This document shows, piece by piece, positions 1 to 64,000 of a DNA stretch of 64,000 bases (positions are counted from its first letter, which is position 1; each line of letters opens with the position of its first letter). Location: the IMG/VR virus record IMGVR_UViG_3300020180_000014, positions 1 through 64,000 of that record. The stretch is one strand, 5' to 3'. Below the pieces are notes generated by a model. That model had not been told where the DNA came from and made no database searches. It saw nothing but the letters and a program-made list of their open reading frames with translations. The position numbers were made by a program, and so were the translations under genes. Source of the stretch: a virus.

Positions 1-44
1 ACGCCCGGCGTCCCGCCCGGCGTCTACATCCTCGCGCCCGGTCG

Positions 45-356
45 CTAGTTCGCGTTCGGGGGCGTACTCGGGCCACGCGTTCGCGTATCGGGGAACTTTC
101 GCGACGCGTAGTAGATCGTCGCGTAGAACGTCACGCAGACGATGCTATCGATCGCGACGACCGTTACGACCGGCCATGACTGCGGCAGCGTGGTCGTGAG
201 GTATGGCGGTACGTAGAGCGCCATCAGCACGAGTACGCAGATCGCGAGGCTGATCGGGTTACCTCGTGCGCGCCACGAGCGGACGAACCGCAGCAGCACG
301 GGAAGCCAGGCGAGCGCGGCGACAAGCGCCACGATGGGTACAGCGGGGTACAGCAC
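45..356 (-). CDS. small membrane protein (about 3 TM)
   Basis: three hydrophobic segments; co-oriented with neighbouring small genes. Confidence 0.7.
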   Translation of the reverse strand: MLYPAVPIVALVAALAWLPVLLRFVRSWRARGNPISLAICVLVLMALYVPPYLTTTLPQSWPVVTVVAIDSIVCVTFYATIYYASRKFPDTRTRGPSTPPNAN

Positions 357-365
357 GTGTGTGAG

Positions 366-596
366 TCACGACTTGAGGTGAACGGGACCGGCCCCGTTCA
401 GGGTCTGTGTGAGGTCTGTGCTCGCTCGGCCGAACCGCTGGACGTGCCGCCGCTGTGCGACTTCAGCGGCGGCGTGAATCTGCTGATCGACCGTGACACT
501 GGCAGCCTTGATCGTGCGCCGTGTGCGCCGTTGCCACAGTCCGAGCACGACCACAAGCACGATGAAGATAGCGACGGACGTGATAGATGACCACAT
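366..596 (-). CDS. small single-TM membrane protein
   Basis: N-terminal TM followed by QRRTRR. Confidence 0.7.
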   Translation of the reverse strand: MWSSITSVAIFIVLVVVLGLWQRRTRRTIKAASVTVDQQIHAAAEVAQRRHVQRFGRASTDLTQTLNGAGPVHLKS

Positions 597-599
597 AGG

Positions 600-803
600 T
601 CAGCCCCCTTCACTGGTTGTGCCGGACGCGAGCGCCACGGCCTTGGGAACGTCGAGTGTCTTCAAGATCACCGCATTGACGACGGTGATCTTTTGGATCA
701 ACAGACGAATTTCCCGCAGCTCTCGCGTGACGCTCATCATGAGCCACACTGCGAAGGCTACGGGAAATCCCCAACGCTCGATGATGGTCTGAAGTAGGTC
801 CAC
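600..803 (-). CDS. YvrJ/holin-like small membrane protein
   Basis: IERWGFPVAFAVWLM pattern followed by an amphipathic helix. Confidence 0.55.
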   Translation of the reverse strand: MDLLQTIIERWGFPVAFAVWLMMSVTRELREIRLLIQKITVVNAVILKTLDVPKAVALASGTTSEGG

Positions 804-825
804 GAGTTGTTACTACGTGGTCGCC

Positions 826-1101
826 TTACATCTTCGCGCGGACGCAGCTGCGGAACGCCTTGGCGCTCTTGCCCTTGCAGGCACGTGCGGCGGCGGCGAG
901 CTTGCGCTTGTACGGCGCGAGGTGGCGCGTCGACGGCTTCTTGCGCGGCGCACAGCCTGCACCGGTCTTGCCGGGGAACGAGACGACCTTGCCGCGCTTC
1001 GTCTTGAAGCGGACGATGCCCTTACGACAGGCGGAAGCCTTGCGTGAACGCTTACGACCGCGCTTGCGTGCACCGAGGGTATCGAACGAGTTGCCGAACA
1101 T
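826..1101 (-). CDS. small very basic Cys-containing protein (candidate core/DNA-condensing protein)
   Basis: K/R-rich with 4 Cys; RBS AGGAG; N-terminus MFGNSFDTLG-ARKR. Confidence 0.75.
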   Translation of the reverse strand: MFGNSFDTLGARKRGRKRSRKASACRKGIVRFKTKRGKVVSFPGKTGAGCAPRKKPSTRHLAPYKRKLAAAARACKGKSAKAFRSCVRAKM

Positions 1102-1123
1102 GCTGCTCTCCTAGGTTGTGCGA

Positions 1124-1279
1124 CTAGCGCTTGACGAACGGGTTCGGACGTTGAACCGGACGCTGCACGGGCCGTTGCGCGGGTTGCGCGTTGGGCATCG
1201 TGCGAACGCAGCAGTTCTTGCCTGTACTGGACTGTGGAGCCTGACGAACAGGAGCCTTGGGGACGCGGCGACCGAACAT
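1124..1279 (-). CDS. small basic P/Q-rich protein
   Basis: MFGRRVPK...QRPVQRPVQRP; TAGGAT lies 7 nt before the ATG. Confidence 0.55.
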   Translation of the reverse strand: MFGRRVPKAPVRQAPQSSTGKNCCVRTMPNAQPAQRPVQRPVQRPNPFVKR

Positions 1280-1307
1280 GGAACCCATCCTAGCAGAACA
1301 AACGGGC

Positions 1308-1323
1308 GATCGCGCAAGCGATC
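1308..1323. promoter_or_regulatory. GATCGC-N4-GCGATC palindrome
   Basis: GATCGC GCAA GCGATC between divergent genes. Confidence 0.6.
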
Positions 1324-1399
1324 GGGTACGCCAACGTGGTGATCCCACCAGCGACTGTTTGACCCTTCCCGAGAGGGCTCGTACAGTCGGACCAATCCT

Positions 1400-2413
1400 A
1401 TGGCGCAGATCAATCCTCGTACGTTCGCGGACGCGAAGCAGCTCGCTGACAACATCTACGAGGTGATCCTGACCAACTGGGGCAACCGAGGTCAGAAGCA
1501 GGATCCGAACAACGGATCGATTCAGTACCCACCGGTCAAGTCGCTGCCCAACCTACCGGGCCGCGCACAAGCGATTCCGATCGTTCCGCTTGCGGGAACC
1601 GGCGACTTTCTACTGCCGCCGATCCCGAGCCTCTCCGCGATCGCGATCGCGCCGCGTAGCAACATCGATCGCTGCATCGTTCACTACGCGGGCTTGCCGC
1701 AGACGCCGTCGACGTTGCTCGCCGACCCATTCATCAGCCCGCTCATGCCGTGCACGATCGAGCAGGGCTTCATCAACAAGGGCGGCATCCTCGAATCCGA
1801 ACAAGTGCTTGCCGTCGGTGCGTCGCTGATCGGACAGCAGCCGGGACCTATCATCATTCGCGCACACCCTGCTGGATGGTTCAACGACGTCTACTTTCCG
1901 CTCGTCGGTGGCGGGCTGTTCGGCGATCCGTTCGGAACGGCGATCCAGGATAGCTACCTGATCGACGTCAACGGAGGTGCGCCTGCACCGTGGCTCAACC
2001 CAGAACTGCGCCTGATGTTGTACTTGAACGGCGCAGCGGCGTTGCCGCCGCAGAAGCGTGCGCCGTTCCGCGATACGTGGCTGTGCCGTCCTCCAGCGAC
2101 GAGCGAGATCATGCGCGTCGTGCCGATCATCGGACGCCGACACGTACAGGTGCTGATCGATGCACTTGCCAGTGACGTGACGTTCCGGATCACTGCAGTG
2201 GTGCAATCGCAGGCGGCGTCCACCAACGACGGCAACGCGGAGTTCGTCAACCTCTCAACCGAAGAGGTCGCGCTCACAGCCTCGACGCTTTTGACGGGCG
2301 GCACCCAGGCGATCGTCAAGTTCGATAACCCGGGCCTGACGTACATGATCATCCGCGCGAGCAGCTTGTTCGTCACGAGTTTCACCCAGGTGACGATCGA
2401 CGCGTTCGACTAG
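1400..2413 (+). CDS. putative virion structural protein (beta-rich C-terminus)
   Basis: 337 aa ORF with typical codon usage; alternating beta-strand pattern at the C-terminus. Confidence 0.75.
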   Translation: MAQINPRTFADAKQLADNIYEVILTNWGNRGQKQDPNNGSIQYPPVKSLPNLPGRAQAIPIVPLAGTGDFLLPPIPSLSAIAIAPRSNIDRCIVHYAGLPQTPSTLLADPFISPLMPCTIEQGFINKGGILESEQVLAVGASLIGQQPGPIIIRAHPAGWFNDVYFPLVGGGLFGDPFGTAIQDSYLIDVNGGAPAPWLNPELRLMLYLNGAAALPPQKRAPFRDTWLCRPPATSEIMRVVPIIGRRHVQVLIDALASDVTFRITAVVQSQAASTNDGNAEFVNLSTEEVALTASTLLTGGTQAIVKFDNPGLTYMIIRASSLFVTSFTQVTIDAFD

Positions 2414-2490
2414 GTATGTGAACTTGCTCGCGACTTGATTGAATTTCCGCATTGCCGACGGCGTCTACATCGTCGATGATCGGAGCAAGT

Positions 2491-2970
2491 ATGCGGAACT
2501 TGGTCTTGTTTTCTTTCCTGGTGGCGTGCACGGGGGACCCGACTTCGGTGGATCCCGATGCACCCGATTCAACAGTGGATGCACCCGACGGGACTCCGAG
2601 CGACGGTTCAGGCGCTGATGCCTCGACGGATGCAGGTGTTGACGCGACGCCGTTGATCGACGGTCCACTCGGTACGCCGGGCATGTGCGCGGTCGCCACG
2701 CAGACCGGATGCGCCACGGGGCAAGGCTGCTACCCGAGCGGTGGTTCGCTGATGAACTTCGACCCGAAGGGTGCCTGTGCAGTTGCAGGCGGGCTTCCTG
2801 TGGGAGGGTCGTGCACGATCCATCCCAACTGCGCCACCGGGCTCGTGTGCGAGGGTGGCGGTGGCGGCAACGGCAAGTGCAAGGCGATCTGCACGAGCAG
2901 CGCGACGTGCCCGACCACGACACCGACGTGCATGCTGTACCAGCACGGCGAGTACGGTCGCTGTCTGTAG
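2491..2970 (+). CDS. myxobacterial-type Cys-rich lipoprotein
   Basis: lipobox LVAC, DAP/DAG/DAS acidic linker, about 10-Cys C-terminal domain; RBS GGAG. Confidence 0.75.
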   Translation: MRNLVLFSFLVACTGDPTSVDPDAPDSTVDAPDGTPSDGSGADASTDAGVDATPLIDGPLGTPGMCAVATQTGCATGQGCYPSGGSLMNFDPKGACAVAGGLPVGGSCTIHPNCATGLVCEGGGGGNGKCKAICTSSATCPTTTPTCMLYQHGEYGRCL

Positions 2971-2973
2971 CCG

Positions 2974-3348
2974 TTAGGTAACGGGCAGGACAGCGGCGCT
3001 GGACTTCGACAGCACGTACCAGTTCGTGAGGCCGTCCGAGACGAGAAGAACGGCGTCGTACTGCAGCGGCAACGCGATCATCGTCGCACCGTCGATGAGA
3101 TCGGCACCTGCACGGAAGATTTCCGCGTCTGCACCGGCCGCGACCTTCTTGATATAGTAGGCCGCATGAGGCTTGCTGGCAGCGAGCGGCAAGTTGAGTG
3201 CACCGCCGGGCGTGCTGACCAGAATGACGGCGTCTGCGCTATCGACGCCGATGTTGAAGGGCGCAGCGTCGACGATGATGACACCGTACCGAAGGTACGC
3301 CTTGTTCATCAGGTCGAAGCGATCGTCCCACGTTTCGTTGTTCTTCAC
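2974..3348 (-). CDS. virion fibre/spike-associated small beta domain protein
   Basis: LNLPLAA...YYIKKV...DLIDGA...LQYDAVLLVSDGLTNWYV pattern, common at phage fibre C-termini. Confidence 0.65.
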   Translation of the reverse strand: MKNNETWDDRFDLMNKAYLRYGVIIVDAAPFNIGVDSADAVILVSTPGGALNLPLAASKPHAAYYIKKVAAGADAEIFRAGADLIDGATMIALPLQYDAVLLVSDGLTNWYVLSKSSAAVLPVT

Positions 3349-3362
3349 GATTCGGCCTTTCG

Positions 3363-3674
3363 TTATGCGAGCGGTAGCGCTTCAGAGGTGCTGATAGACA
3401 GCAGCCCACCTACTGCCGCGCCGATGCAGTAGAGACCTTGCTTCGGAGCCGCCACAAACGACTGTGACTGGCCCGGAAACAGACGAAAGGTTGCCGTTGA
3501 CGGTTGCGGGACGAGGTCCGTGACCGTTGCAGCAACGAAGATCACCACCGGCCCGACGTTGTTGACGAGAACGCGGATCGGCGCTTTCGCGGACTTCACG
3601 ATGGTCGTCGGCGTAGGAGCGCCGATCGGTTGAACCGTGAGCGTCTCGAAGTTCGTGTTCTGCATCGCTGGCAT
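3363..3674 (-). CDS. small beta-sandwich structural protein
   Basis: VLVNNVGPVVIFV...FRLFPGQS...LYCIG pattern. Confidence 0.65.
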   Translation of the reverse strand: MPAMQNTNFETLTVQPIGAPTPTTIVKSAKAPIRVLVNNVGPVVIFVAATVTDLVPQPSTATFRLFPGQSQSFVAAPKQGLYCIGAAVGGLLSISTSEALPLA

Positions 3675-3691
3675 CGTCGTCGATTACCGCG

Positions 3692-4228
3692 TTAGCGGAC
3701 TTCGCTCGGGGGACCGATGATGTCGAGGTAGCCCTGGAAGTTCACCTCGACGCGAATGAGTTGAACCTCGACGCGTTCGGGTTGAATGGTGGCGTCGAGG
3801 ATGACGACGGCGGGGTAGTCAGCCGTGTCGATCTGGACCTGGAAGCCTTCACTGCGCACGATCGTGTAGGGCTCTTCGAGGTCCCACGCTTGCGTGTTCT
3901 GCTGCAGCAGCTGGCTGACGAGCGTCGCGCTTTTGGTCAGGTTCTCGTTCTTCGAGAAGTCGAGGATGCGAATGCGCACGCGCTTCTGGAGCGTCGTCGG
4001 CTGCGGCTCCAGGATCGTCGGCGACGTGAACGTTTCGGGCGTGCCCTTGCCCGTCAGGCCCACCTTCATGCGGTGAACTTCGAACGGCTTGTCGACGTTG
4101 TGCAGGAACGACGCTTCCGGGAACACGACACCCGACTGGTTCGGACCGACGTCCAGCTCGGCGGCGATGTTGTACGGAATGCGGAACGTGATGTCCTTGC
4201 CCGCGAACTGGAGTGGCAGACGGCCCAT
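3692..4228 (-). CDS. candidate single jelly-roll capsid/penton protein
   Basis: RBS GAGGAG before ATG at 4228; all-beta pattern (FEVHRMKV, VRIRILD, PYTIVRSEGFQVQI, VEVNFQGY); fold is inferred. Confidence 0.55.
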   Translation of the reverse strand: MGRLPLQFAGKDITFRIPYNIAAELDVGPNQSGVVFPEASFLHNVDKPFEVHRMKVGLTGKGTPETFTSPTILEPQPTTLQKRVRIRILDFSKNENLTKSATLVSQLLQQNTQAWDLEEPYTIVRSEGFQVQIDTADYPAVVILDATIQPERVEVQLIRVEVNFQGYLDIIGPPSEVR

Positions 4229-4359
4229 GGGGTGATTCTCCTCGGAGGTCGAAAGTCGATCGCTGCTGCGACTGGTGTACGGCAACCCTCACCTAACCAC
4301 TGGAATCCCGCAAGACGGTTCGGTAGCTTTCACATACGAAGAGCTGTAACCCGCTGAAC

Positions 4360-4740
4360 GTGACCACACGAATCGTCAAGACAACCCTGCCCGTCGATGG
4401 GCTGTTCTACTTCACCGCTGTTGCACGGGCCGAAGGCGATGGCGGGCTGCGTGTGGCAGTCCCAGCAGCGATCGTACGCGGGCTTGTGCACGTCGGATGG
4501 GCTGGACGTTGGCTCGACGTGAAGTTCGACGGCGTGAGCTTTCGCGTCGCTGTGCGGCCACATCCGACGAGCGTGATGTTCGGATTGCCACGCAGGTATC
4601 GCGGTGCGATTCACGCAGGCGATCACGTCGCACTCGCCGTCACGCAAGCCAGTGGGCCCCGCGCGCCGCGCGTTCGGCGGGTGCGGGGGCGGTTGCAGAA
4701 GACGACCGCGACGTTGTCGTTGCCGTGGCTGCGTAGCTGA
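4360..4740 (+). CDS. hypothetical protein, possibly DUF1905/AbrB-like beta-barrel
   Basis: duplicated RVAVP / MFGLP...AGDHV pattern. Confidence 0.45.
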   Translation: MTTRIVKTTLPVDGLFYFTAVARAEGDGGLRVAVPAAIVRGLVHVGWAGRWLDVKFDGVSFRVAVRPHPTSVMFGLPRRYRGAIHAGDHVALAVTQASGPRAPRVRRVRGRLQKTTATLSLPWLRS

Positions 4741-4781
4741 CCTGGCTTGTACCTGCGCGGCGGGCTTAGTATCTTGGCCTC

Positions 4782-5681
4782 GTGGCACGCATTCAGGGTC
4801 GGCGAACACCTCGCTTGGAAGCGCGGGATCGCGTATGGATCGCCCGGATGCGCGAGCTGGCGGCACGTGCAGAACATGCCGAGGCGCGTGCACTCGCTCG
4901 CCGCCGGAACGCTGATGTCGAAGACGCCGAGTTTGAGGATCGTCCCGTGCGTGCGCTCGGACGGCAAGAACGTGAGCTGGCTGAGCCTGCCGTGCGCGAG
5001 ATCATCCGCGAGCGCGGCTCGGCGTGGATGCCGCTCGCGATCGGGCTTGGGATCATTGCGGTGATTGGCGTCGCGGGCGTCGTCGTGTACCTGCTCGTAC
5101 GTCGCAAGGACAACGGTGAATCGTCGGTGCTTGGCGCTGTCGATCCGCGTTACCTACCGCAACAGCAAGCGCCGCAGGTGTACTTGATCAACTCGGGTGG
5201 TGGGCAGGCGACGGTGACACGCGCTGAAGCGCCGCAAAGTGACGGCGCGATGCTGTCGATGCTCGGCCGCATCGAGAACGGTATCGGCTCGCTCGTGAAC
5301 CACAACCGCGTTCCATACAACCAGTCGACGATGCGCACGTACCGGCTGCCGTGGCTCGCCGACGCCGACAACCCAGCGATCCGGATCGCGACCGCAGGCA
5401 ACGCCTCGATGGAAGCCGTCGTGCGTGTCGTAGCGCCACCGGGTGCGCTCGCTGCGTTTTCGTTCTCAGCGAACGAGCTGAACCTTCCGCAGCGGACAGT
5501 TGGACCGGGTATGTCGACGGTGCCTGCGGGTGACACGCTTGTTGTACCGTCGGGGCAGCAGCAAGAGATCCACATGAACCCGAAGCAGGTGCTCTACGCC
5601 AAGGGCAACTTCTCGAATGCGAACCCGACAGGGTCCGTCGTGATTTCGATCAGCACCGTTGACAACTACGGTTCGCGCTGA
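4782..5681 (+). CDS. membrane-anchored structural protein with C-terminal beta-sandwich (start uncertain)
   Basis: TM segment followed by RRK; VLG-AV motif; beta-rich C-terminus. Confidence 0.65.
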   Translation: MARIQGRRTPRLEARDRVWIARMRELAARAEHAEARALARRRNADVEDAEFEDRPVRALGRQERELAEPAVREIIRERGSAWMPLAIGLGIIAVIGVAGVVVYLLVRRKDNGESSVLGAVDPRYLPQQQAPQVYLINSGGGQATVTRAEAPQSDGAMLSMLGRIENGIGSLVNHNRVPYNQSTMRTYRLPWLADADNPAIRIATAGNASMEAVVRVVAPPGALAAFSFSANELNLPQRTVGPGMSTVPAGDTLVVPSGQQQEIHMNPKQVLYAKGNFSNANPTGSVVISISTVDNYGSR

Positions 5682-5711
5682 GCGGACGTAGGCACATGAT
5701 AGGCTGAGCCC

Positions 5712-6113
5712 ATGGACCCGGCTCGGGCACTCGTTACATCGCCCACGATTCGTAACGACACGCCTGCAGCACCAGACGACTGGGCGATGGTCGTTCTGAT
5801 CAAGGGCGGCGGCGGCGTTCCGGTTGTCGTTACAGTACTGGGTCCAACGATCGCAACGGTCACGTCAGTTGGCGTAGGTGTTGTCTCGACGACGCTGCTA
5901 CTTGCAAATCCGGCACGCCTGGGTGGGATGATTTGGAATACTGGGCCCACGCCGCTGTATCTCAAACTGGGGCTCGGTGCGGCGGTTGGGCTATTCACCG
6001 CGAAGCTCTACCCCAACAGCTACTTCGAATTGCCATTCCCGGCATTCACGGGTCCGATCACAGCAATTCGTGCTGCTGGCGTAGGCGCTGTGCAAGTGAC
6101 GGAGCTGACGTAA
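5712..6113 (+). CDS. spike/fibre beta protein, paralog of 7279-7800
   Basis: shared C-terminus AN.ARLG..IWN.G...LFTA.L...SY.EL.FPA.TG.IT...TELT. Confidence 0.8.
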   Translation: MDPARALVTSPTIRNDTPAAPDDWAMVVLIKGGGGVPVVVTVLGPTIATVTSVGVGVVSTTLLLANPARLGGMIWNTGPTPLYLKLGLGAAVGLFTAKLYPNSYFELPFPAFTGPITAIRAAGVGAVQVTELT

Positions 6114-6130
6114 CACGGTAGGATAGGGAT

Positions 6131-6406
6131 ATGCCCGCCCAAGCTCTCATTCGTAAGCTCAGCAAGGATCAGATCGCTGCGAAGATCATCGCACTCAAGG
6201 CTGGTGATCTCTTGGAAATCGCACCGCACGCCGAAGGTACGTTGGTGCACTGCAAGACCGGTCCTGGCGGCGCGGCCAGCGTTGCCGGTTCCCCCGAAGC
6301 ACTGCAGGTGATCTGCGACGAGGATTCCAAGATCGTGCAGGCAGAAGCGAAAGCGCGCATCGAAGCTGAAGCTGCGGCGGCGGAAACGGCAGCCAAGAAG
6401 CCCTAA
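6131..6406 (+). CDS. hypothetical protein
   Basis: typical codon usage; TAGGAT lies 6 nt before the ATG. Confidence 0.65.
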   Translation: MPAQALIRKLSKDQIAAKIIALKAGDLLEIAPHAEGTLVHCKTGPGGAASVAGSPEALQVICDEDSKIVQAEAKARIEAEAAAAETAAKKP

Positions 6407-7182
6407 CGCTTCCGGCTCGTCTTCGACTTGTGTAGCTTGGTCGATGACTTCGCTACAGCAGCTACTGGCGGTGGCGGCTCGGTCACTTCGAGCACCTGTC
6501 GAATCGCACGAACCGTCACGAATTGCGGGTTGGGCGGCTCCTTTGCGGAACCCCACTGCCAGGCATCGTAGATGTCACTCTTGATCGTGAAGGCGACATC
6601 GGCGTCGACGATCTGCGCGACCAACACGAGCGCGAGGTAGTGTCCGGCCTCGGGCAGGTACACGTTGATGTACGGCACACGCTGCGGCAGCATCACAGGT
6701 CCGATTTCGGCATCGAAAATCGATCGCACGCAACGTCGTGCTGCAGCTTCACCGGTTTCGCCAATTTGTAGATCGCCCTCGGGGATCGACCACTGCTTGG
6801 TCCGTTTGTGGCGGCAGTAGAGTACCTGATCGTCGGCGTTCTTGACGACGACCGCTACGCACGCCCGGATCGCGACTCGATCGGTTGCATCGATTTCTTC
6901 GATTCGGTAGTCAGCTTCGGCGGTGTACTCACGCGTCGCCCAGCGTTCGGCAACAGACTTTTCGAAGAACGTTGCAAGCGGTTCTTGACTGTCCACGGGA
7001 GCGAAGACGGCCCACACACGACGGTCGCCCGGTAGCAACTCGGGTGGCCGTGGGCTCACGATGACGTAGACGGGACCACCGGGGGTCTCGTAAACCATGA
7101 GTGTAGCTTCAGATAGATCCTTGCGACGCTTGTCGTAGGCATCAGCAAGCATAGCGACACCGAGCGGTGCAAGTTGGGCCAT
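6403..7182 (-). CDS. protein with degenerate C-terminal Nudix-like domain
   Basis: VAVVVKN..QVLY.RH....WSIPEGDLQIGETGEAAARR; the Nudix box lacks the REUxEE glutamates. Confidence 0.6.
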   Translation of the reverse strand: MAQLAPLGVAMLADAYDKRRKDLSEATLMVYETPGGPVYVIVSPRPPELLPGDRRVWAVFAPVDSQEPLATFFEKSVAERWATREYTAEADYRIEEIDATDRVAIRACVAVVVKNADDQVLYCRHKRTKQWSIPEGDLQIGETGEAAARRCVRSIFDAEIGPVMLPQRVPYINVYLPEAGHYLALVLVAQIVDADVAFTIKSDIYDAWQWGSAKEPPNPQFVTVRAIRQVLEVTEPPPPVAAVAKSSTKLHKSKTSRKR

Positions 7183-7278
7183 GGTGTCGCCGATGCGGAT
7201 GATAGTCTTCACGTAAACGGGTTGTACTACGCCCTGTTGGCGGTGTGGTACGTTGGAAGTCAATCAGCGAGGTGATGT

Positions 7279-7800
7279 ATGCCCTTAGAGCAGATGGCTA
7301 CGGTTCTCTACGACAGCACCGATACCGAAACCGGTACGGTCGCAAATCCGTTCACGATCGATGGAACAGTCGTCGCCAATCAAGGCACACCTGCCGTCAT
7401 CGGTAACGCCTGGCCGATGCTCGTCACCGATGGTGTGATCAGCGCCGAAGTCCGAACGACGGCACCGCTCGCGGGTTCGGCAGGTCTCGTAGTCCGCATC
7501 GCGGGCACCGTTACGACATCGATCGCGCAGCCCTCGGTCGGAACCGTCACCAGCGTCGCACTCTCCACTGTCGTCGCGACAATTCTCGCGGCGAACGCTG
7601 CGCGACTGGGTGCCAGCATCTGGAATGACGGTGCCGCCAACGCCTACGTTCGGCTGGGTGCAGGTGCGACTACTGCGCTGTTCACGGCCAGGCTCGCGAA
7701 CAAGTCGTACTACGAGCTGCAGTTCCCGGCGTACACCGGGATCATCACCGGCATCACGAACGCCGCGACCGCAACGGCGATCGCCACTGAGCTGACGTAG
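7279..7800 (+). CDS. spike/fibre beta protein, paralog of 5712-6113
   Basis: RBS GAGG; shared C-terminal domain. Confidence 0.8.
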   Translation: MPLEQMATVLYDSTDTETGTVANPFTIDGTVVANQGTPAVIGNAWPMLVTDGVISAEVRTTAPLAGSAGLVVRIAGTVTTSIAQPSVGTVTSVALSTVVATILAANAARLGASIWNDGAANAYVRLGAGATTALFTARLANKSYYELQFPAYTGIITGITNAATATAIATELT

Positions 7801-7840
7801 TTGTGAGAGGTTGGCGGGCGTCGTAGGGTAGGAGCCTGCG

Positions 7841-8686
7841 ATGCCCGTCAACGACCAGACACCCGACGTCATGCTCTATGACTCCAACGGAGTCGAGATG
7901 GCCGTGGCGAATGGTGTCGCGATCCCTGTCGGGACGCGCGGGTTGTTGTCGGTCGGATCCGACGGTGCAAACGCACGGTTCCTACTCGTCGACGCGAGCG
8001 GTCGTCAGATTGCGGTAGGTGCTGCAGCATCTGGTGCAGTACCTGCCGGTAATCCCGCGCTCGTGGCAGGTTCGGACGGTGCTGCGGTCCGCACATTACT
8101 GACGGACACGACCGGCAGGCTCTACGTTCTGCAAACGCAAGACGAGCGCGCGACATGGTCGGCAATCGCAACAGGGATCAGCGTCGCGAACAACAAGTCG
8201 ATGATCTCGATCTTGAACGCGACAGGTACCGTCGTCGTGGTTCGGCTGCGCGAAATCTGGGTCGAGAACACGCAGGTTACCAGCAATACCGGTATCGTTG
8301 GACGATTCGAGGTCCATCGAATGACTGGCCATTCAGCAGGAACACTGATCACGCCGCTCTCCTATGACACTGCTGATGCACTCGACGTCAACGTTACGGT
8401 ACGTACTGGTGCGACAATCGCAGGCGAAGTTGCTGGCATACTTTGGCAAAAGATCTGGAGTACGGACCAGAAACAGGGCCCGCGTGGTGGCATTGGCGTC
8501 GGTAACAGTGCGGGCACGCTCGTCGATCACACACAGCAAGCACTCACACCGTTTTGGTCACGCAAAGATCTCTTGGAGCGTGCGTTCACGTTGCGATCGA
8601 ATCAGGGCTTCACCGTCAAGTTCGCGACGAACTCGACATCAGGTACGTTTGACCTCACGTTGGTCTTTACCCAGGCGAGCACCTGA
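7841..8686 (+). CDS. spike/fibre structural protein
   Basis: repeated GSDG..R.LL.D..GR fibre-like units; beta-rich C-terminus; RBS AGGAG. Confidence 0.75.
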   Translation: MPVNDQTPDVMLYDSNGVEMAVANGVAIPVGTRGLLSVGSDGANARFLLVDASGRQIAVGAAASGAVPAGNPALVAGSDGAAVRTLLTDTTGRLYVLQTQDERATWSAIATGISVANNKSMISILNATGTVVVVRLREIWVENTQVTSNTGIVGRFEVHRMTGHSAGTLITPLSYDTADALDVNVTVRTGATIAGEVAGILWQKIWSTDQKQGPRGGIGVGNSAGTLVDHTQQALTPFWSRKDLLERAFTLRSNQGFTVKFATNSTSGTFDLTLVFTQAST

Positions 8687-9375
8687 TGCCGCAGTTCACT
8701 TACAGCGCGATCGGCTATACAACGACGGTCGGGACTACGTTCACGCCAATCGTGGCGACGACGTACATCGAGCAGACCGGGAACGCGCAACGCTCGTTCG
8801 TGTCGACAAGCCCTGTCGACTTCGCAGGCGGTACGGGAGCGCGCACCGTCCGGCTCACGTACTTCGACCAGACGATGACCGGACCGTTCACCGAAGACAT
8901 CGTGCTCAGTGGCCTTACGCCTGTCGACACGACGAACGCAAACATCTGCTTCATCGAATCGTTGATCGTGTTGACGGTTGGCGCACAGCTCGGCAATGTT
9001 GGTACGATCGGACTCAAGGCGGCGGCAGCAGGTGCAGGCGCGACCATCGGTTCAATCGCGCCCGGCGATAACCGCACGCAGTGGGCGCACCACTACGTGG
9101 GTCAAGCGCGCGTTGCGTACATCACGGATCTTCACGGCACGATCAAAGGGATTGCGTCGGGCGAGCTGCATGTTCGAACGTCGACACCAACAATTGCGAA
9201 TACACCGGAACAGACCATCGCACCGGTCATCACGTTGCCGCCTGGTACCCCTGAACAGATTCTGTTCCCGTCAACGATCGTCGTGTTCGGTCCCCAGCGC
9301 ATCATCCTCTACGCAAAGAGCGCGATCGGTGTAAACCAAGACTGGCAGGCCGCATTCGGCTATACGGAGTCTTAG
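8686..9375 (+). CDS. structural beta protein, paralog of 9380-10174
   Basis: GTGART.R..Y.D.T..GPFT...NI.F.E...LTVG...NVGTI.L...GSIA..D.RT.W.HHY shared. Confidence 0.8.
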   Translation: MPQFTYSAIGYTTTVGTTFTPIVATTYIEQTGNAQRSFVSTSPVDFAGGTGARTVRLTYFDQTMTGPFTEDIVLSGLTPVDTTNANICFIESLIVLTVGAQLGNVGTIGLKAAAAGAGATIGSIAPGDNRTQWAHHYVGQARVAYITDLHGTIKGIASGELHVRTSTPTIANTPEQTIAPVITLPPGTPEQILFPSTIVVFGPQRIILYAKSAIGVNQDWQAAFGYTES

Positions 9376-9379
9376 CCTC

Positions 9380-10174
9380 ATGAGTCGCACGGATCGCCCC
9401 ATCGTCAACGCTGTCGGTTTTTCCGAGGGCGCATTGATTGCGGCTGGGCAGAGCAGCGGCGCAGCCGGGCTCGTCGCAGCGTACACAGCGGCAGCTGCAG
9501 CATCGATCACGGTCGTTCGTGCGACGGTCTACACCGAACCTGGTGCAGCAGCGCAACTTGAAGTGATTTCGTCGAGTGCGAACGATGACGGGGCACCACC
9601 CGGAACCGGTGCACGGACGATCCGAATCGTCTACTACGACGGGACCTGTGCTGGACCGTTCACGACCGATGTGATCATGAACGGAACGGCAGCTGTTGCA
9701 ACGGGTGTCTCGAACATCCGCTTCGTCGAGTGCATGCACCTGCTGACCGTCGGCAACAACGGCACCAATGTCGGGACAATTACACTGCGTGGGCTCGGTG
9801 GCGGCGCTTATGTGGGTTCGATCGCAGCAAGCGACGGTCGTACGTTTTGGGGACATCACTACATCGCGACAGGCCGTATCGGGCAAGTACTGGAGCTGAA
9901 CGCGGCCCTCACGAACGCTAAAGGTACTGCGTTTCTTCGTTCGATCGACGTGCTGACCGTTGACGCCTTCGAGCAACAGATCACTGCAAGCATGCGCATT
10001 GGCCCGGCAGCTGCTGGTGCTGCTGCAGCACCGTCACCTTTACAACCCTCACTTGTGTTCCCGTTCGGGTGTCTGTTTGTGACGGGTCCAGCACGCGTGT
10101 CTGCGTACGTACGACCTGATGCAGCAGTCGTCGGAAATCTTGCACACGTGAGCTTTAGCTTCCTCGATGTGTAA
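9380..10174 (+). CDS. structural beta protein, paralog of 8686-9375
   Basis: same shared motif block. Confidence 0.8.
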   Translation: MSRTDRPIVNAVGFSEGALIAAGQSSGAAGLVAAYTAAAAASITVVRATVYTEPGAAAQLEVISSSANDDGAPPGTGARTIRIVYYDGTCAGPFTTDVIMNGTAAVATGVSNIRFVECMHLLTVGNNGTNVGTITLRGLGGGAYVGSIAASDGRTFWGHHYIATGRIGQVLELNAALTNAKGTAFLRSIDVLTVDAFEQQITASMRIGPAAAGAAAAPSPLQPSLVFPFGCLFVTGPARVSAYVRPDAAVVGNLAHVSFSFLDV

Positions 10175-10205
10175 CCTGCTGCATCGTCTACTCAGGAGAT
10201 CAACC

Positions 10206-11123
10206 ATGGCCGTGAATCCGCTCACCAACCGTCCCGTTCCACCTAACAGCAACCTGGCGCGTGCAATGTACGTGTGGGTGACGTCGAACGCGACGCAAGA
10301 TCCGCTCGCGAATGACACCAAGCAACAGGCACTGATCAACTTCCTCGACGACGCCAACGTCGGGTGCAACGTGATCTTTCTCGACATCTGGCAATACCTT
10401 GGCGGGTCGAACTGGACCAACGCCAAGCGTGATCTCATGCGCCAGTTCGTGGACCGCGCAAAGCGCTCGGGCTGCAAGGTCTATGCGTTGTGCGGTAACG
10501 TCGACTGGGCCTTGAACCAGGCGTGGGTGATGAAGAACATCATCAACCCGATCGCCGCGTTCAACTCGATGTGTCAGGACGTCTCGGGGCGCTTCGATGG
10601 TGTCTGCTTCGACGTCGAGTACTGGACCGACGAGGGTACCTACCCGCCGTCGTCGAACCTGCCTGCGTTCTGTGATCTCGTGAAGGCCACGAAGCAGATG
10701 ACCAACCTCGAAGTCGGCTGCTTCGCGGCGTTCTATCTCAAGGACAACACCGGCACGCGTCCGAGCATCAGCTACAACGGCAAGAGCGCGCAGGACGGCG
10801 AGCACATGATGGACGTGTGTGACTTCGTCGTCGCAGGCACGTATCGCGATCACGCAGCTGACAACGGCACGGACGGACCCGGCCAGATCTCACTGTTCCA
10901 GCCCTGGTACGACTACGCGAGTGCGCAGGGTCGCAACTTCGGGCTCTACTGCGGCTCGGAGACGATCGACATCGCGCCTGCGTACGTGACGTACTACGGC
11001 ACGACCAAGGCGCTGATGGAAGCGCAGCACACGGTGATCTCCGATGCGTTCCGCGTCGGTGGGAACGCGTCGTTCCTCGGGCAGGCCATTCACAGCTACG
11101 ATGGCTGGAAGGCGATGAGCTAG
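10206..11123 (+). CDS. glycoside-hydrolase-like TIM-barrel protein
   Basis: RBS AGGAG; KVYALCG and FDGVCFDVEYW (DxE acid motif), D.V...TYRD; family inferred. Confidence 0.6.
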   Translation: MAVNPLTNRPVPPNSNLARAMYVWVTSNATQDPLANDTKQQALINFLDDANVGCNVIFLDIWQYLGGSNWTNAKRDLMRQFVDRAKRSGCKVYALCGNVDWALNQAWVMKNIINPIAAFNSMCQDVSGRFDGVCFDVEYWTDEGTYPPSSNLPAFCDLVKATKQMTNLEVGCFAAFYLKDNTGTRPSISYNGKSAQDGEHMMDVCDFVVAGTYRDHAADNGTDGPGQISLFQPWYDYASAQGRNFGLYCGSETIDIAPAYVTYYGTTKALMEAQHTVISDAFRVGGNASFLGQAIHSYDGWKAMS

Positions 11124-11991
11124 TTCGAGCGTAGAAGAACGACCCAGCGAAGAGCGTTGGCAAGCGCTGGGATTTGCAGTCGCGTGACCAGCACACCCCC
11201 CATCGATGGAATTACCATTGAGACACCGCTCGGCAACCGGAATCGGTTGATATCCGTTGAGCCCACATTCTCGTGGGTCAGCGTCATGCTTCCTGCACCC
11301 TTGTTGAAGATCCAGGCGAGCGGAAACCCGTTGGTCATGAGTATGTTGGCCGGTTCAAGGCCATTGACTGTCGAACCGCCACCGGGTGGTTGAACACTGT
11401 TGAAGCACCCGTAGATCGCGACGTTGTTGAACGTGCCGCCTTGAAGTACGACGCGAACGCCATGATCACATCTGCGAGTTCAAGGACGTTGAACGAACCA
11501 GGGACGGCAAGGCCGCGAACCTCGACAATTTCAGTACCGTTACCGCCCTGTGTGTCTTTGATTACGTGAAGCGCTTGTGCGTTTCCAAATCCCGGTACGC
11601 CGATGACTACTGCATCGGTTGGATTAACCAGGGATGTGATCCCGGGCGTAGGTCCAGCATCACGCTCCCACGGGGATGTTCCACCCCCACCTCCACCAGC
11701 GGCTGCCACGAAGGGACGTGGTGTAAGTTCCGTCGTTTGGACTGCACCCAACACGCGCGGGATGCTGTGCTTCAATTCCAACCAGACGTTGACGGTGACT
11801 GGATCCACGTTGTTGTTGGTGACAGTGCAGGTCGTTGTCGTGACAGCGATGGCGAACCCTCCGACGTCGAGTGCTACGAAATCGGGCACCTGCGGTATTC
11901 CGTTGATGTTAATCTGGTGCGGTAACGGGACGGCACCACCGCCACCAGGAACGTCAACGAAGGTGAGAATTTGAATGAGACGATCGGCCAT
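11120..11991 (-). CDS. fibre-like protein split in two ORFs (11335-11991 and 11120-11338), probable frameshift near 11465
   Basis: the downstream frame is open and codon-typical from about 11478 (GVRVVLQGGTFNNVAIYG...). Confidence 0.55.
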
Positions 11992-12006
11992 GCTCCGAGG
12001 ATAGGC

Positions 12007-12022
12007 GATCGCATACGCGATC
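12007..12022. promoter_or_regulatory. GATCGC-N4-GCGATC palindrome
   Basis: GATCGC ATAC GCGATC; on the - strand followed by gcc-TATCCT-6 nt-ATG (11991). Confidence 0.65.
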
Positions 12023-12041
12023 GGCTACTCGGCGTCGGTCA

Positions 12042-14360
12042 CTAGACCTTGATCTCGATCTCGCGTAGCTCGCAGGTACCGACGATGTCCTGCCCATCGA
12101 GCTTCACGGTCAGCTGATTCTCGTCGAGTGACTTGAACTCGGTGAACCACACCTGACCGACGATGATCCCGAACTTGATCTGCGACGTCTGGAAGATCAG
12201 GCTGCGGGTCTCGGCGATACGTGCCTGTGTCTGTCCGGTCAGCCACTTCTCGTGGAGATTCTTCGGGCTCTTCTTGATGAAGGCCTCGACCTCGGTGATC
12301 GCATCCGACATGATCGCGTCGCACGGGTTGAGCTTCTTCTTCGCCGTGATCTTCTCGCGGACAGCCTTCACACTGTCGAGCTTGCTGCAGCCCTTGAGCT
12401 TGATGTCCAGCTCCTTGCCCATGATGAAGTCCACGCTAGCGGCCTGGACCGACTTGGGCGAGAAGCCGTTCGACGTGAGACCTTGCTCCTTGAGCCAAGT
12501 GGCGCCGTCCTCGGTGTAGAGGTCGGTGTAGCCCTGCATCTTGACGCCGGGGAACAGCTCGGTCTGGTACGCCTTGTAGACCTTCTGGAAGCCGCGTGCC
12601 TTCAGCAGCGCCCACTCCAGCTCGATGATCTCCTTGGCGCTGACGGCCTTGACCATCTTACGGTTGATGATCGGCAGCGGCTTGACGTCGATGATGATGA
12701 CGTCCTTGCAGCCTTGGGGCGTGAGTGCCATCACGACGTCTGCCTTGCGGAGCGTCTCGTAGGTCGCCTCGGAGACGCGAACCGGCAGTCGCTCGACGTT
12801 CACAAGACCGTGACTGACGATCGCGTAGTTGCGGAAGATGTGCGTCTTGAAGTCCGTTGGGATCTTGAACTTCGTGTGGTCGGGGCGCGCCGACAAATCG
12901 ACCTTGCCCGTCTTGCGAACGAGCACGCTGATGTTCGGGCTGCACTCGTTGTAGACGAGACCACCGATCTCGTAGCCGTTCGGTGCCTCGTCGGGGACGA
13001 ACTTGAGCGCGTCACGCTTTGCGGCGAGCACCGTGTCGATCTGTGTCTGCAGATCCTTGAGCTTCTTCGCGTTCTTCTCGCCAGCCATCTGCAGACGGAT
13101 CGCTTCGATCTGCACCTGCTCGTCGGCCGTGAGGTTCTCGTCGGCGTCGACGCGACCGCGCGAGATGCGCGAGTACTTGAACTCGGGGTGGCTGAGCAGC
13201 ACGCGTGTGCTGTCGTCGGCGGCGAGTACGCGAAGCAGATCGAGCACCGTGAACGCATCGTCGGCGGGGACCTTGTTCGGATCCCAACCGTTCACGTAGC
13301 GGAGCTTGCTGTCGAACGCAGCGGCCTTCGCTGCGTCCATGAACTCGGAGTACTTCTGCTTGCCGAAGCAGATGCTGAAGCTGTTGATGAACGTGACGTC
13401 ACCGAGAGCTTTCAGTACCGGGTAGACGACTTCGGGCTTCATACGAACGGCGAACAACGACATCGCCGCGTAAGAAGCAGCCATCGCATCAGGTGCTGAG
13501 CTGGAAGTCGTGTTGTTGAGCTTGTTGCCTGCGTCACCGACGACAGTCGGCGACAAGTACCAGATCGTCGTCGTGTGTTCGGGGATGGTACCCTTGCCGG
13601 TCGACACATCGTACGTCGTGATCTCACCGTCGTCGAACGCGAACGCGAAGCCGCCGATCGGATCACCACCGACATCGACCTCGATGCGCTTGCCACCCAT
13701 GGGGCGCTTCTGCATCGCCGCCTCGAACACGGGCTCGAACTTGTCGAACGCGTCGGCGTGGATGTGAACGCCACCGGCCTTCTCGGCCATCGATGCGAGC
13801 AGTGGACGGTCGGCGTAGTAGCCGTACTCGACGAATGTCGCGCTCGCGAGCACACCAGCCGTCTTCTCGACGACCTTGAGCAGCTCGGCGCGGGGCCACT
13901 GGTTGTCGCAACCGTCACTCATGAAGAACAACGCGAACGGGTTCTTGTTCTTCTTGCCGACGCGCGTGACGAGCTGTTCGACTTCGGCGAGCGGCTCCTT
14001 GAAGCCAGTGAGCCCGACAGGGCGTAGCCAGCGATCGATCGCCTTGTTGACGTCGTTGAGGTCCGTGAGTGTTGCGACCGGCTCGGCCTCGATCAGCGCG
14101 CCGAACTCGCCGCGACCGGAGAACCAGATCATCGAGAACGTGTCACCGTCCTTGAGGAGCTTGGGCAGCTTCTTCTTGAGCTGCTCGCGGATCTTCGGCA
14201 GCTCGTACGACATGCTGCCCGAGCAGTCGATGACCGCTACGTGGTTGGTGGGCGTCTCGACGGCCTTGGGCTTGGTGTCACCCTTCGCGATGGTCTGCTT
14301 GACCAGGTGCAGGCCCTTCTCGATCTCGTACGACGTTGCTTCGATCTTGCTCTTGCTCAT
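12042..14360 (-). CDS. vWA domain protein (772 aa)
   Basis: MIDAS DCSGSM, T (GLTGF) and FMSDG; RBS AAGGAG. Confidence 0.85.
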   Translation of the reverse strand: MSKSKIEATSYEIEKGLHLVKQTIAKGDTKPKAVETPTNHVAVIDCSGSMSYELPKIREQLKKKLPKLLKDGDTFSMIWFSGRGEFGALIEAEPVATLTDLNDVNKAIDRWLRPVGLTGFKEPLAEVEQLVTRVGKKNKNPFALFFMSDGCDNQWPRAELLKVVEKTAGVLASATFVEYGYYADRPLLASMAEKAGGVHIHADAFDKFEPVFEAAMQKRPMGGKRIEVDVGGDPIGGFAFAFDDGEITTYDVSTGKGTIPEHTTTIWYLSPTVVGDAGNKLNNTTSSSAPDAMAASYAAMSLFAVRMKPEVVYPVLKALGDVTFINSFSICFGKQKYSEFMDAAKAAAFDSKLRYVNGWDPNKVPADDAFTVLDLLRVLAADDSTRVLLSHPEFKYSRISRGRVDADENLTADEQVQIEAIRLQMAGEKNAKKLKDLQTQIDTVLAAKRDALKFVPDEAPNGYEIGGLVYNECSPNISVLVRKTGKVDLSARPDHTKFKIPTDFKTHIFRNYAIVSHGLVNVERLPVRVSEATYETLRKADVVMALTPQGCKDVIIIDVKPLPIINRKMVKAVSAKEIIELEWALLKARGFQKVYKAYQTELFPGVKMQGYTDLYTEDGATWLKEQGLTSNGFSPKSVQAASVDFIMGKELDIKLKGCSKLDSVKAVREKITAKKKLNPCDAIMSDAITEVEAFIKKSPKNLHEKWLTGQTQARIAETRSLIFQTSQIKFGIIVGQVWFTEFKSLDENQLTVKLDGQDIVGTCELREIEIKV

Positions 14361-14582
14361 GTGCTCTCTTGCTCCTTGAGGACGACGCTACCAGCGCGCT
14401 CTGACAATGGTCGTATCTCGCTGTATCCACAGCGAAATCCCCCGAGCACTGAAGCAGCCGCGCATGTGCGTCACCCGCCGAGTGCGTACCGCCGATGCAC
14501 CCAACTAGTCAAGAGCTTGATGTGTAGGTCGGTTTCAGTAGCGATCTACAATTTCGCGGCATCACACAGGAAGGAGGTTCCC

Positions 14583-14801
14583 ATGTCCAAGCGACTCAAG
14601 AGCAATGCCCCATCCCGTTCCGTGACCGACGTTGGCGCAGGCGACTACGTCAAGATCGGTTCGTCGTGGCAGAAGATTGCTTCGAACGCGGCCCACGGTG
14701 CTGCGTACACACCACGTTCGTGGACCGTTCGTACCGAGGGTGGCGGCGAGTACGGCATGTTCGGGATCAACCGCTACGCCAAAGCAGAAGACCTCGAATA
14801 G
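14583..14801 (+). CDS. small hypothetical protein (SH3-like beta)
   Basis: strong RBS AGGAGG before ATG at 14583. Confidence 0.7.
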   Translation: MSKRLKSNAPSRSVTDVGAGDYVKIGSSWQKIASNAAHGAAYTPRSWTVRTEGGGEYGMFGINRYAKAEDLE

Positions 14802-15413
14802 CTACAGCTTCACGATCGATAGCGCGTGCGCGAAAACAGCATCCGTTGAACGATCGGCCGCGAGCTTGTGTCGACCGCGCATCGAACGCTCAGGCATCGG
14901 ACACGACGGGCGGTCACTTGGCGTCACAGGGATGCCGCGCGGTCGACCGATGATGACTTTCGTGACTTCACCGACGCCCTTGATTGCACGGCGGTAGTGA
15001 ACGCCGTCACGTGCGGGCGCGACGTTCTTGTTCAAGACATCACTCGCATAGGCGGCACAGACGAGCGGTGCGCCCGCATCGAACGCTAGTTCTTCCATGC
15101 GATGCGAGACCTCGGCGTAGTAGCCGAGCGCGAAGAAACTCGACGCAACATAGTCCTTCACGGCGTGCCGCCCGGGACGTGAGCCGTCAGAACCTGCGAG
15201 GCCGAGCTTGCGGCCGTACGGTGTCGCCTTGCTGAGCACGAACGCGACCCACTGATCGTGGTCGCGGTACAGCTCCCAGTGCGTGTACTCGTCGAGTTCT
15301 TCCGGCGAGTCGACGATGAGACCGATCTTGGCGTACGTCGCCTGGACCATGTCCCAAACCACGGGCACCGCATCGTGCCGTTCGCGGCCGGTGACGCTGT
15401 ACCAGTGATTCAC
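14802..15413 (-). CDS. hypothetical phage protein
   Basis: globular part of the ORF from GTG at 15413 (VWDMVQATYAKIG...GYYAEVSH). Confidence 0.65.
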   Translation of the reverse strand: MNHWYSVTGRERHDAVPVVWDMVQATYAKIGLIVDSPEELDEYTHWELYRDHDQWVAFVLSKATPYGRKLGLAGSDGSRPGRHAVKDYVASSFFALGYYAEVSHRMEELAFDAGAPLVCAAYASDVLNKNVAPARDGVHYRRAIKGVGEVTKVIIGRPRGIPVTPSDRPSCPMPERSMRGRHKLAADRSTDAVFAHALSIVKL

Positions 15414-15421
15414 CGCAGACC

Positions 15422-15637
15422 TTACGCGTGCGCGGCGGTCAGCTTCGTGAGTTGCTCGGCGTTCATGCCGTAGAGCCGCGCGATGCGACCGAGCGTGTCG
15501 GCGTCGACCTCTTCGTTGTCGAGCAGCTTCTGGTTGAGACCCAGCATGTGGATCGCAGCCGAAAGCGAGAGGTGGCGGTGCTTGAGGTAGGCGCTGAGCG
15601 CCTTGGTGGTCACGGGGCGCGTCTGCGTCTGCGTCAT
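15422..15637 (-). CDS. small HTH-like protein, related to the N-terminus of 49741-50277
   Basis: TKALSAYLKHRHL...LGRIARLYGMNAEQL; TACCGT lies 6 nt before the ATG. Confidence 0.55.
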   Translation of the reverse strand: MTQTQTRPVTTKALSAYLKHRHLSLSAAIHMLGLNQKLLDNEEVDADTLGRIARLYGMNAEQLTKLTAAHA

Positions 15638-15702
15638 GCGCTGACGGTACCACGTGCGCGGGCACGCCACAGGACGATCGCACGAGCGATCCAGACCCTA
15701 GG

Positions 15703-15738
15703 AAATGAAAAACGGCCCGATCCGAAGACCGAGCCGTT
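15703..15738 (-). terminator. rho-independent terminator after the candidate major capsid gene
   Basis: - strand AACGGCTCGGTC-TTCG-GATCGGGCCGTT-TTTCATTT. Confidence 0.85.
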
Positions 15739-15769
15739 GCAGTTCGCTTCGTCGAGCGACCGTCGTCGA

Positions 15770-16519
15770 CTAGACGACCGTACGCTTGATCAGGCCGTAC
15801 TTGTACAGCTTGACGTCGGCGAAGTTGAGCGCGGTCGCGCCGTCGCTCGCCGCCTGCGCGATGCGGATCGGCGACTCGGGCTGGAACACGCCCTTGTAGC
15901 CGAGGTTCTCGCGCTCGTGCACGGGGAGCACGAGAGCGACGCGGTCACGCGGGCTCGGGACGCCGTTCTGCGCCAGCTCGAACGCGGTGTTCGTCGAGAA
16001 CACGTTGTAGCCGTGTCCCTGCGGGAAGTCCTGGAGGACGCCCTGCGTGTAGAACTTCGCGTTGTACTCGTACTGGAAGAACGTCACGCGATCCATCTGG
16101 AACAGCGTGGTGAGCGTCGGCGGGTCCGACAGCGCGAACGGGGCAACGCCCGTACCCGCACCGGGGATCTGCGCGTTGAAGTCATCCTTCAACGTCGGCG
16201 CGAGCGGGGCGGTGTCCGGGGCGCGCTGCACGCGCACGACCTGGATACCCCAGCCGTACACGAGCATCTCCCAGTCCTTCGGCAGACCGGAGTCGCCGTT
16301 GCGGGGGATGTTCGTGTCGACACGCGTCGACGTACGCGTGCCGCCGGGGATCGGCTGCGAGCGGCCCGTCGAGAACGCTTCGAGCGGCGTGGTGAGGCCG
16401 TTCGCGAACTGGACGGTGCCGTACAGCTTGTCGTCGATCCAGTCGGCGAGGGCGATGGTGCTGCCATCGGGCAGCGTGAGGGTGGTGGTGGATGGCGCTA
16501 CGCCAACTGCTCCGGCCAT
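15770..16519 (-). CDS. candidate major capsid protein (single jelly-roll type)
   Basis: very strong codon bias, own terminator, structured 5' UTR; beta-rich pattern LYGTV...F...DTN....GLP...V.G.GI...FP.G.G...NGVP...LPV...V.LY.YGLIKR.V; fold is inferred. Confidence 0.6.
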   Translation of the reverse strand: MAGAVGVAPSTTTLTLPDGSTIALADWIDDKLYGTVQFANGLTTPLEAFSTGRSQPIPGGTRTSTRVDTNIPRNGDSGLPKDWEMLVYGWGIQVVRVQRAPDTAPLAPTLKDDFNAQIPGAGTGVAPFALSDPPTLTTLFQMDRVTFFQYEYNAKFYTQGVLQDFPQGHGYNVFSTNTAFELAQNGVPSPRDRVALVLPVHERENLGYKGVFQPESPIRIAQAASDGATALNFADVKLYKYGLIKRTVV

Positions 16520-16610
16520 GGTCTTGTGTCCTTGTCGAGAGAAGAACGGCTCAACGCCGTCTGTTGTGGGTGCGCCGAGGATTCGACGCGGCCCTGATCG
16601 CCTGACCAGC

Positions 16611-16678
16611 GATCGCTTCTGCGACTCAACCCGAAGGCTCAGTCGCAGGAGCGATCACTGGGCATTGCTGCCCAGTGA
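16611..16678 (-). other. two strong hairpins between the Gly-rich membrane gene and the candidate capsid gene
   Basis: 16611-16626 pairs with 16641-16656; 16655-16664 pairs with 16669-16678. Confidence 0.7.
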
Positions 16679-16685
16679 ACGGTGG

Positions 16686-17525
16686 CTAGTTGCCACCTCC
16701 GAAGAGCGTCGCGCCGAAGTGTGCGCCCATCGCGGAGATGCCGGGACCGCCCAGCGTGCGGACCTGGGCAGCGCCCGGGTCGTTGCTCATGCCGTAGTCA
16801 CCGGCACCGACGAGCGACGGGGGACCCATCAGGTCGGGACGGTCGGCACCGAAGCCCGCGCCGCCGCCGCTGATCGAGCCCGGCACCGGGTACGCCGGAT
16901 CGATGGTCACGCCACCGAAGCCGCCGCCATACCCGTTGTTCATCATCGACGGCAGGTTCGCCGGAACGACGAAGCCCGGCTCGATCGTTGCGATGCCGAA
17001 GCCGTTACCCTGGTACGGCTGGATGACACCGGTCGGGTTGATCGTCACGCCACCGAACCCGGCACGCGCGAACTGCGCGCCCTGGGCAGGCGTCGCCGTA
17101 CCCTGCGGAGAAGCCGCCGCAGCAGCTGCCGTGGCCGACGCCTCGGCCGAAGTCATCGCCATCGGGTTGAACACCGAGTTCTCCAGCTGGCGCAGACCGT
17201 TGGTCACGAGCGCGGTCGCAGCTGCGGCCCAGCCCATGCGGCGCGTGCCCGGGAACGCCATCATGACGCCGCCCGCGATGCCGCCCGCGAGCAGGCCCGC
17301 CAGCTCGGAGTACTGGTGGATCTTCGAGGTGGGCTTGGTCATCGCGCGAGCGATGATCGCGGCGCCGGTACCGACACCGCCGCCGATGACGGCGCCCCAC
17401 ATCGAGTCGCCACCAGCTGGCTGGCCGAACTCGTCGAGGCCGAACATGTCGACCTCGCCCATGTTGTCGTAGTCGCTCTCGCCGAAGTTGGAAGCGAGCG
17501 CGCCGTTGTTCAGATCGTTCTTCAT
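16686..17525 (-). CDS. Gly-rich membrane protein with repeated FG motifs (candidate major membrane/scaffold protein)
   Basis: 2-3 Gly-rich TM segments, about 10 [GNMEHL]FG motifs; RBS AAGGA. Confidence 0.8.
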   Translation of the reverse strand: MKNDLNNGALASNFGESDYDNMGEVDMFGLDEFGQPAGGDSMWGAVIGGGVGTGAAIIARAMTKPTSKIHQYSELAGLLAGGIAGGVMMAFPGTRRMGWAAAATALVTNGLRQLENSVFNPMAMTSAEASATAAAAAASPQGTATPAQGAQFARAGFGGVTINPTGVIQPYQGNGFGIATIEPGFVVPANLPSMMNNGYGGGFGGVTIDPAYPVPGSISGGGAGFGADRPDLMGPPSLVGAGDYGMSNDPGAAQVRTLGGPGISAMGAHFGATLFGGGN

Positions 17526-17574
17526 ATCCTTGTCCTCTCTACTTTCGGGGTGAAGATGCGTTGTCGACGGCGCG

Positions 17575-17808
17575 CTAGCGTCGCGAGCAGCGCGAAGAGC
17601 CTTGCTTGAACTCCCAGCCGGTCCGGCTCTTCTTGCCGGACTTGGTCCGCGTACCGAGGCCGACGTAACAGAGCTGCATCTCGCAGCCGGTACGCGGGTT
17701 CGTGGTCGTCTTGCAGAAGCCGACGACGGGCGTGTCCCCGAGCTGCGCGTTCTTGCGCTTGCGCTTGGACTTCGTCTCGCCGCCGCTGATCGTGAAGACG
17801 CTCGGCAC
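17575..17808 (-). CDS. small basic Cys-containing protein
   Basis: GTG overlaps the upstream TAG; KRKRKNAQLG-DT; 4 Cys. Confidence 0.65.
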   Translation of the reverse strand: MPSVFTISGGETKSKRKRKNAQLGDTPVVGFCKTTTNPRTGCEMQLCYVGLGTRTKSGKKSRTGWEFKQGSSRCSRR

Positions 17809-18656
17809 TATCGTTGCTCCTTGCGAACAGCGATCTGCTGCGGGAAGACGCGCTGCGGCTGCGGGTAGCGCTGCTGCACCATCTGCGAGCGCGAGTCGAG
17901 CGCAGGCATCGCCGTGCGCTGCGCGTCGCGGATCGGCACCGCGTTGACGGCGTTGGTCGCCGCAATCGCATTCGGCGCGAAGCGCTGTGCGATCTCCGCT
18001 TGGAAGTTGCGTTGACCCCACACGTTGTCGTCGCGCGTGAGGATCCGACGGTACTCGCCGTACGCCATGTACGGGAACTGCGGCACGTTGCCAGGCTGCG
18101 GCAGGTTCGGTAGAACCGTCGGCGCGAGCAGCGGAAAGCCGAAGCCGTTCCGTGCCGACCCGAGACCGTTCTTCTGCTGCTGCTCGGCGCGAACAGGCGT
18201 CGACGATGCGGGCGCTGCACCGGCCGACTGCACCTGCGGTTCGCCGTTGGGCCCGCCGCAGACGATCACGCGGCGCGCACCGATCTGGATTGTTACCGTG
18301 CCCCCGCGCGCCAGCTCCTGCGCTGCCTGGACGATCGTACCGACGATGCCGCCCATCGGGGGTTGGTTCGGACCGACCGTGATCTTCTCGGTGCCTATGC
18401 AGACGACGGCCATCTTGCCGCGCGCAAACTCCTTCGCGAGCTTGCCAGCGGCGTAGGCGACGTCTTCAGGCGACGGGTACGGCGCAACCGCCGGACCGCG
18501 ACCGCGCACACTGTCGATGAACGGATCGATCGTGTGGCGGGCCATGTCGACCGGCGACACCTGACGGGCCCACATCGGCTCGATGACACCCGTGCGCGTG
18601 ATCGCATCGGGACGCCAATGCATCTGCGCGTGCATTTGCCGGGTCAGATGGAGCAT
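17808..18656 (-). CDS. putative virion protein (P/Q-rich)
   Basis: ATG at 18656 lies 6 nt after TACGGT; NGLG-SARNGFG motif. Confidence 0.7.
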   Translation of the reverse strand: MLHLTRQMHAQMHWRPDAITRTGVIEPMWARQVSPVDMARHTIDPFIDSVRGRGPAVAPYPSPEDVAYAAGKLAKEFARGKMAVVCIGTEKITVGPNQPPMGGIVGTIVQAAQELARGGTVTIQIGARRVIVCGGPNGEPQVQSAGAAPASSTPVRAEQQQKNGLGSARNGFGFPLLAPTVLPNLPQPGNVPQFPYMAYGEYRRILTRDDNVWGQRNFQAEIAQRFAPNAIAATNAVNAVPIRDAQRTAMPALDSRSQMVQQRYPQPQRVFPQQIAVRKEQR

Positions 18657-18809
18657 GGAAATACCGTAGGCGATCGCTCGCGCGACTGCAATACGAAACC
18701 AGTGTGATTTCGCTGAGTTAGCCTGATGCTCTCTGCACACGTGTGATCATCTCTGATCACGTTGACGCCTTGATCGCGTGAGCGACTACGCGTACGTTTG
18801 CTTTTCACG

Positions 18810-19028
18810 ATGGCGAAACGTCGACGTCCACGCGCGCTGGGAGATGCGATCCCGCAATCCGTCGAGCGTCCGATCACACCGCGCGAACTTGCGACGTGGC
18901 TCAAGGTCAGCCCGGCGACGGTTCGTCGTCGGATCAGCGAGCTGCCGCACTTCCGGATCGGCAACCGCGTACGGTTCATGCCAAGCGAAGTGATCGCGCA
19001 CTACCGCCGCAAGCCGAGCAGTAGCTGA
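18810..19028 (+). CDS. excisionase/MerR-like HTH (HTH_17) DNA-binding protein
   Basis: ITPRELATWLKVSPATVRR....LPHFRIGNRVRF. Confidence 0.8.
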   Translation: MAKRRRPRALGDAIPQSVERPITPRELATWLKVSPATVRRRISELPHFRIGNRVRFMPSEVIAHYRRKPSSS

Positions 19029-20830
19029 TGTTCGTGGCTAAACGTTCACGTGCGTTCGGTGCGTCAGACCCGACACAGATTTTCGCGACGCGTGCGGAAT
19101 ACAACCCAGTGCCGGTGGCACCTTCGCGCGTCGATGCGTTTCTTCTTCCAGCGGTGACTGCGCAGCTCTATAAAGTTGCGACGCCGACGCTCGGTCCGTT
19201 GATCTGTCAACGACCAGGCTACACGTGGATCGAAGCAGCTGCTGGAGTGCCCGGTCACTGGGAACGTCAAAGGGCAGGCTCAACGGGCGAGGGTCTTCCA
19301 GGTCCCGCTGATCCGGTGACCGGTGCGTGCGGCACCAGCGAAATACGTGTTCACACGTCGGGCTCGGTACCCGGTACTACGGTGACGGCGACGAACACAC
19401 TTCGCACACTGCATTTTCAGTTCGTGCAGGTGCTCAGCGCGTTTCTTCAAGAGCTGAACACGATCAACAAGCAGCTGACGACACTGCTACCTGCATGTTC
19501 TGAAGAGCTGCAGCTCACGAAGACGCCGTGGGTAACAAACCTCAACTCGCGCGGACCAGCAGGCAAGATGGGCTGGGCGTACGACCAGTATCACAGCCCA
19601 CAAGCCGTCGCTGCGTGGGCTGATGCGCGTGAGATGTCCGGCGGGATTAGCAATCCCGCGCTCTGGCAGCGCTCGATGATCCCCGGCACCTTCGGCATCT
19701 TCGGTGTTCCGTTCGCGTTCACAGAACGGAACGAAGCGGTCTATCAGAAGACCTTCACGCCGTCGGTGAATCAGCGCTGGTTGATCGAGTACCAGATCGT
19801 GCTCGCATCCAACAGCGGTGACACGATCGATGACGCCACACGGAAGCTCAAGGTCAGCGACGCGCTCATCAAGCTCAATCAGAAAGGACTGCACTACACG
19901 ACGAACCTGCCAGGGTTCGGCTTGAATCCATCGCCGCCGATGAAAACCGATACGCTCGGCGCGTACCTGGCGAGCGGTGGTTACCTGATCGATCTCGATC
20001 GGACACAGGGCATTCAACCTGCACCGCTCGTCGGAAAATCGATCGGCAAGATCCCCAACGGCCGTCTGGCATGTACGACGTTCTGCAAAGATCCCAGTTC
20101 CGGTCTGCCGTACTGCACCGAAACGATAAATCTCAGCGGCGATGCTGACAACGTCAGCTCCTGGGACATCTACGTCAACATCGGACCCACGTGCACGATC
20201 ACGGCGAAGTACCGCGAGTACGATCCATCGTGGTTCGGTAAAGCGGTCAGTGTCGTTGCAGGCTTCATGGACAAGACGCTCAAGGCGGTTTGTACACCGG
20301 GGACACCGACGAACAGCTATGCGACCAGTGCAACGGGTGCAGCAGCGAGTTCAACGAACCCGTACATGATGGTGTGGGGAAAAACAGGCGGGTACGTACT
20401 GGCGAAGTGCGGTGTCGCGTTCACACCGAAGACGCCGATCACGCCCGTGGAAGCACAGTTGCTGACGCCGCAAGTGTCGCCGCAGCCACTCGCACCGGTC
20501 TCCGCAATCCCGCCGAAGTATCAGGGTTGTCTCTCACGTTTCCACAAGAGCAAGCGCACGTTCTCGGTCTACTGTCCTTTGGACTGGCAACCTACTGGAC
20601 CGGGGTTGGGTGCAGCAGATCTTTTCGGGCAGGTCGTCATACCCGCACCGCCCGCCGGGACGATCAAGGTCGCCAACTTGCCGGTCGCGCCGTCTGAAGC
20701 GCCAAACGTCGGCACCGAAGACGATCCACTCTACGCAAAGTGGTGGTTCTGGACGATCGTCGGCAGTGTTGCGGTTGCAGGCAGTGTCGGTGGCGTTGCA
20801 CTGGTACGGCGACGCCGTCGTACGCGCTAA
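19028..20830 (+). CDS. C-terminally anchored virion membrane protein (family member 1)
   Basis: YQGCLSRFH...FSVYCP...GLG...PLYAKWWFW-TM-RRRRR. Confidence 0.85.
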   Translation: MFVAKRSRAFGASDPTQIFATRAEYNPVPVAPSRVDAFLLPAVTAQLYKVATPTLGPLICQRPGYTWIEAAAGVPGHWERQRAGSTGEGLPGPADPVTGACGTSEIRVHTSGSVPGTTVTATNTLRTLHFQFVQVLSAFLQELNTINKQLTTLLPACSEELQLTKTPWVTNLNSRGPAGKMGWAYDQYHSPQAVAAWADAREMSGGISNPALWQRSMIPGTFGIFGVPFAFTERNEAVYQKTFTPSVNQRWLIEYQIVLASNSGDTIDDATRKLKVSDALIKLNQKGLHYTTNLPGFGLNPSPPMKTDTLGAYLASGGYLIDLDRTQGIQPAPLVGKSIGKIPNGRLACTTFCKDPSSGLPYCTETINLSGDADNVSSWDIYVNIGPTCTITAKYREYDPSWFGKAVSVVAGFMDKTLKAVCTPGTPTNSYATSATGAAASSTNPYMMVWGKTGGYVLAKCGVAFTPKTPITPVEAQLLTPQVSPQPLAPVSAIPPKYQGCLSRFHKSKRTFSVYCPLDWQPTGPGLGAADLFGQVVIPAPPAGTIKVANLPVAPSEAPNVGTEDDPLYAKWWFWTIVGSVAVAGSVGGVALVRRRRRTR

Positions 20831-21156
20831 GTGATCTTGTCGATGCGCGCGACGATGCCTTCGAGATCTTCGATCGTCGTCAGCAGATCGAGGTAGTCGT
20901 CGCCGTCGATCGCAGCACCGCTCGCGTTAGCCAGACGTGCCGCGAAGCGCAGCTCGTCAAGGGCCGCGTGTAGGTTGCGCGGCGAGAAATCGTTCGACAT
21001 GAGCCGGTAGCACGGGCTGTTTTGGCCACCGTGCCACTGCTCGCAGATCTCAACTGCGTCAGCGAGGTCGCCGTCCCATACACGTGCGACCGCCCGGGTC
21101 TCGACGTTCTTGTAGACCAGGTAGCCGTTCTTGTCTTGGCTGTACCGGATCGACAC
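20827..21156 (-). CDS. hypothetical protein
   Basis: QWHGGQNSPCY motif, typical codons. Confidence 0.65.
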   Translation of the reverse strand: MSIRYSQDKNGYLVYKNVETRAVARVWDGDLADAVEICEQWHGGQNSPCYRLMSNDFSPRNLHAALDELRFAARLANASGAAIDGDDYLDLLTTIEDLEGIVARIDKIT

Positions 21157-21160
21157 AGCG

Positions 21161-21469
21161 TTAGAACGGAATGTAATCGGGTTGGCGCCGTGCGCGGTTC
21201 ACTGCTCGACGCTGTTTCGCCGTGGTCGGCTTACCTTTTCGTTTGCGTCGAACAGGTCCCTTGTGCGGCTTGCGTGCTGAGCCGCAGTAGTTTGCGCCTT
21301 TGCACAACGTAAAATGCAGATCTTCGTGACCCTGACGTTGGAGCGCACGCAGTTTCTTCTTGGCGCTTTGCAACCTGGTTGCACAGACTTCCTTGAAGTG
21401 CTGTTCGCCGACGATTTCGTCACGTGAACCGTAACGGGGGACGCTGCCCCAAATGCAATACTTTGCCAT
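21161..21469 (-). CDS. basic Cys-containing protein
   Basis: RBS AGGAGG; K/R-rich C-terminus. Confidence 0.7.
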   Translation of the reverse strand: MAKYCIWGSVPRYGSRDEIVGEQHFKEVCATRLQSAKKKLRALQRQGHEDLHFTLCKGANYCGSARKPHKGPVRRKRKGKPTTAKQRRAVNRARRQPDYIPF

Positions 21470-21478
21470 GACGACCTC

Positions 21479-22282
21479 CTACGCGACGAAGTCCTGATGC
21501 TTGCCGTTCGGTGCTTCGCGACCGAACATGTTGCCCGGCAGCGTCGTGTCGAGCGGCACCCAACGTTGCGGGCGCGTCTTCGGTAGACCCGCGAGCCCGT
21601 AGATGTGTGCCCAGTCGGACGACTTCGACGGTGCCGTGATCCGGAACTTCGCTGGGATGCCGTTGAGTGCGAGCAGTGTCGACGTCACGATGGTGTGACC
21701 GTCGCAGTCTTCGCCGCCGAACTCGACGGTGCGCTTCGCGGTCTGGAACAGGTCGACACCTTCGACGTCACCGCCGGGCATCTTGATGGGTGCGACGTCA
21801 CCCGTGTACCGGATGTTCTGCTTCGTCCAGTTATAGACGGCTTCCGACTCACAGAGTCCGTCGCGCGCGGGACAGTTCGCACCCTTCACGCGGAACTTGC
21901 GCTTGCCGACGGTGACATCACGCGTGCCATTGCCCGTGACAGCAAGGGCAAGCTCGCGCATCTGCGGATCCTGGACACCCTTCCACACCAGATCCTGCAG
22001 GATGCCGACGCGCTGCTCGATCGGCATCTCCGGATCGTAGTGGTGGGTGAGCGTCATCCCACCCTTGGACACGCGAGCCTGTACGCGACCGAGCGTGTCG
22101 CGCAACGTGGCCGTACGACGCTTCGCAGCGATGCCGTACGCGATCGCGCCACCGATGACGGCGAGACCACCGACAATCATCGCAGCGACAGCGATCTTCT
22201 CGGGCTGGGTGGTCCTGAGGCCTTCGGCGGAAGCACCAAGGCCGTTTCCGGCACGTTTACGCACAAGGGCGTGACTGCGCAT
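21479..22282 (-). CDS. membrane-anchored transglutaminase-like cysteine protease (candidate maturation protease)
   Basis: GEDCDGH (Cys), WAHIY (His), WVPLDTT (Asp) triad; IRYTGD; N-terminal TM. Confidence 0.85.
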   Translation of the reverse strand: MRSHALVRKRAGNGLGASAEGLRTTQPEKIAVAAMIVGGLAVIGGAIAYGIAAKRRTATLRDTLGRVQARVSKGGMTLTHHYDPEMPIEQRVGILQDLVWKGVQDPQMRELALAVTGNGTRDVTVGKRKFRVKGANCPARDGLCESEAVYNWTKQNIRYTGDVAPIKMPGGDVEGVDLFQTAKRTVEFGGEDCDGHTIVTSTLLALNGIPAKFRITAPSKSSDWAHIYGLAGLPKTRPQRWVPLDTTLPGNMFGREAPNGKHQDFVA

Positions 22283-22300
22283 GCTTGAAAACTAACACAA

Positions 22301-22316
22301 GATCGCGCACGCGATC
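22301..22316. promoter_or_regulatory. GATCGC-N4-GCGATC palindrome
   Basis: flanked by TAGTTT-6 nt-ATG on the - strand and TAGACT on the + strand. Confidence 0.65.
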
Positions 22317-22331
22317 GACCTAGACTAGCGT

Positions 22332-22361
22332 TTGACAACGCGCGCTTGCGCCGAGTAGCTT
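22332..22361 (+). promoter_or_regulatory. sigma70-like promoter
   Basis: TTGACA-18-TAGCTT; palindrome at 22373-22388 just downstream. Confidence 0.55.
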
Positions 22362-22401
22362 GAAGACGTACCGATCGCTCTTGCGATCGCCCGGAGCCAA
22401 C

Positions 22402-23094
22402 ATGCTTTTCACGCAGCACAACGGTCTCGCTCAAGCAGTGGGTGACGACAACATCAGCCAGCTGCAGGAACTTGCATGCGGCCTCGGTCCGCAGGTCGAC
22501 GGCCTCATCGCCAGCGTCGTGCAGCCACAGTCGATGGGCGCGTTCAGCACGCAGGGTGCGATGAACGCGTGCATGATGCGCAGCCAGCAAGCTGAACAGC
22601 ATCAGCCAACGACGACCACGCAGCGCGGTTTCGGTAACGCGATGGGGGTGAACGCGGCGCTCATCAAGGCCGTGTCGATGCCGTTCACCGAGATGAAGCT
22701 GATGACGGCCATGATGCCGCAGCAGGCTGCAGCGCCGTCGTACATCGACCCGAACACCAATCCGTACGGTCCCGAGACGCCGTTGCCGACGACGACGTCG
22801 TATCCGGCGGGAACGATCACGGCGTTCAGCTCGAAGACGAACATGTGGCGCGTCGCCGTTCCGACGGTCGCAGCTGGGCTCGGGATGTTCGGCGCCGCTG
22901 CAGCGTTCACTGAGATCGCCGCAGTCGCGTCACCGCCACCAGGCGCGACGCAGGTGAGCGAGTCGCAGCTGGAAAAGCAGACCAACCAGCTGCCGATCTG
23001 GAAGAAGTGGCAGTTCTGGGCGGCGATCGGTGGCGGCGTCGTGGTCGTGGGCACGGGCACTGCGCTGCTGTTCCGGCGCAAGCGCGCGGCGTAA
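22402..23094 (+). CDS. C-terminally anchored virion membrane protein (family member 2)
   Basis: YPAGTITAFS...WRVAVP...GLG...PIWKKWQFW-TM-RRKR. Confidence 0.85.
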   Translation: MLFTQHNGLAQAVGDDNISQLQELACGLGPQVDGLIASVVQPQSMGAFSTQGAMNACMMRSQQAEQHQPTTTTQRGFGNAMGVNAALIKAVSMPFTEMKLMTAMMPQQAAAPSYIDPNTNPYGPETPLPTTTSYPAGTITAFSSKTNMWRVAVPTVAAGLGMFGAAAAFTEIAAVASPPPGATQVSESQLEKQTNQLPIWKKWQFWAAIGGGVVVVGTGTALLFRRKRAA

Positions 23095-23114
23095 GCTCAA
23101 CCCGAGCTGCTCGT

Positions 23115-23144
23115 TTGACAAGGTAGGTAGCAACCGCGTAGTTT
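23115..23144 (+). promoter_or_regulatory. sigma70-like promoter
   Basis: TTGACA-18-TAGTTT; palindrome at 23155-23170 just downstream. Confidence 0.55.
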
Positions 23145-23192
23145 TGAGGGGTTCGATCGCTCACGCGATCGCCCTTCAAGGAGCCCACGCGG

Positions 23193-24113
23193 ATGCTGAC
23201 CACCCAGTACAACGGCACGAACGGTTTTGGTGGGCAGCTAGGCGCCCTCGTGTCGAGCGCTGCCACTGCCGATCTGCAGAAGTATCTCGCGAGCATCGGC
23301 AAGCTCGGGCAGTCCAACGTCACGGGTGTGATGAACGACGCCACGATGGCCGTCATCTACAACATGCTCGTGCAGTCAGCGGCGACCGTCGGGAAGATCC
23401 CGCTGTTGCCGCAGAATATCCGCGACGGCATCACCAAGGTGACGAGCGCGCTCAAGTCGGCCGACGACAAGATTCGTAGCGTCTCGTTCGGGCAGGCGTC
23501 ACTGTCGTCGGTGTTCGGCAACTGGGCCACGATCAACGCGGCGGTGCGGCTCATCAGCAGCTCAGCTGCTGATGCAATGGCGTCTGCGCGCGAGAGTGTC
23601 TACAACGCCGTCGCGGGCTACGCGAGTACGGTGCTCGCAGCGGTGAAGGTCTTCTTCCCGCCTGCATCGACAGCGGGTGCCACGCAGCCGAACGCTCAGA
23701 TGCTGACGGCACTGCTTCAACCGGTTCAGGCGTACTTCTCGACGTCGACGACGCCGTCGAGCACGCAGTCGTACCCGACGGGAACGATCTACGCGTTCAG
23801 CTCGAAGATGGGCCGGTACCGCATCGCGATCCCGAAGATCTTCGGTGGCGGTCTCGGCATCCAACAGGACGGCGTGTTCGGCGACTGCGTGTTCGGTGAC
23901 TGCGGTCTGGGCGCCGCCGCGACGATGACCGAGGTTGCACCGTCGACGACGCCACCTGCAGGTGGAATCCCGACGACGGAGACCGAGCTGGAGAAGCGCA
24001 CCGGGACGTTGCCGATCTACAAGCGGTGGGAGTTCTGGGCGGCGGTCGGCGGCGGTGTCGCAGTGATCGGTACAGGCACGGCGCTGCTCATGCGGCGTAA
24101 GAAGGTGGCGTAA
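23193..24113 (+). CDS. C-terminally anchored virion membrane protein (family member 3)
   Basis: YPTGTIYAFS...YRIAIP...GLG...PIYKRWEFW-TM-RRKK; RBS AAGGAG. Confidence 0.85.
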   Translation: MLTTQYNGTNGFGGQLGALVSSAATADLQKYLASIGKLGQSNVTGVMNDATMAVIYNMLVQSAATVGKIPLLPQNIRDGITKVTSALKSADDKIRSVSFGQASLSSVFGNWATINAAVRLISSSAADAMASARESVYNAVAGYASTVLAAVKVFFPPASTAGATQPNAQMLTALLQPVQAYFSTSTTPSSTQSYPTGTIYAFSSKMGRYRIAIPKIFGGGLGIQQDGVFGDCVFGDCGLGAAATMTEVAPSTTPPAGGIPTTETELEKRTGTLPIYKRWEFWAAVGGGVAVIGTGTALLMRRKKVA

Positions 24114-25432
24114 TGCTGCAAGCGACGATGACACGTGACGCTGGAGTGGCACCGGCAGAACCGACGCCGCCGCCACCGTCGAACAACATGATCCTGTATC
24201 AGCAGGCGTTCACGAAGATGCCAACGTCGACACCGACGACGCCAGCACCGTCGAAGAGTGCACCGTTCGTCGAAGGTCGGCTCGTGAAGCAGGTGCTCAC
24301 GCTGCCGTACGCGTGCTCGAACAATGTCTGCACGGCATCCGGTCAGCTCGGCTTCACGTTCCAGACGCTGCAGTCGCTGATCAACATGGCGAACAAGAAG
24401 CTCGGCAACGCAGCGATCGCCGTCGATGGCAAGATCGATGCGCGGACGCTCGCTGCGTACCTGCCGATCTCGCGCGCCGTCGGTGGCGTGCTCGCGATCT
24501 TCGATTTCACGCCGACGCCCGACTACCTCGCGAAGAACGCCGACGCGTTTGCGCGTGCGATCGCACTGTGGCTCGGCATGACGTGGGTCGAAGCGACTGC
24601 TGATGTCCCCGGACACTGGGAGCGTCTGCGTGCAGGCGCAACGACGGCGAATCTACCGACGATGCCGGTTGCGCAGCCGCAGCCCGGCTACAGCGTGGAA
24701 CCGCAGCGGGAGCCGCAGCCGCAGCCGCAGCCGCAGCCGCAGCCGCAACCGCAGCCGCAACCGCAGCCGCAGACGACGATGGTCATGTACGTGTGCCCTG
24801 ACGGTACGCGCGTCTCGGATCTGTCGGCGTGTCCGAAGCCGCAAGCACAACCCGTGGTGCTGCCACCGCAGCCAACACCCGTGCAGCCAGTGATCACGTT
24901 GCCCCCGCCGACATCTCTGGCGGTGTTGCCGCCATCGTGGCAGCCCGCGACGCGGGACGCGGCGACGACCGCACCGACGATCGGACGTTTCCAAGGCTGC
25001 ATCGCGCGCTTCAATCGTACGCGCAAGGTGTTCTCGATCTACTGCCCTGTCGGATCAGCGGCGGCGATGCCGGGACTCGGCACGATCGATCAGGAGTACT
25101 TCCGCTGCTTGCGCGGCAACTGTACCGGTCTCGGTGCCGACGAAGTTACGCCCGCAGTGCCGGAAGGTTTCGTCAAGGCTGCTGAAGTCACGACGTTGCC
25201 TCGTGCAGGCGAGGTCCAAGCCGGTGAGGAGCGCGACCGGTTCTTCCGTCTCGGGAACCCGCTCATGTGGGCGGCGATCGCAGGTGCAGCGACGGTGGTT
25301 GGTGGTGGCAGCTACATGCTGTACCGCCGCAAGCAGCACACCAGCGGATTCGGTGCGCTTCGGTGCCCCGAAGGACAGGTTTGGAGCAAATCGTATGGCG
25401 GTTGCCTCCAACGAGGAAAGCGCGGGCACTGA
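24113..25432 (+). CDS. C-terminally anchored virion membrane protein (family member 4) with PQ linker
   Basis: FQGCIARFN...FSIYCP...GLG...NPLMWAAIAG-TM-RRK. Confidence 0.85.
   Translation: MLQATMTRDAGVAPAEPTPPPPSNNMILYQQAFTKMPTSTPTTPAPSKSAPFVEGRLVKQVLTLPYACSNNVCTASGQLGFTFQTLQSLINMANKKLGNAAIAVDGKIDARTLAAYLPISRAVGGVLAIFDFTPTPDYLAKNADAFARAIALWLGMTWVEATADVPGHWERLRAGATTANLPTMPVAQPQPGYSVEPQREPQPQPQPQPQPQPQPQPQPQTTMVMYVCPDGTRVSDLSACPKPQAQPVVLPPQPTPVQPVITLPPPTSLAVLPPSWQPATRDAATTAPTIGRFQGCIARFNRTRKVFSIYCPVGSAAAMPGLGTIDQEYFRCLRGNCTGLGADEVTPAVPEGFVKAAEVTTLPRAGEVQAGEERDRFFRLGNPLMWAAIAGAATVVGGGSYMLYRRKQHTSGFGALRCPEGQVWSKSYGGCLQRGKRGH
24713..24772 (+). repeat. (CCGCAR)x10 hexamer tandem repeat encoding a PQ linker
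   Basis: direct reading. Confidence 0.9.
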
Positions 25433-25626
25433 TGCTCGCGTTGCATCACGAACCGGCGCTGCAGGGTTGTGCCTGCCACAGGCCGCAACCGCAGCTCGGT
25501 GACGCATCCAGCAAGAAGGCTGCGTGGATTGGTGCAATCGGGCTCGGGCTATCAGCCGCGCTCATGGTCGCGCTGGGCTTCCACAAGCCTGCGCCTCGAC
25601 GGGCCAGTCGCCGTCGACGCACGTAG
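25432..25626 (+). CDS. small membrane protein with basic tail
   Basis: TGATG coupling; QLG-DA motif, TM, RRASRRRR. Confidence 0.65.
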   Translation: MLALHHEPALQGCACHRPQPQLGDASSKKAAWIGAIGLGLSAALMVALGFHKPAPRRASRRRRT

Positions 25627-25664
25627 ACGATCGCTCGCGCGATCCATGGTAGAGTTTGGGTCGC

Positions 25665-26189
25665 ATGCTCACGGCGACTCGCGGCACAGTCTCGTTCGTT
25701 CAAAGCGTCGGTGTGGCGCCGTCGACGACGACGATGAACATTCCCGGTCCTGCAGGCCTGGGCGGTGCGCCTGGTCCCGCGCTCGTGGCCCCCAACAAGC
25801 CGAGGTTCTACGTGCCCTACGCATCGATCGAAGATCTCCGTTCCGCCCAGATCGCCCAAGCTGGGCTCGGCATCATCAACGAAGGTGATGCGTGGCTGAC
25901 CGGTCGGCCGTACGGTTTGCCAGGCACGACAGCGATCACGCTCACGCAGCGGCCCGGCGGGTATCACAGTCCGCAGGGTTTCCACTACAACGCGTCGCTG
26001 CGCGGTGCAGGCTTCGGTGACACCGACAGCATCGCGTTGCAGCTCGCAGCGCTCGTCGAGCAGCAGAAGGCGCAGGAAGCGTCGCTGAAGCGTATCGCGT
26101 TCTGGCAAGCGCTCAGCGGTGGCCTCGCGGTCGGTGCAGTGGCGCTCAGCGCGACGTTCGGTGTGCTCACGTACATGCGGAGCCGTTGA
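25665..26189 (+). CDS. C-terminally anchored membrane protein
   Basis: AGLG, AGLG, AGFG-D motifs, short coiled coil, TM. Confidence 0.75.
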   Translation: MLTATRGTVSFVQSVGVAPSTTTMNIPGPAGLGGAPGPALVAPNKPRFYVPYASIEDLRSAQIAQAGLGIINEGDAWLTGRPYGLPGTTAITLTQRPGGYHSPQGFHYNASLRGAGFGDTDSIALQLAALVEQQKAQEASLKRIAFWQALSGGLAVGAVALSATFGVLTYMRSR

Positions 26190-26191
26190 AC

Positions 26192-26644
26192 ATGGTGGTC
26201 AACGAAATCCAGCGGACGATCAATGGCCTCGGTCAACCACCTGGCCGCACCACGAACACGATCATTCCGTACGGCAGCTGGATGCCATTCCAGCCTGGTG
26301 CGATTGCACGTCGTCCCGGATTCGGCGACGTGCCGAATGACTTCGAGGCGTCGGTCGACCTGCAGTACATCCCCGTGCGCCAAGCCTGGTACTACGGTCA
26401 GCCGGTTGACGGTCGCGGCTACCCGGACGCGGGCTTGCCGAGGCGCGGACTCGGGCGCCATCTCGGTGACGCGGCGTCGGAGCAGGCGCTTCAGCAGCTC
26501 GCCAAGACCGAGCGTCTGCAGACGATTCTGCAGGTGGTCTCGACGCTGTCAATCGCGACGGTCGCGACACTTGCCGTGATCAAGGCAGTTCGCGCACGTC
26601 GAGGTGGCGGTCACACGCCACTGTTCGGCGACGACGACGAGTAG
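26192..26644 (+). CDS. C-terminally anchored membrane protein
   Basis: NGLG, PGFG-D, RGLG, HLG-DA motifs, TM. Confidence 0.75.
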   Translation: MVVNEIQRTINGLGQPPGRTTNTIIPYGSWMPFQPGAIARRPGFGDVPNDFEASVDLQYIPVRQAWYYGQPVDGRGYPDAGLPRRGLGRHLGDAASEQALQQLAKTERLQTILQVVSTLSIATVATLAVIKAVRARRGGGHTPLFGDDDE

Positions 26645-26673
26645 TGCACATGGTGTAGGCTGCAGCCTGCGCT

Positions 26674-27132
26674 ATGGCACGCACGCTCTGTAACCCGCCC
26701 GTCGAGGCCAGCTTGGTCGCGCCGCGACTGTATGTCGGTTCCCGTCCGCGTCCCGGCCGTTACCGCTGGTTCAACATGGTGGTGCTCTGTGCAAAGGAGT
26801 ACCAGCCGCCGAGTTTCGGGTTTCCAGGCATGAACGTGATCCGGATCCCGCTCGTCGACGACTTCGTGCACCCGCTGTCGATTGTCGACCAAGCGCTTGT
26901 CGTCTCGAACGCACGTACGATTGCACGCTACCTCGAAGGCGGTGCGTGTGTGCTCTCGACGTGCTGGCAAGGTTGGAATCGCTCGGCGCTTGTAGCTGCG
27001 ATCGCGATGCAGATCGCGTTCGATATGAGCGCCGACAACGCGATCACACAGATTCGCGAGACACGGTCACCGAACGCGCTTGGGAATCCACGGTTCGAAC
27101 GGTTCGTGCGCGACTTCGAGAAGACGCGCTAG
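26674..27132 (+). CDS. dual-specificity protein phosphatase
   Basis: LYVGS, RIPLVDD (acid loop), CWQGWNRS (CX5R), AI..IR..R...L.N..F. Confidence 0.85.
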   Translation: MARTLCNPPVEASLVAPRLYVGSRPRPGRYRWFNMVVLCAKEYQPPSFGFPGMNVIRIPLVDDFVHPLSIVDQALVVSNARTIARYLEGGACVLSTCWQGWNRSALVAAIAMQIAFDMSADNAITQIRETRSPNALGNPRFERFVRDFEKTR

Positions 27133-27686
27133 CAGCCGCGTGCGATGCGTACGATCTTTGTGCCGCGCGACGTGTCGACCATTGACGCTGCTTCGGACTT
27201 GTTCCGCGCTTCGATGCACAACGCCGTTGGCGTCTTGAAGTGCCGCGACCGTACGGTCACGCGGTAGCGTGTGCCAAGACGGCCACGGCCAGCGAGTCGA
27301 CCACGGAGCTTCTTGAACTCGGCGGTGTTCTGATCGAGATCGATCACGTCGCCGGTCTCCGGATCGACGAAGTAGGCGGGCTGACGCTCTTTCGACGGTC
27401 GCTTGTGGCCGCGTCGTTTGCCAGCGAGTGACTTCTTGTGGCGGCTCGGACGACGACGTTCGACTGCCGTGTAGAGGATCAGGAACAGCGACACGAACGT
27501 CGAGCTGAGCAAGGCACCCGTGACCAGTCGCTTGTCACGGACGCCTGCGATCGCGAGGCCGGGCATCATCAGCGCCGAGCGCAGCATCCAGTGGCCGATG
27601 ACCTTCGGCACCGCCCCCGGTTCGCCGTTGAACATGCCACAGACGGACGCCGAGGATGGGGCAGTAGGACAGCTGCGGATCGCCAC
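27129..27686 (-). CDS. membrane protein with basic C-terminal domain
   Basis: two hydrophobic segments followed by a K/R-rich region; TACGTT lies 6 nt before the GTG. Confidence 0.65.
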   Translation of the reverse strand: MAIRSCPTAPSSASVCGMFNGEPGAVPKVIGHWMLRSALMMPGLAIAGVRDKRLVTGALLSSTFVSLFLILYTAVERRRPSRHKKSLAGKRRGHKRPSKERQPAYFVDPETGDVIDLDQNTAEFKKLRGRLAGRGRLGTRYRVTVRSRHFKTPTALCIEARNKSEAASMVDTSRGTKIVRIARGC

Positions 27687-27744
27687 GGAGTGAACGTACC
27701 ACGCTGTCCTACTGCCCTACCAGATCGCGTGCGCGATCGCCCGA

Positions 27745-30117
27745 CTACTGTGCGTCGTCGGGCGCGTTCGGGTCGCCCGGCTCAACTTCATGGATCAGGA
27801 TGCGCACGCACTCGGCCTTGAACTCGGAGTCAGCGGCCGGAAGCATCACGTCGATGAAGTCTGCCCACCGTTCGGTCTGGAACAGCACAAATGCCGGGAT
27901 GACCAGTTGGTTCGTCACCACGTGCTCGACGCCCTGCAGGATCGCGTCGATGGTCTTGTCGGCCGTGAGCTTGCCCTCGGCGACACCACGACGTAGACGG
28001 TGCACGCTTTCGAGCGCGATGCCGAACACCTCTTCTTCGCTCGGGCCGGTGTGGTTCGGCGGTGCTGGCGGTGCCGGGTACGGATCGATCGGACCCACAG
28101 TTGGGACCGGCGTCGCAGCGGTTACAGCTGCAGCGGCATCCGCGTACGGATCGATCGGACCGGTTGTCTTCTTCTTCGCTGCACCGTTGCCGTTGGCAGC
28201 CGGTGTTGCACCGTTCAGACCGCCACCCGTGTTGGGCTGCTGCTGAGCGGGCCGTGCCTGCTGTGCCTGCGTGTTCGCGACCGGCGGGGGCGGTGCCCAG
28301 CCAGCTGGCGCACGTCCCTGCGCTGCGGCGATGTTCTGCGCGCGGATCGCGACTTCGGCTTGGATGCGCGTCTGATCACGCATCGCCTCGGCGGTCTTCA
28401 CCTTGCCCTCGCTGATCACCTGGTCGCGCTTGACTGCGAGGAACCGCTCGGCGACTTCGCTCGCGCGACCGATACCTTCCTGGATCAGGCGCGCAGCCGG
28501 GGGATCGCCGCCGCCACCCGACATGTTCATGATCGTCTCGGCAGCGTTCTTGTACAGGTTGCCGATCTCGCCGACCGACCGGACGAGACCCTGCATCATG
28601 CCGTCTGCGCCGCCCGCGTTGTCCTTCATGAGCTGCGCCAACTGAACGGGCGAGACCATGAACTGCGACATCTTGCCGTTCGACTCGTTCTGCATGCGCG
28701 CGATCTCGCGCTGCGTGTCAGCGTTGATACGCGCATTCTCCTTCATCATCTCGACGACTGGATCCTGGCGGTTCGAGAGCGACGCCTGCTGCAGCTGCTC
28801 GAAGCGGCGCTCCGAAGCCTCGCGCGTCTCCTTCATCTCGCGCTGCAGCATCTCGTCGCGACGGATCTGCTCGTAGCGCTCGCGCTCACGCTCACGCTCG
28901 GACCGCTCCGCTTCGAGACGCCGCTCCTGCTCCTGGCGCTGGCGCTCGAACTCGGAGGCCTGACGCGTCTGCTCCTCGCGAATGCGACGGAACTCGTCGG
29001 TCTCACCTTTCGGCGTCTCGGCCATGCGCGCGAGGTCGGCGCGGAGTTGGAGCATCGACTGCTCGCTCTGCTGGCGAATCGCGAGCAGCTGCTGCTGCAT
29101 CAGCTCGCGCTGGGAGTTCTCGTGCTGTGCGCGTGCACGCTCGCGCTCGACTTCACGCTCTTCGCGGAGACGCCGAACCTCATCGTCTTCGTTCTTGTTG
29201 CGACCCTCACCGAGACGCCGGATCTCTTCGCGCATCGCTGCCATCGCCTGCTCGTGCGCGGTCTGGTTCCGTTCGAGTGCCTGCTTGTACTCCAGCTCCT
29301 TGCGATCGAGATCGGCCTGCTGGAGCCGACGCTCCAGCTCCTTCTTCTCCTTGTCGTCGCTGTCGTCGAAGAAGCGTGCGCCACGGCGCGCGTTGCGATC
29401 GTCGTCGTCGTGACTGAAACGCGTGCGGCCACCGTACGGCGGCTGCTGCGGGTAGCCGTAGCCGGGCTGTGGACCGTAGCCGGGTGGCGGGTAGCCGTTG
29501 TACGGCTGCTGCTGCGGGTAGCCCTGCTGCTGCGGGTAGCCCCACGGCTGCGGCCCGGTCGCCCACATCGGCGGCGACTGCGGCTGCTGCATCTGCGGCG
29601 CAGGCTGCTGCGGGATCTGCCCCATCACGGGACCACTGTGCGGCGGGTTGCCGTAGCCGAGTTGCGCGCCACTCGGTGGCCAGCCGGTCTGCTGCATGCC
29701 GAGCGGCTGAGCGTTCTGCGGGATGTTCATAGGACCGCCGACCTGTTGAACGTTCGTCGCGGCGCCTACGAGCGCGGCTTCCGCCGTGTTCGGCGGAACC
29801 TTCTCGGGGTACATGCGCGGATCCCACACGCCCTGCCAGCGCATCGTCTCGTTCTTCGCGTCGGTGACGGTGAACTCGTAGTAGCCACCGCCCGCCCACT
29901 TCGTGAGGATGAAGTTCTCCAGCTGCAGAACCTCATCACGCGTCCAGTTCGTACCCGGTGGGGAGAAGCCCTGCTGCTCGCTGCCTTTCGCAGGCAGTTC
30001 GATCGGTTGACGCACGTTGCCGCGCATCTTCTCGACGCGAACGGTCAACGGTTCGTGCATCGATTGCAGCTTCACCTGATCGAAGCGCTGCTCCTTTTCG
30101 GACTTGGGCGCGGCCAT
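27745..30117 (-). CDS. large P/Q/Y-rich and coiled-coil protein (790 aa)
   Basis: RBS GAGGAG; GYPQQ repeats, long E/R/Q coiled coil. Confidence 0.85.
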   Translation of the reverse strand: MAAPKSEKEQRFDQVKLQSMHEPLTVRVEKMRGNVRQPIELPAKGSEQQGFSPPGTNWTRDEVLQLENFILTKWAGGGYYEFTVTDAKNETMRWQGVWDPRMYPEKVPPNTAEAALVGAATNVQQVGGPMNIPQNAQPLGMQQTGWPPSGAQLGYGNPPHSGPVMGQIPQQPAPQMQQPQSPPMWATGPQPWGYPQQQGYPQQQPYNGYPPPGYGPQPGYGYPQQPPYGGRTRFSHDDDDRNARRGARFFDDSDDKEKKELERRLQQADLDRKELEYKQALERNQTAHEQAMAAMREEIRRLGEGRNKNEDDEVRRLREEREVERERARAQHENSQRELMQQQLLAIRQQSEQSMLQLRADLARMAETPKGETDEFRRIREEQTRQASEFERQRQEQERRLEAERSERERERERYEQIRRDEMLQREMKETREASERRFEQLQQASLSNRQDPVVEMMKENARINADTQREIARMQNESNGKMSQFMVSPVQLAQLMKDNAGGADGMMQGLVRSVGEIGNLYKNAAETIMNMSGGGGDPPAARLIQEGIGRASEVAERFLAVKRDQVISEGKVKTAEAMRDQTRIQAEVAIRAQNIAAAQGRAPAGWAPPPPVANTQAQQARPAQQQPNTGGGLNGATPAANGNGAAKKKTTGPIDPYADAAAAVTAATPVPTVGPIDPYPAPPAPPNHTGPSEEEVFGIALESVHRLRRGVAEGKLTADKTIDAILQGVEHVVTNQLVIPAFVLFQTERWADFIDVMLPAADSEFKAECVRILIHEVEPGDPNAPDDAQ

Positions 30118-30273
30118 GTAGAATCTCCTCGGAAGTGGTCGATCGCTCGCGCGATCGAACTCCGATCGCTGACGCGACTCATTGAAAGGTCGAGGCCACT
30201 CTAAGGGTGCGATACGTGGTTGTCAACGCGAGGTCACGCAGGGATACGAGGTTCGATCGCATGAGCGATTGAC

Positions 30274-30750
30274 GTGCCTCGCATCGCTGTGTACGACAAC
30301 GATATGGGACTTCCGATCGTTGCGCCCGAGCGTACGTTCACCCGCGCACGTCGCTGCGCCAACTGCACCTCGTTCGAGTGCGGAGCGATGTCGCACCAGC
30401 AATGGAACGCGCATCGTAAGGCGCGCCAGGACGACTACCTGAAGACGATGCCGATCAGTCGGCTTGCCGACATGGAGAAGCCGGAATGGTCGCCGAACGA
30501 GCAGAAGGATGCACGGCTCCAGCAGCTGATGCAGATGGACCACATGATCGCCCACGGCATGGCCGGGCTGTGCATGAAGGGTGCGCGATCGGCGAAGGAC
30601 GGTGGTCCCGAGGGCGACTTCGTTCACGCGGAGTTCCTGTGCGACCGGTGGACGGGTATCGAGGGTGTCGGCGAGATGACTCGCGGTCATGAGGACAAGC
30701 TCGGCGGTGAACTGCACGAGATCGCGGACGACCGCGCTGAGAAGGTGTAG
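30274..30750 (+). CDS. Cys-containing (possible Zn-binding) hypothetical protein
   Basis: CxNC...GLC...CDRW. Confidence 0.7.
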   Translation: MPRIAVYDNDMGLPIVAPERTFTRARRCANCTSFECGAMSHQQWNAHRKARQDDYLKTMPISRLADMEKPEWSPNEQKDARLQQLMQMDHMIAHGMAGLCMKGARSAKDGGPEGDFVHAEFLCDRWTGIEGVGEMTRGHEDKLGGELHEIADDRAEKV

Positions 30751-30758
30751 GTTCGCGC

Positions 30759-31124
30759 GTGACGTCGCTCGTCCTCTACATGCTCCTGTCGACCGCGCTG
30801 TACTATCTGTTCGCGCGGGCCATGATCACGAAATCGTTGTGGTCGCGCTATCCCGGGTGGCTCGACTACTACACGTCGTGCGCCGCCTGTTCGGGCTTCC
30901 TCTACGGTGGCGCAGTCGCTCTTGCGATCGGATGGACGCAAGATCTGCCGTTTCTAGGCCTGGACGGCCGTTTTTGGGTCACACCCATCGTTGTCGGGCT
31001 GGGATCCATGGTCTGGACCCCCATTTTGGCTGAGATTCACGTACGGGCCCTGTTGCAGCTAGGCGTAGCTGATCCGCAGGGTGATACGGCATCGGATCCG
31101 GCTGTGGAGAGCACAAATGCCTAA
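30759..31124 (+). CDS. membrane protein with CxxC (DUF1360-like)
   Basis: TM segments around SCAACSGF. Confidence 0.6.
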   Translation: MTSLVLYMLLSTALYYLFARAMITKSLWSRYPGWLDYYTSCAACSGFLYGGAVALAIGWTQDLPFLGLDGRFWVTPIVVGLGSMVWTPILAEIHVRALLQLGVADPQGDTASDPAVESTNA

Positions 31125-31578
31125 GCGTCGAGATGAACAGGCCCCGTACTGGCAGCAACTCCGTGTGGCCGAGCGCGGCATCATCGAATATGCGCTCGAA
31201 CACGGAATCACCATCCGTGGTACCGCGACCATCCTAGGGATCTCGCCGAATTACCTCGGAGAGCGTCTACGCCTGCTCGGGATCCCCGTCCCGGATGTTC
31301 GCCCGGGTCCCAAGCCGGGCACCAAGCGGCCCACGACACCCAAGCTACGCGTCGTGGAAGAGACCGCCGTTCCGTCACCCGAGACCCTGGACGAGGACGA
31401 GGACGAGGACACGGCTGAAGCCACGAACGAAGGCGAAGACGACGACGTGCTGGAAGATGAGGCCGAAGAGGGCCAGGAGGACGACGATGAAGAAGGCGAC
31501 CCCTGGGACACGGACGAGGCCGACGACGAAGACGACGGCGATGACAAGAACGAAGACGCCAGCGCGCAAGGGAACTAG
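31117..31578 (+). CDS. Fis-like HTH protein with long acidic tail
   Basis: IEYALEH...IRGTATILGISPNYL..RLRLLGI; D/E-rich C-terminus. Confidence 0.75.
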   Translation: MPKRRDEQAPYWQQLRVAERGIIEYALEHGITIRGTATILGISPNYLGERLRLLGIPVPDVRPGPKPGTKRPTTPKLRVVEETAVPSPETLDEDEDEDTAEATNEGEDDDVLEDEAEEGQEDDDEEGDPWDTDEADDEDDGDDKNEDASAQGN

Positions 31579-31582
31579 CCAG

Positions 31583-31927
31583 GTGCCTCGGCGCCGGAAG
31601 GCGTCCGCGCGTACGTGGCGCCGCCCAGCGGGGGGCCTGCTCAAGCCCGGTGAGGCGATCGTTCTTGTGATCGAACCGCCAATGGGTCCGAACGAACAGC
31701 CTGTGGCGATTACGCCGAACGCGGGCGACATCGTCCTGCTCGATGCCCAGCCCGATCGTGTGACCGTGCACAACCCGACCGATCGTGTAGTCGCCTACAT
31801 GATGTCGGTCGTGCCGAGCGTGTTCGTGAAGGCGGCTACGGTGCCGTGGCGACGTATCGCGGGGGACCTCGGTCACGCGGTGCGCGAGAGCGGGTTGCTC
31901 GATCGATTCGCCCGTCTGCTGCGTTGA
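31583..31927 (+). CDS. hypothetical protein
   Basis: GTG start directly after the previous stop. Confidence 0.55.
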   Translation: MPRRRKASARTWRRPAGGLLKPGEAIVLVIEPPMGPNEQPVAITPNAGDIVLLDAQPDRVTVHNPTDRVVAYMMSVVPSVFVKAATVPWRRIAGDLGHAVRESGLLDRFARLLR

Positions 31928-31974
31928 TCGCGCACGCGATCCGATCGCTGCAGTGATCTGGTAGGCTGCAGGCC

Positions 31975-32241
31975 ATGGGTGCACTAACTGATTTTTGGAG
32001 AAGCGAACGCGGCTTTTACGCGCTCGTGCTCGTCATCGCATCGACCGTTCTGACCGCGCTCGGTCAGATGACGATCGACATGTGGAAGGAGTTCAACCTC
32101 TACATCTTCGGCATCTACGTCACCGGCAAGTCGCTGACTGGTGCTGTCGCGCTGTTCAAGGGCGGTACGTCCGAGCCTGAATCGTCGGCTCCTGCGCCGG
32201 TTCCAGCTCCTGCGCCGACCCCTGAAGCACCGAAGGCGTAA
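31975..32241 (+). CDS. holin-like protein (2 TM)
   Basis: 2 TM segments; lies upstream of the endolysin. Confidence 0.65.
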   Translation: MGALTDFWRSERGFYALVLVIASTVLTALGQMTIDMWKEFNLYIFGIYVTGKSLTGAVALFKGGTSEPESSAPAPVPAPAPTPEAPKA

Positions 32242-32244
32242 TCC

Positions 32245-32535
32245 GTGGCGGTGGACGCTCAAGCGCTCATTGACGCGATCCACACAGACGCTCAAGCCCT
32301 GATCGCGGCAATCGACACGATTCGGAAGTTCGCGCGGACGAACACGGATCGACCGCACGACGTGCTGCAGACCGTCGAGGTGATGCTCGCGAGCTTGCGT
32401 GATGCGCTCAACGGCAAGATGACACTCGACATGCTCACAGCGGAACTCGCTGCGCTCGTGGACGTCCACGGACGTGAAGTCTCGAAGCAACCCACACCGA
32501 TCGACGACAAGTTCGATCCGGAGCGCGATCAATGA
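32245..32535 (+). CDS. hypothetical protein in lysis cassette
   Basis: helical ORF coupled to the endolysin (ATGA overlap). Confidence 0.65.
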   Translation: MAVDAQALIDAIHTDAQALIAAIDTIRKFARTNTDRPHDVLQTVEVMLASLRDALNGKMTLDMLTAELAALVDVHGREVSKQPTPIDDKFDPERDQ

Positions 32536-33530
32536 TTCTTCGTCCAGGTGACAAGGGCCCCGACGTCGAGATGCTGCAGCTCAAGCTGAAGGCGTGCGGT
32601 TACGATCCCGGTGACGTCGACGGCGACTACGGCAAGCTGACGACTGCCGCAGTACTTGCGTTCCAGATCGATCGTCCTGACATCGACGACGACGGCATCG
32701 CCGGTCCACAGACGCTCGGTGCGCTCGACGCAGCCATCGCGAAGCACAAGCGCGACGAGGACACGACGCAGCCGCCGACGCTGTACACGCCGTGCAATGC
32801 ACCCACGTGGGCGGCGTTCCAGTTGCTCGTCGAAGCAATCACGAAGAAACCCGTGCGCTACGGACCGGGGCGCGGGTTGTGGCGGAACGATCAGTTCCTC
32901 ATCACGTATGGCGCTGGCCAGACGAACGGTACCGTGAAGCAGTGGCCGAACGTCCTCAACCGGACGTATCCGGCGTTCCACTGCACGAGCTTCACGAACT
33001 TCTTCATGTCGTGGCTGGAGCGTCGCAATCAGGACTTCACGCACGCAGGCAATATCCCATCGCTGTTCGACCTGCTCGAAAGTTCGCCGGACCTGCACCA
33101 AAACCCTGGCGCGGGACCGTGGCGCGGCTTCGGCGACGTGTGCTTCCGCATTCTGCCCGACGGATCCAGCATCCGTCGCATGGGCATCCCGAACATCATC
33201 GACATCAGGGAGCTGCTCGATCGTCGAGACACGCTCCCGACGTTCCTCGTGTGGGGCCAGTCGACGAAGCTCGCGAACGGCTCGTGGCGGTGGTGGCACC
33301 ACACTGGTCTGTTCTGCGTACGCGACCACAAGCTCTTCCGGATCGCCGCCGACGGTACACGTGGACCGAGCGGCTACTCAGCGACGCCGATGCGCTACAT
33401 CGAGATCACGACGGCGAACATGTCGCAGTTCTCGAACGTCGCGTACCGCGTGTACGGCGTACGTGCGGCAGCTGACGGCTCATACGGTGATCAGAGCCAA
33501 CCGATCGCGCCCATCACGTTCGAGGCGTGA
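32532..33530 (+). CDS. endolysin: peptidoglycan-binding domain plus probable NlpC/P60-like catalytic domain
   Basis: LRPGDKGPDV..LQ..L...GY...VDGDYG..T..AV.AFQ...DGIAGPQT; FHCTSF and HHTG. Confidence 0.8.
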   Translation: MILRPGDKGPDVEMLQLKLKACGYDPGDVDGDYGKLTTAAVLAFQIDRPDIDDDGIAGPQTLGALDAAIAKHKRDEDTTQPPTLYTPCNAPTWAAFQLLVEAITKKPVRYGPGRGLWRNDQFLITYGAGQTNGTVKQWPNVLNRTYPAFHCTSFTNFFMSWLERRNQDFTHAGNIPSLFDLLESSPDLHQNPGAGPWRGFGDVCFRILPDGSSIRRMGIPNIIDIRELLDRRDTLPTFLVWGQSTKLANGSWRWWHHTGLFCVRDHKLFRIAADGTRGPSGYSATPMRYIEITTANMSQFSNVAYRVYGVRAAADGSYGDQSQPIAPITFEA

Positions 33531-33701
33531 TCGCGCACGCGATCAGCGTCGTGTGCTCGTCGGAGATCGCGTTGCGCGCAAATCGCTCTTGACTTGTCAG
33601 GGGCGTGAACGCTAGAACGACAGCTGCCCGTACGTGCTGCGTTGTGTCAGCTCGTTACGACTGAAGGCGCGGCGTACAGCCGTGTCCGGCGAGGAGCTGT
33701 C

Positions 33702-35648
33702 ATGGTCAACGTCAACAACCGCGAGAACCTGGGTCCGGCCGAGCGCATCATCGCGTCGGTCCTCACGTACACCGATCACCTCTATCACGGTCGCCCCGGC
33801 GTTGTGGTCGAGGACAAGCGTACCAACATCGGTGTCCGTTGGGAGCCGGTGACGCCGAAGACGGAAGAGATCAACGGCGCCAAGCGCGAGGTCATCTACA
33901 AGCTGTCGAAGAGCGGCAAGAAGACGCTCAAGACGAAGATCGGCGTGGTCACGCAAGCTGTTGGTACGCATGGCGTGATCAAGCATGTGCGCACGGACGT
34001 GAGCCCAAACCATCCGATCGTCGGTGAGTACCGTGACGCGGGCATCTTCCCCGAAGTCGCAGCGTGGATGTATCGCCAGATCGTCGAGGTCTACAAGCTC
34101 GACAACGAGTTCGCCGCGAAGTGGGCATCGTTCGCGTACGCGCAGGATCACCGTGACCTCAAGGTCGTGCTCGCTGCGTTCATGCTCGTGCAGGCGCGCC
34201 GTGGTGACGCCGTGCTCGACGGCGGTAAGGTCGCGTTCCACGACGATGACTTCCGTGACGTCGGCGAGGCCATGATGCTGATCCGTCGCAAGGACGGTAA
34301 GGATCTGAACCCGAAGCTGCTGCTCCGCATCCGCGAGGTGCTGATGCTGCCCGAGATTGCAGCGATCAACCTGGAGCTGGGCTTCGGCAAGTCGACGCGT
34401 CATCCGTTCCTCGGTCGTTGGCCGGAGGTCACGGAGAAGTGGCTGCGCTATCGCGAGGAGAATCGTCCGCTGCTCATCGGTCTCGTCAAGGCCGGTTTCC
34501 GCAAGACGGTCATCCAGCTCGCGCGCCGCGTGCACTACAAGCCGAACACGCAGTGGTTCTTTGAGGAGCTGCGCTGGAAGCAGGTGCAGTCGGATACGGG
34601 TCACCGCACGATGGTCGACATCAACATCGTGCAGGCCGAGTCGTGGAACGAGCTGACCGAGGCACAGGTCTGCGAGAAGATCGTCGCCGAGAAGCCGGAC
34701 TGGAAGCGCATCACGGGCATGCTGCCGAAGGGCCTCATGACGCGTGCTGTGGTCGCAGCGGCCATCGAGGCGAAGGCGCTCTCGGACCGTGACCTCGTCA
34801 TCGCGACGCCGACGCTGGAAGAGCTGGGGCTGCTCGACGTACCGACGATCAAGGCACGTTGGGAGAAGGCGCTCAAGCACGCCGAAGATTCCCGCGCGGT
34901 CAACATCGCGAAGAACGTCCAGTCCAAGGAGGTGAAGGAGAAGCTCGTCGAGGCATCGGACAACGCCATCAAGAAGGCCGTCGAGGAGGTCTCGAAGAAC
35001 ATCCGCGTCTACTTCTTCGTCGACATCTCGGGCTCGATGAAGTCGTCGATCGAGGCTGCGAAGTTGCACGTCGCGAAGTTTCTCCAGGGCTTTCCACCGG
35101 ACCGCACGCACATCGCCGTGTTCAACACGGTGGGCCGCGAAATCAAGCTCAAGCACGCATCGGCGGTGGGCGTCGCCAACGCGTTCCAGGGTATTGCTGC
35201 GAGCGGTGGCACCGACTATGGCGCGGGCGTGCGCGAGCTGATGCAGTACAAGCCTCTGCCGGAAGAGGATGTGCTGTTCATCTTCGTCGGTGACGAGGAG
35301 GCACACGCGTTCGATCAGCAGGTTGTCGCATCGAGGCTCAACCCGATGGCGTTCGGCTTCGTGAAGACGATCCCGGACAACGGTGCAGCGGCGTATCGCC
35401 ATGGTCTGCACAACGGCGAGAACAACATCGCGGTTCGCGAAACGGCGAACCGTCTGAAGATTCCGTGCTTCATGATCGACGAGAAGACGTTCGATGACGC
35501 GTACGCGATCCCGCGCACGATCAGGAACCTGATCGCGGCAACGCCCGTCAACATGGCGCGTGTGGCGGCAGTCGCTGCGGCACCGCGTCTGACGTTTGTC
35601 GATCAGATCCTCAAGACGGACCTGCTGAAGAAGCCTGTCTGGGCGTGA
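33702..35648 (+). CDS. helical-solenoid plus vWA protein, TROVE/Ro60-like
   Basis: RBS GAGGAG; long alpha-helical N-terminal region followed by vWA MIDAS DISGSM, GGTD, VGDEE; TROVE assignment is from architecture only. Confidence 0.6.
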   Translation: MVNVNNRENLGPAERIIASVLTYTDHLYHGRPGVVVEDKRTNIGVRWEPVTPKTEEINGAKREVIYKLSKSGKKTLKTKIGVVTQAVGTHGVIKHVRTDVSPNHPIVGEYRDAGIFPEVAAWMYRQIVEVYKLDNEFAAKWASFAYAQDHRDLKVVLAAFMLVQARRGDAVLDGGKVAFHDDDFRDVGEAMMLIRRKDGKDLNPKLLLRIREVLMLPEIAAINLELGFGKSTRHPFLGRWPEVTEKWLRYREENRPLLIGLVKAGFRKTVIQLARRVHYKPNTQWFFEELRWKQVQSDTGHRTMVDINIVQAESWNELTEAQVCEKIVAEKPDWKRITGMLPKGLMTRAVVAAAIEAKALSDRDLVIATPTLEELGLLDVPTIKARWEKALKHAEDSRAVNIAKNVQSKEVKEKLVEASDNAIKKAVEEVSKNIRVYFFVDISGSMKSSIEAAKLHVAKFLQGFPPDRTHIAVFNTVGREIKLKHASAVGVANAFQGIAASGGTDYGAGVRELMQYKPLPEEDVLFIFVGDEEAHAFDQQVVASRLNPMAFGFVKTIPDNGAAAYRHGLHNGENNIAVRETANRLKIPCFMIDEKTFDDAYAIPRTIRNLIAATPVNMARVAAVAAAPRLTFVDQILKTDLLKKPVWA

Positions 35649-35656
35649 GGTGAACC

Positions 35657-36604
35657 GTGAGCTGGCGAGATCTACTGCACCAGGACGACGAGCGCATCGT
35701 ACTGCCGTGGATCGGTGGTCGCGAGGTGCGGTCGTTCTCGCGCACGTGGACGCTCGTCGGTGACGTACCGGCTGAGCACGGCTGGTACAGCTTCACGCTG
35801 CTCAAAGGCCGAAGCGTAACACTGCACGCAGTTGCAGAACTGCACGCTGCGACGCTCGGTCAGGTGCACTTCGGTTACCTCGTCGGTGATCACTTCGCGA
35901 CTGAGTCTTTCATCGAGCGCGTTGTAATCGATCCAAAGGACGTCGCCAAGCGTCTGCCGCGCGTGCACCTGATCAACGACGACGTCGATCGGTTTGCACG
36001 CGTCAGCATCGGTTCGGTGACGTCCGACGGTCCACTGTTCTTTCGTCAGGTCGAGATGCCGCTGGGTCCCGAGGACGACGTACTGCGTGCGTACGAGGAC
36101 CAGGCTGCCGACGTCAACGCCATCAAGGGCGTCACGCCCGCACTCGATGCGGCGTTTCGGATGGCAGCGTGGCAGCGTACGGAGGCTGTTCGTCGTCGCG
36201 CGGAACTCGAACGGCTGCGCGTCGAGGAAGAGGCCAAGCGTGCAGCCGAGGAGCGTCGCCAGAACCTGGTCAAGCAGCTCGGTGACGGTGCCGGGCGTCG
36301 CGAGATGGCGAAGGTCGACTTCGAGGCTGCCGCACGTGCTGCACTTACGGTTGGCGGTGCTGAGCTGCTCGACTGGAACAAGGTACGCAACCGCAACGAG
36401 TGGGTCGTGCGCTATCGCCTCGATCGTCGTCGGTTCGAGTGCGTCTGCGACGAGCGGCTGCACATCGTCGACGCCGGAATTTGCTTGGTCGATCACCGTA
36501 CCGGTATCAAGGGCGACACGCGCTTCACGTTGGAGTCGCTACCGGCGGTTGTTCGTCAAGCCATGCGCGAGGGCGTGCTGGTTGTTTTCAGGAACGTCAA
36601 CTAG
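35657..36604 (+). CDS. putative E2-like ubiquitin-conjugating domain protein
   Basis: C-terminal LHIVDAGICLVDH...TLESLPAVV resembles the E2 HPN...G.ICL active site plus the following helix; operonic with JAB, Ubl and E1. Confidence 0.5.
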   Translation: MSWRDLLHQDDERIVLPWIGGREVRSFSRTWTLVGDVPAEHGWYSFTLLKGRSVTLHAVAELHAATLGQVHFGYLVGDHFATESFIERVVIDPKDVAKRLPRVHLINDDVDRFARVSIGSVTSDGPLFFRQVEMPLGPEDDVLRAYEDQAADVNAIKGVTPALDAAFRMAAWQRTEAVRRRAELERLRVEEEAKRAAEERRQNLVKQLGDGAGRREMAKVDFEAAARAALTVGGAELLDWNKVRNRNEWVVRYRLDRRRFECVCDERLHIVDAGICLVDHRTGIKGDTRFTLESLPAVVRQAMREGVLVVFRNVN

Positions 36605-36611
36605 GAGTGTT

Positions 36612-36791
36612 ATGGCGAAGAAGATCGAAGGTACGTTTCACATCTGCACACGCGATCAGGCTGGGCGGTACTGCATCAAGGGCGAAGGGCGTGTCGACGA
36701 GCACAACAAAGTCGACGTCGAGATCATCGTGCACGATCACGAAGCGACGAAGCCGTACACGGGACGCAAGTTCACACTCATCATCGAATAG
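36612..36791 (+). CDS. small hypothetical protein
   Basis: RBS AGGAG. Confidence 0.6.
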   Translation: MAKKIEGTFHICTRDQAGRYCIKGEGRVDEHNKVDVEIIVHDHEATKPYTGRKFTLIIE

Positions 36792-36795
36792 CACT

Positions 36796-37149
36796 ATGGA
36801 CGTCGAAAAACTGCAAGCTGACATGCGAGCCGCTGCTGAAGCAGGCCTCAAGCGCGATGCTGCAACGGTGCGCGCGAAGATCAACGAACGGAAGCCGCCG
36901 ACGCCCCACCTGTTCGACGCGCTCGAATCGATCGGCGCAACGATGGATCCGATGTGGGAAGGCGAGTGGGAGGGCCCGGTCCTGTTCAACGATCCCAAAG
37001 GCGCCTCGCGGTTGATCCTCGTCACGCCTGCCGACCACGACGAGTTCCTGACGTGGGCGACAGCGCATCCGAACTTCACCGACGAAGAATTGCAGGAGCA
37101 AGGCCGTGCGTTCCTCGTGCGCATGTGCGCGAGGCCAGTCAACCCGTGA
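36796..37149 (+). CDS. hypothetical protein
   Basis: operonic, typical codons. Confidence 0.6.
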   Translation: MDVEKLQADMRAAAEAGLKRDAATVRAKINERKPPTPHLFDALESIGATMDPMWEGEWEGPVLFNDPKGASRLILVTPADHDEFLTWATAHPNFTDEELQEQGRAFLVRMCARPVNP

Positions 37150-37577
37150 GCGTTGAATGGTCGATGGAGAAGGTCGCCGAACAGTTCCGGCTCGACGTTC
37201 GCGCACGCTTCGAGGCTGAGAACGCAGAGTGGCTCGCCGAAGAGCGTACAGGCATCGCGAAGATCAAAGCCGACTGCGATGCGGCAGGCGAGGCGTACCC
37301 GGACTGGCTTACGCCCGAGCGCAACAGCTTCTACTGGGAGATCTACAGCACCAGTGAGATCGCGATCGTCAACAACTCGGTCGACGTGCTGTTGCCGACG
37401 AACTTCGCGGTCTACCCCAACTTCATTGCGATGTTCGGCAAGACGTCAGTCGGTTGGTCGATCCCGTCGGTCGAGGCGAAAATCGTCGACGGTGAAGCGC
37501 GCCTGTTCGTGCACTTGATCCTGATCGACTACTGGGATGACGAACGCCACGCGAAGTGGCTGAAAGAGAACCCGTGA
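37146..37577 (+). CDS. hypothetical protein
   Basis: GTGA coupling. Confidence 0.6.
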   Translation: MSVEWSMEKVAEQFRLDVRARFEAENAEWLAEERTGIAKIKADCDAAGEAYPDWLTPERNSFYWEIYSTSEIAIVNNSVDVLLPTNFAVYPNFIAMFGKTSVGWSIPSVEAKIVDGEARLFVHLILIDYWDDERHAKWLKENP

Positions 37578-38314
37578 CAACACCACCCCGCTACTACCTC
37601 GACACTGAGTTCATCGACGACGGCGTGACCGAGACGTTGCAGCTGATCTCGATCGGTATCATCTGCGACGACGGCCGCGAGCTGTACCTCGTCAACAGTG
37701 AGTTCGACGAGAGCCGCTGCGACGACTGGCTCAAGGAGAACGTCCTCAAGCAGCTACCGCTGTGCACGTGTCCGGGCGGGGGCGCGTTGGATCATCTCGG
37801 CCACAACGCGCCGGACTGCAAGTGGCGTACGCGCAATCAGATCCGGGATGCGATCATCGCGTTCGTTCCCGATCCCGGCAACGAAGTGAAGCCCGAGTTC
37901 TGGGCGTTCTTCGCGAGCTACGACTGGGTACTGTTCGCACAGCTGTTCGGCAAGATGATCAACTTGCCGAAGCACTTCCCGTGGCTCGTCAACGACCTCA
38001 AGACGTGGGCCAAGCACCTGGGCTACACCGGCAAGTTCAAGGAGCTGTTGCCGAACACCGGTCATCATGATGCTCTCGCGGATGCGCGCTGGAACCGCGA
38101 CGTGCACAAGATCCTGATGGAGAAGCTCACGTCCACGCAGAAGCTGTTGGGGACGACACTCGTCGAAGCGATGGCGCTCTACGACGAGAAGTGCACCGGT
38201 TGCAACCTGCAGACGTCCTGCGAATGTCCGAGCAGTGGACACGGCGCAGACTGCCGTCGCGATCGTGAAGCGGCCGTGCGCAAGGTCATAACCGATCTGG
38301 GGCTGACGTCGTGA
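37574..38314 (+). CDS. DEDD 3'-5' exoribonuclease (Rv2179c-like)
   Basis: YYLDTEF, LISIG, ASYDW, HDALADARW. Confidence 0.85.
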   Translation: MTTPPRYYLDTEFIDDGVTETLQLISIGIICDDGRELYLVNSEFDESRCDDWLKENVLKQLPLCTCPGGGALDHLGHNAPDCKWRTRNQIRDAIIAFVPDPGNEVKPEFWAFFASYDWVLFAQLFGKMINLPKHFPWLVNDLKTWAKHLGYTGKFKELLPNTGHHDALADARWNRDVHKILMEKLTSTQKLLGTTLVEAMALYDEKCTGCNLQTSCECPSSGHGADCRRDREAAVRKVITDLGLTS

Positions 38315-38589
38315 ATCCGGTCATCGAGAAGCTCATGCCAGATGCACGCGATACGTACTGCACGGGCGCATTGTTCAAGTACGTCCAGCACAAGTACAAC
38401 TGCGACTGGCTGCAGCCGATGTGGCACAAGGGTCCGTGCGACTGCGGACTCAAGGAGTTGATCCAGCAACTGCCTGAAGGTTTGCTGCGAATCCTCGTCG
38501 AAGCGAGCGAACACGTGCGCGCGACCGTCGAGGGTATCAAGCAGGACAAGGAACGCGACGAGCGAGAAGCCACGGAGAAAGCACCATGA
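38311..38589 (+). CDS. hypothetical protein (H-x-x-x-C...CDCG)
   Basis: coupled ORF. Confidence 0.6.
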   Translation: MNPVIEKLMPDARDTYCTGALFKYVQHKYNCDWLQPMWHKGPCDCGLKELIQQLPEGLLRILVEASEHVRATVEGIKQDKERDEREATEKAP

Positions 38590-38990
38590 TGGAGACCGGA
38601 GTCGTCGTCAGCATTCACCACGAGCCCATCTTCTGGCACGAACCCGGTGGACGTTCGAGCGGCGCGTTGCCGGATAGTCGCATGCTGTGGGACGTGTTGT
38701 GGCAGGCGAACCGCGACGGTTGGCTTTCGGGTTTCGCGCACACGCATCCAGGTGGCGGTCTGCCGGGTCCATCGCGCGAGGACATCTCGTCGTTCGTCGC
38801 GATCGAGAACGCGATCGGTCGGCCGCTCAACTGGTGGATCGTCAGCTCGGACATGACCGTGCTCGTGCGCAAGTCGACGATGGACAGCATACCGGGTCGC
38901 GAGATTTTCGGTACGACACGCATCGACGATCCTGTGTGGACGCCGGATCTGCGTCGTCGCTCGGGCATGGGCCGGACGCCGTATCGCTGA
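38586..38990 (+). CDS. JAB/MPN+ (JAMM) metalloprotease
   Basis: N-terminal E plus HTHP-x5-PSREDI (HxHx7Sx2D). Confidence 0.85.
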   Translation: MMETGVVVSIHHEPIFWHEPGGRSSGALPDSRMLWDVLWQANRDGWLSGFAHTHPGGGLPGPSREDISSFVAIENAIGRPLNWWIVSSDMTVLVRKSTMDSIPGREIFGTTRIDDPVWTPDLRRRSGMGRTPYR

Positions 38991-39010
38991 TCCCTGCTGC
39001 GACGTAGCTC

Positions 39011-39039
39011 TTGACTTGCCGAGCCTTCGTCGTTAGGGT
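39011..39039 (+). promoter_or_regulatory. sigma70-like promoter
   Basis: TTGACT-17-TAGGGT. Confidence 0.65.
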
Positions 39040-39064
39040 CAGGGTTCATCGAGAGGACTGTGCC

Positions 39065-39508
39065 ATGGCTGATAACGAGCTGATGCGTGTGATCAAGGAC
39101 GACGAGGCCCGCGTGAACGTCACGTGGAAGAACGCGAACGGCGACCTGCCGGATCCGGTGTTCCGTGACTCGTCCGAGGGTGACGTCCGTGGTTGGGTGA
39201 CCGAGGCCGTCCGTAACGGTGGCGTGCCCGGTATCACTGCAGACCGCGATGCGAACTTCGCCGACTACATCGTGGATCGCTTCCCGCCGACGGAAGCGCG
39301 CCCGTACAACCTGATCCAGGTGCGCCCGAAGACGGCGTTCGGCGCTGACATCGAGGATGACGGTCCGAGCGACGCCGAGATCGAAGACCAAGAGATCGAA
39401 CGGCAGATCGAGGCTCAAGAAGAGGCTGCGATCGAGCAGCGTGCCGAGGATCAAGAGATCGAACGGCAGATCGAGGCTCAAGAAGAGGCCGCGATCGAAC
39501 AGGTCTAG
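39065..39508 (+). CDS. ubiquitin-like (beta-grasp) protein ending KTAFG plus acidic C-terminal extension
   Basis: ARVNVTW...GDLPDPV...helix...LIQVRPKTAFG; between JAB and E1 genes; RBS GAGG. Confidence 0.65.
   Translation: MADNELMRVIKDDEARVNVTWKNANGDLPDPVFRDSSEGDVRGWVTEAVRNGGVPGITADRDANFADYIVDRFPPTEARPYNLIQVRPKTAFGADIEDDGPSDAEIEDQEIERQIEAQEEAAIEQRAEDQEIERQIEAQEEAAIEQV
39383..39502 (+). repeat. 63-nt tandem duplication (EDQEIERQIEAQEEAAIEQ x2)
   Basis: copies start at 39383 and 39446. Confidence 0.9.
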
Positions 39509-39510
39509 TC

Positions 39511-40011
39511 GTGCTGCGCGTCGTCTCAGGTGCACTGATCCGCGACGGCTACGTGCTGATGGGTTTGCGTAAGAAGAGCGCATACCGACCTGACCTCTGG
39601 GAACTTCCCGGAGGAAAGATCGATCCGGGCGAGTCGCCGCACCAAGCGCTTGTCCGCGAGTGGAGTGAGGAGTGTGGTTGCCGCGTCGAGCCCGGCCAGT
39701 TTCTCTCGATGGCGATACTGCACGTCGACATCTCGTTCGTCATCGAGCTGTACACGATTCGGCTCGTCATGGGCACGCCGATGGCGCTCGACCATCAGGA
39801 GCTGCGTTGGGTCAATCCGTTGTACGCCGTCCAGCGGCTGCCGTGCTCGCCTGCATTCTACCTGCACTACCCGCAGCTCGTGAAACACATCGAAGCCAGC
39901 TGGTCGATGTCGACGTGCGACGTCGTCGGAGACAGCGGTTGCACGAACGATGAGTGTTCGCGTTGCCACCCTCTCGCGAAACCTGTACGGGCTCTTCACG
40001 AGTCGTGGTGA
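39511..40011 (+). CDS. Nudix hydrolase (MutT-like)
   Basis: WELPGGKIDPGESPHQALVREWSEECG. Confidence 0.9.
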   Translation: MLRVVSGALIRDGYVLMGLRKKSAYRPDLWELPGGKIDPGESPHQALVREWSEECGCRVEPGQFLSMAILHVDISFVIELYTIRLVMGTPMALDHQELRWVNPLYAVQRLPCSPAFYLHYPQLVKHIEASWSMSTCDVVGDSGCTNDECSRCHPLAKPVRALHESW

Positions 40012-40349
40012 TGCCGACCGTCGGTTGGTCCGGTATTCGTCGTGCCGTCGTATGGGCGTTCGAAGCGAAGACGCTCTGGGGCAAGCTGCTGTATGCGGTC
40101 GACGAGCGCGGTTACGACGCTGTCGATGCAATTTCGGCGGCGCTGATCGTGAAGCATCCGGCAATCGCGCGAGAGATCCGACTCACCAGTACGCTGACCG
40201 CACGCACGACGAAGTCGATGGACTTCCACTCAACGTCGGTACATGGCATCGGCTCGACGGACAATTGGCCCTGGAAGGGTCAACTTGTTGAGGTGCACTT
40301 GAACGATGATCAACGACTCGTTGCCGTGTGGTACCAGGAGAAAGGATGA
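40011..40349 (+). CDS. hypothetical protein
   Basis: TGATG coupling. Confidence 0.55.
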   Translation: MPTVGWSGIRRAVVWAFEAKTLWGKLLYAVDERGYDAVDAISAALIVKHPAIAREIRLTSTLTARTTKSMDFHSTSVHGIGSTDNWPWKGQLVEVHLNDDQRLVAVWYQEKG

Positions 40350-40546
40350 CCGTGCAGCTCAGTCTCAGTGAAGTTCAGGTCGCCGTCGCTGACTATCTTC
40401 GCAAGCGTGGCGTGGTCGTCGAGGACGCTGACCAGGTGCAGCTCGTCAACTTCAGCACGCATACCGGCTACGTCAACATTGCTCATGTCACGCCGATGGT
40501 CGTGGTCCGTGATGCCAAACTGCCGGAGGGCGGGCCGTACCGATGA
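40346..40546 (+). CDS. small hypothetical protein
   Basis: ATGA coupling, RBS AGGAG. Confidence 0.6.
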   Translation: MTVQLSLSEVQVAVADYLRKRGVVVEDADQVQLVNFSTHTGYVNIAHVTPMVVVRDAKLPEGGPYR

Positions 40547-40851
40547 TCGAGACCGTGTTCCATACCGTGGTCTGGACCGAGACACCGACGAACATCACGA
40601 TGTCGCTCGGGCTCGAAGGTGCGCTCACGACCCGTGAAGCAGCCGAACGCGTGGCGACTGCGTACCGTGAGTTTCTGCAAGCCGACTCCGACGACGGGCT
40701 CGTACAGGCGTACTTCGCGCGTGTGGGCATCCTGGAGATTTCGCGCGCACACCCACAGCTCAAGCACCCCGAACCGCGCGTGGACGTCGACGCGATCGTC
40801 GCCGAGATCGAAGCGCGAACAGCACGCAAACGCGAAAAGAGGCTCTCGTGA
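40543..40851 (+). CDS. hypothetical protein
   Basis: ATGA coupling. Confidence 0.6.
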   Translation: MIETVFHTVVWTETPTNITMSLGLEGALTTREAAERVATAYREFLQADSDDGLVQAYFARVGILEISRAHPQLKHPEPRVDVDAIVAEIEARTARKREKRLS

Positions 40852-41345
40852 GACCGGACTGGGATACGTACTTCATGATCATCGCCGACGCGGTGTCGAT
40901 GCGTGCGAGCTGCGACCGTGCGCGCGTTGGTGCGGTGATCGTCGTCGATAAGCGCATCATGTCGACCGGCTACAACGGCGCACCGAGCGGCGTGTCGTCG
41001 TGCGACGAGGTCGGCCATGACCTGGTCGACATCAACGGTCGTCAGAGCTGTGTGCGTGTCATCCACTCTGAGAAGAACGCCATCATCACGGCGGCGCGGC
41101 ACGGGGTTCGTCTGGCAGGTGCGACGCTCTACACGACCGCGAGCACGTGCCGCGACTGCTACATGGCGGCGCTGCAGACCGGCATCGTTCGGATCGTCTA
41201 CGGCTCCGAGTACATCGGCGGCAAGTCGTTCGATTTCGTTTCGGCGGCGCAAGCGAACGGCATAGAGCTGCGGCACTTACCGATCGCGGATGCGATCAAG
41301 AACTGGACGCCGCCGCCACACGCGGTCTCTGTCAAGGCGCCATGA
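40848..41345 (+). CDS. dCMP deaminase family protein
   Basis: RPDWDTYF, VGAVIV, GYNG, HSE.NAI, CRDC. Confidence 0.9.
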   Translation: MRPDWDTYFMIIADAVSMRASCDRARVGAVIVVDKRIMSTGYNGAPSGVSSCDEVGHDLVDINGRQSCVRVIHSEKNAIITAARHGVRLAGATLYTTASTCRDCYMAALQTGIVRIVYGSEYIGGKSFDFVSAAQANGIELRHLPIADAIKNWTPPPHAVSVKAP

Positions 41346-41575
41346 AGTTCGGGGCGTACCACTGCGAGCGTGGTTGGGTCGTAGACACGGGCGTGGGCGG
41401 TACGTACGCATGGGACGTGGAGCAGGCTCAGTGGCATGACAGTGTTGAAGCGGGGATCGATGAATTGGTTGCGACTGACATCGTCGATGCAGTGGATGCG
41501 TCAAGGTTCCCGGATGAACCAGCGACGGCAAAGTCTCTCGAACAGGGCGGCTGGCGATTCTTGCGATTGCTCTAG
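41342..41575 (+). CDS. small hypothetical protein
   Basis: ATGA coupling. Confidence 0.55.
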   Translation: MKFGAYHCERGWVVDTGVGGTYAWDVEQAQWHDSVEAGIDELVATDIVDAVDASRFPDEPATAKSLEQGGWRFLRLL

Positions 41576-41587
41576 GGGAAAACAACC

Positions 41588-42184
41588 ATGAAGACCGTAA
41601 CCATCGTTGGTGTCGGCGCGCTCGGCTCGCACGTCACGCAGTTTCTCCGCAACGAGGCGAACCTGCGCGTGATCGACTTCGATCGCGTCGAGGCTAAGAA
41701 CATCCTGTCGCAGTTTCATGGCAAACCGGGCGGCGGCAAGCTCAAGGTCGAGGCACTCAAGGGTGCGATGCAGTTCCTGTGGGGAACGAAGCTCGACGTG
41801 CGCAGTGCGAAGCTGGAGTCGAACAACGTGATCACGATGCTGGCGGGCAGCGACCTGATCATCGATTGTCTCGACAACGGTGCTGGCCGTCGTGTGCTTC
41901 AGGCGTACGCACGCGGTGACGTTGCACATGCACCGGGGCATCGCGAGCAGACGCCGTTGCTCCACGGCGCACTTGCTGCTGACGGTGCGTTCGGCCGTGT
42001 GATCTGGGATGAGAACTTCGTAATCGACGAGAACGACGGCGGTGCCGCGACATGCGAGGACGGCGAGCACCTGCCGTTCATCGTGATGGTGTCGAGCTTG
42101 ATCGCACAGTCCGCGAAGGTCTACCTGAAGACGGGCAAGAAGCTCGGCTGGTCGATCGCACCTACGAACATCGTCGGGGTGTAG
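41588..42184 (+). CDS. ThiF/E1-like adenylyltransferase
   Basis: GVGALGS, IDFDRVE.KN..SQ, K.KVEAL, DLIIDCLDN, C-terminal ATCE. Confidence 0.9.
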   Translation: MKTVTIVGVGALGSHVTQFLRNEANLRVIDFDRVEAKNILSQFHGKPGGGKLKVEALKGAMQFLWGTKLDVRSAKLESNNVITMLAGSDLIIDCLDNGAGRRVLQAYARGDVAHAPGHREQTPLLHGALAADGAFGRVIWDENFVIDENDGGAATCEDGEHLPFIVMVSSLIAQSAKVYLKTGKKLGWSIAPTNIVGV

Positions 42185-42196
42185 TAGGCTCGCTAC

Positions 42197-42406
42197 GTGA
42201 ATGAGATCGTGATCAGATCGACGTGGATCGTCGGTAACGGTGACTGCATCGAAGCTGGTGCGCGCAAGCTGAGTGGCAAGAAGATGAAGCCCCGCAAGAA
42301 GCGTGGCAAGCCGATCTCGCCTGCAGCACGGTTGGAGATGCAGGCGAACATCGCTGCAGCTCGCGAACGCCGTCGTTGTGGGAGCGAGATCACGCGAAGG
42401 AGCTGA
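42197..42406 (+). CDS. small basic protein
   Basis: K/R-rich ORF. Confidence 0.5.
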   Translation: MNEIVIRSTWIVGNGDCIEAGARKLSGKKMKPRKKRGKPISPAARLEMQANIAAARERRRCGSEITRRS

Positions 42407-42789
42407 TGCCGCTCCCCGCCGGTAAGCCTCGGACGTTGACAGGTCGTGTCGCCTATCGCATGGTCGACGCGCTCGAAGAAGCATTCAAGCGGGTTAACCA
42501 GGCCGACTTCGAGTACATCCTCATGCTCGGTGCAGCGCAGGCGACAAAGACAGCGCTCACGCCCGAGGACTTCGACAACGATCAGGGCATCGACGCGTTG
42601 ACAGCGATCTTCGCGATGCTGACGAAGGAACACGATCGCGACGTGATCCACGTGACGCCGGAGTGGCGACGCGTCGTGGTCTCCGCGCGGCGGTTGATGC
42701 CGCAACGAACAGGTGAACGGTTCTGGCGTTGGAAGGCGAACGGCGAGGCAAACCTGGTGCACGTCGTCGTGATCCCGGGTTTGCCATGA
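42406..42789 (+). CDS. hypothetical protein
   Basis: TGATG coupling, RBS AAGGAG. Confidence 0.6.
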   Translation: MPLPAGKPRTLTGRVAYRMVDALEEAFKRVNQADFEYILMLGAAQATKTALTPEDFDNDQGIDALTAIFAMLTKEHDRDVIHVTPEWRRVVVSARRLMPQRTGERFWRWKANGEANLVHVVVIPGLP

Positions 42790-42794
42790 ACCTC

Positions 42795-42823
42795 TTGACA
42801 AGGTCAGAACCCTTCGCTAGGGT
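42795..42823 (+). promoter_or_regulatory. sigma70 promoter driving the ncRNA array
   Basis: TTGACA-17-TAGGGT, about 8 nt upstream of RNA1. Confidence 0.8.
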
Positions 42824-42831
42824 GCTTTTCA

Positions 42832-42925
42832 GCTGGTCACCACCAGCGTCGAGCTTACAAGCGCCCGCATGGGCATCATTCCTACCATCTGGAAAGAAAC
42901 CAGCTCGACGCACTCGGTGACCGGT
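42832..42925 (+). ncRNA. Y-RNA-like RNA 1
   Basis: terminal stem GGTCACC/GGTGACC, internal loop ACCAG/CACTC, 9-bp stem CGTCGAGCT/AGCTCGACG, two inner hairpins. Confidence 0.7.
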
Positions 42926-42931
42926 CATCAC

Positions 42932-43056
42932 GAAGGATAAGGAGACTGGGTCTCCGCTTCCCTTACCCGGAAAGTTACCCTCACAGTAACAACTCGCTGC
43001 TTCGGCAGCACCCGCGACTGTGCACACGCTGGTTGGTTCGATTCCAACATCCTTCA
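42932..43056 (+). ncRNA. tRNA-like RNA 2 (acceptor stem plus T arm, enlarged body)
   Basis: GAAGGAT/ATCCTTC+A; T arm GTTGG-TTCGATT-CCAAC; AACTC-[GCTGC TTCG GCAGC]-ACCCG. Confidence 0.7.
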
Positions 43057-43092
43057 CGACGCTCTGTTTGCGACACTGACAACTGAAGACTC

Positions 43093-43224
43093 GGGGATTT
43101 ACCGCCGGTCGGTTCCGGCACTTGAATACGGATCAAGCTATCCAACAGCGGCACTCGGCGCCTTCAAAACACGCCACCAGTCGATTGTTTACAAGCCCGA
43201 GGTTCGACTCCTCAAATCCCCACC
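43093..43224 (+). ncRNA. tRNA-like RNA 3 (acceptor stem plus T arm, enlarged body)
   Basis: GGGGATTT/AAATCCCC+ACC; GAGG-TTCGACT-CCTC; CACTC-[GGCG..CGCC]-ACCAG. Confidence 0.7.
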
Positions 43225-43346
43225 GAGACCGTCACCGCATACGCGCTCACACGCAAGCTCAATTGGTAGAGCAACGGCCTTATAAGCCGTAGGATTCGGT
43301 TCAAATCCGAAGCTACACAACACAGCGCGTATCACTCGACGGTTTC
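43225..43346 (+). ncRNA. Y-RNA-like RNA 4 with tRNA core (D, anticodon UAU and T arms; no acceptor stem)
   Basis: GAGACCGTC/GACGGTTTC, loop ACCGC/CACTC, ATACGCGCT/AGCGCGTAT, enclosing tRNA arms at 43257-43311. Confidence 0.75.
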
Positions 43347-43350
43347 ACTA

Positions 43351-43405
43351 TGACCCCGAAGTCCAAGCGACACTGCATTGCAGTCTAGCCCACACGGAGG
43401 GGTCA
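43351..43405 (+). ncRNA. possible fifth small structured RNA or terminator hairpin
   Basis: TGACCCC/GGGGTCA closing stem, short T run downstream. Confidence 0.35.
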
Positions 43406-43426
43406 ACCCTTTTTCGGAGAAGTGTC

Positions 43427-43873
43427 ATGCGTACCAGCGATCCCAAGCCGTACACGGCACCGCACGAACGCATCGCAGCGCACAAGCAGTGGAACATCGA
43501 GTACAACGCACACGTCGCGGCGCTCGAAGCGGAGTACGGTGTTCCGTACGAGAAGCTGCCGATGGCGTTGAAGCACGGGGCGCCGAAGCATCCACGCCGG
43601 ACGAAGGCTCGCCGTTTCGACTACCGCGTGTATGACCGCACGTGGCGCATCCGCTCGCTCATCGAGCAGCGTCGTCGCGGTGTCGAGCGCAATGGCTGGC
43701 GCACTGAGCGTCGTACGTTCCTCGCCGACGTCGAGCGGTTCCGCCGCGCCGAGGTCGAGGTCCGCAAGCAGCGCGCTGTGAAGAAGGGCCGTGGCAAGCC
43801 GCTACCGAAGAACCACTTCGCGTCGCGGCGTAATGCCGTCGAGAAGCGTGAGTTCCGCGAGAAGAGCTGGTGA
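43427..43873 (+). CDS. basic hypothetical protein
   Basis: RBS GGAG; R/K-rich. Confidence 0.7.
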   Translation: MRTSDPKPYTAPHERIAAHKQWNIEYNAHVAALEAEYGVPYEKLPMALKHGAPKHPRRTKARRFDYRVYDRTWRIRSLIEQRRRGVERNGWRTERRTFLADVERFRRAEVEVRKQRAVKKGRGKPLPKNHFASRRNAVEKREFREKSW

Positions 43874-44069
43874 AGCGCGGAACCCGGCGGTGGCGACGCT
43901 TTCTGCGTCGCGAACCACACAACGCGAGCTGGTGCGACTCGATGTGCGATGCGCACAGCGGCCGTGGTGATCGTCGACACGCACGCGCACGCGGTGATCG
44001 TATAACGGATCACGAAATCGCATCTGGCATCGAAGTCCACGCGATCGAGCACGTCGACACCGTCATCGC

Positions 44070-44426
44070 GTGTATCGTACCGGCGTGTTGATTCAAGGTG
44101 GAATCGTCCTCTGCAAGTGCGGCGAGAACGCTGCACGCTACATCAACGAGCGTGGCGAGCTGTGCTGCGGGATCTGCCCGATCAAGCAGGGTCTTGATGC
44201 GATCAAGCTCGACGACGTGCCGCAGCTGCTCGGTTGGGCGCGTATCACGCTGGAGTACCTGCACGGGCAGCACGTACCGGCGGGCGATTCGATCCGGAAG
44301 ATGCTCGGTGAACGTGCTGCTGTCGTGTGCACGGATCTCGAATGCAACAAGAAGTGCAACTGTCACAACCGAGGCTGGGGCGGTCACAGTGAATCGATGT
44401 GCGTGCACTTGACGGCTGCGTTGTAG
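44070..44426 (+). CDS. Cys-rich hypothetical protein (start probably about 44088)
   Basis: CxC, CCxxC, CxxxCxC. Confidence 0.5.
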   Translation: MYRTGVLIQGGIVLCKCGENAARYINERGELCCGICPIKQGLDAIKLDDVPQLLGWARITLEYLHGQHVPAGDSIRKMLGERAAVVCTDLECNKKCNCHNRGWGGHSESMCVHLTAAL

Positions 44427-44453
44427 CTCTTGACTCGTGGTAGCGTCGCGCGC

Positions 44454-44966
44454 ATGGACGAGCCCACCGTCAGCATCAAGTACTCCGACTACAACAAGCT
44501 CCGTGAAGATCTGCGAACCGTGCAGAACCAGAACTACGAGCTGGAAAAGAAGCTCGCAGCGGCGGCACTCGGTGACGACACCGTCGCGAAGCTGCTCCAC
44601 AGCGCGTTCCACTCCGCGATCAAGGTCGTGCAGTTCGCCGTCGGCAACCTGGAACCCTCGACGGTGGCAGGCTGGCCGCACGCCGCACTCGTCGAGATCG
44701 CTGACGCGATCGAGAAGATCCCGGGCATCGATCAGCACGTCGCGGAGATGCCGCCCGAGCTGAAGCACTTCGCGGCGCTCGCGGCGAGCCTCGAAGAGAT
44801 GCGCAAGGAGCGCGACAAGAACAAGGTCGTCACGATGGCGACGGCGGCTGACTTCGGTCCGAAGACACCCGAGGCACAGGCAGTTCACGACGCGTACGAT
44901 GCGAAGCGCAACGCACAGAACGAAGAGTCGAAGCTGTCCGACGCCGAGTCAACCACGTTGACGTAG
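44454..44966 (+). CDS. hypothetical coiled-coil protein
   Basis: strong codon bias; TAGCGT lies 7 nt before the ATG. Confidence 0.75.
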   Translation: MDEPTVSIKYSDYNKLREDLRTVQNQNYELEKKLAAAALGDDTVAKLLHSAFHSAIKVVQFAVGNLEPSTVAGWPHAALVEIADAIEKIPGIDQHVAEMPPELKHFAALAASLEEMRKERDKNKVVTMATAADFGPKTPEAQAVHDAYDAKRNAQNEESKLSDAESTTLT

Positions 44967-44975
44967 ACGTAGGCG

Positions 44976-45100
44976 TTGACAGCGAAAACGCAGTTCGGTA
45001 CACGTAGAGGGTCGGCGGGCGTTGTAGCTCCAGCGTCCGTAGCTCTCTGCTCGACAAAGTCCCCATCAGGAAGACGGTCCCCTAGCCGCCCTGATGGGGC
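44976..45100 (+). ncRNA. possible promoter-driven small RNA or bidirectional terminator
   Basis: TTGACA-17-TACACG followed by hairpins 45016-45039 and 45061-45099. Confidence 0.4.
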
Positions 45101-45112
45101 CACACAGCTTTC

Positions 45113-45454
45113 CTAGAGCTTCTGGGTGATGCCGGTCGCGAGCAACGTGAGCTTGCACAACGGACACACCGAGCCCCAGCTCGACATGATGCCGAGGTCG
45201 GACAGCGCCGTGCGTGGTGCAGCATCGTAGCGAACGCCGTTGGTGGGATGGTCAATGAACTGTCGCGCACACCGAACGCAGACATCGAGCGCGTACTGCA
45301 CGCTGAGCTGGTGCGCGAGCAGATAATTGCCGATGATGCCTGCAGCTGCGATCGCGTCGACGACGTCACCGAGCACGACACCGTCGGGGAACATGTGATC
45401 CCGGCGGTGACCGTGCACGCGCTGATCAGCAAATGCGACACTCATCGCGCTCAC
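45113..45454 (-). CDS. Zn-finger-like hypothetical protein
   Basis: CVRC...CPLC. Confidence 0.55.
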   Translation of the reverse strand: MSAMSVAFADQRVHGHRRDHMFPDGVVLGDVVDAIAAAGIIGNYLLAHQLSVQYALDVCVRCARQFIDHPTNGVRYDAAPRTALSDLGIMSSWGSVCPLCKLTLLATGITQKL

Positions 45455-46095
45455 GAGAGCGTCCCGTCATCGTCGGGGTCCGGATCCAGGCGCATCGGCG
45501 TAGGTGTTGACTCGCGCCGGTAGAGCGTTTTCGACGGCCGATCGATCAGCGGCGTCGATGCGTCGATCGATGGGCCTTCGGGACGCACGCTCAGCGGTGC
45601 GTCGAGCACCGTCGCGGCGGGCTGTTGCTGCTGCCACTGCTTCCACTCGATGTCGTTGAGCTGGCGCCCGCTCGCGAACTGTTCGATGAACGGCGCGTTG
45701 GTCTGCGCAGCGGTGTCGCCCGGACCGGGAAAGTTCACGGCTGCGTTCGGATCGCCGGTCTGCGCGATCAGGTACGCATCGTACGCGCGTGCAGCGGCCT
45801 CGGCGGTGTCGTAGACGCCCAAGCGCTGACGTCGGCCACCGACGTACGCGACAGCTTCCCAGCGCTTGCCGTACGCGTAGACGCCCTTGTAACCGCTGCG
45901 CGAGGCGCGCGGACCCTGCGTGACCGTGGGTCCGGCGGCGACGGTCTGTGGCCCGCGTTTACTTGCGATCAGGTACTGCCGTAGATACTCAGCTACGCCC
46001 GTATATAGATGGCTTGCATCGTCGCCGTACTCGGCGAGAATGTCATCTGGTAGTGAAATCACTACCTTGGACTCTTTCCACGGACGCTTCGCCAC
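45451..46095 (-). CDS. AP2-domain DNA-binding protein (start uncertain)
   Basis: SGYKGV...RWEA......RLGVYDTAEAAARAYD......A.VNFP. Confidence 0.85.
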   Translation of the reverse strand: MAKRPWKESKVVISLPDDILAEYGDDASHLYTGVAEYLRQYLIASKRGPQTVAAGPTVTQGPRASRSGYKGVYAYGKRWEAVAYVGGRRQRLGVYDTAEAAARAYDAYLIAQTGDPNAAVNFPGPGDTAAQTNAPFIEQFASGRQLNDIEWKQWQQQQPAATVLDAPLSVRPEGPSIDASTPLIDRPSKTLYRRESTPTPMRLDPDPDDDGTLS

Positions 46096-46199
46096 ATCTA
46101 CGTCGTAGCGTGATCCGTTCGATCTCGTCAATGATCGAGCGCGATCGTGCGTAATTGGTTTGCGATCCCACCCCGTTTGCACGGTTTTAGAAAGGGGTC

Positions 46200-46480
46200 T
46201 AGGTGCCGATCCCGGGTCATTCGAATTGGTATAGCCACTGAACCACGAATGATCTTCCGAAGATAACGTAGGGGGATTCTCCTCCTAGTTCCAAGAGAGT
46301 CTTTGTAAATTTGCTATAGATATAGATAGCAAATCTACGGGCACTAAGCAGGAACTGGGCAGGAGGAACCAACTGATTTAGTAGTGTCAACTACTAAATG
46401 TATCAGTAACTCTGCGTAGTCTCGTCGCACTCCAGAACGTAGGCTTGCCTACATTCGAGCGGCTTGACGAGAAATCAACT
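46200..46480. other. AT-rich non-coding region with nested inverted repeats (candidate replication origin)
   Basis: clear drop in GC; hairpins 46277-46368, 46372-46407, 46435-46456. Confidence 0.5.
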
Positions 46481-46493
46481 ATTTACGTCGCGT

Positions 46494-47228
46494 CTACGCG
46501 TAGCCGTCGCGTGCGAGGGCGTTCGCGAACTCATTCGCGCCCGCGATCAGGGCCGCTTCGAACGCCGCCAGGAGGTCATCGTCGATTCCCTTCACCGGCA
46601 TGCGCCCAGCGGCCACCACGAAGCGCCAGACGCGTTCCACGCCCCCCGCCTGCTCGCGCGTCACAGCGGCCTCGTCGACCTCGGCCAGTGTACCCAGCAC
46701 CGCATCGTGGGCGTAACTGCCGCTGTACCGGCCCGTGCCAGCGTCGATCTCCTTCTCGGTGCCGCCAGCGAACTTCTCCGCGAGGTTCGCGGCGTACCAG
46801 GCAGCGCGTGCGGCGCGCATGGACCGTGAAACCGCCTCACCCTGGTAGCGCTCGGCGTCGTAGTAGCTGTCGCCACTCCCGTCGCAGCGCTCCTTCCACG
46901 CACGCCCCCACCAGTCTTGACGCTGCAGGAACACGCCGTCGTCGACGATCCGCGTGAGCTTCTGCTTCGCCTCCTTCGCCTTCCAGTACGCGTCGGAGAT
47001 CACCGCGCCGAGTTCAAGGCCCTCGGGTCCGAACCGCGCGATACGCGGGATACCGGCGAGCCCAGCTGCTGCTTCGGTCGCGAGCGCGATCGCCGCGTCT
47101 TGACCTTCGGGCGGCGTGCGCCGTGGACGCTTCTCGTTCAAGAAGTTCGCGAGACCTGCGATCGTACCGATTGCCGGTCGCGGATCGTCCCAGACGTCAC
47201 CCGTCAGCGGCGAACGATACTTCGACAT
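46494..47228 (-). CDS. hypothetical protein
   Basis: typical codon usage. Confidence 0.7.
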   Translation of the reverse strand: MSKYRSPLTGDVWDDPRPAIGTIAGLANFLNEKRPRRTPPEGQDAAIALATEAAAGLAGIPRIARFGPEGLELGAVISDAYWKAKEAKQKLTRIVDDGVFLQRQDWWGRAWKERCDGSGDSYYDAERYQGEAVSRSMRAARAAWYAANLAEKFAGGTEKEIDAGTGRYSGSYAHDAVLGTLAEVDEAAVTREQAGGVERVWRFVVAAGRMPVKGIDDDLLAAFEAALIAGANEFANALARDGYA

Positions 47229-47281
47229 GTCCGTATCATGCGCTCCGCGCATGGCCCTGTCGAGCCTCCGTAGGCGAACCT

Positions 47282-47314
47282 GATCGCTCGCGCGATCGAT
47301 GATAGATTCTCAGG
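47282..47314 (+). promoter_or_regulatory. palindrome plus -10 box, leaderless promoter
   Basis: GATCGC TCGC GCGATC-gatga-TAGATT-6 nt-ATG. Confidence 0.65.
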
Positions 47315-48961
47315 ATGCTGATCGCGAACTTCGGCGCCATCAACCCGGCGATGATGGCGACCGTCAACACGGCGATGTTCAGGCCAGGTGGTGCGCAGCC
47401 GCTGGTCTCGACCGGTGCAGCACCGGGCTACAGCATCAAGCAGCACACGCTCTACCAAGTCTGGCGCGAGCAGCTGCCGCCCGACTTCGGTTGGTTCAGC
47501 GAGATGGGTGTCACTCCGGTCACGATGACTGGCGGCACGACCGATCAAGCTGTCATCTCTGCACGCGCCGACGCGTGGCGCGACAAAGTCCGCGCTGCCG
47601 CCGCGTCGCTGCCTGAGTGTCCTCCAGGCTCCGTCACCGATGGCGGTTCGAGCTGCTACTACGGCCGCGCGGGCATGGGCGCATATCAAGAGATGGCTGA
47701 CGGCGCGATTCAGCTGATGGCGCCGGGCACGTTCCACGTCTACGGCGTGACGTTCACGGTCAACGATCTGCAGAACGGTCGGTTCACGAAGGCGTTCAAG
47801 CCGGACGCGACGCAGCGCAAGCGCATCGAGTGGGCTGTCATCAAGCGTTCGATCGGACGGTTCTTCGGCGATCGCGCAGGTCGCTACAGCGGCGCACCGC
47901 CGGTCATCGGCGACGGCATGATCAAAGATGCGATCATGAAAGAGGTCCAGGCGGGCCGAAAGAAGTCCGGTTGGGATCCGTCTGTCGACGAGATCCTCGC
48001 GATCGTCCCGGACATGGCGCTCTACTGGGTCAACTTCGATCGCAATCCGATCCAGCCGACGCCGACCGAGCGCACGCAGCCTGGCGGCTGGGTCTCGTGG
48101 ATCCGCAAGGGCGGCTATCCGCTCTCGCGCGCGATTCTCCAGAGCAAGGTCTCGGTCAGCGACGGCGCACTCGGCATCGAGTTCTGCTCGTCGATCCTCT
48201 GTCGTTGTCCGACGTCGATGGGCAAGGAGCCCGGCACCGGCCGCGCGATGAAGATCGGCGGTTTCCCGTCGTGTGTGCCGATGGGCTTCACGAAGAACGG
48301 CGTCGGGCAAGAAGAAGGATCCGGATCGTTCTTCCCGTTCGTATCTGTCCATCAGGGCATCAATGATCCCGTCTTCGAGGTGACCCTCATCCACGACGAC
48401 CCGTCGTGGATCGAGAAGATCGGGATGGCGGGCCGCGACTGGATGATGAAGATCGTCGACACGGCGTGCTCGAACGAGAGCATCAACACGAACGCACAAG
48501 CGAAGATCATGTGCGCCGCATGGGGCGTCGGAAAGGTTCTGCAGGCGAAAGAGAACCTGCCGAGCGCGAACCTGATGCCAGCGCCCGAAGCGCCGATCGT
48601 CCCACCGACGATGGATCAGTCACTTCCTGCGTCGCCGAACACACAAACGCGCCGCTACGCGGGTTGTGTCGCGCGCTTCAATACGTCGCGCAAGAGGTTC
48701 GTGATCTACTGCCCGACGGTATTCGCTGGCTGGGGAGGCAATTTCGGCTCGGCCGATGCCGTCACGCCGCCACCGCCGATCGGCTTCATGCGTACGACGG
48801 AACTCGACGTTCTGCCGAATGAAGGCGAACAGGTCGTCGGCCAGGAGCGCGACAACTTTTTCCGGCTCGACAACCCATGGATGTGGGCCGCGATCGCCGG
48901 AGCAACAGCTGTTGCGGGGGGCGGCGGGTACGCGTTGTACCGTCGCAAGCGCGCTGCGTAG
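47315..48961 (+). CDS. C-terminally anchored virion membrane protein (family member 5)
   Basis: YAGCVARFN...FVIYCP...NFG-SAD...NPWMWAAIAG-TM-RRKR. Confidence 0.85.
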   Translation: MLIANFGAINPAMMATVNTAMFRPGGAQPLVSTGAAPGYSIKQHTLYQVWREQLPPDFGWFSEMGVTPVTMTGGTTDQAVISARADAWRDKVRAAAASLPECPPGSVTDGGSSCYYGRAGMGAYQEMADGAIQLMAPGTFHVYGVTFTVNDLQNGRFTKAFKPDATQRKRIEWAVIKRSIGRFFGDRAGRYSGAPPVIGDGMIKDAIMKEVQAGRKKSGWDPSVDEILAIVPDMALYWVNFDRNPIQPTPTERTQPGGWVSWIRKGGYPLSRAILQSKVSVSDGALGIEFCSSILCRCPTSMGKEPGTGRAMKIGGFPSCVPMGFTKNGVGQEEGSGSFFPFVSVHQGINDPVFEVTLIHDDPSWIEKIGMAGRDWMMKIVDTACSNESINTNAQAKIMCAAWGVGKVLQAKENLPSANLMPAPEAPIVPPTMDQSLPASPNTQTRRYAGCVARFNTSRKRFVIYCPTVFAGWGGNFGSADAVTPPPPIGFMRTTELDVLPNEGEQVVGQERDNFFRLDNPWMWAAIAGATAVAGGGGYALYRRKRAA

Positions 48962-49273
48962 CTACTGCACGTCGCGCTTGAACAAGCCCTGCGTGTACAT
49001 CTTCACGTCGCTGAAGCTCACGTTGCGCTCGGCGAGCTGGTGAAAGCACGTGATGCAGACGCGCCGAATGATATTGTCGCGATCGTAGTGTGCCGTCGTC
49101 GCGCTCTTGATCGCACAGCACAGGCAGAGCCCGGTCAGCCCGTGGCGGTCGGCGATCTCTTCGGCGATACCGAACTCGTCCGCGATCGCAGCCGCCTGAA
49201 TCGCCGCGACGATGTCATCTACCAGAATGCCGTCACGGATCGCACGACCGTTCGCGTCGTAGAGCAGCGCCAC
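48962..49273 (-). CDS. Zn-finger-like hypothetical protein
   Basis: CLCC...CITC. Confidence 0.6.
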   Translation of the reverse strand: MALLYDANGRAIRDGILVDDIVAAIQAAAIADEFGIAEEIADRHGLTGLCLCCAIKSATTAHYDRDNIIRRVCITCFHQLAERNVSFSDVKMYTQGLFKRDVQ

Positions 49274-49285
49274 ACCCGAACAGTA

Positions 49286-49708
49286 CTACGTCTCGGGCTT
49301 AGGAATCGGCACCTCGACGGGTGTCTTCTCGTCGTCGGTTTCCGGCGTCCGAATCACGTCGCGCGTCGTCGTCCGGCCGACTGGTAGTTCATCGAGTGGA
49401 ATCCGAACGAGCGGTGCTGACCAGTCTTCGTTCGTGTTGAGCGGCACACGTACGGGCGTCACGTCGTCGTCGTTGATGAACGGCGGAATGATCAGGTGCA
49501 GTTTGCGCTCCGGGTGTTCCGCAACATCGACGAGGATCAACAGGTCACGTCCAGCCTTCGGACGTAGACCCGGCAGCTCGCCGATCTGGCGCAACTGGAC
49601 AATCTCGGCCCAAATGTCGATGAGCGTCTCGCGATTGATCGTCGTGCTCGCGTATGCCAGAAACCGCCCTGTCGGACGAAAGTACGCGAGATGCACCAGG
49701 TACGACAT
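49286..49708 (-). CDS. hypothetical protein
   Basis: YFRPTGRF...GELPGL pattern. Confidence 0.7.
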   Translation of the reverse strand: MSYLVHLAYFRPTGRFLAYASTTINRETLIDIWAEIVQLRQIGELPGLRPKAGRDLLILVDVAEHPERKLHLIIPPFINDDDVTPVRVPLNTNEDWSAPLVRIPLDELPVGRTTTRDVIRTPETDDEKTPVEVPIPKPET

Positions 49709-49740
49709 TCGCTCAACCGTAGCGAGCGGATGCCCGCCGG

Positions 49741-50277
49741 TCAGCTCTTCTTCTTGCGCTTCTTCTTCGACTTCGCGGCCGGACCATCTGGCATTGTCGT
49801 CGCTGCTGACGCAGCCTCGGCACCTTCAGGGATCGGTGTCGCCTCGACTTCATCGAACGAGATTTCGACCTCATCATCGTCATCGATTGCCTTCGCGTAG
49901 CCGACCACGACGGCTGGCCCCAAAGCCGCGCTGAGGATCGGCTCGGACACGGGCTCGGACTGCGTGGCCGGTGGGATCGTGACCGTCGCGAACGACGTGG
50001 GCACAGGTGCTGGCGGTGGCGACGGCAACGGCAACGGCGACGGAACTGGTCGCGGAATCGGCCGTGGCGGTGCCATGGCCTCGACCGCAGCGGTCAGGTC
50101 GTCGACGGTCATCTTGCAGTAGCGCGCGACCTCTTCGAGCACTGCACCGTCGATCGTCGCGCTCACGCCGTCGTGCGACAGCTGCCACATCTTCAAGATC
50201 TTCCCGAGCGTCACGGGCGCGCCCGCAAACCTCAGGTTGCGGCTCTGGACGTACGCGGCTAGCGCGGCTGTCTGCAT
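49741..50277 (-). CDS. HTH-like protein with Pro-rich, acidic and basic tail
   Basis: N-terminus similar to 15422-15637; ends KSKKKRKKKS. Confidence 0.65.
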   Translation of the reverse strand: MQTAALAAYVQSRNLRFAGAPVTLGKILKMWQLSHDGVSATIDGAVLEEVARYCKMTVDDLTAAVEAMAPPRPIPRPVPSPLPLPSPPPAPVPTSFATVTIPPATQSEPVSEPILSAALGPAVVVGYAKAIDDDDEVEISFDEVEATPIPEGAEAASAATTMPDGPAAKSKKKRKKKS

Positions 50278-50335
50278 GCCGCAACCGTAACACGATCCCT
50301 GGATCGCTCGCGCGATCGATGGTTTACTAGGCTCC

Positions 50336-51310
50336 ATGTTCATCGCGACGTCGTCCGGCGCGTTCGGTCGTGCCCAGTTCGGCCAGGTCACGGCTACGTC
50401 TGCTGAAGAGGCGCAAGTTCCACGTCTCACCAACGCAGTGAGTACACTCACGCAAGCCGAGACCCAGCTCCGCACGACGTTCGCGAAGCTGATCCCCGAT
50501 CTGACGACGCTGCAGGTCGCGGGCAAGGATATTCCCGCGCCGCTGCTCGACCTGCTGCAGCGCTACAACGCGGCCGTCGGCAGCCTCATGGAGGCATCGC
50601 AGATCTGGCTACAGGCACGCGCGCAGACGCCTGCCAGTGACCTGCCCGATCCGAACTCGCAGGCGATCGCCGTCCCGACATTCGATCTGCCAGCACCGAG
50701 CGGGTTCGGATGGTTCGGCGGCGTCGCAGCCAGCGCGGTCAAGGTCCGGCACGGCATCGTCGGCAAGGAGATCACGACGTCGCTCTCAGGCTACATGAAC
50801 AGCCCATTCGCCGGTTACTTCACGGGCGGTCAGCTCGGGCTCGGTCCACTCGGCATCGTGGTCGCCATCCTGCTCGGACTCGCGATCGTTGGCGCGACGA
50901 TCATCCTGACCGCGAAGCTCACACAGACCAGTGACACAGCTGCCGCGAATCAAGCGATCACCGAGCAGGCACGCACGCGTGTCGAAGAGGTCAAGAGCGA
51001 TCGCGATCTGTTCGTGTCGACGCGCGACTCGTGCATGGGCAACTCGACGGATCAGACCGTGCGTCTGCAGTGCATCGCTGCTGCCAAGGACGTGCTCAAG
51101 GCCGCGAAGGAGGGTCGACCGCAAATCCAACGGCCGATCTCGCCGATCGTGATCAGTACGGTTGCGGTGCTCAGTGTACTCGCTGTCGCGGGTGGCGTCG
51201 GCTATGTGATTTACCGCAAGCACCGGAACGGTTCGTTGCTGCCACCGGCACATGCCCGTTCACGTGCACGTAGCGGCTACGACGTGGACGTTGACGACAC
51301 GGAGTCCTGA
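50336..51310 (+). CDS. virion membrane protein (2 TM)
   Basis: AFG, QFG, GFG, QLGLG motifs; two TM segments, basic tail. Confidence 0.8.
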   Translation: MFIATSSGAFGRAQFGQVTATSAEEAQVPRLTNAVSTLTQAETQLRTTFAKLIPDLTTLQVAGKDIPAPLLDLLQRYNAAVGSLMEASQIWLQARAQTPASDLPDPNSQAIAVPTFDLPAPSGFGWFGGVAASAVKVRHGIVGKEITTSLSGYMNSPFAGYFTGGQLGLGPLGIVVAILLGLAIVGATIILTAKLTQTSDTAAANQAITEQARTRVEEVKSDRDLFVSTRDSCMGNSTDQTVRLQCIAAAKDVLKAAKEGRPQIQRPISPIVISTVAVLSVLAVAGGVGYVIYRKHRNGSLLPPAHARSRARSGYDVDVDDTES

Positions 51311-52122
51311 TGCTCGTCGTCTCTGGTGCCAACGCGCTGGGCGGTTTCGGCGCAGCGATGCCCGAGCTGACGACGCTCAAGAAGCGCGTCGATCAGTGCG
51401 TCAAGTCGTTCCCGATCGTGAGCGCGACTGACAGCGGCGCGAGTCAGGCGCTCACGTGCGCGATGTTCGTCGGTGGCCAGAACGGTGAAGAAGGTATTCG
51501 CGCCTTCGAGAAGGTCACGCTGCTCGAAGCCGTCGACAACGCGCTGCTGTTCAACATCGCACAGACCCTCATCACGAACTGGCGCAACACCGATCTCGGT
51601 CCGGCGGTCAGCTCGACCGAAGTCAACGTTCGGCGTATCGCAGCGCAGAAGCTCGGTGAAGCGAGTGTCTTCGACGTTGTGTCACCGACACTCGCGGTGC
51701 AGGCATTGTCGTCTGCTGGCCGTGTCGAATCGAACGACAAGGTCAAGCTCGCCATCGTGCAGAGCCTGCACGTGCTGCTCAAGAACCGCGACATTCCACC
51801 GAGCGTCCGCACCGAAGCGATCACGACGCTCAAGATCTTTGCCGATCCGTTCACCCAAAACGACGTCTTCGTGCTCAACGCCGCGAACGGTGCCTTGAAA
51901 GATCTCGCCCCGAAGATCAACATCGGCCCAGTCACGACCACGCCGGTTCCGTCTGCAGTCTCGAAGTACAAGATCCCGCTGATCGCCGCCGGGATCACGG
52001 CTGCTGTGGCGACGACTGGGCTCGTGCTGTTCTTTCGACACCAGCACGCGACCGGGCTCAGCGCTGCAGGGCCTTTGCGGCGCCGAGCAGAAGCAGCACT
52101 GCGACGACGAAGAGCCCGATGA
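51310..52122 (+). CDS. C-terminally anchored helical-repeat membrane protein
   Basis: ALGGFG-AA N-terminus, HEAT-like helices, TM plus R-rich tail. Confidence 0.8.
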   Translation: MLVVSGANALGGFGAAMPELTTLKKRVDQCVKSFPIVSATDSGASQALTCAMFVGGQNGEEGIRAFEKVTLLEAVDNALLFNIAQTLITNWRNTDLGPAVSSTEVNVRRIAAQKLGEASVFDVVSPTLAVQALSSAGRVESNDKVKLAIVQSLHVLLKNRDIPPSVRTEAITTLKIFADPFTQNDVFVLNAANGALKDLAPKINIGPVTTTPVPSAVSKYKIPLIAAGITAAVATTGLVLFFRHQHATGLSAAGPLRRRAEAALRRRRAR

Positions 52123-52344
52123 TCACTGGCACAGTCGCGCGCGTTTCCGCAACCAGCGGACCTGCGCCGCTGCCGTACCGCGCGCAGCTTGCTTGTCAGA
52201 CTCGAACGCGCCGCCGTCTTTGCCGCCCTGAACCTTGCCGCCGATGACGGTCTTGACGACGTACTCGCCCCACTCGTAGTTGCGGTAGATGCGCACGGCG
52301 CAGCTCGCACCGACGCGTGTTTCGTGGATCTTCTTGAGCGCCAT
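52123..52344 (-). CDS. small basic protein
   Basis: VRIYRNYEWGEYVVK; leaderless start. Confidence 0.7.
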   Translation of the reverse strand: MALKKIHETRVGASCAVRIYRNYEWGEYVVKTVIGGKVQGGKDGGAFESDKQAARGTAAAQVRWLRKRARLCQ

Positions 52345-52392
52345 GAGGTCGAAACTACCACGATCCCTTGCGCGATCGGGTCAGGTTCGGGA

Positions 52393-52740
52393 CTAGCGAC
52401 GGCGCCGTTTCGTGCGTCGCGCCGTCAGATCTTTGCCTGGATACGGATCATCGGTCCACGGCGAGAGCTTGACGCTCGTGCAGCTGACGCGATTGCCCTT
52501 GTCGGTGAGTCGCAGCGTCTTGCCGTAGCGCTGACCGCCGACTTCCAGTTTGCCCTCGCGGACCAGCGCACGCTCAGCCGCGTTGATCTGCTTGGGCGTG
52601 AAGCCCTGTTTCCGTACGACATGACGCACACCGCTCGAAAGTGTGGGCGTCGCGTTGTTACGCTCGCGCCAGCCTGTCGACCAGAAGCGCGTAGCGCACA
52701 GAAGGGTCGTCTTTGCGCTGGCCTTGCGACGGGGTGGCAT
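52393..52740 (-). CDS. small basic (winged-helix-like) protein
   Basis: R/K-rich; L.REG.L...LRLTDKG. Confidence 0.65.
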   Translation of the reverse strand: MPPRRKASAKTTLLCATRFWSTGWRERNNATPTLSSGVRHVVRKQGFTPKQINAAERALVREGKLEVGGQRYGKTLRLTDKGNRVSCTSVKLSPWTDDPYPGKDLTARRTKRRRR

Positions 52741-52755
52741 AGGCCAAGTTTACCA

Positions 52756-52771
52756 GATCGCGCGAGCGATC
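52756..52771. promoter_or_regulatory. bidirectional palindrome promoter element
   Basis: + strand: gtgt-TAGCTT-6 nt-ATG (52788); - strand: tgg-TAAACT-6 nt-ATG (52740). Confidence 0.7.
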
Positions 52772-52787
52772 GTGTTAGCTTGAGGTC

Positions 52788-53174
52788 ATGAAGCTCATCG
52801 TCGCACTCGCGCTCGTCTTCGGTCTCAGCGTCACGCAGCCCAGTTGCCCCGGACCGGGTCCGGGACCTGTCGTCATCGGCGCCGTCGTCGACTGCACCGT
52901 CCAGAACCGTGACCAGATCACGTCGCTGATTGCCGAGTTTCAGACGCTGCTCCACGGGCAGATGCCGGACTGGGCTGCGATCTACCAGCGCGCGAAGAAC
53001 GCGGGCAAGGCGATCGGCGGTTGCGCGCTCGCCGAGATCGTCCAGAGCTACCTCGGCAACCGCACGGCACCGCCGCCCCAGGCCGACAGCTGGAACGCGT
53101 ACAACGCTCTGGAGAGGTTCAGGCGCGAGGAAGCGGGCAACGCGACGTTCAAGACCTCGGCAGGCGACATCTAG
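52788..53174 (+). CDS. secreted or lipoprotein-like protein
   Basis: signal peptide followed by Cys. Confidence 0.7.
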   Translation: MKLIVALALVFGLSVTQPSCPGPGPGPVVIGAVVDCTVQNRDQITSLIAEFQTLLHGQMPDWAAIYQRAKNAGKAIGGCALAEIVQSYLGNRTAPPPQADSWNAYNALERFRREEAGNATFKTSAGDI

Positions 53175-53176
53175 TC

Positions 53177-53956
53177 ATGCAAATCGGCAAGCTCGGACGC
53201 TCGCAGCTCTCGCCGCGTGAGTTGCGCACGCCGTGGTTCGCGCGCTACGCCGCGACCGAATCGACGCCGGGCTACACGGCGCCGCCGCCGATCGACGACT
53301 GGACCGGCCCGACGTCCGACTACACGTTCCTCGGCAATGATCGCGTCGGCAACTGCACGCGGGCATCCTACGGTCACGTCGTGCAGCAGCGTTGTGCACT
53401 GCTCGGCGTGAAGTGCGAGCTGCAAGCCGACGACGTCAACAAGTCGTACAAGGACGGCACGGGCTGGGATGGTGTCCCCGGGTCGTCGAGCGATCGCGGC
53501 GACATGATCGTCAACGCGCTCACGCAGCTGCGCAAGGTCGGGTTCCGCGACGGTCAGTACAAGCTCCGTGGCTTTGGCCGCGTCAATCACAACGACACAC
53601 TGGAGATGCGCGCGGCACTGCGCTTGTTCGGCTCGGTGATCGTCGGCGCGAGCTTGCCAGCGTCGATCAGTCGACAAAACACGATCTGGGATGTCAGTCC
53701 CGTCGGACAGCGCAAGCCTGATGAAGCGCCGGGCTCGGCCGGTGGCCATGCGTTCATCCTAACGAAGCATCAGCGCGGGCGCTGGGCAGGTATGCCGTGG
53801 ATCCACAAGACGGATATCACGTACGCGTGGGATGACCTCTACATCGAGGAGGCCTGGTTCGTCGTCGATGACCTGTGGATTACGCACATGCGCAACGCTC
53901 CGAACGGGTTCGACCTCGAACGGTTCGAGCACGATGTCGCGCTGATCGCTGCCTGA
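53177..53956 (+). CDS. papain-like (C1-type) peptidase
   Basis: GND..GNCT.A (Cys) and GGHA (His). Confidence 0.65.
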   Translation: MQIGKLGRSQLSPRELRTPWFARYAATESTPGYTAPPPIDDWTGPTSDYTFLGNDRVGNCTRASYGHVVQQRCALLGVKCELQADDVNKSYKDGTGWDGVPGSSSDRGDMIVNALTQLRKVGFRDGQYKLRGFGRVNHNDTLEMRAALRLFGSVIVGASLPASISRQNTIWDVSPVGQRKPDEAPGSAGGHAFILTKHQRGRWAGMPWIHKTDITYAWDDLYIEEAWFVVDDLWITHMRNAPNGFDLERFEHDVALIAA

Positions 53957-53958
53957 AC

Positions 53959-54456
53959 ATGTTCGAGCTAGAAGGATGGCGCGACATCACACCCGCCATG
54001 CGGAAGCGGGTAGGGCGCGTGCTACGCGATTGGCGGCAACACCACCGGCCGTTTGAGGACACCGAATACTGGGCTGCGCGATTTTTGCCGTTCGACGACG
54101 TGTTTGCACACACGCGAGGAACACAACCCGTTCGACTGTGGCGTAGCGAGCGCACCGACATCGACAACCGCTACACGACGCGGTTCACGTCATGGGCACG
54201 CAGTGCAGCCGCGATTCACAGCTTCGGTTGGGGCACGCGCCGCATGGTCACGGCAGTCTTCGAGCCTGACGACATCTTGGTCGACTTCGTGAACCTGGAT
54301 CTCGACCCCGAGCAGATGCAAGAGGTCATCGTCCGACCGGGCGACTACCAGATCTGGCCGTGGCGGGAGATCTGGGACCGCAACGGCCACTTCAATCTGT
54401 ATGAGCAGCCTGAGCGTGCTCGCGCTGCGGGCTATACGCTTGGTCGACAGCGCTAG
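53959..54456 (+). CDS. putative ADP-ribosyltransferase-fold protein (R-S-E type)
   Basis: LWR ... FTSW ...A..F ... QEVIV. Confidence 0.5.
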   Translation: MFELEGWRDITPAMRKRVGRVLRDWRQHHRPFEDTEYWAARFLPFDDVFAHTRGTQPVRLWRSERTDIDNRYTTRFTSWARSAAAIHSFGWGTRRMVTAVFEPDDILVDFVNLDLDPEQMQEVIVRPGDYQIWPWREIWDRNGHFNLYEQPERARAAGYTLGRQR

Positions 54457-54719
54457 GTAACACGCTCGAAGCGCTGGACGAGCGTCTCGCCGACCAGTGC
54501 CTTGCCCGTGAACGCGGCCAGTGCGCGCGTCCACACCGTCGCGTACTCGTCTTCGGCGTCACGGTAGTGCACGAGCGGTTCAAGGTCAGGCTCGTTCAAG
54601 CCGACCGCGACGACGAGGTACACACCGCCGTCCATCTTGTAGTGCTTGTACGTCTGCCCCGGCAGCACGCCGCAGTCACGGAGCTTCGCGAGCGCTTCGA
54701 CGACATCCTTGAAACTCAT
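54453..54719 (-). CDS. DUF1653-like protein
   Basis: YKHYK..G.Y.V......EPLVHY......WTR. Confidence 0.75.
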   Translation of the reverse strand: MSFKDVVEALAKLRDCGVLPGQTYKHYKMDGGVYLVVAVGLNEPDLEPLVHYRDAEDEYATVWTRALAAFTGKALVGETLVQRFERVT

Positions 54720-55015
54720 GACGGTCCTTCCCCGAGCTTCACCATCTCGGCGATCAGCCATGCGCCACAGGCCTCTTCGCTCGGTGGCTCGACGTTCTGC
54801 CGGAACCGCGACAGCGGCTGGTCGTGCGCTGCGAGCCACATCTCGTCGGGCCCAAGGCCACCACGCGACACGAGCACTTCGAGCGTTTGACTGTGGTTGC
54901 TCTCGGCACGCTCGCGGAACGTCTCCGCGAAGCTCCACGGGACATCGCGCGGCCATCGCGCAGTGACCTCGCGCGGGCACCGACTCTGGCCTCGGATGAC
55001 GGGGAAACGCTTCAC
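54716..55015 (-). CDS. hypothetical phage protein
   Basis: A..NHSQTLE.L..RGGL...E. Confidence 0.7.
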   Translation of the reverse strand: MKRFPVIRGQSRCPREVTARWPRDVPWSFAETFRERAESNHSQTLEVLVSRGGLGPDEMWLAAHDQPLSRFRQNVEPPSEEACGAWLIAEMVKLGEGPS

Positions 55016-55731
55016 GGCCCGGCGATCGTATCAAGATCGTCGAGCAGACGGTATGCGAACTCGTATTCCCCGGCCGACCACGCTGCCTCGAACGCCGCGC
55101 GCAAGTTCGCGTTCAGGTCCGTGGGCAGCGCCTTGCCTTTGAGCGCGTCTTTCACGCGCCAATAGAACATGTGCCCGATAATCTCGTCGGTCGGTTTTCC
55201 CGCGTACGCGAGCAGACCGCCGATGCGATTGAGTGTCCCACTCGCAGAGCCGTCAGCGGCACCGATCACCGGGTTGCTCGTCGCGAACTTGCGAATGAAC
55301 TCGGTCGCGCACTTCGCCGCTTCGCCGAGCCCGCTCCAGCTGAGCTGCGTACTTGCACCTTTGGGTGTACTCGCCGCACGATTGCACGCTTCGACGGTCC
55401 TGGAGCCCAAATATCCCGCGTACCAGTAGAGCCGCGTCAGCGGATGTTCGTCGGGTTGCCCGAAGTCTTCCGGTGGATCGGGCACGCGTCCTTCGACGAA
55501 CGCGGTGATGTAATCACACACGAACGACACATGGTCACGCGCGTTGGTGATCTCGGGCGAGTCCGCATTCAGTACAGGCATCGCCCAGTGCAGCAGCTCA
55601 CACGCCAGCGCAGCGGCGTTCATCGCGTCGTGCCAGGCCCACCGGAGCGCCATGTGCTCGATGGACAGCTCGACACGACGTTCCTGGATACGCACGACAC
55701 CGTGCGGGTTGCGAATGCCGTGCAGTGCCAT
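55012..55731 (-). CDS. hypothetical protein
   Basis: coupled ORF. Confidence 0.65.
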   Translation of the reverse strand: MALHGIRNPHGVVRIQERRVELSIEHMALRWAWHDAMNAAALACELLHWAMPVLNADSPEITNARDHVSFVCDYITAFVEGRVPDPPEDFGQPDEHPLTRLYWYAGYLGSRTVEACNRAASTPKGASTQLSWSGLGEAAKCATEFIRKFATSNPVIGAADGSASGTLNRIGGLLAYAGKPTDEIIGHMFYWRVKDALKGKALPTDLNANLRAAFEAAWSAGEYEFAYRLLDDLDTIAGP

Positions 55732-56088
55732 CTACTTCGCGGTCTCGCGGTTCTTGATCGCGTACAAGACAACCGGTTGGATGTCCATGCCCGGCTGCAC
55801 GACGCAGATGAAGTCCTCGTATGCTTCGACGTCCTCGACCTGACCGAACTCGTCGACCACCATCGGACGAATCGCGCGTGCCGGGATCTGTGCGACCTCG
55901 GGGTTCTGCGGAACGAACTCGACGAGCGCGAAGCATGCAAGCCCGAGCACGCGCTGCGGATCCTTGCCGTCCTGGAACACGGCGCGCCAGCCCTCAGCAG
56001 GGATGATCTGCGCGATCACGTACTCCGCGCCCTCGTCGTCACCTTCGCCCATTCCGAATAGATCCTGCTTCGCGTCTTGCTTGGCCAT
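55732..56088 (-). CDS. hypothetical protein
   Basis: QIIPAEGWRAVF...LACFALVE. Confidence 0.7.
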   Translation of the reverse strand: MAKQDAKQDLFGMGEGDDEGAEYVIAQIIPAEGWRAVFQDGKDPQRVLGLACFALVEFVPQNPEVAQIPARAIRPMVVDEFGQVEDVEAYEDFICVVQPGMDIQPVVLYAIKNRETAK

Positions 56089-56130
56089 ATAGTCTCGCTT
56101 TGTAGCTCGGGGTGGACCCGAACTCAAGCC

Positions 56131-56523
56131 TTAGCGCTTCGCGACTGTGATGTAGCTCTGCTTGATCTCTACGGCAACGGTCTTGACGCCGGGCCCACGC
56201 GTGGTCTGTACGACGCGTTGCTTGGGACCTTCCATGTAGACCTCGCCGCTGCTGTTCATGTCGTTCATGAACTGTCGATCGGCCGCTAGAATCGTCGCGC
56301 ACGCCGGACAGACGTGGAACGTGCCCTCGCTCGTGTTCACACGCCACAGTTCTTCTTCCATCGCCGAGCACCGCATGCAGCAGAACTCGCCGTTGGGGTC
56401 GATGTAGCGCCGGATCAACTCGCGCGCGAGCTTGTGGTCACAGGCAAGCCACGCTGCCTGTGCTGCAGCCAGCACGTCCATGAACCCGGTGCCGTCGGGC
56501 AGCGCGTCAGGCTCACGATGCAC
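56131..56523 (-). CDS. Zn-finger hypothetical protein
   Basis: CMRC...CPAC. Confidence 0.6.
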   Translation of the reverse strand: MHREPDALPDGTGFMDVLAAAQAAWLACDHKLARELIRRYIDPNGEFCCMRCSAMEEELWRVNTSEGTFHVCPACATILAADRQFMNDMNSSGEVYMEGPKQRVVQTTRGPGVKTVAVEIKQSYITVAKR

Positions 56524-56866
56524 GGTAGCGCTCCCAGTTCACGGGCAGTATGCAGTTCTGCGGTGCACGCGCGAACATCGGACCGATCTGAGCATCCTGG
56601 TAGCCAGCAAGCCCGCAGCCTACGCGGGTCACCTCGTATGTCAGCTCGGGCGTGTCGCGCGCGAAGTCGAGGAACACCTCGACGCTGGCCTTGATGTCAT
56701 CGAGCGTTCTGGGACGCAGCTCGCGATCTTTCGTCGCGATGCCGTACGCGTTGCCCATCAGGCCCTCGGCAACGCCGTAGACGGCGCCGTGCTTGCGCCG
56801 TGCTTCGAGCGCAGCACCCGCACCGTGGCGTCCCGCGAGGTTGGATCCGAAGACGAAGATTTTCAA
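56513..56866 (-). CDS. A1S_2505-like phage non-structural protein (macro-like)
   Basis: IFVFGSNLAGRHGAGAA...YGIATK...VTRVGCGLAG. Confidence 0.8.
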   Translation of the reverse strand: MKIFVFGSNLAGRHGAGAALEARRKHGAVYGVAEGLMGNAYGIATKDRELRPRTLDDIKASVEVFLDFARDTPELTYEVTRVGCGLAGYQDAQIGPMFARAPQNCILPVNWERYRAS

Positions 56867-57312
56867 TCAACACCTCCGGCTATCTTGATAGCGCATGCAC
56901 GTTGGACAGCGAGCGCGTTTCGCTTGTTCTTGTACAACACTGTCTGTGCAAGATAGCGTTTGCGGCCCCGCAAACTTTGCAAGTTGTCCCCGGTCCACTC
57001 GATGCCGTCGGCAGCTAACGCTAAGGTTGCAACCTGCGCACTATAGTGCGGACCTTCACGACGAATGTTGCACACAGTTTCAATGATCTGTGCGGACATC
57101 TTGAACCACTCGCCATGCAACCGTTCAGCTGCGAACAGCTCATGGAAATGTTTTTCTACGTACGTGTACCCTGCGACGTCGGCGATCAACATCAAGTGAT
57201 GCGCATTCTGATTTTGTAGTTCGTAGACGCGCTGTTCCAGGTTACGTGTCTTGCCGATTTTGACACGCTGTAGATCACCGGTTGCGACGAAATACACACG
57301 GTCCGCGTTCAC
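56863..57312 (-). CDS. GIY-YIG / T5orf172-family protein
   Basis: VYF....VKIG.T.NL..R...LQ...E..FH..F...R..GEWF; lower GC than flanks. Confidence 0.8.
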   Translation of the reverse strand: MNADRVYFVATGDLQRVKIGKTRNLEQRVYELQNQNAHHLMLIADVAGYTYVEKHFHELFAAERLHGEWFKMSAQIIETVCNIRREGPHYSAQVATLALAADGIEWTGDNLQSLRGRKRYLAQTVLYKNKRNALAVQRACAIKIAGGVD

Positions 57313-57842
57313 GGCGTCGCGCTCTTCATGAGTTCGTCGTACTTGAACTTGTCGCCGAGCGCGTCCTTGATCGTCGTCATCTCTTCGGACAATCGCAGCA
57401 GCAGTTGGTTGTACAGGTACACGTAGCGCGGCACCGCCACACGACCCTCGACGAACTGCTTGCCCAGATCTGTGATCTTGTAGCGGCCGACGCGGTCACT
57501 ACCATCGTCGCGATCACCGGCCGCACGTTCGAGCAAGCCCCAGTAGCGGAGCTTGACGACGTCGCCGCCTGCGATCGAGCTGTCGCGCTTGACCTTCACC
57601 AAGAACGCCGCGACGTGCAGCCAGTCGGCGCGCGGGTGCGTCTTGAAGTACTGGTAGATCAGCACGAGCGCGAGCGCCATCGTCGAGTTCAGCTTGCGCT
57701 TGTAGACTTTCGCAAACTGTCCGCAACACGGACACGTGACGCCGTCGCGCAGGTTCGTTTGCACGAACGCCTTGGCGCTTTCGAGTTCTGTGCCCTGAAA
57801 GCTCGTCGGGATCGGTCCGTCTTCGTCGTCGTCGGTGTCCAT
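57309..57842 (-). CDS. Zn-ribbon/winged-helix phage protein
   Basis: CPCCGQ..K.YKR; KLRYWGL; Y.IT..G..F. Confidence 0.75.
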   Translation of the reverse strand: MDTDDDEDGPIPTSFQGTELESAKAFVQTNLRDGVTCPCCGQFAKVYKRKLNSTMALALVLIYQYFKTHPRADWLHVAAFLVKVKRDSSIAGGDVVKLRYWGLLERAAGDRDDGSDRVGRYKITDLGKQFVEGRVAVPRYVYLYNQLLLRLSEEMTTIKDALGDKFKYDELMKSATP

Positions 57843-57844
57843 GG

Positions 57845-58543
57845 TTACCTCGTCGTGTAGCGCCAACCCTCGATCGCGATCAGCACGGTCGACGGCGATT
57901 CGTCTTCTAGCTGTTGCCGCGTCATCAGGACTTCGAGCAGTGTGTACCCAGGGAACCACCAGAAGCATGGCATCGCATCAACGGTGAGTGCCCACAGCTT
58001 GCCGTCGTGCAGGATGCGATTCTCGCCGATGTTGGTGAATCGAATGCGTGTCGCCTTGAGCATCTTCGGAATCACGCGTGCCCACACTGTTGTGACGAGC
58101 CACGTCTCGCCGCCGTGCGGCTTCACTTCCCAGCGATTCTCTTCGCCGATCAGTCCTCGGGTGTCGATAGCCTCGGCGAGGCTGAGCGAGTGCAGGTTCC
58201 GTGGATCGAACTGCCCACCCGGTGCGAGCGCGCGTAGCAGCGCGAACGGCACGGAGAACGGCGATACGCGACCGGGTCGCGCGCGATCGACGAGCCTGCG
58301 ATCGGCTGGTCGTTCGCCGTAGAGTGCCTGCACCGCGAAGTCGCGGAGCGCATCGACGGACTTCCACGGCCCGACGGCCGACTGCAGTACAGCTTCAGCG
58401 GCTTCGAGAAACTTCTGATCGTCGAGCGTCCGCGTGACCAACGTCGTCGTGTCGAGCCCGAAGAAGTCACGGATGAAGTGAAACAGCTCGGTGACGACCT
58501 CTTGACGCTGTTCGATCGTCTCGTTCGTGCGCGCGACCCTCAC
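57845..58543 (-). CDS. hypothetical protein
   Basis: GTGA coupling; start approximate. Confidence 0.6.
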   Translation of the reverse strand: MRVARTNETIEQRQEVVTELFHFIRDFFGLDTTTLVTRTLDDQKFLEAAEAVLQSAVGPWKSVDALRDFAVQALYGERPADRRLVDRARPGRVSPFSVPFALLRALAPGGQFDPRNLHSLSLAEAIDTRGLIGEENRWEVKPHGGETWLVTTVWARVIPKMLKATRIRFTNIGENRILHDGKLWALTVDAMPCFWWFPGYTLLEVLMTRQQLEDESPSTVLIAIEGWRYTTR

Positions 58544-58908
58544 GGTTCGCTCACTGCGATCTTCGCACCTGTCACGAGTGCCTGCATGACCATGTTGCGC
58601 AGGTCGGGCCGACAGTTCTCGCACGTCAAACCGTGGCGCCAGTCCAGTTTCTCGTCGGTGATCGTCGCATCGAGCAGGTCGTGCGCCGTCTTCGTGCGTA
58701 GGAACAGATCAACACGATCGGGCGCATCGAAGCTGTCACGAGCCTGAAAGTGCACACCGAAGCACAGCTCGACGCAGAACACGCGCGAGCAGACCGGGCA
58801 CTCGATCGCCTCGTTCGCCTCGCCACAGAGCGCGCAGAGTGGTTCGAGGATGACACCTTGGCCGTTCGCCAGCTCGCCGATGACACGATGGGGCTGGTGC
58901 GGGTTCAC
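58540..58908 (-). CDS. Cys-rich Zn-finger protein
   Basis: CALC, CPVC, CxxxC, CENC. Confidence 0.6.
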   Translation of the reverse strand: MNPHQPHRVIGELANGQGVILEPLCALCGEANEAIECPVCSRVFCVELCFGVHFQARDSFDAPDRVDLFLRTKTAHDLLDATITDEKLDWRHGLTCENCRPDLRNMVMQALVTGAKIAVSEP

Positions 58909-59423
58909 GATGCAACTCCAGGCGCCAGCAGACGTCGCAGCTCGTTCGGGTTGATCCTGTGAATCGGGCGCCGCAGCTTGTCCGCGTAGTTCACCGTGCC
59001 TGCCGTTCCGCCCTGTGAACCGTCGAAGCACGCGATCAGATCGCTGCAGTGATCGACCATCCACTCGTTGCGGGCCTGCATCTTCCACCGCTCGTACGAA
59101 CCCGGCGTCACCATCACGACCTCGTACGCGAGCTTGAGCAGCTTCTGGTAGTACGCCCGCGCCTCCGGGGGCCACTGGCTATCCTGGCCTTCGCACGGCA
59201 CCGCTGCGATGAACGGGATGCCCATGTCGACGCAGACATCGGCCAGATCCTGGTCGAATCCGAGCGCCATGCCGCTGATCACGTGGATCGGCTGCAGTGC
59301 GAGCAGCTTGGTGCGCGTCTGTGCCTTCACCCAAGCGCGCAACGGGTTCAGCTTGTGATGCCCCGAATAGTCGCCGATCCAGAGCTTGTCGGGTCGATGT
59401 CCTGTACCTGCGACGATGCTCAT
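58905..59423 (-). CDS. SLOG family protein (YpsA/DUF1273-like)
   Basis: GTGHRP, ISGMALGFDQ, RNEWMVD, GGT..TV.YA. Confidence 0.85.
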   Translation of the reverse strand: MSIVAGTGHRPDKLWIGDYSGHHKLNPLRAWVKAQTRTKLLALQPIHVISGMALGFDQDLADVCVDMGIPFIAAVPCEGQDSQWPPEARAYYQKLLKLAYEVVMVTPGSYERWKMQARNEWMVDHCSDLIACFDGSQGGTAGTVNYADKLRRPIHRINPNELRRLLAPGVAS

Positions 59424-59785
59424 GCTTCTCCCCTAGGTGCGTACAGCGCATCGGCCATGTCATCACGGTCGATGATGCGCAAGAACAGCTCAGCGGCGAA
59501 CCGCGACTCACGAGCATCACAAGCAGCTTCGAGTGCGAGCCGCTCGTCTTCGTTGACGACGGTCGAGAACTTGAGCGACACCCACTCGGGCGGGTGATTG
59601 AACTGGATCTGCGCTTCACGTGCGCGCAGGTCAACCGCGAGCGCAAACTTGCCCCACTCGTTGTGGACGAACCGGTTCAGGTCACGGATGACATCGCTCG
59701 ACCACCAGTCGACTTGGTTGCCGTTCGCACAGCGCCAGCTGAACCATCGCTCGCCGCCGCTCATGCTGCAGCTCGCTGTCGCCAT
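59420..59785 (-). CDS. hypothetical protein
   Basis: coupled ORF. Confidence 0.55.
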   Translation of the reverse strand: MATASCSMSGGERWFSWRCANGNQVDWWSSDVIRDLNRFVHNEWGKFALAVDLRAREAQIQFNHPPEWVSLKFSTVVNEDERLALEAACDARESRFAAELFLRIIDRDDMADALYAPRGEA

Positions 59786-60135
59786 GCGGTTAGCACAGCT
59801 TCGAGCGCCGAGAGTACGTTGTCGGCCGTTGCGTCACCGCGAACGCCGACATCGATCAGCTCGTAGAGCTTGTCGATCGTCCGCTCGTCGAATGCGCCAT
59901 CCGGTGGCGCCTGCCCGGTCTGCGATGGGTAGCCCATGACCGCTGAGTGCTTGTTGCACGCATAGCTGCAGAACACACTGACGTTGCCGTGTCCGCGTGA
60001 CTCGTAGAGCAGCCAGCCCTCGGGCAACTTCCACGTGAAGCTCGTCTTGTTCCATGCCTCGCCGATGTACGCCGATGCGTTCACGGACCTTTTGCAACCG
60101 TTGCAAACGAGGTAGCCACGGACGTACGCGGGCAT
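59761..60135 (-). CDS. Cys-containing hypothetical protein
   Basis: CNGC...LPEGW...FCSYAC. Confidence 0.6.
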   Translation of the reverse strand: MPAYVRGYLVCNGCKRSVNASAYIGEAWNKTSFTWKLPEGWLLYESRGHGNVSVFCSYACNKHSAVMGYPSQTGQAPPDGAFDERTIDKLYELIDVGVRGDATADNVLSALEAVLTAWRQRAAA

Positions 60136-60464
60136 CAGCGCTTCCTCTTCTTGAGCTTGCGTACGCGGTCGAGCTTGAGTGTCGACGCCCGACGACGAAT
60201 GACCGTCGCCGCGCTGTAACGGTTCGCAGCGAACGCGAGCGCCTTCGCGACTGGACAATCGAGGTAGACCTTGCATGCGCAGTTCGCGACCCAGATGATC
60301 GCGCCGCCGTCACTCTCCGGTGCTGGTCCAACGAACGCGAGCCCGGAGTCACCGTTGTCACGAACCCAACGACCGTCGTGCTCACGAAGACGTAGGATCG
60401 ATCCGTGAACCGACGGTGGCCGACACTTTGGATGCGTCTTGCGTGGTACGCAGCGAGCCTTCAC
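60135..60464 (-). CDS. basic hypothetical protein
   Basis: coupled ORF. Confidence 0.45.
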   Translation of the reverse strand: MKARCVPRKTHPKCRPPSVHGSILRLREHDGRWVRDNGDSGLAFVGPAPESDGGAIIWVANCACKVYLDCPVAKALAFAANRYSAATVIRRRASTLKLDRVRKLKKRKR

Positions 60465-61090
60465 GCGAAGTAGTCCTTGTGCGCGAGCTTGTGCACCTCG
60501 TTGATGACCTCGCGATCCTCGGGCAGGTGCGTCGTTGCACGCTCGCAGGCAGTGTGAATCCCCCGCTGCAGCTCCTTGATCGCCTCGTACAGCGTCTTCA
60601 CACCGCCGATCACACCGCTGACGGTGCGCTTCGTCGCGCGTGGCATGAACGGTCCGATGCCCGCGAGCACATCGTCGAGGAATTGCCGATCCGTGAGCGC
60701 TTGCTGGAACAGTGGTTCGTGCTCGGCGATCGCAGCCTTCAGTGTCCCGACCTCGGCGAGTAGTACACCGCGCTGGTTCAACGCCTCGCCGACCTCGGAG
60801 TCGAGCGGAACGCTCTGCGAGAGCTTGGCGACCATCTCCAGCAGCTCGTCGCGGCGTTTGCGACAAGGCATGTGCAGGTCGACGCCGACCGTACCGACCG
60901 TATACGGCTGCCAGATGTGCCCGCAGTTGTGGCAGAGGTGTTTGCGGTGCGAGATCGTGGTTGCCCACTCGTCCTGGTCGACGTGCTGTGCCTTGCACTC
61001 CGGGCAGTGGATCTCGACGGGCACGAATGCGTCGCGAGCCTGTTGAACGGCTTCACGCAGTCGGGTCAGTTCATAATCGACGTCACTCAT
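60461..61090 (-). CDS. Zn-ribbon plus coiled-coil protein
   Basis: HCPEC..QHVD..EW....HRKHLC..CGHIWQP. Confidence 0.7.
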   Translation of the reverse strand: MSDVDYELTRLREAVQQARDAFVPVEIHCPECKAQHVDQDEWATTISHRKHLCHNCGHIWQPYTVGTVGVDLHMPCRKRRDELLEMVAKLSQSVPLDSEVGEALNQRGVLLAEVGTLKAAIAEHEPLFQQALTDRQFLDDVLAGIGPFMPRATKRTVSGVIGGVKTLYEAIKELQRGIHTACERATTHLPEDREVINEVHKLAHKDYFA

Positions 61091-61470
61091 GCTGCAGACT
61101 CCTGTACGGCAGGTTCTTCGTCGTCGGGTGGGAAGATGTTGTCGCCAGCGGATTCGATCGCTCCGTCGCATTCTTGTAGTAGGTCGACTTGCCCCGCGAC
61201 GGACTCTTCGATCACGGTCATCGCGCGGCGCAACAGCGTGCACAGCTCCGTGACCTGTTCGTACGATTCCTTCTGTAACTCTTTCAGGCGTTGTTCCGGC
61301 GTCGGCAACGGCGCCGACACCACGACCGTGAAGTTCTTCTCGACGATCACGCTCGCGAACCGTGCTTCACGCGGTCCGTACAAGTTCAACTTGATCATCT
61401 CCTGCGCCGGGCGCGCGTACAGCTGAAGCACCTCGCGAGCTTCGCGAAGCAGTGATGCGTCGATCGTCAT
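61087..61470 (-). CDS. hypothetical protein
   Basis: ATGA coupling. Confidence 0.6.
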   Translation of the reverse strand: MTIDASLLREAREVLQLYARPAQEMIKLNLYGPREARFASVIVEKNFTVVVSAPLPTPEQRLKELQKESYEQVTELCTLLRRAMTVIEESVAGQVDLLQECDGAIESAGDNIFPPDDEEPAVQESAA

Positions 61471-61844
61471 GTGAGAATTGCTCGGAGCTTCTCGGGAACG
61501 AGCAAAGGTGGCTCGTTGCCGATCCACGTCAAGTCGAAGATGCGGAGCTGTGCAGCGATCGCGACAACAGACTCGTCCTGCATACCGTTCGACACACGAC
61601 CACCGCACATCCAGAACTCCTTACAGCACGGGATGATCGCCTTGTTCATTTCCATGCCGTGCTTGCGGTGTTCGGGGTTGAAGTCGTCGAGGACTTCCAC
61701 GGTGATCAGCCAGTCGGCGACGACGGCAACGTCCGGGAAGTTGTCGTAGATCCACCGGACCCAACGTTTTGCACGCGCAATGTTGGCGGTAACACCTTCA
61801 GGTGTCGGTGCTCCAAGTGGATGCGCGAAGTAGATAACTCTCAT
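61467..61844 (-). CDS. DUF4406/nucleoside-deoxyribosyltransferase-like protein
   Basis: IYFAHP...NI..A; C.E.W..G...S.GM..E. Confidence 0.7.
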   Translation of the reverse strand: MRVIYFAHPLGAPTPEGVTANIARAKRWVRWIYDNFPDVAVVADWLITVEVLDDFNPEHRKHGMEMNKAIIPCCKEFWMCGGRVSNGMQDESVVAIAAQLRIFDLTWIGNEPPLLVPEKLRAILT

Positions 61845-62956
61845 GCGACGTTTCCTTCTGTGTTGCGCTTGCTGCGCTTGGGGGTGTTTTCCAAGCCAGC
61901 GGTCGGTGTGGGGTTCGATTCTTCGGTGACTTCCCAGAGCGTCTCGACGCCGCCGAACTCGCGATAGCACTCGTCATAGATCGCCTGCACGGCACGACCT
62001 GCAGGTGACAGGTCTGGCGCCGGGATACGAAAACGCCACGGGTAGCTCTCATCCGATACGGCGTATTCGGCGCTCTCGATCTTGTGCATCAGCTCCTCGT
62101 GCGACCACGACGGGATGCACAGCGGGTTGTAGACGCTCCAGAGCAAATCGAAGGCCTCGTCGCTGTAGAGGCAGTAGCCGCGAATCAGCAAGATCGTCGT
62201 CTTCAGGCACGCGCCGTGGCCGTTCTGTCCCGAGATCGCGGGCTTCGCCTCGCGGATCATCGTGTCGCGCGCGACGAGTACGCGACGCCAGCGTGGCCAG
62301 CCGTCAGCTTCGAGCGCTGTCTCTGTCGGACGGCCCGCATTCGGATCGATCGCGATCTGGCGCGTCTTCTGCGACGTCGCGAGCTTGATCAACCACGATG
62401 GCATCGAGGCGACGGGGGTGCTCGGGTTGCGCCACGCGTACTGCGCACCCGTCGGGTGAATGCTTGGCGCCGCGACGATCAGACCGCCCTCGGCGCGGAT
62501 GTCGATCCCCGGCGCCATCTTGGTGCGGTTGCGGATCTTGTCCATCTCGAAGTCGTCGTCGACGATGAACAGGAAGTGCTCGCCGCCGCCTTCGCGGCCC
62601 GTAGTCTGGCGTAGCGTCTCGGGCAACGGCTCGTACATCTGTTCGAGCGCAGCGAGGCTCTCACGGCCGATCTCACCGTCGATGTCGATCGCGACCAAGC
62701 GCACGAGCCCCCCAGTTACGAGCCCGACATTGGCGCGGGGCCAGACCCGCCACCACTGTGCGACGAGCACGACGTCGTTCGACGCTGTCTCGCGCCAGTT
62801 CTTGATCATCGGATGCTTGCCGGGCGTGCCGCAGTCCGCACGCTTCCAGCAACCACACACAGGCTGCTCGCCGGTCTCGCGCACGTTGTACAGCGGGATC
62901 ACGCGCCAGTTCCGGCGCGCGTACTCCACTGCAACCATGCCGAACGGCGAGAGCAT
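61841..62956 (-). CDS. bifunctional DNA primase/polymerase (Prim-Pol)
   Basis: WRVIPL, CGC....C..PGKHP, ANVGLVTG, IDID, TG..GG.H, GIDIR..GG..VAAPS.H. Confidence 0.9.
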   Translation of the reverse strand: MLSPFGMVAVEYARRNWRVIPLYNVRETGEQPVCGCWKRADCGTPGKHPMIKNWRETASNDVVLVAQWWRVWPRANVGLVTGGLVRLVAIDIDGEIGRESLAALEQMYEPLPETLRQTTGREGGGEHFLFIVDDDFEMDKIRNRTKMAPGIDIRAEGGLIVAAPSIHPTGAQYAWRNPSTPVASMPSWLIKLATSQKTRQIAIDPNAGRPTETALEADGWPRWRRVLVARDTMIREAKPAISGQNGHGACLKTTILLIRGYCLYSDEAFDLLWSVYNPLCIPSWSHEELMHKIESAEYAVSDESYPWRFRIPAPDLSPAGRAVQAIYDECYREFGGVETLWEVTEESNPTPTAGLENTPKRSKRNTEGNVA

Positions 62957-62959
62957 GAG

Positions 62960-64000
62960 CTAGGCCGTTTTCTCCGTGATCGTCTGCTCGCCGCGACGGA
63001 CACTCCAGTCGTCCGGATCCATGTCGACATGGAGTGCGACCGTGGGGTACTCGTGCTGGAACTTCTTGACCATCGCGTGGATGACCTTGCGCAGGCTCGG
63101 ATGCACCGTCTTGCCTGAGCGCAGCTCCAACACGTAGAGCAGTGCTGGTAGCGCGTACGTCACCGAGCACGGCACGCGGAACCCGAGTGCGATGTAGTAC
63201 TGGCGCATCACCTCGCGGCTCGGTTCACCGGCACCGAGCTTGATGATCGCGAAGCGCTGTTCGTCGATCAACGTCTCAGCCTCCGCACGCAGGTCACCAA
63301 GCTGTTCGAGGTACCACGGCTCGAAGCCCCAACTCTCGTCGAGCAGTGGCATGCGGCACACGCCGTTGCGGTGACGCTGGATGTCTCTGAACGAACCGAA
63401 GTCGAGCAGGAAGTCCCACGTGAACGAGCACAGGTCGCTCATGAAGTGCGGCAGCACGGCGCCCTTGGGGCGCGTCTTGAGCAGCTCGTTGTAGCGCGTA
63501 CCGTCCTGCATGATCTCCGAGAGCGGCATCCCCGGGCGGTTCCACGCCGGGTACATCTTCACGCCACCCTCGTCGTGGAAGTGGTGATAACGACGATCAA
63601 CGGAATACGTGAACTGCTTCGCGACGCGATGTTCCCAGTCCTGACGTACGTCGCGCGCGACCTCGTCCTTGTTGCTGACGCCACTGACCGATGCGAGGTT
63701 GAGCCCGAGCCCACTCGACGGATAGCGCTCCTTGAGCTGTCCGCGCAGTGCAACTGCAAGCTGCGAGATCTCGGGCGACGGGTGCGCGTAGAGCCCTGTC
63801 AGGTGATCGCCAGCCTGACGCAGGTTGGTGTGCCACGACAGCTGCGTCGTGATGCCTGCAGGCAGGAACCCGCGCAGGATGTCGAACGTACGGGCCTTGA
63901 TGGCACCGTCGTACGCCGTCTGCTTCTCGGTCTCGCGCTTCGGGTACTTCGCGCGCAGGATCTCACCGACGATGTTCTGCTTGCCCGTGTAGAACGCCAT
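62960..64000 (-). CDS. thyX: FAD-dependent thymidylate synthase (5'-truncated by the window edge)
   Basis: FDILRGFLP...TNLR, DFGSFRDIQRHR, ELRS....H. Confidence 0.85.
   Translation of the reverse strand: MAFYTGKQNIVGEILRAKYPKRETEKQTAYDGAIKARTFDILRGFLPAGITTQLSWHTNLRQAGDHLTGLYAHPSPEISQLAVALRGQLKERYPSSGLGLNLASVSGVSNKDEVARDVRQDWEHRVAKQFTYSVDRRYHHFHDEGGVKMYPAWNRPGMPLSEIMQDGTRYNELLKTRPKGAVLPHFMSDLCSFTWDFLLDFGSFRDIQRHRNGVCRMPLLDESWGFEPWYLEQLGDLRAEAETLIDEQRFAIIKLGAGEPSREVMRQYYIALGFRVPCSVTYALPALLYVLELRSGKTVHPSLRKVIHAMVKKFQHEYPTVALHVDMDPDDWSVRRGEQTITEKTA

Follow-up and report, generated by a model that had tools for sequence, protein, structure and literature searches.

The late genes of IMGVR_UViG_3300020180_000014, a large, uncultured and apparently tailless bacterial virus with a genome of 91 kb, raise the question of what is signalled by G-[LF]-G, a three-residue motif that recurs in otherwise unrelated proteins, and whether a membrane-anchored cysteine peptidase candidate encoded among them acts on it. 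An earlier note on the window (the whole 64,000-nucleotide stretch of DNA analysed here) had proposed a maturation code of adenovirus or poxvirus style, in which this enzyme processes or cross-links many virion precursors. At not quite an even chance, and from sequence patterns and structural models, we tentatively favour a related reading: G-[LF]-G, or more loosely x-[LF]-G, would be a processing signal of the lineage, carried by late, mostly tail-anchored membrane proteins, with the product of 21479-22282 as the likeliest cutter. The motif would end short N-terminal leaders and mark module junctions; on the viral membrane, the enzyme would trim the leaders, separate the modules and probably also release its catalytic domain by cutting itself at a conserved [LF]-G just past its anchor. 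A full sort-and-trim code, of a kind undescribed for prokaryotic jelly-roll membrane viruses, is possible but more doubtful. About a dozen unrelated precursors would be collected on the viral membrane through C-terminal anchors and an M-L...G-[LF]-G leader, and a membrane-tethered transglutaminase-fold protease would trim and release them, and then itself at its juxtamembrane site.

Enrichment of G-[LF]-G in the late genes

The motif was counted in the late block (16686-26700 together with the genes at 47315, 50336 and 51310; 4177 aa in total) and compared with within-protein shuffles that preserve the composition of each protein. The block contained 27 occurrences against 4.6 expected (z 10.7), and the remaining genome (20008 aa) contained 12 against 13.1. 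The control patterns G-[IV]-G (4 vs 5.3 expected) and G-[AS]-G (4 vs 8.4 expected) showed no enrichment in the block under the same shuffles. In a scan of all tripeptides without preselection, GFG and GLG were the block's top words, low-complexity words aside. All motif strings listed in the earlier note, and the 16 ORFs said to carry them, were recovered at their positions, and the broader pattern for which it had suggested an enrichment check, [LFM]-G-[ADSG], was likewise over-represented in the block (36 vs 18.8 expected, z 4.1) and not elsewhere (46 vs 61.3). The gene set had initially been picked by the reader who wrote that note; the whole-block and whole-genome tests agree. G-[LF]-G occurred 27 times in the coding frame, compared with 0-5 times in the other frames or strand, and was encoded by 23 distinct 9-mers, so it is a feature of the proteins rather than of the DNA. 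Carriers of the motif are membrane proteins disproportionately often (odds ratio 3-4), a bias that fits a membrane-tethered enzyme.

Conservation of the motif in relatives

In 16 related loci, G-[LF]-G was enriched 2-4-fold while the controls stayed flat. When the 13 most distant of these loci were pooled, GLG was the top tripeptide, with 149 occurrences against 49.3 (p 2e-30). The complete 85-kb relative G004 repeated the pattern, with 24 occurrences against 5.6 expected in the module and 14 against 15.2 elsewhere. Among 61 site-by-orthologue comparisons, [LFM]-G was retained within 6 columns in 45, and exact G-[LFM]-G in 25, compared with about 9% expected (flank identity 45%); L and F swap at orthologous sites. 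These results support a real, selected, lineage-wide signal on the proteins of the late membrane module. That the pattern instead arises from a Gly-rich composition, from paralogy or from a repeat in the DNA can hardly be entertained. The late proteins are moderately Gly-rich (8-20%), and about 5 of the 27 block sites fall in a module common to paralogues, but we rejected this origin on the shuffles, the flat controls, the frame specificity with its varied codons, and the recurrence in 16 divergent loci and one complete genome.

Proteins that carry the motif

The motif-carrying genes, preceded for context by the capsid-protein candidate, are as follows.

15770..16519 (minus strand), candidate single jelly-roll capsid protein, 249 aa; the lineage's best-conserved protein
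826..1101 (minus strand), very basic protein, 91 aa; 10-residue M-F leader ending in L-G
16686..17525 (minus strand), Gly-rich membrane protein, 279 aa; three [LFM]-G in residues 1-35 and four tandem G-F-G units
17808..18740 (minus strand), GLG/GFG protein, 310 aa; GLG and GFG adjacent at residues 192-201
19028..20830 (plus strand), tail-anchored protein, 600 aa; 11-residue M-F leader ending in F-G, and GLG at 526
22402..23094 (plus strand), tail-anchored protein, 230 aa; M-L-F start and three G-[LF]-G
23193..24113 (plus strand), M-L leader protein, 306 aa; 13-residue leader ending in G-F-G, and two internal GLG
24113..25432 (plus strand), paralogue, 439 aa; Cys-containing C-terminal module with two GLG, plus one GFG
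25432..25626 (plus strand), membrane protein, 64 aa; M-L start, and Q-L-G then D-A ahead of the helix
25665..26189 (plus strand), tail-anchored protein, 174 aa; N-terminal arm followed by GLG, and two motifs further on
26192..26644 (plus strand), tail-anchored protein, 150 aa; leader ending in GLG at 12-14, and two more motifs
47315..48961 (plus strand), paralogue of 19028, 548 aa; 7-residue M-L leader ending in F-G
50336..51310 (plus strand), membrane protein, 324 aa; 11-residue M-F leader ending in F-G, and two G-[LF]-G
51310..52122 (plus strand), tail-anchored protein, 270 aa; 14-residue M-L leader ending in G-F-G

The capsid-protein candidate, with 19 orthologues at 32-93% identity, carries no G-[LF]-G. 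Its AF2 model (pLDDT 61) gave weak matches to the jelly-roll capsid protein of SPV1 (E 0.037), with VIA Z scores of 6.0-6.8 for nanovirus, SPV1, PBCV-1, HHIV-2 and HCIV-1. Its N-terminal arm resembles that of 25665..26189 (families 3 and 10 compared by hhalign, E 4.5e-6). For almost all of the motif-bearing genes we infer a structural role; in the set that the earlier note treated as virion proteins, two ORFs are doubtful as virion genes: 17575 overlaps a better-scoring ORF, and 18810 resembles small, basic proteins of the DNA-binding type. Motif density was highest of all genes in 16686..17525, whose orthologues in 18 loci keep N-G-[LFM]-G-[IV]-P repeats at 30-37% identity. Two of three close orthologues retain the GLG of 17808..18740 at a flank identity of 5-15%, and the GLG at 526 of 19028..20830, which precedes the C-terminal anchor, is retained in orthologues of 18-19% overall identity. 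A palindrome and a -10-like box lie upstream of the start at 22402. The orthologue of 826..1101 in G004 is without the leader.

Placement at leader ends and module junctions

Many unrelated ORFs begin with M-L or M-F, continue for a variable 4-20 residues and then reach [LF]-G, a leader form that can be written M-[LF]-x(4-20)-[LF]-G. Junction motifs often precede a C-terminal membrane anchor by anything from a few residues to a few dozen. Three orthologues in family 18 are extended at the N terminus by a stretch that ends in GLG, and three others begin at that point. Family 0 members have a variable leader, then L-G without exception, then a start that is conserved; whether the genes are split or fused, G-[LF]-G stands immediately ahead of the same module. 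The general pattern of a leader or propeptide, that is, a variable leader, an invariant site and a conserved mature start, with leaderless orthologues beginning at the site, was found in families 0, 14 and 18 and in the protease family itself. These data support a placement at leader ends and module junctions, and the earlier note's description to that effect was borne out by the M-L leaders, the points of gene fission and the starts of shorter orthologues. The N-terminal positional peak is just about 2-fold over the module average, itself already high, and the flanks of the motif are no more linker-like in composition than random positions.

This placement bears on whether the motif is cut at all. 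It could be an uncut linear signal for loading or sorting, a partner-binding tag or a hinge, with the enzyme doing something else; we consider this unlikely, though it has to be reckoned with. Repeated in tandem, the N-G-[LFM]-G-[IV]-P units of 16686-17525 could serve multivalent binding, and some of the motifs are buried in hydrophobic helices or belong to a conserved C-terminal module (Q-G-[FYW]-[GA]-K), where they need not be sites. However, orthologues whose start coincides with the motif, and split or fused genes that retain it ahead of the same module, are what a cut site would be expected to produce, and binding accounts for them only by special pleading. We keep processing at G-[LF]-G as the preferred reading.

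A membrane-anchored transglutaminase-fold enzyme

The candidate for this processing is the following gene, the sole peptidase-like gene detected in the module and present in every clade-A locus and every relative examined.

21479..22282 (minus strand), candidate membrane-anchored transglutaminase-fold cysteine peptidase, 267 aa; identified from PF01841, the triad, the AF2 model and Foldseek

The protein has GLG at residues 14-16, a membrane helix at about 26-55, L-G followed by R at 63-65 and a catalytic domain at about 66-267; the two sites that the earlier note had placed on either side of the transmembrane segment are thus present. PF01841 matched residues 140-245 (E 2.9e-5), with a score of 24.7 bits where the cut-off is 23, and was the only Pfam family to score at E up to 0.01; most of the 322 homologues have a precomputed PF01841 hit. 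The Cys-His-Asp triad suggested earlier corresponds to C193, H226 and D245, in that order, which do not vary across 20 homologues with identities as low as 50%. The AF2 model had a pLDDT of 79 overall and above 90 across most of residues 90-267. Foldseek matched it with probability 1.0 to TglA, LapG, the putative Cys protease 3isr, PNGase and TGase (E 4e-4 to 4e-3). Sequence conservation and model together indicate a conserved and apparently active transglutaminase-fold Cys-His-Asp enzyme.

Both of its sites lie in low-confidence linkers (pLDDT <50). A juxtamembrane [LF]-G was found in 108 of the 113 anchored homologues (96%), at a median of 10 residues past the anchor, and the anchor-less enzymes of the sister clade start near this position. 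The alignment pattern hints at self-processing, and binding explains such a site poorly, which again argues against an uncut signal. The archaeal-virus pseudomurein isopeptidases PeiW and PeiP, also of the transglutaminase fold, were among the weak matches (Foldseek E 0.12-0.19), and a cell-wall-cutting entry enzyme is a possible alternative role of 21479-22282. An uncut motif would leave the enzyme free for such work, for example as a virion-associated enzyme that cuts cell-wall peptide links at entry or exit, but the genome already has a separate endolysin-like gene.

32532-33530, endolysin-like gene with a peptidoglycan-binding domain, separate from 21479-22282

The link between enzyme and motif

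The co-occurrence of motif and protease in related genomes, put forward earlier as a check, held in part: the enzyme is present in every clade-A locus, but sister clade B, whose capsid candidate is about 38% identical, and phage SSIP-1 both keep it and lack G-[LF]-G enrichment. The link is therefore correlative, and in these viruses either the specificity differs or the enzyme has another job. SSIP-1 was the sole isolate with an enzyme homologue in the phage collection searched. It is a tailless phage with an internal membrane and a genome of 44 kb, against 77-138 kb in the lineage studied here. Its homologue, gp34 (tblastn E 6e-6; family HMM E 1.2e-21), is annotated as a virion structural protein, which we count in favour of the processing reading too, and, unlike 21479-22282, has no N-terminal anchor. 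The other protein families of the lineage had no match in SSIP-1 except a weak sigma-factor hit (E 4e-4). An enzyme that clade B keeps without the motif, and that a phage with no motif enrichment has among its virion structural proteins, is what an uncut signal would allow.

The same observations leave room for a different cutter, either a host protease or another viral enzyme, which we regard as improbable. The only tie between 21479-22282 and the motif is co-occurrence, which clade B breaks, and host cleavage has a precedent in staphylococcal phage 80alpha, where the host protease responsible for trimming ribosomal protein L27 also cuts off the capsid and scaffold leaders. A second viral system also carries a related sequence.

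39011-39508, ubiquitin-like candidate with A-F-G then A ahead of an acidic tail, adjoining a JAB-like gene

However, the ThiF E1 of this JAB/ubiquitin-like module is missing from two complete relatives with strong motif enrichment, so the virus's other candidate protease system is no conserved partner of the motif. Furthermore, searches of the late module turned up no second peptidase family, and the motif is unlike the host leader types of signal peptidase I/II, prepilin and double-glycine.

It is very unlikely that the enzyme is a transpeptidase or cross-linker of sortase or transglutaminase type, cutting at a motif that precedes a membrane anchor and then attaching the new end to a lipid or another protein. 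Many carriers consist of the motif, a short spacer, a hydrophobic helix and a basic tail, an arrangement that recalls C-terminal sorting signals, and the fold family includes true transglutaminases. Transglutaminases join Gln and Lys groups, but the motif contains neither, which makes the cross-linking option of the earlier note unlikely. Leaders of 7-20 residues would make no sense as transfer cargo, and no acceptor is evident. With trimming by 21479-22282 still the preferred reading, we infer both cleavage at the motif and this enzyme as its agent.

Comparison with known maturation systems

Proteolysis is a well-documented step in the maturation of tailed phages, herpesviruses, adenovirus, ASFV and poxviruses. 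To our knowledge it has not been described in tailless membrane-containing bacterial viruses, for which a literature search found no paper on the subject, and we know of no virus matured by a protease of the transglutaminase fold. The catalytic order in clan CE, which includes AVP (adenain), ASFV pS273R and poxvirus I7, is His, Asp/Glu, Cys. Neither Pfam, in which Peptidase_C5 gave no match, nor the 50 best structural matches placed the enzyme in this clan; it is transglutaminase/papain-like, with the order Cys-His-Asp. Fold and triad order thus reduce the adenovirus/poxvirus style of the earlier proposal to an analogy, and its maturation code survives in motif, placement and enzyme but not in adenain kinship or cross-linking.

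The analogy with adenovirus extends to several features. AVP sites follow (M/I/L)-X-G-G↓X and (M/I/L)-X-G-X↓G (PMC4246237). In both cases the site would pair a hydrophobic residue with Gly, the virus is tailless and of the jelly-roll capsid lineage (apparently so for the virus studied here), and one viral cysteine protease would serve one short Gly-based consensus over many unrelated particle precursors, a consensus found here as a motif common to the predicted precursors. The present virus differs in its motif, G-[LF]-G, in a membrane-anchored enzyme with mostly tail-anchored substrates, in its bacterial host and in that its cleavage is predicted.

In T4, leaders of about 10 residues load unrelated proteins into the particle and are then cut off at a three-residue motif; the prohead protease gp21 acts on this capsid targeting sequence at L/I-X-E sites and is thought to process itself too (PMC9026906). 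Short N-terminal leaders on otherwise unrelated proteins are a shared feature. In contrast, gp21 is a serine protease of the HK97/herpesvirus assemblin kind that cuts after Glu in a tailed-phage prohead, whereas this virus has a Cys peptidase candidate on the membrane and a Gly-based motif; the late genes scanned had no PHROG or Pfam match to a prohead protease of the T4 gp21/HK97 type.

The nearest functionally characterised solved fold is LapG, a site-specific bacterial Cys-His-Asp protease that cuts LapA between two small residues, at the single Ala108↓Ala109 bond, and thereby releases a membrane-retained protein (PMC3032545). The likeness is at the level of fold (Foldseek E ~1e-3): the enzyme did not match the DUF920/BTLCP profile, and its own profile reached the LapG-like 4u65 among PDB sequences at E 0.78. 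Unlike it, LapG is a soluble periplasmic protein that depends on calcium, is controlled through LapD/c-di-GMP, and has one or two adhesin substrates and an Ala-Ala site.

A sort-and-trim code, if real, would mean that particle maturation in the manner of adenovirus or T4 had been invented independently. If G-[LF]-G is a cleavage code, the enzyme would be the first maturation protease for tailless membrane-containing bacterial viruses, and on a new fold. The three-residue site and 200-residue domain would also make a compact protease-tag pair, possibly of use as a tool. The motif would further provide a simple sequence rule for finding virion proteins, and the termini of their mature forms, in a large uncultured clade with genomes of 77-138 kb, whose late genes match nothing known.

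The virus and its late block

The record is a single sequence of 91,395 bp with 62% G+C, and the window takes in its first 64 kb; CheckV rated the record as linear and approximately 68% complete. Among the relatives, complete genomes with terminal repeats measure 85-86 kb, against 91 kb for this record, and some other contigs extend to 138-221 kb. Outside the late block (16686-26700 together with the ORFs at 47315, 50336 and 51310), the replication genes comprise a PolA-UDG fusion, a ribonucleotide reductase, ThyX, a prim-pol, SNF2 and XPD helicases and a HerA/FtsK-type ATPase. The late genes gave almost no matches in Pfam or PHROGs, genes for a tail, a portal, a terminase or an HK97-type capsid were not detected, and no near-identical or isolate relatives were found in the phage collection. 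As working context, we treat the lineage as one of large, tailless, membrane-containing viruses.

A glycine motif is enriched in the late proteins

Genes were called by codon bias, and motif counts were compared with shuffles preserving each protein's own composition. G-[LF]-G was strongly enriched in the late block and close to expectation in the rest of the genome. The looser pattern [LFM]-G-[ADSG], which the earlier note had proposed to test in structural versus metabolic ORFs, was also raised in the late block alone, and the motif strings quoted in that note are all present, each in the ORF named for it.

Motif and control tripeptides, observed versus expected counts in the late block (4177 aa) and the rest of the genome (20,008 aa)
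G-[LF]-G: late block 27 versus 4.6 (z 10.7); rest 12 versus 13.1
[LFM]-G-[ADSG]: late block 36 versus 18.8; rest 46 versus 61.3
G-[IV]-G (control): late block 4 versus 5.3; rest 12 versus 14.9
G-[AS]-G (control): late block 4 versus 8.4; rest 22 versus 19.5

A scan of all tripeptides, made without a prior motif, returned GFG and GLG as the top late-block words after a Pro-Gln low-complexity repeat. The corresponding nine-base pattern occurred 27 times in frame versus 0-5 times in each of the other five frames, and was spelled by 23 distinct 9-mers (codon combinations); the feature therefore belongs to the protein and not to the DNA, which rules out a DNA-level repeat. A compositional origin is ruled out by the within-protein shuffles and the flat G-[IV]-G and G-[AS]-G controls, and paralogy alone accounts for only about 5 of the 27 sites. 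Against shuffles, flat controls, frame-specificity and varied codons, an artefact is hardly credible.

Leader ends and module junctions carry the motif

The motif is under selection and confined to proteins of the late membrane module, where it sits at the ends of leaders and at module junctions, much as the earlier note had placed it (after short N-terminal leaders or at domain junctions). Many unrelated ORFs start with Met and Leu or Phe, followed by a variable stretch of 4-20 residues and then [LF]-G. This form is found in the window in the ORFs at 826(-), 19028, 22402, 23193, 25432, 25665, 26192, 47315, 50336 and 51310, and in dozens more ORFs of the relatives. In one orthologue group (family 18), three members carry an N-terminal extension of 17-37 residues ending in GLG, while three others start with Met exactly at that point. 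In family 0, found in the relatives only, leaders differ in length and sequence and run into an invariant L-G, after which the conserved start follows; split and fused versions of this gene keep G-[LF]-G directly before the same downstream module.

In the protein encoded at 16686-17525 and in its 17 orthologues, N-G-[LFM]-G-[IV]-P-like units stand in tandem, three to four per protein, and stay in register at identities of 30-37%. Among three close relatives, [LFM]-G was retained within six columns in 45 of 61 site-by-orthologue comparisons, and the full motif was exactly aligned in 25 of the 61, versus approximately 9% expected from a flank identity of 45%; Leu and Phe replace each other at the same site. 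Carrying the motif was positively associated with having a predicted membrane helix (odds ratio 3-4, p 1e-7 to 1e-13). The N-terminal positional peak was moderate, at about twice an already raised module average, and motif sites were no more linker-like than random positions in a flank-composition test.

Downstream of the enzyme gene, small membrane proteins of the relatives have undergone gene fission or fusion with G-[LF]-G as the break point (11170-11766 in locus L012 and 11084-11730 in L014, versus 9676-9999 in L007 and 11598-12152 in L017). The downstream ORF derived from fission gains its own leader ending in the motif.

A conserved, membrane-anchored enzyme of transglutaminase fold

The late block encodes the following putative peptidase:
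21479-22282(-): the enzyme, 267 aa, just over the Pfam threshold for a transglutaminase core

The enzyme is conserved (322 metagenome homologues) and anchored in the membrane, and its triad is intact: Cys193, His226 and Asp245 are invariant, in agreement with the Cys-His-Asp assignment made from the sequence at the outset. The structural model was confident across the catalytic domain. Its nearest solved folds (Foldseek E 4e-4 to 4e-3, probability 1.0) were S. pyogenes TglA, LapG, the putative cysteine protease 3isr, PNGase and transglutaminases, with weaker matches to the CPR-C4 protease and the pseudomurein isopeptidases PeiW and PeiP. A literature search on TglA, the top structural match, returned nothing. 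LapG is the most telling of these neighbours: with its Cys-His-Asp triad it cleaves the adhesin LapA at a single Ala-Ala bond, and it loses this activity when Cys is changed to Ala (PMC3032545). Sortase-like transfer or cross-linking at the motif is an alternative that we consider quite improbable. Because both catalytic order and fold differ, the enzyme is unrelated to adenain, and the adenovirus/poxvirus style of maturation named in the earlier note holds as an analogy only.

An N-terminal membrane helix was predicted in 113 of 120 enzyme homologues. In 108 of these 113, [LF]-G follows within 30 residues of the helix (median 10, mostly with Arg next), where chance would give about 30%. Anchor-less enzymes of a sister clade begin at about this point, and in the window's enzyme the model has low confidence around both motif sites flanking the helix. 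Such a post-helix site and such linkers are what would be expected of a self-releasing, membrane-tethered protease, although they do not amount to proof.

Motif and enzyme in related genomes

Searches with the enzyme gene retrieved 20 viral contigs (30-221 kb) and three metagenome-bin contigs, and the capsid candidate added eight more; the samples that yielded these contigs include soil and wastewater. In the 16 loci of clade A (capsid candidate with 58% identity or more, or missing from the stretch), G-[LF]-G was enriched 2-4-fold and both controls were flat. When the 13 most distant of these loci were pooled, GLG was by far the top tripeptide (149 observed versus 49.3 expected, p 2e-30). A complete relative of 85,269 bp with terminal repeats (G004) had 24 motifs versus 5.6 expected in the capsid/enzyme module at 40-60 kb, and 14 versus 15.2 in its other 76 proteins.

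The co-occurrence of motif and protease, named as a check in the earlier note, holds in clade A and the complete relative and breaks down in clade B and in one phage isolate. In clade B, whose capsid candidate is about 38% identical, the enzyme is retained (E approximately 1e-60) without the anchor, and there is neither G-[LF]-G enrichment nor any alternative enriched tripeptide beyond low-complexity repeats; a few N-terminal 'x-L-G' leaders occur beside its enzyme gene. Salisaeta phage SSIP-1, the only isolate with an enzyme homologue (gp34, annotated as a structural protein; family HMM E 1.2e-21), has no motif enrichment either and shares no other family except for a weak sigma-factor match, which disqualifies it as a model for the motif. 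The enzyme is therefore older than the motif expansion. From these comparisons, the expansion appears to coincide with the enzyme's gain of a membrane anchor, which would fit a changed job or specificity; it is equally allowed that the ancestral job was something else, such as that of a wall-cutting entry enzyme. That the motif is a tag left uncut and the enzyme has another job is, in our judgement, unlikely, yet the most serious of the alternatives.

The virus has one other candidate protease, a weak JAB beside a ThiF E1 and a ubiquitin-like candidate:
38586-38990: gene of this module
39011-39508(+): ubiquitin-like candidate
41588-42184: gene of this module

ThiF E1 is strong in the window's genome and absent from two complete relatives with strong motif enrichment, so the module is no conserved partner of the motif and was rejected as the responsible system; direct searches for the JAB gene carry no weight here, the single-protein one having no positive control and the Pfam one failing to pick up even the weak JAB of the window. 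Cutting of the sites by a host protease, or by another protease, is improbable in our estimate. In the ubiquitin-like candidate itself, A-F-G is followed by A and then by a long tail of acidic repeats, which matches the [LF]-G|A pattern of the late proteins.

A possible sort-and-cut mechanism

The reading that we tentatively favour, at somewhat under even odds, is one of sorting and cutting. Precursors, most of them tail-anchored, would gather on the viral membrane, the common leader possibly also acting as a loading tag like the T4 capsid targeting sequence (PMC9026906). The tethered enzyme would then cleave behind the second Gly, so that leaders are removed and modules come apart, and would lastly release its own domain. 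In its logic the scheme resembles the maturation of adenovirus, with (M/I/L)-X-G-G|X sites (PMC4246237), and that of the T4 head, with a leader and L/I-X-E (PMC9026906), and in enzyme fold it resembles LapG; the system belongs to none of these families. No paper was found on this motif, or on maturation by proteolysis in bacterial viruses that are tailless and contain a membrane.

Capsid candidate and other late-region genes

Candidate structural genes and neighbouring genes of the region include:
3692-4285(-): family 5 protein
12042-14360(-): vWA protein, 772 aa
15770-16519(-): capsid candidate (family 3), 249 aa
25665-26189: small tail-anchored protein
26674-27132(+): dual-specificity-phosphatase-like gene within the late block (phrog_10650, E 1.5e-9)
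27745-30117(-): scaffold-like protein, 790 aa
32532-33530(+): separate endolysin-like gene (PG_binding_1 domain, E 1.4e-14)

The capsid candidate is the most conserved protein of the lineage. Its model was of moderate quality (pLDDT 61), and its best structural matches were weak (Foldseek E 0.037; VIA Z 6.0-6.8) and consistently jelly-roll capsid proteins, from SPV1, nanovirus, PBCV-1, HHIV-2 and HCIV-1. With the family 5 protein it forms the lineage's two most conserved proteins; their genes adjoin in most relatives and lie 11 kb apart in the window, with the vWA gene and others between, and hhalign found no similarity between the two families. A pair of adjoining small capsid genes would bring to mind the phages and archaeal viruses with two capsid proteins, P23-77, SH1, HHIV-2 and SSIP-1. 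A nine-residue N-terminal arm, V-G-V-A-P-x-T-T-T, is common to the capsid candidate (16475-16519(-)) and the tail-anchored protein (25700-25740(+)), and occurs in family 10 of the relatives (hhalign E 4.5e-6). Possibly it serves as a strand docking into the capsid lattice. In family 10 and 25665-26189 the arm is followed by G-[LF]-G, and family 10 has a second motif approximately eight residues ahead of its C-terminal anchor.

Over its whole length the vWA protein matches phrog_2426 (E 5e-174), and it is 33-36% identical to conserved hypotheticals in about 500 tailed phages, Ackermannviridae among them. Few late-region genes are shared with tailed phages as this one is, and of the related loci only L003 has it. 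The protein at 27745-30117(-) is kept in 14 loci and devoid of G-[LF]-G. Its N-terminal and C-terminal domains are conserved and flank a Pro/Gln-rich linker followed by a long helical stretch rich in Arg and Glu, and an acidic tail ends the protein, which looks like a scaffold or tape-measure type.

Several late genes have a GATCGC...GCGATC palindrome and a -10-like box about 10 nt or less from the ATG, without a Shine-Dalgarno sequence:
22283-22312: palindrome and -10-like box
22372-22401: palindrome and -10-like box
25626-25664: palindrome and -10-like box
47285-47314: palindrome and -10-like box
50306-50335: palindrome and -10-like box

Their position directly 5' of the ATG supports the short starts chosen in the earlier note, and the arrangement suggests that late transcripts may be leaderless and share one common operator or promoter.

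Follow-up and report, generated by a model that had tools for sequence, protein, structure and literature searches.

The window analysed here, a stretch of 64,000 nucleotides (positions 1 to 64,000 of IMG/VR record IMGVR_UViG_3300020180_000014), is best explained as carrying the virion-morphogenesis module of an undescribed lineage of large dsDNA bacterial viruses that lacks the HK97-capsid, portal and terminase machinery. We hold this reading with moderate confidence, at a probability of roughly 0.62. The preliminary description, made from sequence alone, had proposed a large, apparently tailless membrane-containing virus with candidate single jelly-roll capsid proteins. Our analysis supports this proposal, with the membrane and the icosahedral shape still inferred.

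The record, its relatives and the search for tailed-phage genes

The record is a 91,395-bp fragment and not a whole genome. It is collinear with a 221-kb relative, and its source genome is likely to measure 170-220 kb. Among the more distant relatives, seven genomes of 77-138 kb are circularly closed, and the complete genome G010 has 85,650 bp with a 90-bp terminal overlap. Genome sizes across this uncultured group span about 77-232 kb. The lineage comprises 227 protein clusters at 50% identity and occurs in samples from mat, soil, bog, lake and drinking water. Its core consists of 27 families, with only four proteins of at least 400 aa (PolA, SNF2, an SF3-like helicase and a coiled-coil protein). 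The genomes look viral because they carry an endolysin-type domain, an integrase, spike-like proteins, HNH endonucleases and a phage-type replication module.

About 35 genes are found between 1400 and 27686 by codon-bias gene calling (main features in Table 1). Pfam and PHROG scans covered all genes called in 1-57 kb that encode 60 aa or more, and the sole strong match is that of g22. This protein is 34-35% identical to a 'vWA containing protein' of Ackermannviridae and others, and is also common to TerL-bearing huge phages. No terminase, portal, major head, sheath, tube, tape-measure or baseplate family is detected in these scans. The region from 64 to 91 kb encodes thyX, SF3-like helicase, SNF2, Sak4, RNR, HerA, PolA, XPD-like helicase and Dam, and its ten largest genes match no tailed-phage structural family.

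Table 1. Features of the window and its conserved module (positions in the window)
Feature	Position	Strand	Description	Basis or remark
g4	826..1101	-	91 aa, 33% Lys+Arg, candidate DNA-condensing protein	composition
g6	1400..2413	+	337 aa, fast-evolving core protein, candidate vertex or spike protein	after g9 in small genomes
g9	3363..3674	-	103 aa, small beta-rich core protein	adjoins g10 in 5/5 compared genomes
g10	3692..4228	-	178 aa, putative second jelly-roll virion protein (second capsomer protein or penton)	AF2 fold, core gene
NUDIX gene	6403-7212		non-structural	
g15-g18	7279..10174	+	four beta-rich spike-like proteins	variable, not core
g21	11335..11991	-	218 aa, multi-copy family with common N-terminal anchor (spike-type)	
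g22	12042..14360	-	772 aa, vWA protein, accessory, not structural	phrog_2426, 5e-174
Terminator	15711..15738	-	intrinsic terminator right after g26	12-bp stem, 7 GC pairs, then T run
g26	15770..16519	-	249 aa, single jelly-roll capsid candidate	AF2 fold, conservation, gene order
g27	16686..17525	-	279 aa, Gly-rich membrane protein	core gene; upstream of and adjoining g26 in all genomes
g28	17575-17808		basic, like g4	composition; near-core
g30, g34-g38	19382..26644	+	C-terminal membrane anchor and basic tail (RRRRRTR, RRKRAA, RRKKVA and similar)	hydropathy, tail listing; range also takes in g31-g33 on minus strand
g32	21161-21469	-	basic, like g4	composition
g33	21479..22264	-	261 aa, membrane-anchored transglutaminase-like (Cys-His-Asp) protein	Pfam Transglut_core
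Phosphatase gene	26674-27132		dual-specificity, non-structural	
g41-g43	27745..31124	.	core trio; g41 790 aa, coiled coil, conserved C-terminus	just beyond 1400-27686

Several claims of the preliminary description can be judged from these results. The absence of terminase, portal, HK97 capsid, tube, sheath and baseplate genes from 1400-27686 holds in the HMM scans. That TerL, portal and HK97 capsid genes might lie elsewhere on the contig, which would have refuted the proposal, is not borne out, the remainder holding replication-type genes. The record, at over 64 kb, does carry thyX. The claim of about 27 kb of structural-looking genes holds in part, as the NUDIX, vWA and phosphatase genes are non-structural, and the conserved module overruns position 27686 to about 32.2 kb (g41-g45). 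Within this extension g41, g42 and g43 adjoin in five of five compared genomes and have no match in Pfam or PHROG. A probable myxobacterial host is unsupported; MAG bins holding relatives belong to four unrelated phyla.

TerL, portal and HK97 capsid are also not found in the 221-kb collinear relative and the seven closed relatives. For TerL, neither phrog_2, PF03237, PF03354 nor a huge-phage TerL protein finds a match in G000, the 221-kb relative or the seven closed relatives, while the controls are positive; an unfiltered local TerL profile gives a best E of only 0.098. Phrog_2 is negative in all 15 records with close g26 relatives and in all six with distant ones (seven have terminal repeats), against five of nine control huge phages. 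The HK97 capsid profile PF05065 matches none of ten clade genomes and four of four controls. PF03237, PF03354, PF04860 and PF04665 are all negative in the lineage; to be noted, the portal profile PF04860 is negative in the controls as well, but the core set holds no unexplained portal-sized protein. The control huge phages with TerL and HK97 matches share only accessory genes with the lineage, and among the genomes tested g26 and TerL are mutually exclusive. No TerL, portal or MCP appears among the 25 best PHROG matches of G010, and PHROG results for this genome and the 221-kb relative cover only those 25 each. Furthermore, phrog_2 missed one real TerL in control G003, and hallmark genes diverged beyond recognition cannot be excluded by negative HMM results.

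The preliminary description had pointed to an FtsK/HerA-type packaging ATPase as the alternative to TerL and portal. A HerA/DUF87 ATPase does exist on the contig, at 76326-78029 inside the replication block, but it is not conserved in the lineage. It is found only in G000, G001 and G002, which belong to the large-genome subclade; seven further genomes of the clade, including five closed ones, lack it. It therefore cannot be the packaging motor of the lineage. Pox_A32, the A32/P9-type ATPase, is absent.

Predicted jelly-roll proteins and their conserved neighbours

The AF2 model of g26 is a beta sandwich with an eight-stranded jelly-roll and is only moderately confident (pLDDT 68.6, pTM 0.67). 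In a Foldseek search against the PDB its top 50 matches are all viral jelly-roll capsid proteins, none below E 1e-3. VIA Z scores are 6.8 for SPMV, 6.7 for SPV1 VP4 over 145 aa, 6.0 for HHIV-2 and 5.2 for P23-77 VP17. Language-model features point weakly to PM2 P2 and PRD1 P3 (score 0.77). The g10 model is an eight-stranded jelly-roll with pLDDT 88.1 and pTM 0.79, and its VIA Z scores are 7.7 for Faustovirus MCP, 7.5 for HCIV-1, 7.4 for HHIV-2, 7.2 for SPV1, 6.9 for P23-77 VP17 and 5.9 for PRD1 P3; a further Z of 5.8 to P23-77 VP16 is not assigned to either g26 or g10. The best structural matches of both proteins include capsid proteins of membrane-containing viruses. These matches are middling (best Z 6.8 for g26 and 8.2 for g10, the latter to nucleoplasmin), and tailed-phage cement proteins (KHP40, Pam1), tail-fibre tips, nucleoplasmin and GOLD domains score equally. 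We find no sequence-level link of g26 or g10 to any known capsid family, no sequence relation between the two and no match to PF18628.

Conservation singles out g26. It is the best conserved gene, 91% identical to its counterpart in the 221-kb relative where about 56% is typical, and belongs to the 27-family core. At least 434 homologs are found, with no Pfam family. Its GC3 of 0.92 is the highest, and that of g10 is 0.85; both are real, strongly codon-biased ORFs. In a distant branch three g26 paralogs lie in tandem, as expected for heteromeric capsomers. That g26 is the major shell subunit is inferred from fold, conservation and gene order, without particle or proteome data.

Gene order ties other core genes to g26. 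In the small genomes g27, g26, g10, g9 and g6 are contiguous in this order, with g10 lying 0.9 kb from g26 in the small complete ones, and in the distant branch a g27-like protein precedes the capsid genes. No family match is found for g9. Identity of g6 between relatives is 23-43%; its Atlas model, a poor one, shows a C-terminal beta sandwich with TM 0.76-0.78 to small viral proteins, and its features are XepA-like (0.90), which is a lead only. On the same grounds of fold, conservation and gene order, g10, g9 and g6 are taken as putative further capsomer or vertex subunits. Which of the jelly-roll proteins would form hexamers and which pentamers is likewise an inference and not shown.

A basic cluster right behind a hydrophobic segment is observed in g11, g27, g30, g33, g34, g35, g36, g37, g38 and g40, and also in g1 and g2 just upstream of position 1400. 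No Pfam or PHROG family matches g30 or g34-g38. The core protein g33 is 84% identical to that of the 221-kb relative and scores 24.8 bits with Transglut_core against a cut-off of 23. It is homologous to the structural protein gp34 of SSIP-1 (29% over 117 aa, E 1e-12) with the Cys-His-Asp residues kept. The g21 family reaches 11 copies in one relative, its members differing in their C-terminal parts, and two larger proteins of G010 (147 and 148) have its N-terminal part. Tail-spike and tail-fibre PHROG matches occur in the scan of G010, not assigned to individual proteins. The spike-like g15-g18 are common only to the closest relatives and have no family matches. A protein rich in Lys and Arg lies inside the capsid block of the distant branch.

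The protein-level claims of the preliminary description can be judged likewise. Both candidates, at 15770-16519 and 3692-4228, are jelly-rolls in the predicted structures, with generic matches at Z 6-8. For the first, called highly expressed with its own terminator, the terminator is confirmed and the codon bias is strong. More than ten TM proteins with basic tails hold as ten or more. Spike-like beta proteins are found in g15-g18, their function being inferred from composition alone.

The proposed virion and alternative explanations

In the favoured reading, the shell would be made of small jelly-roll proteins, with g26 as the major one and g10, g9 and g6 as further capsomer or vertex subunits. 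A lipid layer under or around the shell is suggested, on sequence evidence only, by g27 and a dozen tail-anchored membrane proteins. The genome would be condensed by the small Lys/Arg-rich g4, g28 and g32, and g21-family spikes may bind the receptor. The homology of g33 to its SSIP-1 counterpart is shown; a role as particle-associated enzyme like that homolog is inferred. Because no packaging ATPase is conserved across the lineage, we adopt as a working model, and speculatively, an assembly around the pre-condensed genome, as has been proposed for SPV1. The internal membrane and icosahedral shell remain inferences; there are no particle, lipid or proteome data.

One alternative, though unlikely, is a Caudoviricetes phage with a terminase, portal and HK97 capsid too divergent for HMMs to detect, and with g26 and g10 as jelly-roll cement, decoration or fibre proteins. 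In its favour, the structural matches include a tail-fibre tip as well as the cement proteins of KHP40 and Pam1, tail-spike and tail-fibre PHROG matches occur in relatives, many relatives are labelled Uroviricota by IMG/VR-type automatic labels, and phrog_2 failed on one control TerL. Against it, TerL, the most conserved phage gene, is absent from the seven closed genomes by five profiles and the unfiltered local search. Furthermore, no member of the core set resembles TerL or portal in size and character. G000 representatives of 22 core families show no structural PHROG match, and the remaining five families are an integrase and small proteins of up to 222 aa. Cement proteins are also not normally the best-conserved gene and are not found as three tandem paralogs.

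It is also improbable that the virus is enveloped, pleomorphic or a nucleoprotein core in a membrane, with the jelly-rolls as surface or matrix proteins and no icosahedral shell. The many tail-anchored membrane proteins with variable ectodomains, the several protamine-like basic proteins and the lack of a conserved packaging ATPase would fit, and a jelly-roll fold alone is no proof of a lattice. However, the extreme conservation of g26 and its tandem triplication in the sister branch better fit lattice-forming capsomers, and the g26 3Di profile matches icosahedral capsid proteins near-exclusively. No bacterial virus of such architecture is known to us with a comparable genome. A non-viral origin, as a large plasmid-like or integrative element using its jelly-roll and membrane proteins for cell surface or transfer, is very unlikely. 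Circular genomes with a tyrosine recombinase, binning of relatives into MAGs and the lack of a classical virus hallmark gene at sequence level speak for it. Against it, no conjugation genes are among the matches, g33 is homologous to an SSIP-1 virion protein, and the genes are of phage type, with a PolA-Sak4-SNF2 replication module, homing endonucleases of the HNH and LAGLIDADG kinds, an endolysin-type domain, spikes, dUTPase, thyX and RNR.

Returning to the jelly-roll virus lineage, a bolder version of it would see a new high-rank lineage containing the largest non-tailed viruses of prokaryotes (to about 230 kb), with a shell of one to three paralogous jelly-roll subunits over a protein-rich membrane, a protein-condensed genome and no packaging motor. 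We consider this version slightly more doubtful than credible. To our knowledge, no described bacterial virus above about 50 kb is other than tailed, and tailless jelly-roll phages are regarded as restricted to small genomes, several times smaller than those of this group. A widespread jelly-roll lineage of 77-232 kb without terminase, portal and HK97 capsid would, if real, overturn this size rule and extend virus taxonomy by a major branch. It would offer a tractable system for studying how a large capsid is measured and filled in the absence of a packaging motor, and it would mean that marker-based virus classifiers file a whole lineage under tailed phages. The bolder version, if true, would also mean that viral gigantism arose independently in bacteria, in parallel with the eukaryotic giant viruses.

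Comparison with known tailless viruses

PRD1- and PM2-type viruses (Tectiviridae, Corticoviridae) resemble the proposed virion in lacking a tail and in combining an internal membrane with numerous small membrane proteins. They differ in that g26 and g10 are single jelly-rolls and not double ones as in the Bamfordvirae, and the lineage has neither PF18628 nor an A32/P9-type ATPase; their genomes are 10-15 kb. The Helvetiavirae (P23-77 VP16/VP17, HHIV-2, HCIV-1, SH1) have no tail and build their capsid from two distinct vertical single jelly-roll proteins. These measure about 170 and 230-290 aa, similar to the 178 and 249 aa of g10 and g26, and HCIV-1, HHIV-2, VP17 and VP16 are among the structural matches at the Z scores given above. 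The orientation of g26 and g10 in a shell and their forming capsomers are only inferred, and no sequence relation to the Helvetiavirae capsid families is found. These viruses have genomes of 16-31 kb and a conserved FtsK/HerA-type ATPase beside the capsid genes, whereas the lineage has no conserved one and departs in this from both PRD1-type and P23-77-type viruses. The statement of the preliminary description that PRD1, PM2 and P23-77 have genomes much smaller than the window thus holds.

SSIP-1 is a bacterial, tailless, membrane-containing virus with two capsid protein types and a circular genome nearly without database relatives (PMC6356626). Its gp34 is homologous to the core protein g33, and it encodes the tandem paralogous structural proteins gp45 and gp46 of about 210 aa. 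Its genome is 43.8 kb, and neither the g26 nor the g10 profile gives a significant match there. The link between g33 and gp34 is weak because the transglutaminase-like domain is widespread.

SPV1 of the Portogloboviridae builds its shell from VP4 hexamers and VP10 pentamers (PDB 6OJ0) and has an internal membrane and a condensed circular nucleoprotein core (PMC8459092). Its host is archaeal and its genome 20.2 kb, unlike the bacterial signals and 77-232 kb of the lineage; the sequences show no similarity, and Z scores of this size fall within what chance resemblance of folds can give. The likeness lies in the separate single jelly-roll proteins, which in the lineage are only inferred to form a shell, SPV1 being among the best matches of both g26 (Foldseek probability 0.80) and g10. 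It extends to the basic proteins, the many membrane proteins and the lack of a detected conserved packaging ATPase in the lineage, for which a membrane and a nucleoprotein core like those of SPV1 are inferred only.

Gene content of the record and its relatives

The virus record studied here (G000) is linear, has a length of 91,395 bp, a G+C content of 62% and no terminal repeat, and 134 genes were called in it by a codon-bias gene finder. The window comprises the first 64 kb of the record. Pfam and PHROG scans of the region from 1.4 to 27.7 kb are almost without matches. No terminase, portal, head, sheath, tube, tape-measure or baseplate family is found there, and the database-matched exceptions are listed in the table. 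This confirms the preliminary description, in which about 27 kb were noted to lack recognisable structural genes of tailed phages. Its interpretation as a large tailless virus with jelly-roll capsid candidates is supported. On the most likely reading (probability about 0.6), the window carries the morphogenesis module of large bacterial viruses that have jelly-roll capsids but no tail and form a new lineage. The presence of a membrane, an icosahedral form and the roles assigned to g10 and to two further core proteins, g9 and g6, are inferred. At least ten proteins of this region have a single hydrophobic segment with an Arg/Lys cluster immediately after it, and Lys and Arg make up 22–33% of four small proteins. 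Replication and nucleotide genes are present in the remainder of the contig.

Coordinates of the features discussed, in the record and in related loci
Feature	Position	Remark
g10, capsid candidate	3692-4228 (-)	178 aa
g21	11335-11991	
vWA protein	12042-14360	accessory; phrog_2426, 5e-174; also in Ackermannviridae
g26, capsid candidate	15770-16519 (-)	249 aa; strong terminator directly 3'
g27, Gly-rich membrane protein	16686-17525	
g33, transglutaminase-like protein	21479-22264	listed among the accessory database-matched exceptions in 1.4-27.7 kb
Several tail-anchored proteins	22402-26189	
NUDIX protein	within 1.4-27.7 kb	accessory; database-matched
Dual-specificity phosphatase	within 1.4-27.7 kb	accessory; database-matched
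g41	27745-30117	core
HerA/DUF87 ATPase	76326-78029 (L001:14326-16029)	outside the window
UDG-PolA fusion	78026-80644	872 aa
thyX; g107 (566-aa P-loop protein with SF3-helicase motif spacing); SNF2; Sak4; RNR; XPD-like helicase; Dam	remainder of the contig	
g10 ortholog of the 221-kb relative	L041 86671-87536	interrupted
Tandem g26 paralogs, distant branch	L075:9983-12175	also L076-L080
Capsid-module relatives, Gemmatimonadota MAG 'chromosome'	L071 (CP070815.1 3705222-3725920)	

IMG/VR contigs of 196 and 221 kb carry g26 homologs of 91–93% identity, and contigs of 39–138 kb carry homologs of 53–68% identity. G000 and the 221-kb contig are collinear across the ends of the latter, and the block matching positions 90–173 kb of the latter is missing from G000, which is a fragment of a larger genome. 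Helicase, ATPase, HNH, methyltransferase and similar genes lie in this block. Neither among its ten largest proteins nor among the ten largest unmatched ones in the rest of the 221-kb genome was a head or tail gene found. To be considered is that the PHROG scan of the 114 proteins specific to this relative was dominated by HNH families, and single-member matches were hidden. Terminal repeats are observed in six g26-bearing records, and exact end overlaps of 90, 127 and 123 bp, the signature of circularly closed assemblies, were confirmed in three records (85.7, 85.2 and 137.9 kb). The UDG-PolA fusion is longer in relatives (1229, 1371 and about 1500 aa) than in G000, which suggests that some of these copies contain inteins.

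The source habitat appears likely to be a microbial mat, and related capsid genes are present in lake, bog, wetland, soil and drinking-water data. Relatives fall in MAG bins of Gemmatimonadota, Actinomycetes, Polyangiales and Woesearchaeota. The Gemmatimonadota record CP070815.1 is a scaffold joined across 100-N gaps, one of them inside the capsid-module locus, and its PolA relative is 1.5 Mb away from the capsid gene; it was rejected as evidence of a host. With relatives in four disparate bins and a gapped scaffold, no host can be named.

Search for tailed-phage hallmark genes

The TerL profile phrog_2 has no match in 15 records that carry close relatives of g26 or in six that carry distant ones, while it matches five of nine huge phages that have only the vWA gene in common with the lineage. 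No match was obtained with PF03237, PF03354, a huge-phage TerL protein or an unfiltered local TerL profile. The HK97 capsid family PF05065 gives weak matches in all four control huge phages but in none of ten clade genomes, and g26 was not found in the TerL-bearing control phages. In the closed 85.65-kb genome, the best 25 PHROG matches (down to 7.6e-10) comprise integrase, dUTPase, kinases, endolysin, sigma factor and spike or fibre domains, with no TerL, portal or capsid among them.

Clustering of five genomes gave 27 core families. Among core proteins of at least 400 aa only PolA, SNF2, an SF3-like helicase and a coiled-coil protein are found; a tyrosine recombinase of about 300 aa forms one further family. 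For 22 core families the representative in G000 was without a structural PHROG match. Since a hallmark gene would have to be core, no plausible terminase or portal candidate remains among these core proteins. Gene 14 of the 85.65-kb genome was considered as TerL and rejected, as it is without a P-loop and is not core.

The capsid candidates and their genomic context

The best conserved gene is g26, with 91% identity to the 221-kb relative compared with 54–66% for replication proteins, and it also shows the strongest codon bias. AlphaFold, run on a 30-sequence alignment, models g26 as a long-stranded beta sandwich (pLDDT 68.6, pTM 0.67). All of the 50 best Foldseek matches in the PDB are viral jelly-roll capsid proteins, although none reaches E 1e-3; the probability for SPV1 is 0.80. 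A wide structural search gave Z scores of 6.8 for SPMV, 6.7 for SPV1 (145 residues), 6.0 for HHIV-2, 5.6 for HCIV-1 and 5.2 for P23-77 VP17, and also about 6 for tailed-phage cement proteins. At 50% identity the g26 superfamily falls into 227 clusters, whose members all have 200–330 aa. RNA-library contigs from four studies cover g26, which is at best a weak hint of transcription, as DNA carry-over is not excluded.

The g10 model (pLDDT 88.1, pTM 0.79) is a jelly-roll with Z scores of 8.2 for nucleoplasmin, 7.7 for Faustovirus MCP, 7.5 for HCIV-1, 7.4 for HHIV-2, 7.2 for SPV1 and 6.9 for VP17, and a BFVD search returned only generic jelly-rolls. Thus g26 and g10 are both predicted by modelling to be jelly-rolls, and the corresponding claim of the preliminary description held for both, with generic matches. 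The two are unrelated in a profile-to-profile comparison. Sequence links of either to solved structures, GenBank phages, PM2 P2 or SSIP-1 were searched for and none was found. Generic fold matches alone do not prove a capsid role for either protein; genomic context is the stronger argument.

The genes g27, g26, g10, g9 and g6 form a contiguous series, in this order, within 4 kb in the small closed genomes, while in the window g26 and g10 are separated by an insertion of about 11 kb that holds variable spike-like and accessory genes. A distant g26 branch is found on contigs of 31–87 kb, one of them closed and none with TerL. Here three paralogs in tandem, of 248, 231 and 236 aa, replace the single g26 gene. 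Upstream lie a g27-like Gly-rich membrane protein, a Lys/Arg-rich protein and a transglutaminase-like gene; downstream, in the syntenic place, the g10 profile weakly matches two larger proteins, of 397 and 336 aa. Such tandem paralogous jelly-roll subunits would be expected of heteromeric capsomers. The g10 ortholog of the 221-kb relative is broken after about residue 40 and continues about 440 bp later, with an adjoining LAGLIDADG-type ORF; an intron or homing element probably interrupts this capsid-type gene. Homing elements of this type typically target highly conserved genes.

Proteins of the g21 family occur in 11 copies in the 138-kb relative and join varied C-terminal parts to a common N-terminal part of about 90 aa, which resembles the anchor domain of multi-spike phages. 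The g41 protein contains a stretch rich in Gln and Pro as well as a coiled coil of about 300 aa that is rich in Glu and Arg. Its relatives have 699, 711, 721 and 866 aa in the genomes of 85.65, 138, 85.2 and 221 kb, respectively, and it may be a scaffold or size-measuring protein. Several of the tail-anchored proteins open with a similar N-terminus, ML-x-TQ-x-NG, and the peptide VGVAPSTTT is common to g37 and the N-terminus of g26; a common processing or targeting signal is possible.

Packaging ATPases, rival readings and known viruses

A HerA-type ATPase, suggested by the preliminary description as a check, was found on the contig (Pfam 2.1e-11; phrog_2666 'terminase large subunit', 1.8e-17). 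It carries a C-terminal winged-helix region and sits between RNR and PolA in the replication block. In the 221-kb relative a diverged g10 paralog (176 aa, 25% identity) directly adjoins it. However, the ATPase occurs only in three large genomes, a large-genome subclade. It was rejected as the lineage's packaging motor given its location, its absence from closed genomes of smaller size and the fact that, among solved structures, HerA proteins of defence systems are closest to it. The candidate g107 was also rejected: by reading, its Walker A/B/C spacing is that of SF3 (D5-like) helicases, and from this spacing and its location in the replication block we infer that it is probably replicative. 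A32-type ATPases were not found. Thus, no conserved packaging motor was found.

An unrecognisably divergent tailed phage, in which terminase and portal would escape the profiles, is unlikely, and another virion architecture is likewise unlikely. A non-viral element is very unlikely.

We favour the tailless jelly-roll lineage, a description of which was not found in the literature searched. Unlike PRD1-type and P23-77-type viruses, it has no conserved packaging motor that we could find. The core protein g33 is homologous to the structural protein gp34 of phage SSIP-1 (E 1e-12), with the catalytic Cys, His and Asp kept; this phage has no tail, contains a membrane and uses two types of capsid protein (PMC6356626). 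SPV1 differs from the lineage in being archaeal, in a genome a quarter to a tenth the size and in the lack of sequence similarity. Even so, with its single jelly-roll hexamers and pentamers, membrane and condensed circular nucleoprotein (PMC8459092), SPV1 is the closest working analogy.

What the first reader, a model, noticed from the sequence alone, without database searches (positions are those of the whole stretch)
33702..43346. Candidate new system: TROVE/Ro60-like vWA protein, full ubiquitin-like cascade (E1, E2-like, JAB, Ubl) and an array of Y-like/tRNA-like RNAs in one viral block
Seen: on one strand lie a helical+vWA protein (33702), a protein with an E2-like G-I-C-L site (35657), a DEDD exoribonuclease (37574), a JAMM protease (38586), a beta-grasp-like protein ending in FG (39065), a ThiF/E1 enzyme (41588) and four structured RNAs sharing one internal loop (42832-43346). 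Established: Ro60/Rsr is a HEAT-ring+vWA protein that binds the terminal stem of Y RNAs. Bacterial Y RNAs mimic tRNA and can tether exoribonucleases. E1/E2/JAB/Ubl sets form bacterial conjugation systems. Inference: a virus-encoded Ro-like RNP may act as an RNA-scaffolded adaptor. It could use tRNA-mimic modules to capture tRNA-binding host proteins (for example anticodon nucleases) and tag them with the Ubl, or protect/repair RNA during infection.
Basis: partly seen in the sequence, partly recalled or inferred. Interest (0 to 1): 0.92.

Follow-up and report, generated by a model that had tools for sequence, protein, structure and literature searches.

The report
Phage Ro-like particle with ubiquitin-like cassette
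A large phage keeps a fixed gene set that puts a probable Ro60-shaped RNA-binding protein and its own tRNA-shaped small RNAs beside a small ubiquitin-like protein with its trimming protease, activating enzyme and a cysteine protein; I found this link between an RNA particle and protein tagging in no paper, so its purpose is an open and testable question.

Summary
All the named genes and four structured RNAs lie on the + strand at the stated places.

**Core module.** Five genes form it: a helical+vWA protein, a 315-aa cysteine protein, a JAB peptidase, a ubiquitin-like protein (Ubl) and a ThiF-type E1. They recur in the same order in all 13 viral loci and in the 15 of 19 MAG loci (mostly Myxococcota) that reach far enough.

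**Sixth part.** A new tRNA-shaped RNA family with strong covariation flanks the module on the same strand in 19 of 32 loci. It gave no hit in 876 kb of unrelated viral DNA.

**Ubl logic, well supported.**
- The Ubl always ends its conserved part in RPKTxFG.
- Where JAB is missing, the ORF stops exactly at that glycine (6 of 6). Where JAB is present, a tail follows (21 of 23).

**Weaker points.**
- Ro60 likeness rests on fold search (the top Foldseek hits are all Ro60) and a language-model lead. Sequence profiles see only the vWA part.
- E2 likeness rests on topology, an invariant Cys in D-x-G-[IV]-C-L and weak UBC/RWD matches.
- The β-grasp fold of the Ubl was not tested.

The exonuclease, NUDIX and deaminase are clade-specific extras.

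This scan has already reported the same system on other DNA (48 notes, at least 39 genomes). I found no paper that describes it.

The parts
33702..35648 (+). Ro60-shaped protein. It has an N-terminal beta domain (about residues 33-111), a helical repeat region (117-431) and a C-terminal vWA domain with an intact MIDAS site (D441, S443, S445, T504, D531).
   Evidence: Pfam VWA_2. AF2 model with pLDDT 77. Foldseek top hits are all Ro60/TROVE. Atlas features of residues 1-432 are nearest to TROVE clusters, score 0.86. Invariant MIDAS residues. The TROVE HMM gives no hit.
35657..36604 (+). Cysteine protein. It has two OB/S1-like barrels (5-63, 68-137), a long helix (161-209) and a C-terminal alpha/beta domain (216-315) carrying invariant Cys276 in D-[AS]-G-[IV]-C-L. 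It is the candidate E2-like carrier.
36954..37577 (+). Accessory gene of unknown function, limited to this clade.
   Evidence: Homologs found only in L002, L003 and L013. No family match.
37556..38314 (+). Accessory RNase AS-like (Rv2179c-like) DEDD 3'-5' exoribonuclease.
   Evidence: Pfam PF16473 1e-9; PHROG 2259 4e-43; NCBIfam RNase_AS 8e-39. Present only in the close clade.
38311..38589 (+). Small accessory gene (92 aa), limited to this clade.
   Evidence: Homologs found only in L002 and L003.
38586..38990 (+). JAB/JAMM metallopeptidase that trims the Ubl precursor.
   Evidence: Invariant E3, H52-x-H54, S63 and D66. Pfam Prok-JAB 19 bits, below the cut-off. Its presence goes with a tail after the Ubl glycine.
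39065..39508 (+). Ubiquitin-like protein precursor. The conserved domain is residues 1-93 (39065-39343) and ends RPKTAFG. A 54-residue acidic repeat tail follows.
   Evidence: Alignment A6 shows invariant R-P-K-T-x-F-G followed by 0-61 unrelated residues. Longer forms carry other domains after the G. Fold not tested.
39511..40011 (+). Accessory NUDIX hydrolase.
   Evidence: Pfam NUDIX 3e-13. Found only in L002 and L003.
40848..41345 (+). Accessory dCMP/cytidine deaminase.
   Evidence: Pfam 7e-22. Found only in L002 and L003.
41588..42184 (+). Minimal ThiF-type E1 (198 aa) with its adenylation motifs and invariant Cys156.
   Evidence: Pfam ThiF 7.5e-15. PADLOC Cap2 E1 part 5e-13 and NCBIfam ThiF 2e-14. 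Motifs G-x-G-A-L-G-S and D-C-x-D-N, plus C156.
42376..42789 (+). Accessory gene of unknown function that lies between the E1 and the RNA array.
   Evidence: Homologs in L002 and L003.
42796..42824 (+). Promoter-like TTGACA-N17-TAGGGT ahead of the RNA array.
   Evidence: Kept in the window, L002, L003/L135 and L136. The consensus scan does not call it, because the second hexamer matches TATAAT at only 3 of 6 positions.
42832..42926 (+). RNA1, the circularly permuted form. The 5' and 3' ends form helix A. Then come the ACCA/ACUC internal loop, helix B, the UUACAAGC linker and two small hairpins.
   Evidence: MFE and RNAalifold structure with 29 pairs, 3 of them compensatory among 3 sequences. 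CM R1 finds it in G001 (2e-25) and G002 (9e-12).
42932..43059 (+). RNA2, tRNA-shaped with a 7-bp acceptor stem. The module forms a roughly 57-nt variable arm capped by UUCG.
   Evidence: Fold. Homologs in L002 and L136; absent from L003.
43090..43227 (+). RNA3, the most widespread form. It is tRNA-shaped with an 8-bp acceptor, a 5-bp D-like hairpin, an anticodon arm, the module as variable arm, the UACAAGCC linker and a T arm.
   Evidence: CM R2 gives 13 hits at E<1e-6 in module loci, 12 more in MAG loci and none in the controls. 34 of 37 pairs show compensatory change.
43227..43346 (+). RNA4. The module takes the place of the acceptor stem and is topped by D, anticodon and T arms.
   Evidence: Rfam tRNA 49 bits over model positions 9-63. 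Five homologs give 31 pairs, 14 of them compensatory.

Best explanation
This is a conserved six-part module of large phages, apparently of Myxococcota and neighbouring hosts. It joins a ubiquitin-like conjugation set to a Ro60-like ribonucleoprotein.

**Shown by comparison**
- The five genes and the tRNA-shaped RNA travel together.
- The Ubl is made as a precursor whose conserved domain ends in Phe-Gly.
- A JAB peptidase is needed only when residues follow that glycine.
- The E1 keeps all its adenylation motifs and one invariant cysteine.
- The 315-aa protein keeps one invariant cysteine at the position of an E2 active site.

**Inferred**
- JAB exposes the glycine and the E1 adenylates it.
- The Ubl passes as a thioester to Cys276 of the 315-aa protein and then to a target.
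- The RNAs are tRNA bodies that all carry the same stem, internal-loop and linker module, grafted in three different ways. I take them to be Y-RNA-like scaffolds.
- The helical ring of the vWA protein, the two OB/S1 barrels of the cysteine protein, or both, would bind these RNAs.
- This would bring the tagging machinery to tRNA-related substrates or partners during infection.

The target of tagging is unknown.
For: **Co-occurrence and order**
- The five genes co-occur in the same order in 13 of 13 viral loci.
- The same holds in all MAG loci long enough to show it.

**The Ubl and its enzymes**
- Every homolog keeps a glycine-ended terminus: RPKTxFG in nearly all, RPKVPFG, RPPTPFG or RPKTPVG in three.
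- Without JAB the tail after the glycine has length 0 (6 of 6). With JAB it is 1 residue or more (21 of 23). Fisher p on the earlier 20/1 versus 0/5 table is about 1e-4.
- Longer forms are Ubl plus a cargo domain that begins right after the glycine.
- The JAMM motif is intact.
- The E1 motifs and C156 are invariant.
- C276 is invariant in 27 of 27 homologs. It sits after the fourth strand of a helix-plus-four-strand domain, which weakly matches UBC/RWD folds.

**Ro60 likeness**
- The Foldseek top ten are all Ro60.
- The Atlas's nearest clusters are TROVE families.
- The MIDAS site is invariant.

**The RNA family**
- 95.7% of cells are paired, and 34 of 37 pairs show compensatory change. The covariation score is 0.745, against 0.18 for shuffles and about 0.1 for slid controls.
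- There are 25 hits in module loci, on the same strand beside the vWA gene or the E1.
- There is no hit in 876 kb of unrelated viral loci.

**Precedent**
- Ro60 genes of bacteria and phages sit beside tRNA-mimicking Y RNAs (PMC4201824, PMC12135203).
Against: - No sequence homology to TROVE can be detected.
- TM-scores to Ro60 are low, 0.2-0.33.
- The helical domain was never folded and searched on its own.
- No family or clear fold match makes the cysteine protein an E2.
- C262, C264 and H280 are also largely conserved, so a metal site is not excluded.
- The Ubl fold is untested, and it matches no Pfam family or PDB sequence.
- The RNAs lack the known Ro-binding motifs and give no Rfam Y RNA hit.
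- No RNA3-type RNA was found in Rctr197k or in about ten MAG loci.
- Nothing shows which protein binds the RNA, or that any conjugate forms.
Confidence: 0.55

Rival explanations
1. Sulfur-carrier pathway for tRNA thiolation. The Ubl would be a ThiS/MoaD/TtuB/Urm1-type carrier. JAB would trim it, as Mec+ and QbsD do. The E1 would adenylate it and load sulfur. The sulfur would then be used to thiolate the phage's tRNAs or tRNA-like RNAs.
For: - The module sits inside tRNA gene arrays in most relatives, with up to 30 tRNAs upstream and 19 downstream.
- The E1 is a minimal ThiF/MoeB-type enzyme, and its best NCBIfam hits are ThiF and MoeB.
- From knowledge of the families: JAB trimming of a carrier precursor is known from the CysO/Mec+ and QbsE/QbsD systems.
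Against: - None of the conserved module genes matched a rhodanese, cysteine desulfurase or PP-loop thiouridylase family; the intervening genes of relatives were not scanned.
- The terminus is Phe-Gly, not the Gly-Gly of the known sulfur carriers.
- This reading leaves unexplained a conserved protein with a single invariant cysteine, and a 640-aa vWA protein.
- Some Ubl genes are fused to cargo domains, like ubiquitin precursors.
Confidence: 0.15
2. Two separate things sit side by side. The vWA protein would be a MIDAS adaptor or substrate of a protein-only Ubl system, as vWA domains are in Rpn10, TFIIH p44 or the MoxR-vWA-FtsH systems that carry Ubl sets. The tRNA-shaped RNAs would act on their own, for example as decoys or spare parts against host tRNA-targeting nucleases. 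They would lie there only because this is the phage's tRNA island.
For: - The only family-level hit of the large protein is vWA.
- A vWA component combined with a complete Ubl set is described in bacterial conflict systems (PMC7159879).
- The anticodon loops of the RNAs vary and are often non-canonical, which would suit decoys.
- Several module loci show no RNA3-type RNA.
Against: - The RNA lies directly against the module, 35-500 nt from the vWA start or the E1 stop, on the same strand. This holds in phages whose module proteins are only 45-60% identical and whose surroundings differ.
- All Foldseek top hits are Ro60, with longer alignments and better E-values than the vWA-only hits.
- The same RNA module is grafted onto three different scaffolds, which points to a dedicated binding protein.
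Confidence: 0.2
3. The tRNA-mimic modules would capture host tRNA-binding proteins such as anticodon nucleases, and the cascade would tag them with the Ubl.
For: - It fits the anatomy described above.
- The anticodon loops differ between phages, as expected under an arms race.
- The phage Ro60 of phiLo binds Y-like RNAs and damps host PNPase (PMC12135203).
Against: - No host target is known.
- No data link the cascade to any substrate.
- The most conserved RNA elements are the variable-arm module and linker, not the anticodon arm.
Confidence: 0.1

Closest known systems
Ro60/Rsr with Y RNAs: Salmonella and Mycobacterium Rsr-YrlA/YrlB, Deinococcus Rsr-Yrn1-PNPase, mycobacteriophage Bxz1 gp220, and Thermus phage phiLo Ro60 with Yrl1/2 (PMC4201824, PMC12135203)
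   Same: - A helical region followed by a MIDAS vWA domain.
- A gene that lies beside small RNAs containing tRNA-like T and D arms.
- In some copies the RNA ends form a stem while the acceptor stem is closed by a loop (L005 copies). YrlA has the same topology.
- It occurs in phages.
   Different: - No TROVE Pfam match and no significant profile match.
- An extra N-terminal beta domain.
- The RNAs lack the GNCGAA / GGUCCGA Ro-binding motif and give no Rfam Y RNA hit.
- The binding stem emerges from the variable-arm position.
- Canonical Ro60 loci carry no Ubl, E1 or JAB.
Bacterial ubiquitin-like conjugation operons: Bil (Ubl, E1, E2, JAB), CBASS Cap2/Cap3, Bub operons, and the E1-E2-JAB sets of Iyer et al. 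2006 (PMC1779556, PMC10557695, PMC11601596, PMC10097602)
   Same: - A ThiF-type E1. Its best PADLOC hits are the E1 part of Cap2.
- A JAMM peptidase.
- A small protein with a C-terminal glycine that must be exposed.
- A cysteine protein in the place of an E2.
   Different: - It is encoded by phages, not by host defence islands.
- Only the E1 matches any PADLOC model.
- The E1 is only 198 aa and stands alone.
- The E2 candidate has OB/S1 barrels and matches no E2 family.
- The set is joined to a Ro60-shaped protein and to dedicated RNAs.
Dual-use Ubl/sulfur-carrier systems tied to tRNA: Urm1-Uba4, archaeal SAMP-UbaA-HvJAMM1 and Thermus TtuB-TtuC (from my own knowledge, not tested here)
   Same: A small Ubl, a ThiF-type E1 and a JAMM peptidase with a functional tie to tRNA.
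   Different: - No thiouridylase or sulfur donor was seen among the module genes.
- The terminus is Phe-Gly, not Gly-Gly.
- These systems have no conserved vWA protein or cysteine protein.
allo-tRNAs and tRNA-Sec-like tRNAs with 8/4 or 9/3 acceptor/T geometry and long variable arms (PMC5389517)
   Same: RNA3 has an 8-bp acceptor stem, a 4-bp T stem, a D hairpin with a long stem and short loop, and a long variable arm.
   Different: - The variable arm is 45-60 nt with a conserved internal loop and linker.
- The anticodon loops are often non-canonical.
- The same arm module also occurs on permuted and acceptor-less scaffolds.

Membership tests
Ro60 / TROVE | Match to the TROVE domain model (PF05731) | tested here: not met
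   No match in the whole 91-kb genome even at E 10, although the controls rang. Ten distant family members also give no TROVE hit. hhalign against a canonical Ro60 alignment gives 20% probability over the whole protein and 0.45% for the helical part alone.
Ro60 / TROVE | Helical-repeat ring followed by a vWA domain (the fold) | tested here: inconclusive
Ro60 / TROVE | MIDAS motif in the vWA domain | tested here: met
   D441, S443, S445, T504 and D531 are invariant in A1 and nearly invariant in the diverse A4.
Ro60 / TROVE | Binds Y RNA or misfolded RNA | not testable with these tools
Y RNA / YrlA | Match to Rfam Y RNA families, or the Ro-binding motif GNCGAAN0-1G / GGUCCGA near the 5' end | tested here: not met
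   cmscan at E up to 10 over 42000-44500 lists only tRNA and two chance hits. The motif, as given in PMC4201824, is absent from RNA1-4.
Y RNA / YrlA | tRNA-like domain with T and D arms, encoded beside the Ro-like gene | tested here: met
   T arms of the GGUUCGAnUCC type and D-like hairpins are seen. The RNA flanks the module in 19 of 32 loci. The permuted YrlA-like topology occurs in L005.
tRNA (decoding) | Canonical cloverleaf called by tRNA finders, with a 7-nt anticodon loop carrying U33 | tested here: not met
   ARAGORN finds 0 genes in the genome. Rfam matches only part of RNA4. The anticodon loops of RNA3 homologs vary and several lack U33.
ThiF/MoeB/E1 adenylating enzymes | ThiF domain above the Pfam cut-off, with the nucleotide-binding and Mg-binding motifs | tested here: met
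   PF00899 scores 55.2 bits against a cut-off of 28.1. G-x-G-A-L-G-S, D30/D32/R33, K53 and D93-C-x-D96-N are invariant, as is C156.
JAB/JAMM (MPN+) peptidases | E ... H-x-H ... S-x-x-D metal site | tested here: met
   E3, H52, H54, S63 and D66 are invariant in 13 sequences. The Pfam Prok-JAB score of 19.4 is below the cut-off of 25. The only PDB profile hits are RPN11, at the motif, with E about 0.5.
Ubiquitin-like (beta-grasp) modifiers | Conserved C-terminal glycine, exposed by a protease | tested here: met
   A glycine-ended terminus (RPKTxFG in nearly all homologs) is followed by 0-61 unrelated residues, and tail length tracks the presence of JAB.
Ubiquitin-like (beta-grasp) modifiers | Beta-grasp fold | not tested
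There is no Pfam or PDB sequence match.
E2 / UBC superfamily | UBC fold with the catalytic cysteine after strand 4 | tested here: inconclusive
Known anti-phage Ubl systems (Bil, CBASS Cap2/Cap3) as in PADLOC | Component proteins match the system's models | tested here: not met
   Only the E1 matches, to the E1 part of Cap2 at 5e-13. The other four proteins give nothing at E 0.1.

The most novel reading that the evidence does not exclude
An RNA-guided protein-tagging machine. The tRNA-shaped RNAs would be held by the Ro60-like ring and by the OB barrels of the cysteine protein. They would act as interchangeable baits that pick the substrates of Ubl conjugation, namely host or phage proteins that handle tRNA. 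A bolder version is that the E1 loads the Ubl glycine onto the 3' end of the tRNA-shaped RNA, as an aminoacyl-tRNA synthetase would. Either version would be the first case in which RNA directs ubiquitin-like modification.
Probability: 0.2. Interest if true: 0.92.

Novelty: new variant of a known kind. Interest (0 to 1): 0.78.

Why it matters
Ro60-Y RNA particles and bacterial ubiquitin-like cascades are each known, but nothing I could search ties them together.

Here the tie is kept across a very large family. There are 609 representative clusters of the vWA protein at 50% identity, and at least 1,989 clusters at 90%. The family spans phages up to several hundred kb and Myxococcota-associated contigs. 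It comes with a new, strongly covarying tRNA-mimic RNA family.

If the parts work together, phages have an RNA-scaffolded tagging device placed in the middle of their tRNA islands. That bears on three questions:
- how large phages protect or control translation;
- what Ro60-type rings do;
- how ubiquitin-like systems choose targets.

Every step can be tested with five small proteins and one RNA.

Tried and rejected
**Ideas tested and dropped**
1. CobT/CobS-like chelatase pair. The upstream gene is a peptidoglycan-binding protein, not an AAA+ ATPase. Only a marginal cobaltochelatase hit turned up, over the vWA part.
2. The ACC(A) strand beside helix A as a mimic of a tRNA 3' end, with ACUC as a 5' leader (an RNase P-type site). 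I dropped this because the ACC strand is not kept in the wider family; only YCUC and the UYACAAGY linker are.
3. A strict motif scan (ACTC-hairpin-ACC). It found nothing beyond chance in distant loci, whereas the covariance model did.
4. A C262/C264/C276/H280 zinc site in place of a catalytic cysteine. It is weakened, not excluded, because C264 is Val in 6 of 27 homologs and H280 is Glu or Asp in 3.
5. The search for longer Ubl proteins gave only Ubl-plus-tail forms of 167-215 aa. This is weak evidence of absence.

**Searches that gave nothing useful**
6. A 15-nt pattern scan of viral contigs returned chance hits only. Those loci later served as the negative control.
7. Foldseek of the cysteine protein against PDB and BFVD gave nothing below E 1e-3. 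The Atlas search of its C-terminal domain gave no usable hit.
8. pdb_via on the vWA model listed only vWA domains.

9. The look-up of encoding contigs, complex prediction and the look-up of sequencing runs. As a result I ran no complex prediction and no expression check.

Full report
**What is there**

The window is the first 64 kb of a 91,395-bp viral contig with about 62% G+C, which CheckV estimates to be 68% complete. Between 33.7 and 43.4 kb all likely genes are on the + strand.

- **33702-35648:** a 648-aa protein with a C-terminal vWA domain.
- **35657-36604:** a 315-aa protein with no family match.
- **37556-38314:** an RNase AS-like DEDD exoribonuclease.
- **38586-38990:** a JAB peptidase. 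The motif E, H-x-H, S, D is invariant in 13 homologs.
- **39065-39508:** a small protein whose conserved part ends in RPKTAFG.
- **39511-40011:** a NUDIX hydrolase.
- **40848-41345:** a dCMP deaminase.
- **41588-42184:** a 198-aa ThiF-type E1.

From 42832 to 43346 lie four structured RNAs behind a conserved TTGACA-N17-TAGGGT element. ARAGORN finds no tRNA anywhere in the contig. Rfam's tRNA model matches only RNA4, and only at model positions 9-63.

**A conserved core**

The vWA protein belongs to a very large, well-conserved family.
- At least 1,989 clusters at 90% identity match it.
- At 50% identity, 609 representatives match at E 1e-3 or better, and 111 at 1e-30 or better.
- Many lie on contigs of 100-600 kb.

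In 13 IMG/VR loci and in GenBank virus Rctr197k, the same five genes follow each other: vWA protein, 315-aa protein, JAB, small protein and E1. In L013 the stored locus ends before the E1 position. The exonuclease, NUDIX, deaminase and four small ORFs occur only in the window's close clade (L002, L003, L013).

Nineteen further loci come from genome bins. Most are labelled Kofleriaceae, Polyangia, Sandaracinaceae or other Myxococcota. They show the same compact order. This points to Myxococcota and neighbouring hosts, though binned phage contigs cannot be told from resident elements.

In most relatives the module lies inside the phage's tRNA gene arrays, with up to 30 tRNAs upstream and 19 downstream.

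**The ubiquitin-like logic**

- **The Ubl terminus.** In every homolog the conserved domain of the small protein ends in glycine: RPKTxFG in nearly all, RPKVPFG, RPPTPFG or RPKTPVG in three. After that glycine come 0 to 61 residues that are unrelated between phages. They include zinc-ribbon-like tails, an acidic repeat in this window, and in some cases a whole conserved extra domain.
- **The link to JAB.** In the six loci that lack a JAB gene, the ORF stops exactly at the glycine. In 21 of 23 loci with JAB, at least one residue follows. Fisher's test on the earlier 20/1 versus 0/5 table gave about 1e-4. This is the signature of a ubiquitin-type precursor trimmed by its protease.
- **The E1.** It keeps the G-x-G-A-L-G-S nucleotide loop, the D-x-D-R ... 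K-N ... Q block, the D-C-x-D-N magnesium site and one invariant cysteine, C156. Its best defence-system matches are the E1 halves of CBASS Cap2.
- **What I could not test.** I could not fold the small protein, so its beta-grasp fold is inferred from size, terminus and context only.

**The 315-aa protein**

The AlphaFold model (pLDDT 85) has four parts:
- two small beta barrels;
- a 49-residue helix;
- two short helices;
- a C-terminal domain with four strands, a loop and a helix.

In 27 homologs Cys276, in D-[AS]-G-[IV]-C-L, is invariant. C262 is kept in 26, H280 in 24 and C264 in 21. The motif, its place after the fourth strand and the gene's position argue for an E2-like thioester carrier. 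A metal site is not excluded. I rate the E2 reading at about one in two.

**Is the large protein Ro60-like?**

The model (pLDDT 77) shows a beta domain (33-111), a long helical region (117-431) and a vWA domain (434-613).

*For:*
- All ten best Foldseek matches in the PDB are Ro60/TROVE structures: frog and human Ro60, Deinococcus Rsr and Thermus phage phiLo Ro60. They align over 500-616 columns, with better E-values than the vWA-only matches.
- A language-model search with residues 1-432 alone returns TROVE and DUF2828 clusters first, at score 0.86, which is only a lead.
- The MIDAS residues are invariant.

*Against:*
- TM-scores are 0.2-0.33.
- The TROVE HMM sees nothing in the genome or in distant family members.
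- Profile-profile comparison with an alignment of canonical Ro60 proteins, built from mycobacteriophage Bxz1 gp220 and its relatives, gives 20% probability over the last helices plus vWA. For the helical part alone it gives 0.45%.

The protein therefore resembles Ro60 in architecture, but it is not a demonstrable member of the TROVE family.

**The RNAs**

RNA1-4 are kept, with the same promoter, in L002, in the contig of L003 (which lacks RNA2 but has a fifth, RNA4-like copy) and in the contig of L013. All four carry one module:
- helix A;
- an internal loop with YCUC on one strand (in this clade, ACC on the other);
- helix B;
- a UYACAAGY linker.

The module is grafted in three ways:
- as a 45-60-nt variable arm of an otherwise tRNA-shaped RNA (RNA2, RNA3);
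- as the terminal stem of a circularly permuted form, in which the RNA ends form helix A (RNA1);
- in place of the acceptor stem (RNA4).

The L005 copies of the permuted form add a canonical T arm, a loop-closed acceptor stem and a D arm. That is the topology described for YrlA (PMC4201824).

A covariance model of RNA3 gave these results:
- 13 matches at E below 1e-6 in module-bearing viral loci, in phages whose module proteins are only 55-60% identical;
- 12 more, in 9 of 19 genome-bin loci, always on the module's strand and 35-500 nt from the vWA start or the E1 stop;
- none at E 0.01 in 876 kb of unrelated viral loci.

On the 13-sequence alignment, 95.7% of cells pair and 34 of 37 pairs show changes on both sides. 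The covariation score is 0.745, against 0.18 for shuffles and about 0.1 for slid partners. The alignment was fitted to the model, which inflates these figures somewhat.

Anticodon loops differ between phages and several are non-canonical, so these are unlikely to be decoding tRNAs. No Rfam Y RNA family and no known Ro-binding motif is present. No RNA3-type RNA was found in Rctr197k or in about ten genome-bin loci, some of which are cut short.

**Reading**

The safest statement is that a ubiquitin-like activation and trimming set, a cysteine protein with RNA-binding-type barrels, a Ro60-shaped vWA protein and a dedicated tRNA-mimic RNA form one inherited unit.

The most likely working model is a Y-RNA-like particle coupled to Ubl conjugation. 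Which protein holds the RNA, what gets tagged, and whether the tagging is regulatory or offensive are all open.

- **Sulfur-carrier rival.** It fits the tRNA setting, but no sulfur donor or thiouridylase was seen. It leaves two large conserved proteins unexplained.
- **Adjacency-only rival.** It is hard to square with how closely the RNA hugs the module across divergent genomes.

**Literature and earlier notes**

Phage Ro60 with Y-like RNAs is published (PMC4201824, PMC12135203), and so are bacterial Ubl cascades (PMC1779556, PMC10557695, PMC11601596).
- A survey of jumbo phages mentions TROVE proteins but no JAB, ThiF or Ubl link.
- A preprint on Asgard viruses lists a Ro60 and three ThiF genes in one virus without connecting them.
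- A vWA protein joined to a full Ubl set is described only for MoxR-FtsH conflict systems.

I found no description of this module.

Within this scan it has been reported many times on other DNA: 48 notes in at least 39 genomes, with several follow-ups reaching much the same reading and one marked 'part of it fell'. My scores rest only on what I tested here.

Noticed in passing
window 43347-43419: Downstream of RNA4, a stretch (CCGAAGUCCAAGCGAC ... hairpin ... CUAGCCCAC ... GGG-loop-CCC plus a U run) is kept in the window, L002, L135 and L136. It may be a fifth small element and a weak terminator. The terminator scan does not call it.
   Followed up: partly
whole contig G000:C1 (window 1-64000 and beyond): This phage has no tRNA gene that ARAGORN can call. 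Relatives with the same module carry 20-46 tRNAs within 10 kb of it. The close clade keeps only the tRNA-shaped RNAs and, in L002, L135 and L136, one tRNA-Met.
   Followed up: partly
L001 (KX853510.1 Virus Rctr197k) 11129-14028: The GenBank record lists the vWA gene only as a misc_feature. It misses the 315-aa gene altogether and annotates an opposite-strand CDS over it.
   Followed up: no
P0399, P0401, P0402 (Ubl homologs of 210-215 aa): In some relatives the Ubl is fused, right after the FG, to a conserved domain of about 120 aa (motif GEGGHHPTGGWPYDGKDH). This resembles ubiquitin-fusion precursors. The function of the cargo domain is unknown.
   Followed up: no
window 33702-34034 (residues 1-111 of the vWA protein): The N-terminal beta-rich domain is missing from the most distant family members (519-574 aa, matching from profile position about 110). 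Those members have the length of a canonical Ro60.
   Followed up: no
window 35590-35648 (C-terminus of the vWA protein): The last residues (L-L-x-K-P-x-W-A) are nearly invariant across the family but were modelled with low confidence. They may be a docking peptide.
   Followed up: no
L135 2066-2190: The relative G001 has an extra RNA4-type copy after its tRNA-Met. Its tRNA-like body has an 8-nt anticodon-type loop.
   Followed up: partly
L152 12006-12667: In one genome-bin locus the order of the Ubl and JAB genes is swapped, and the Ubl has no tail although JAB is present. JAB may therefore also act as a deconjugase.
   Followed up: no
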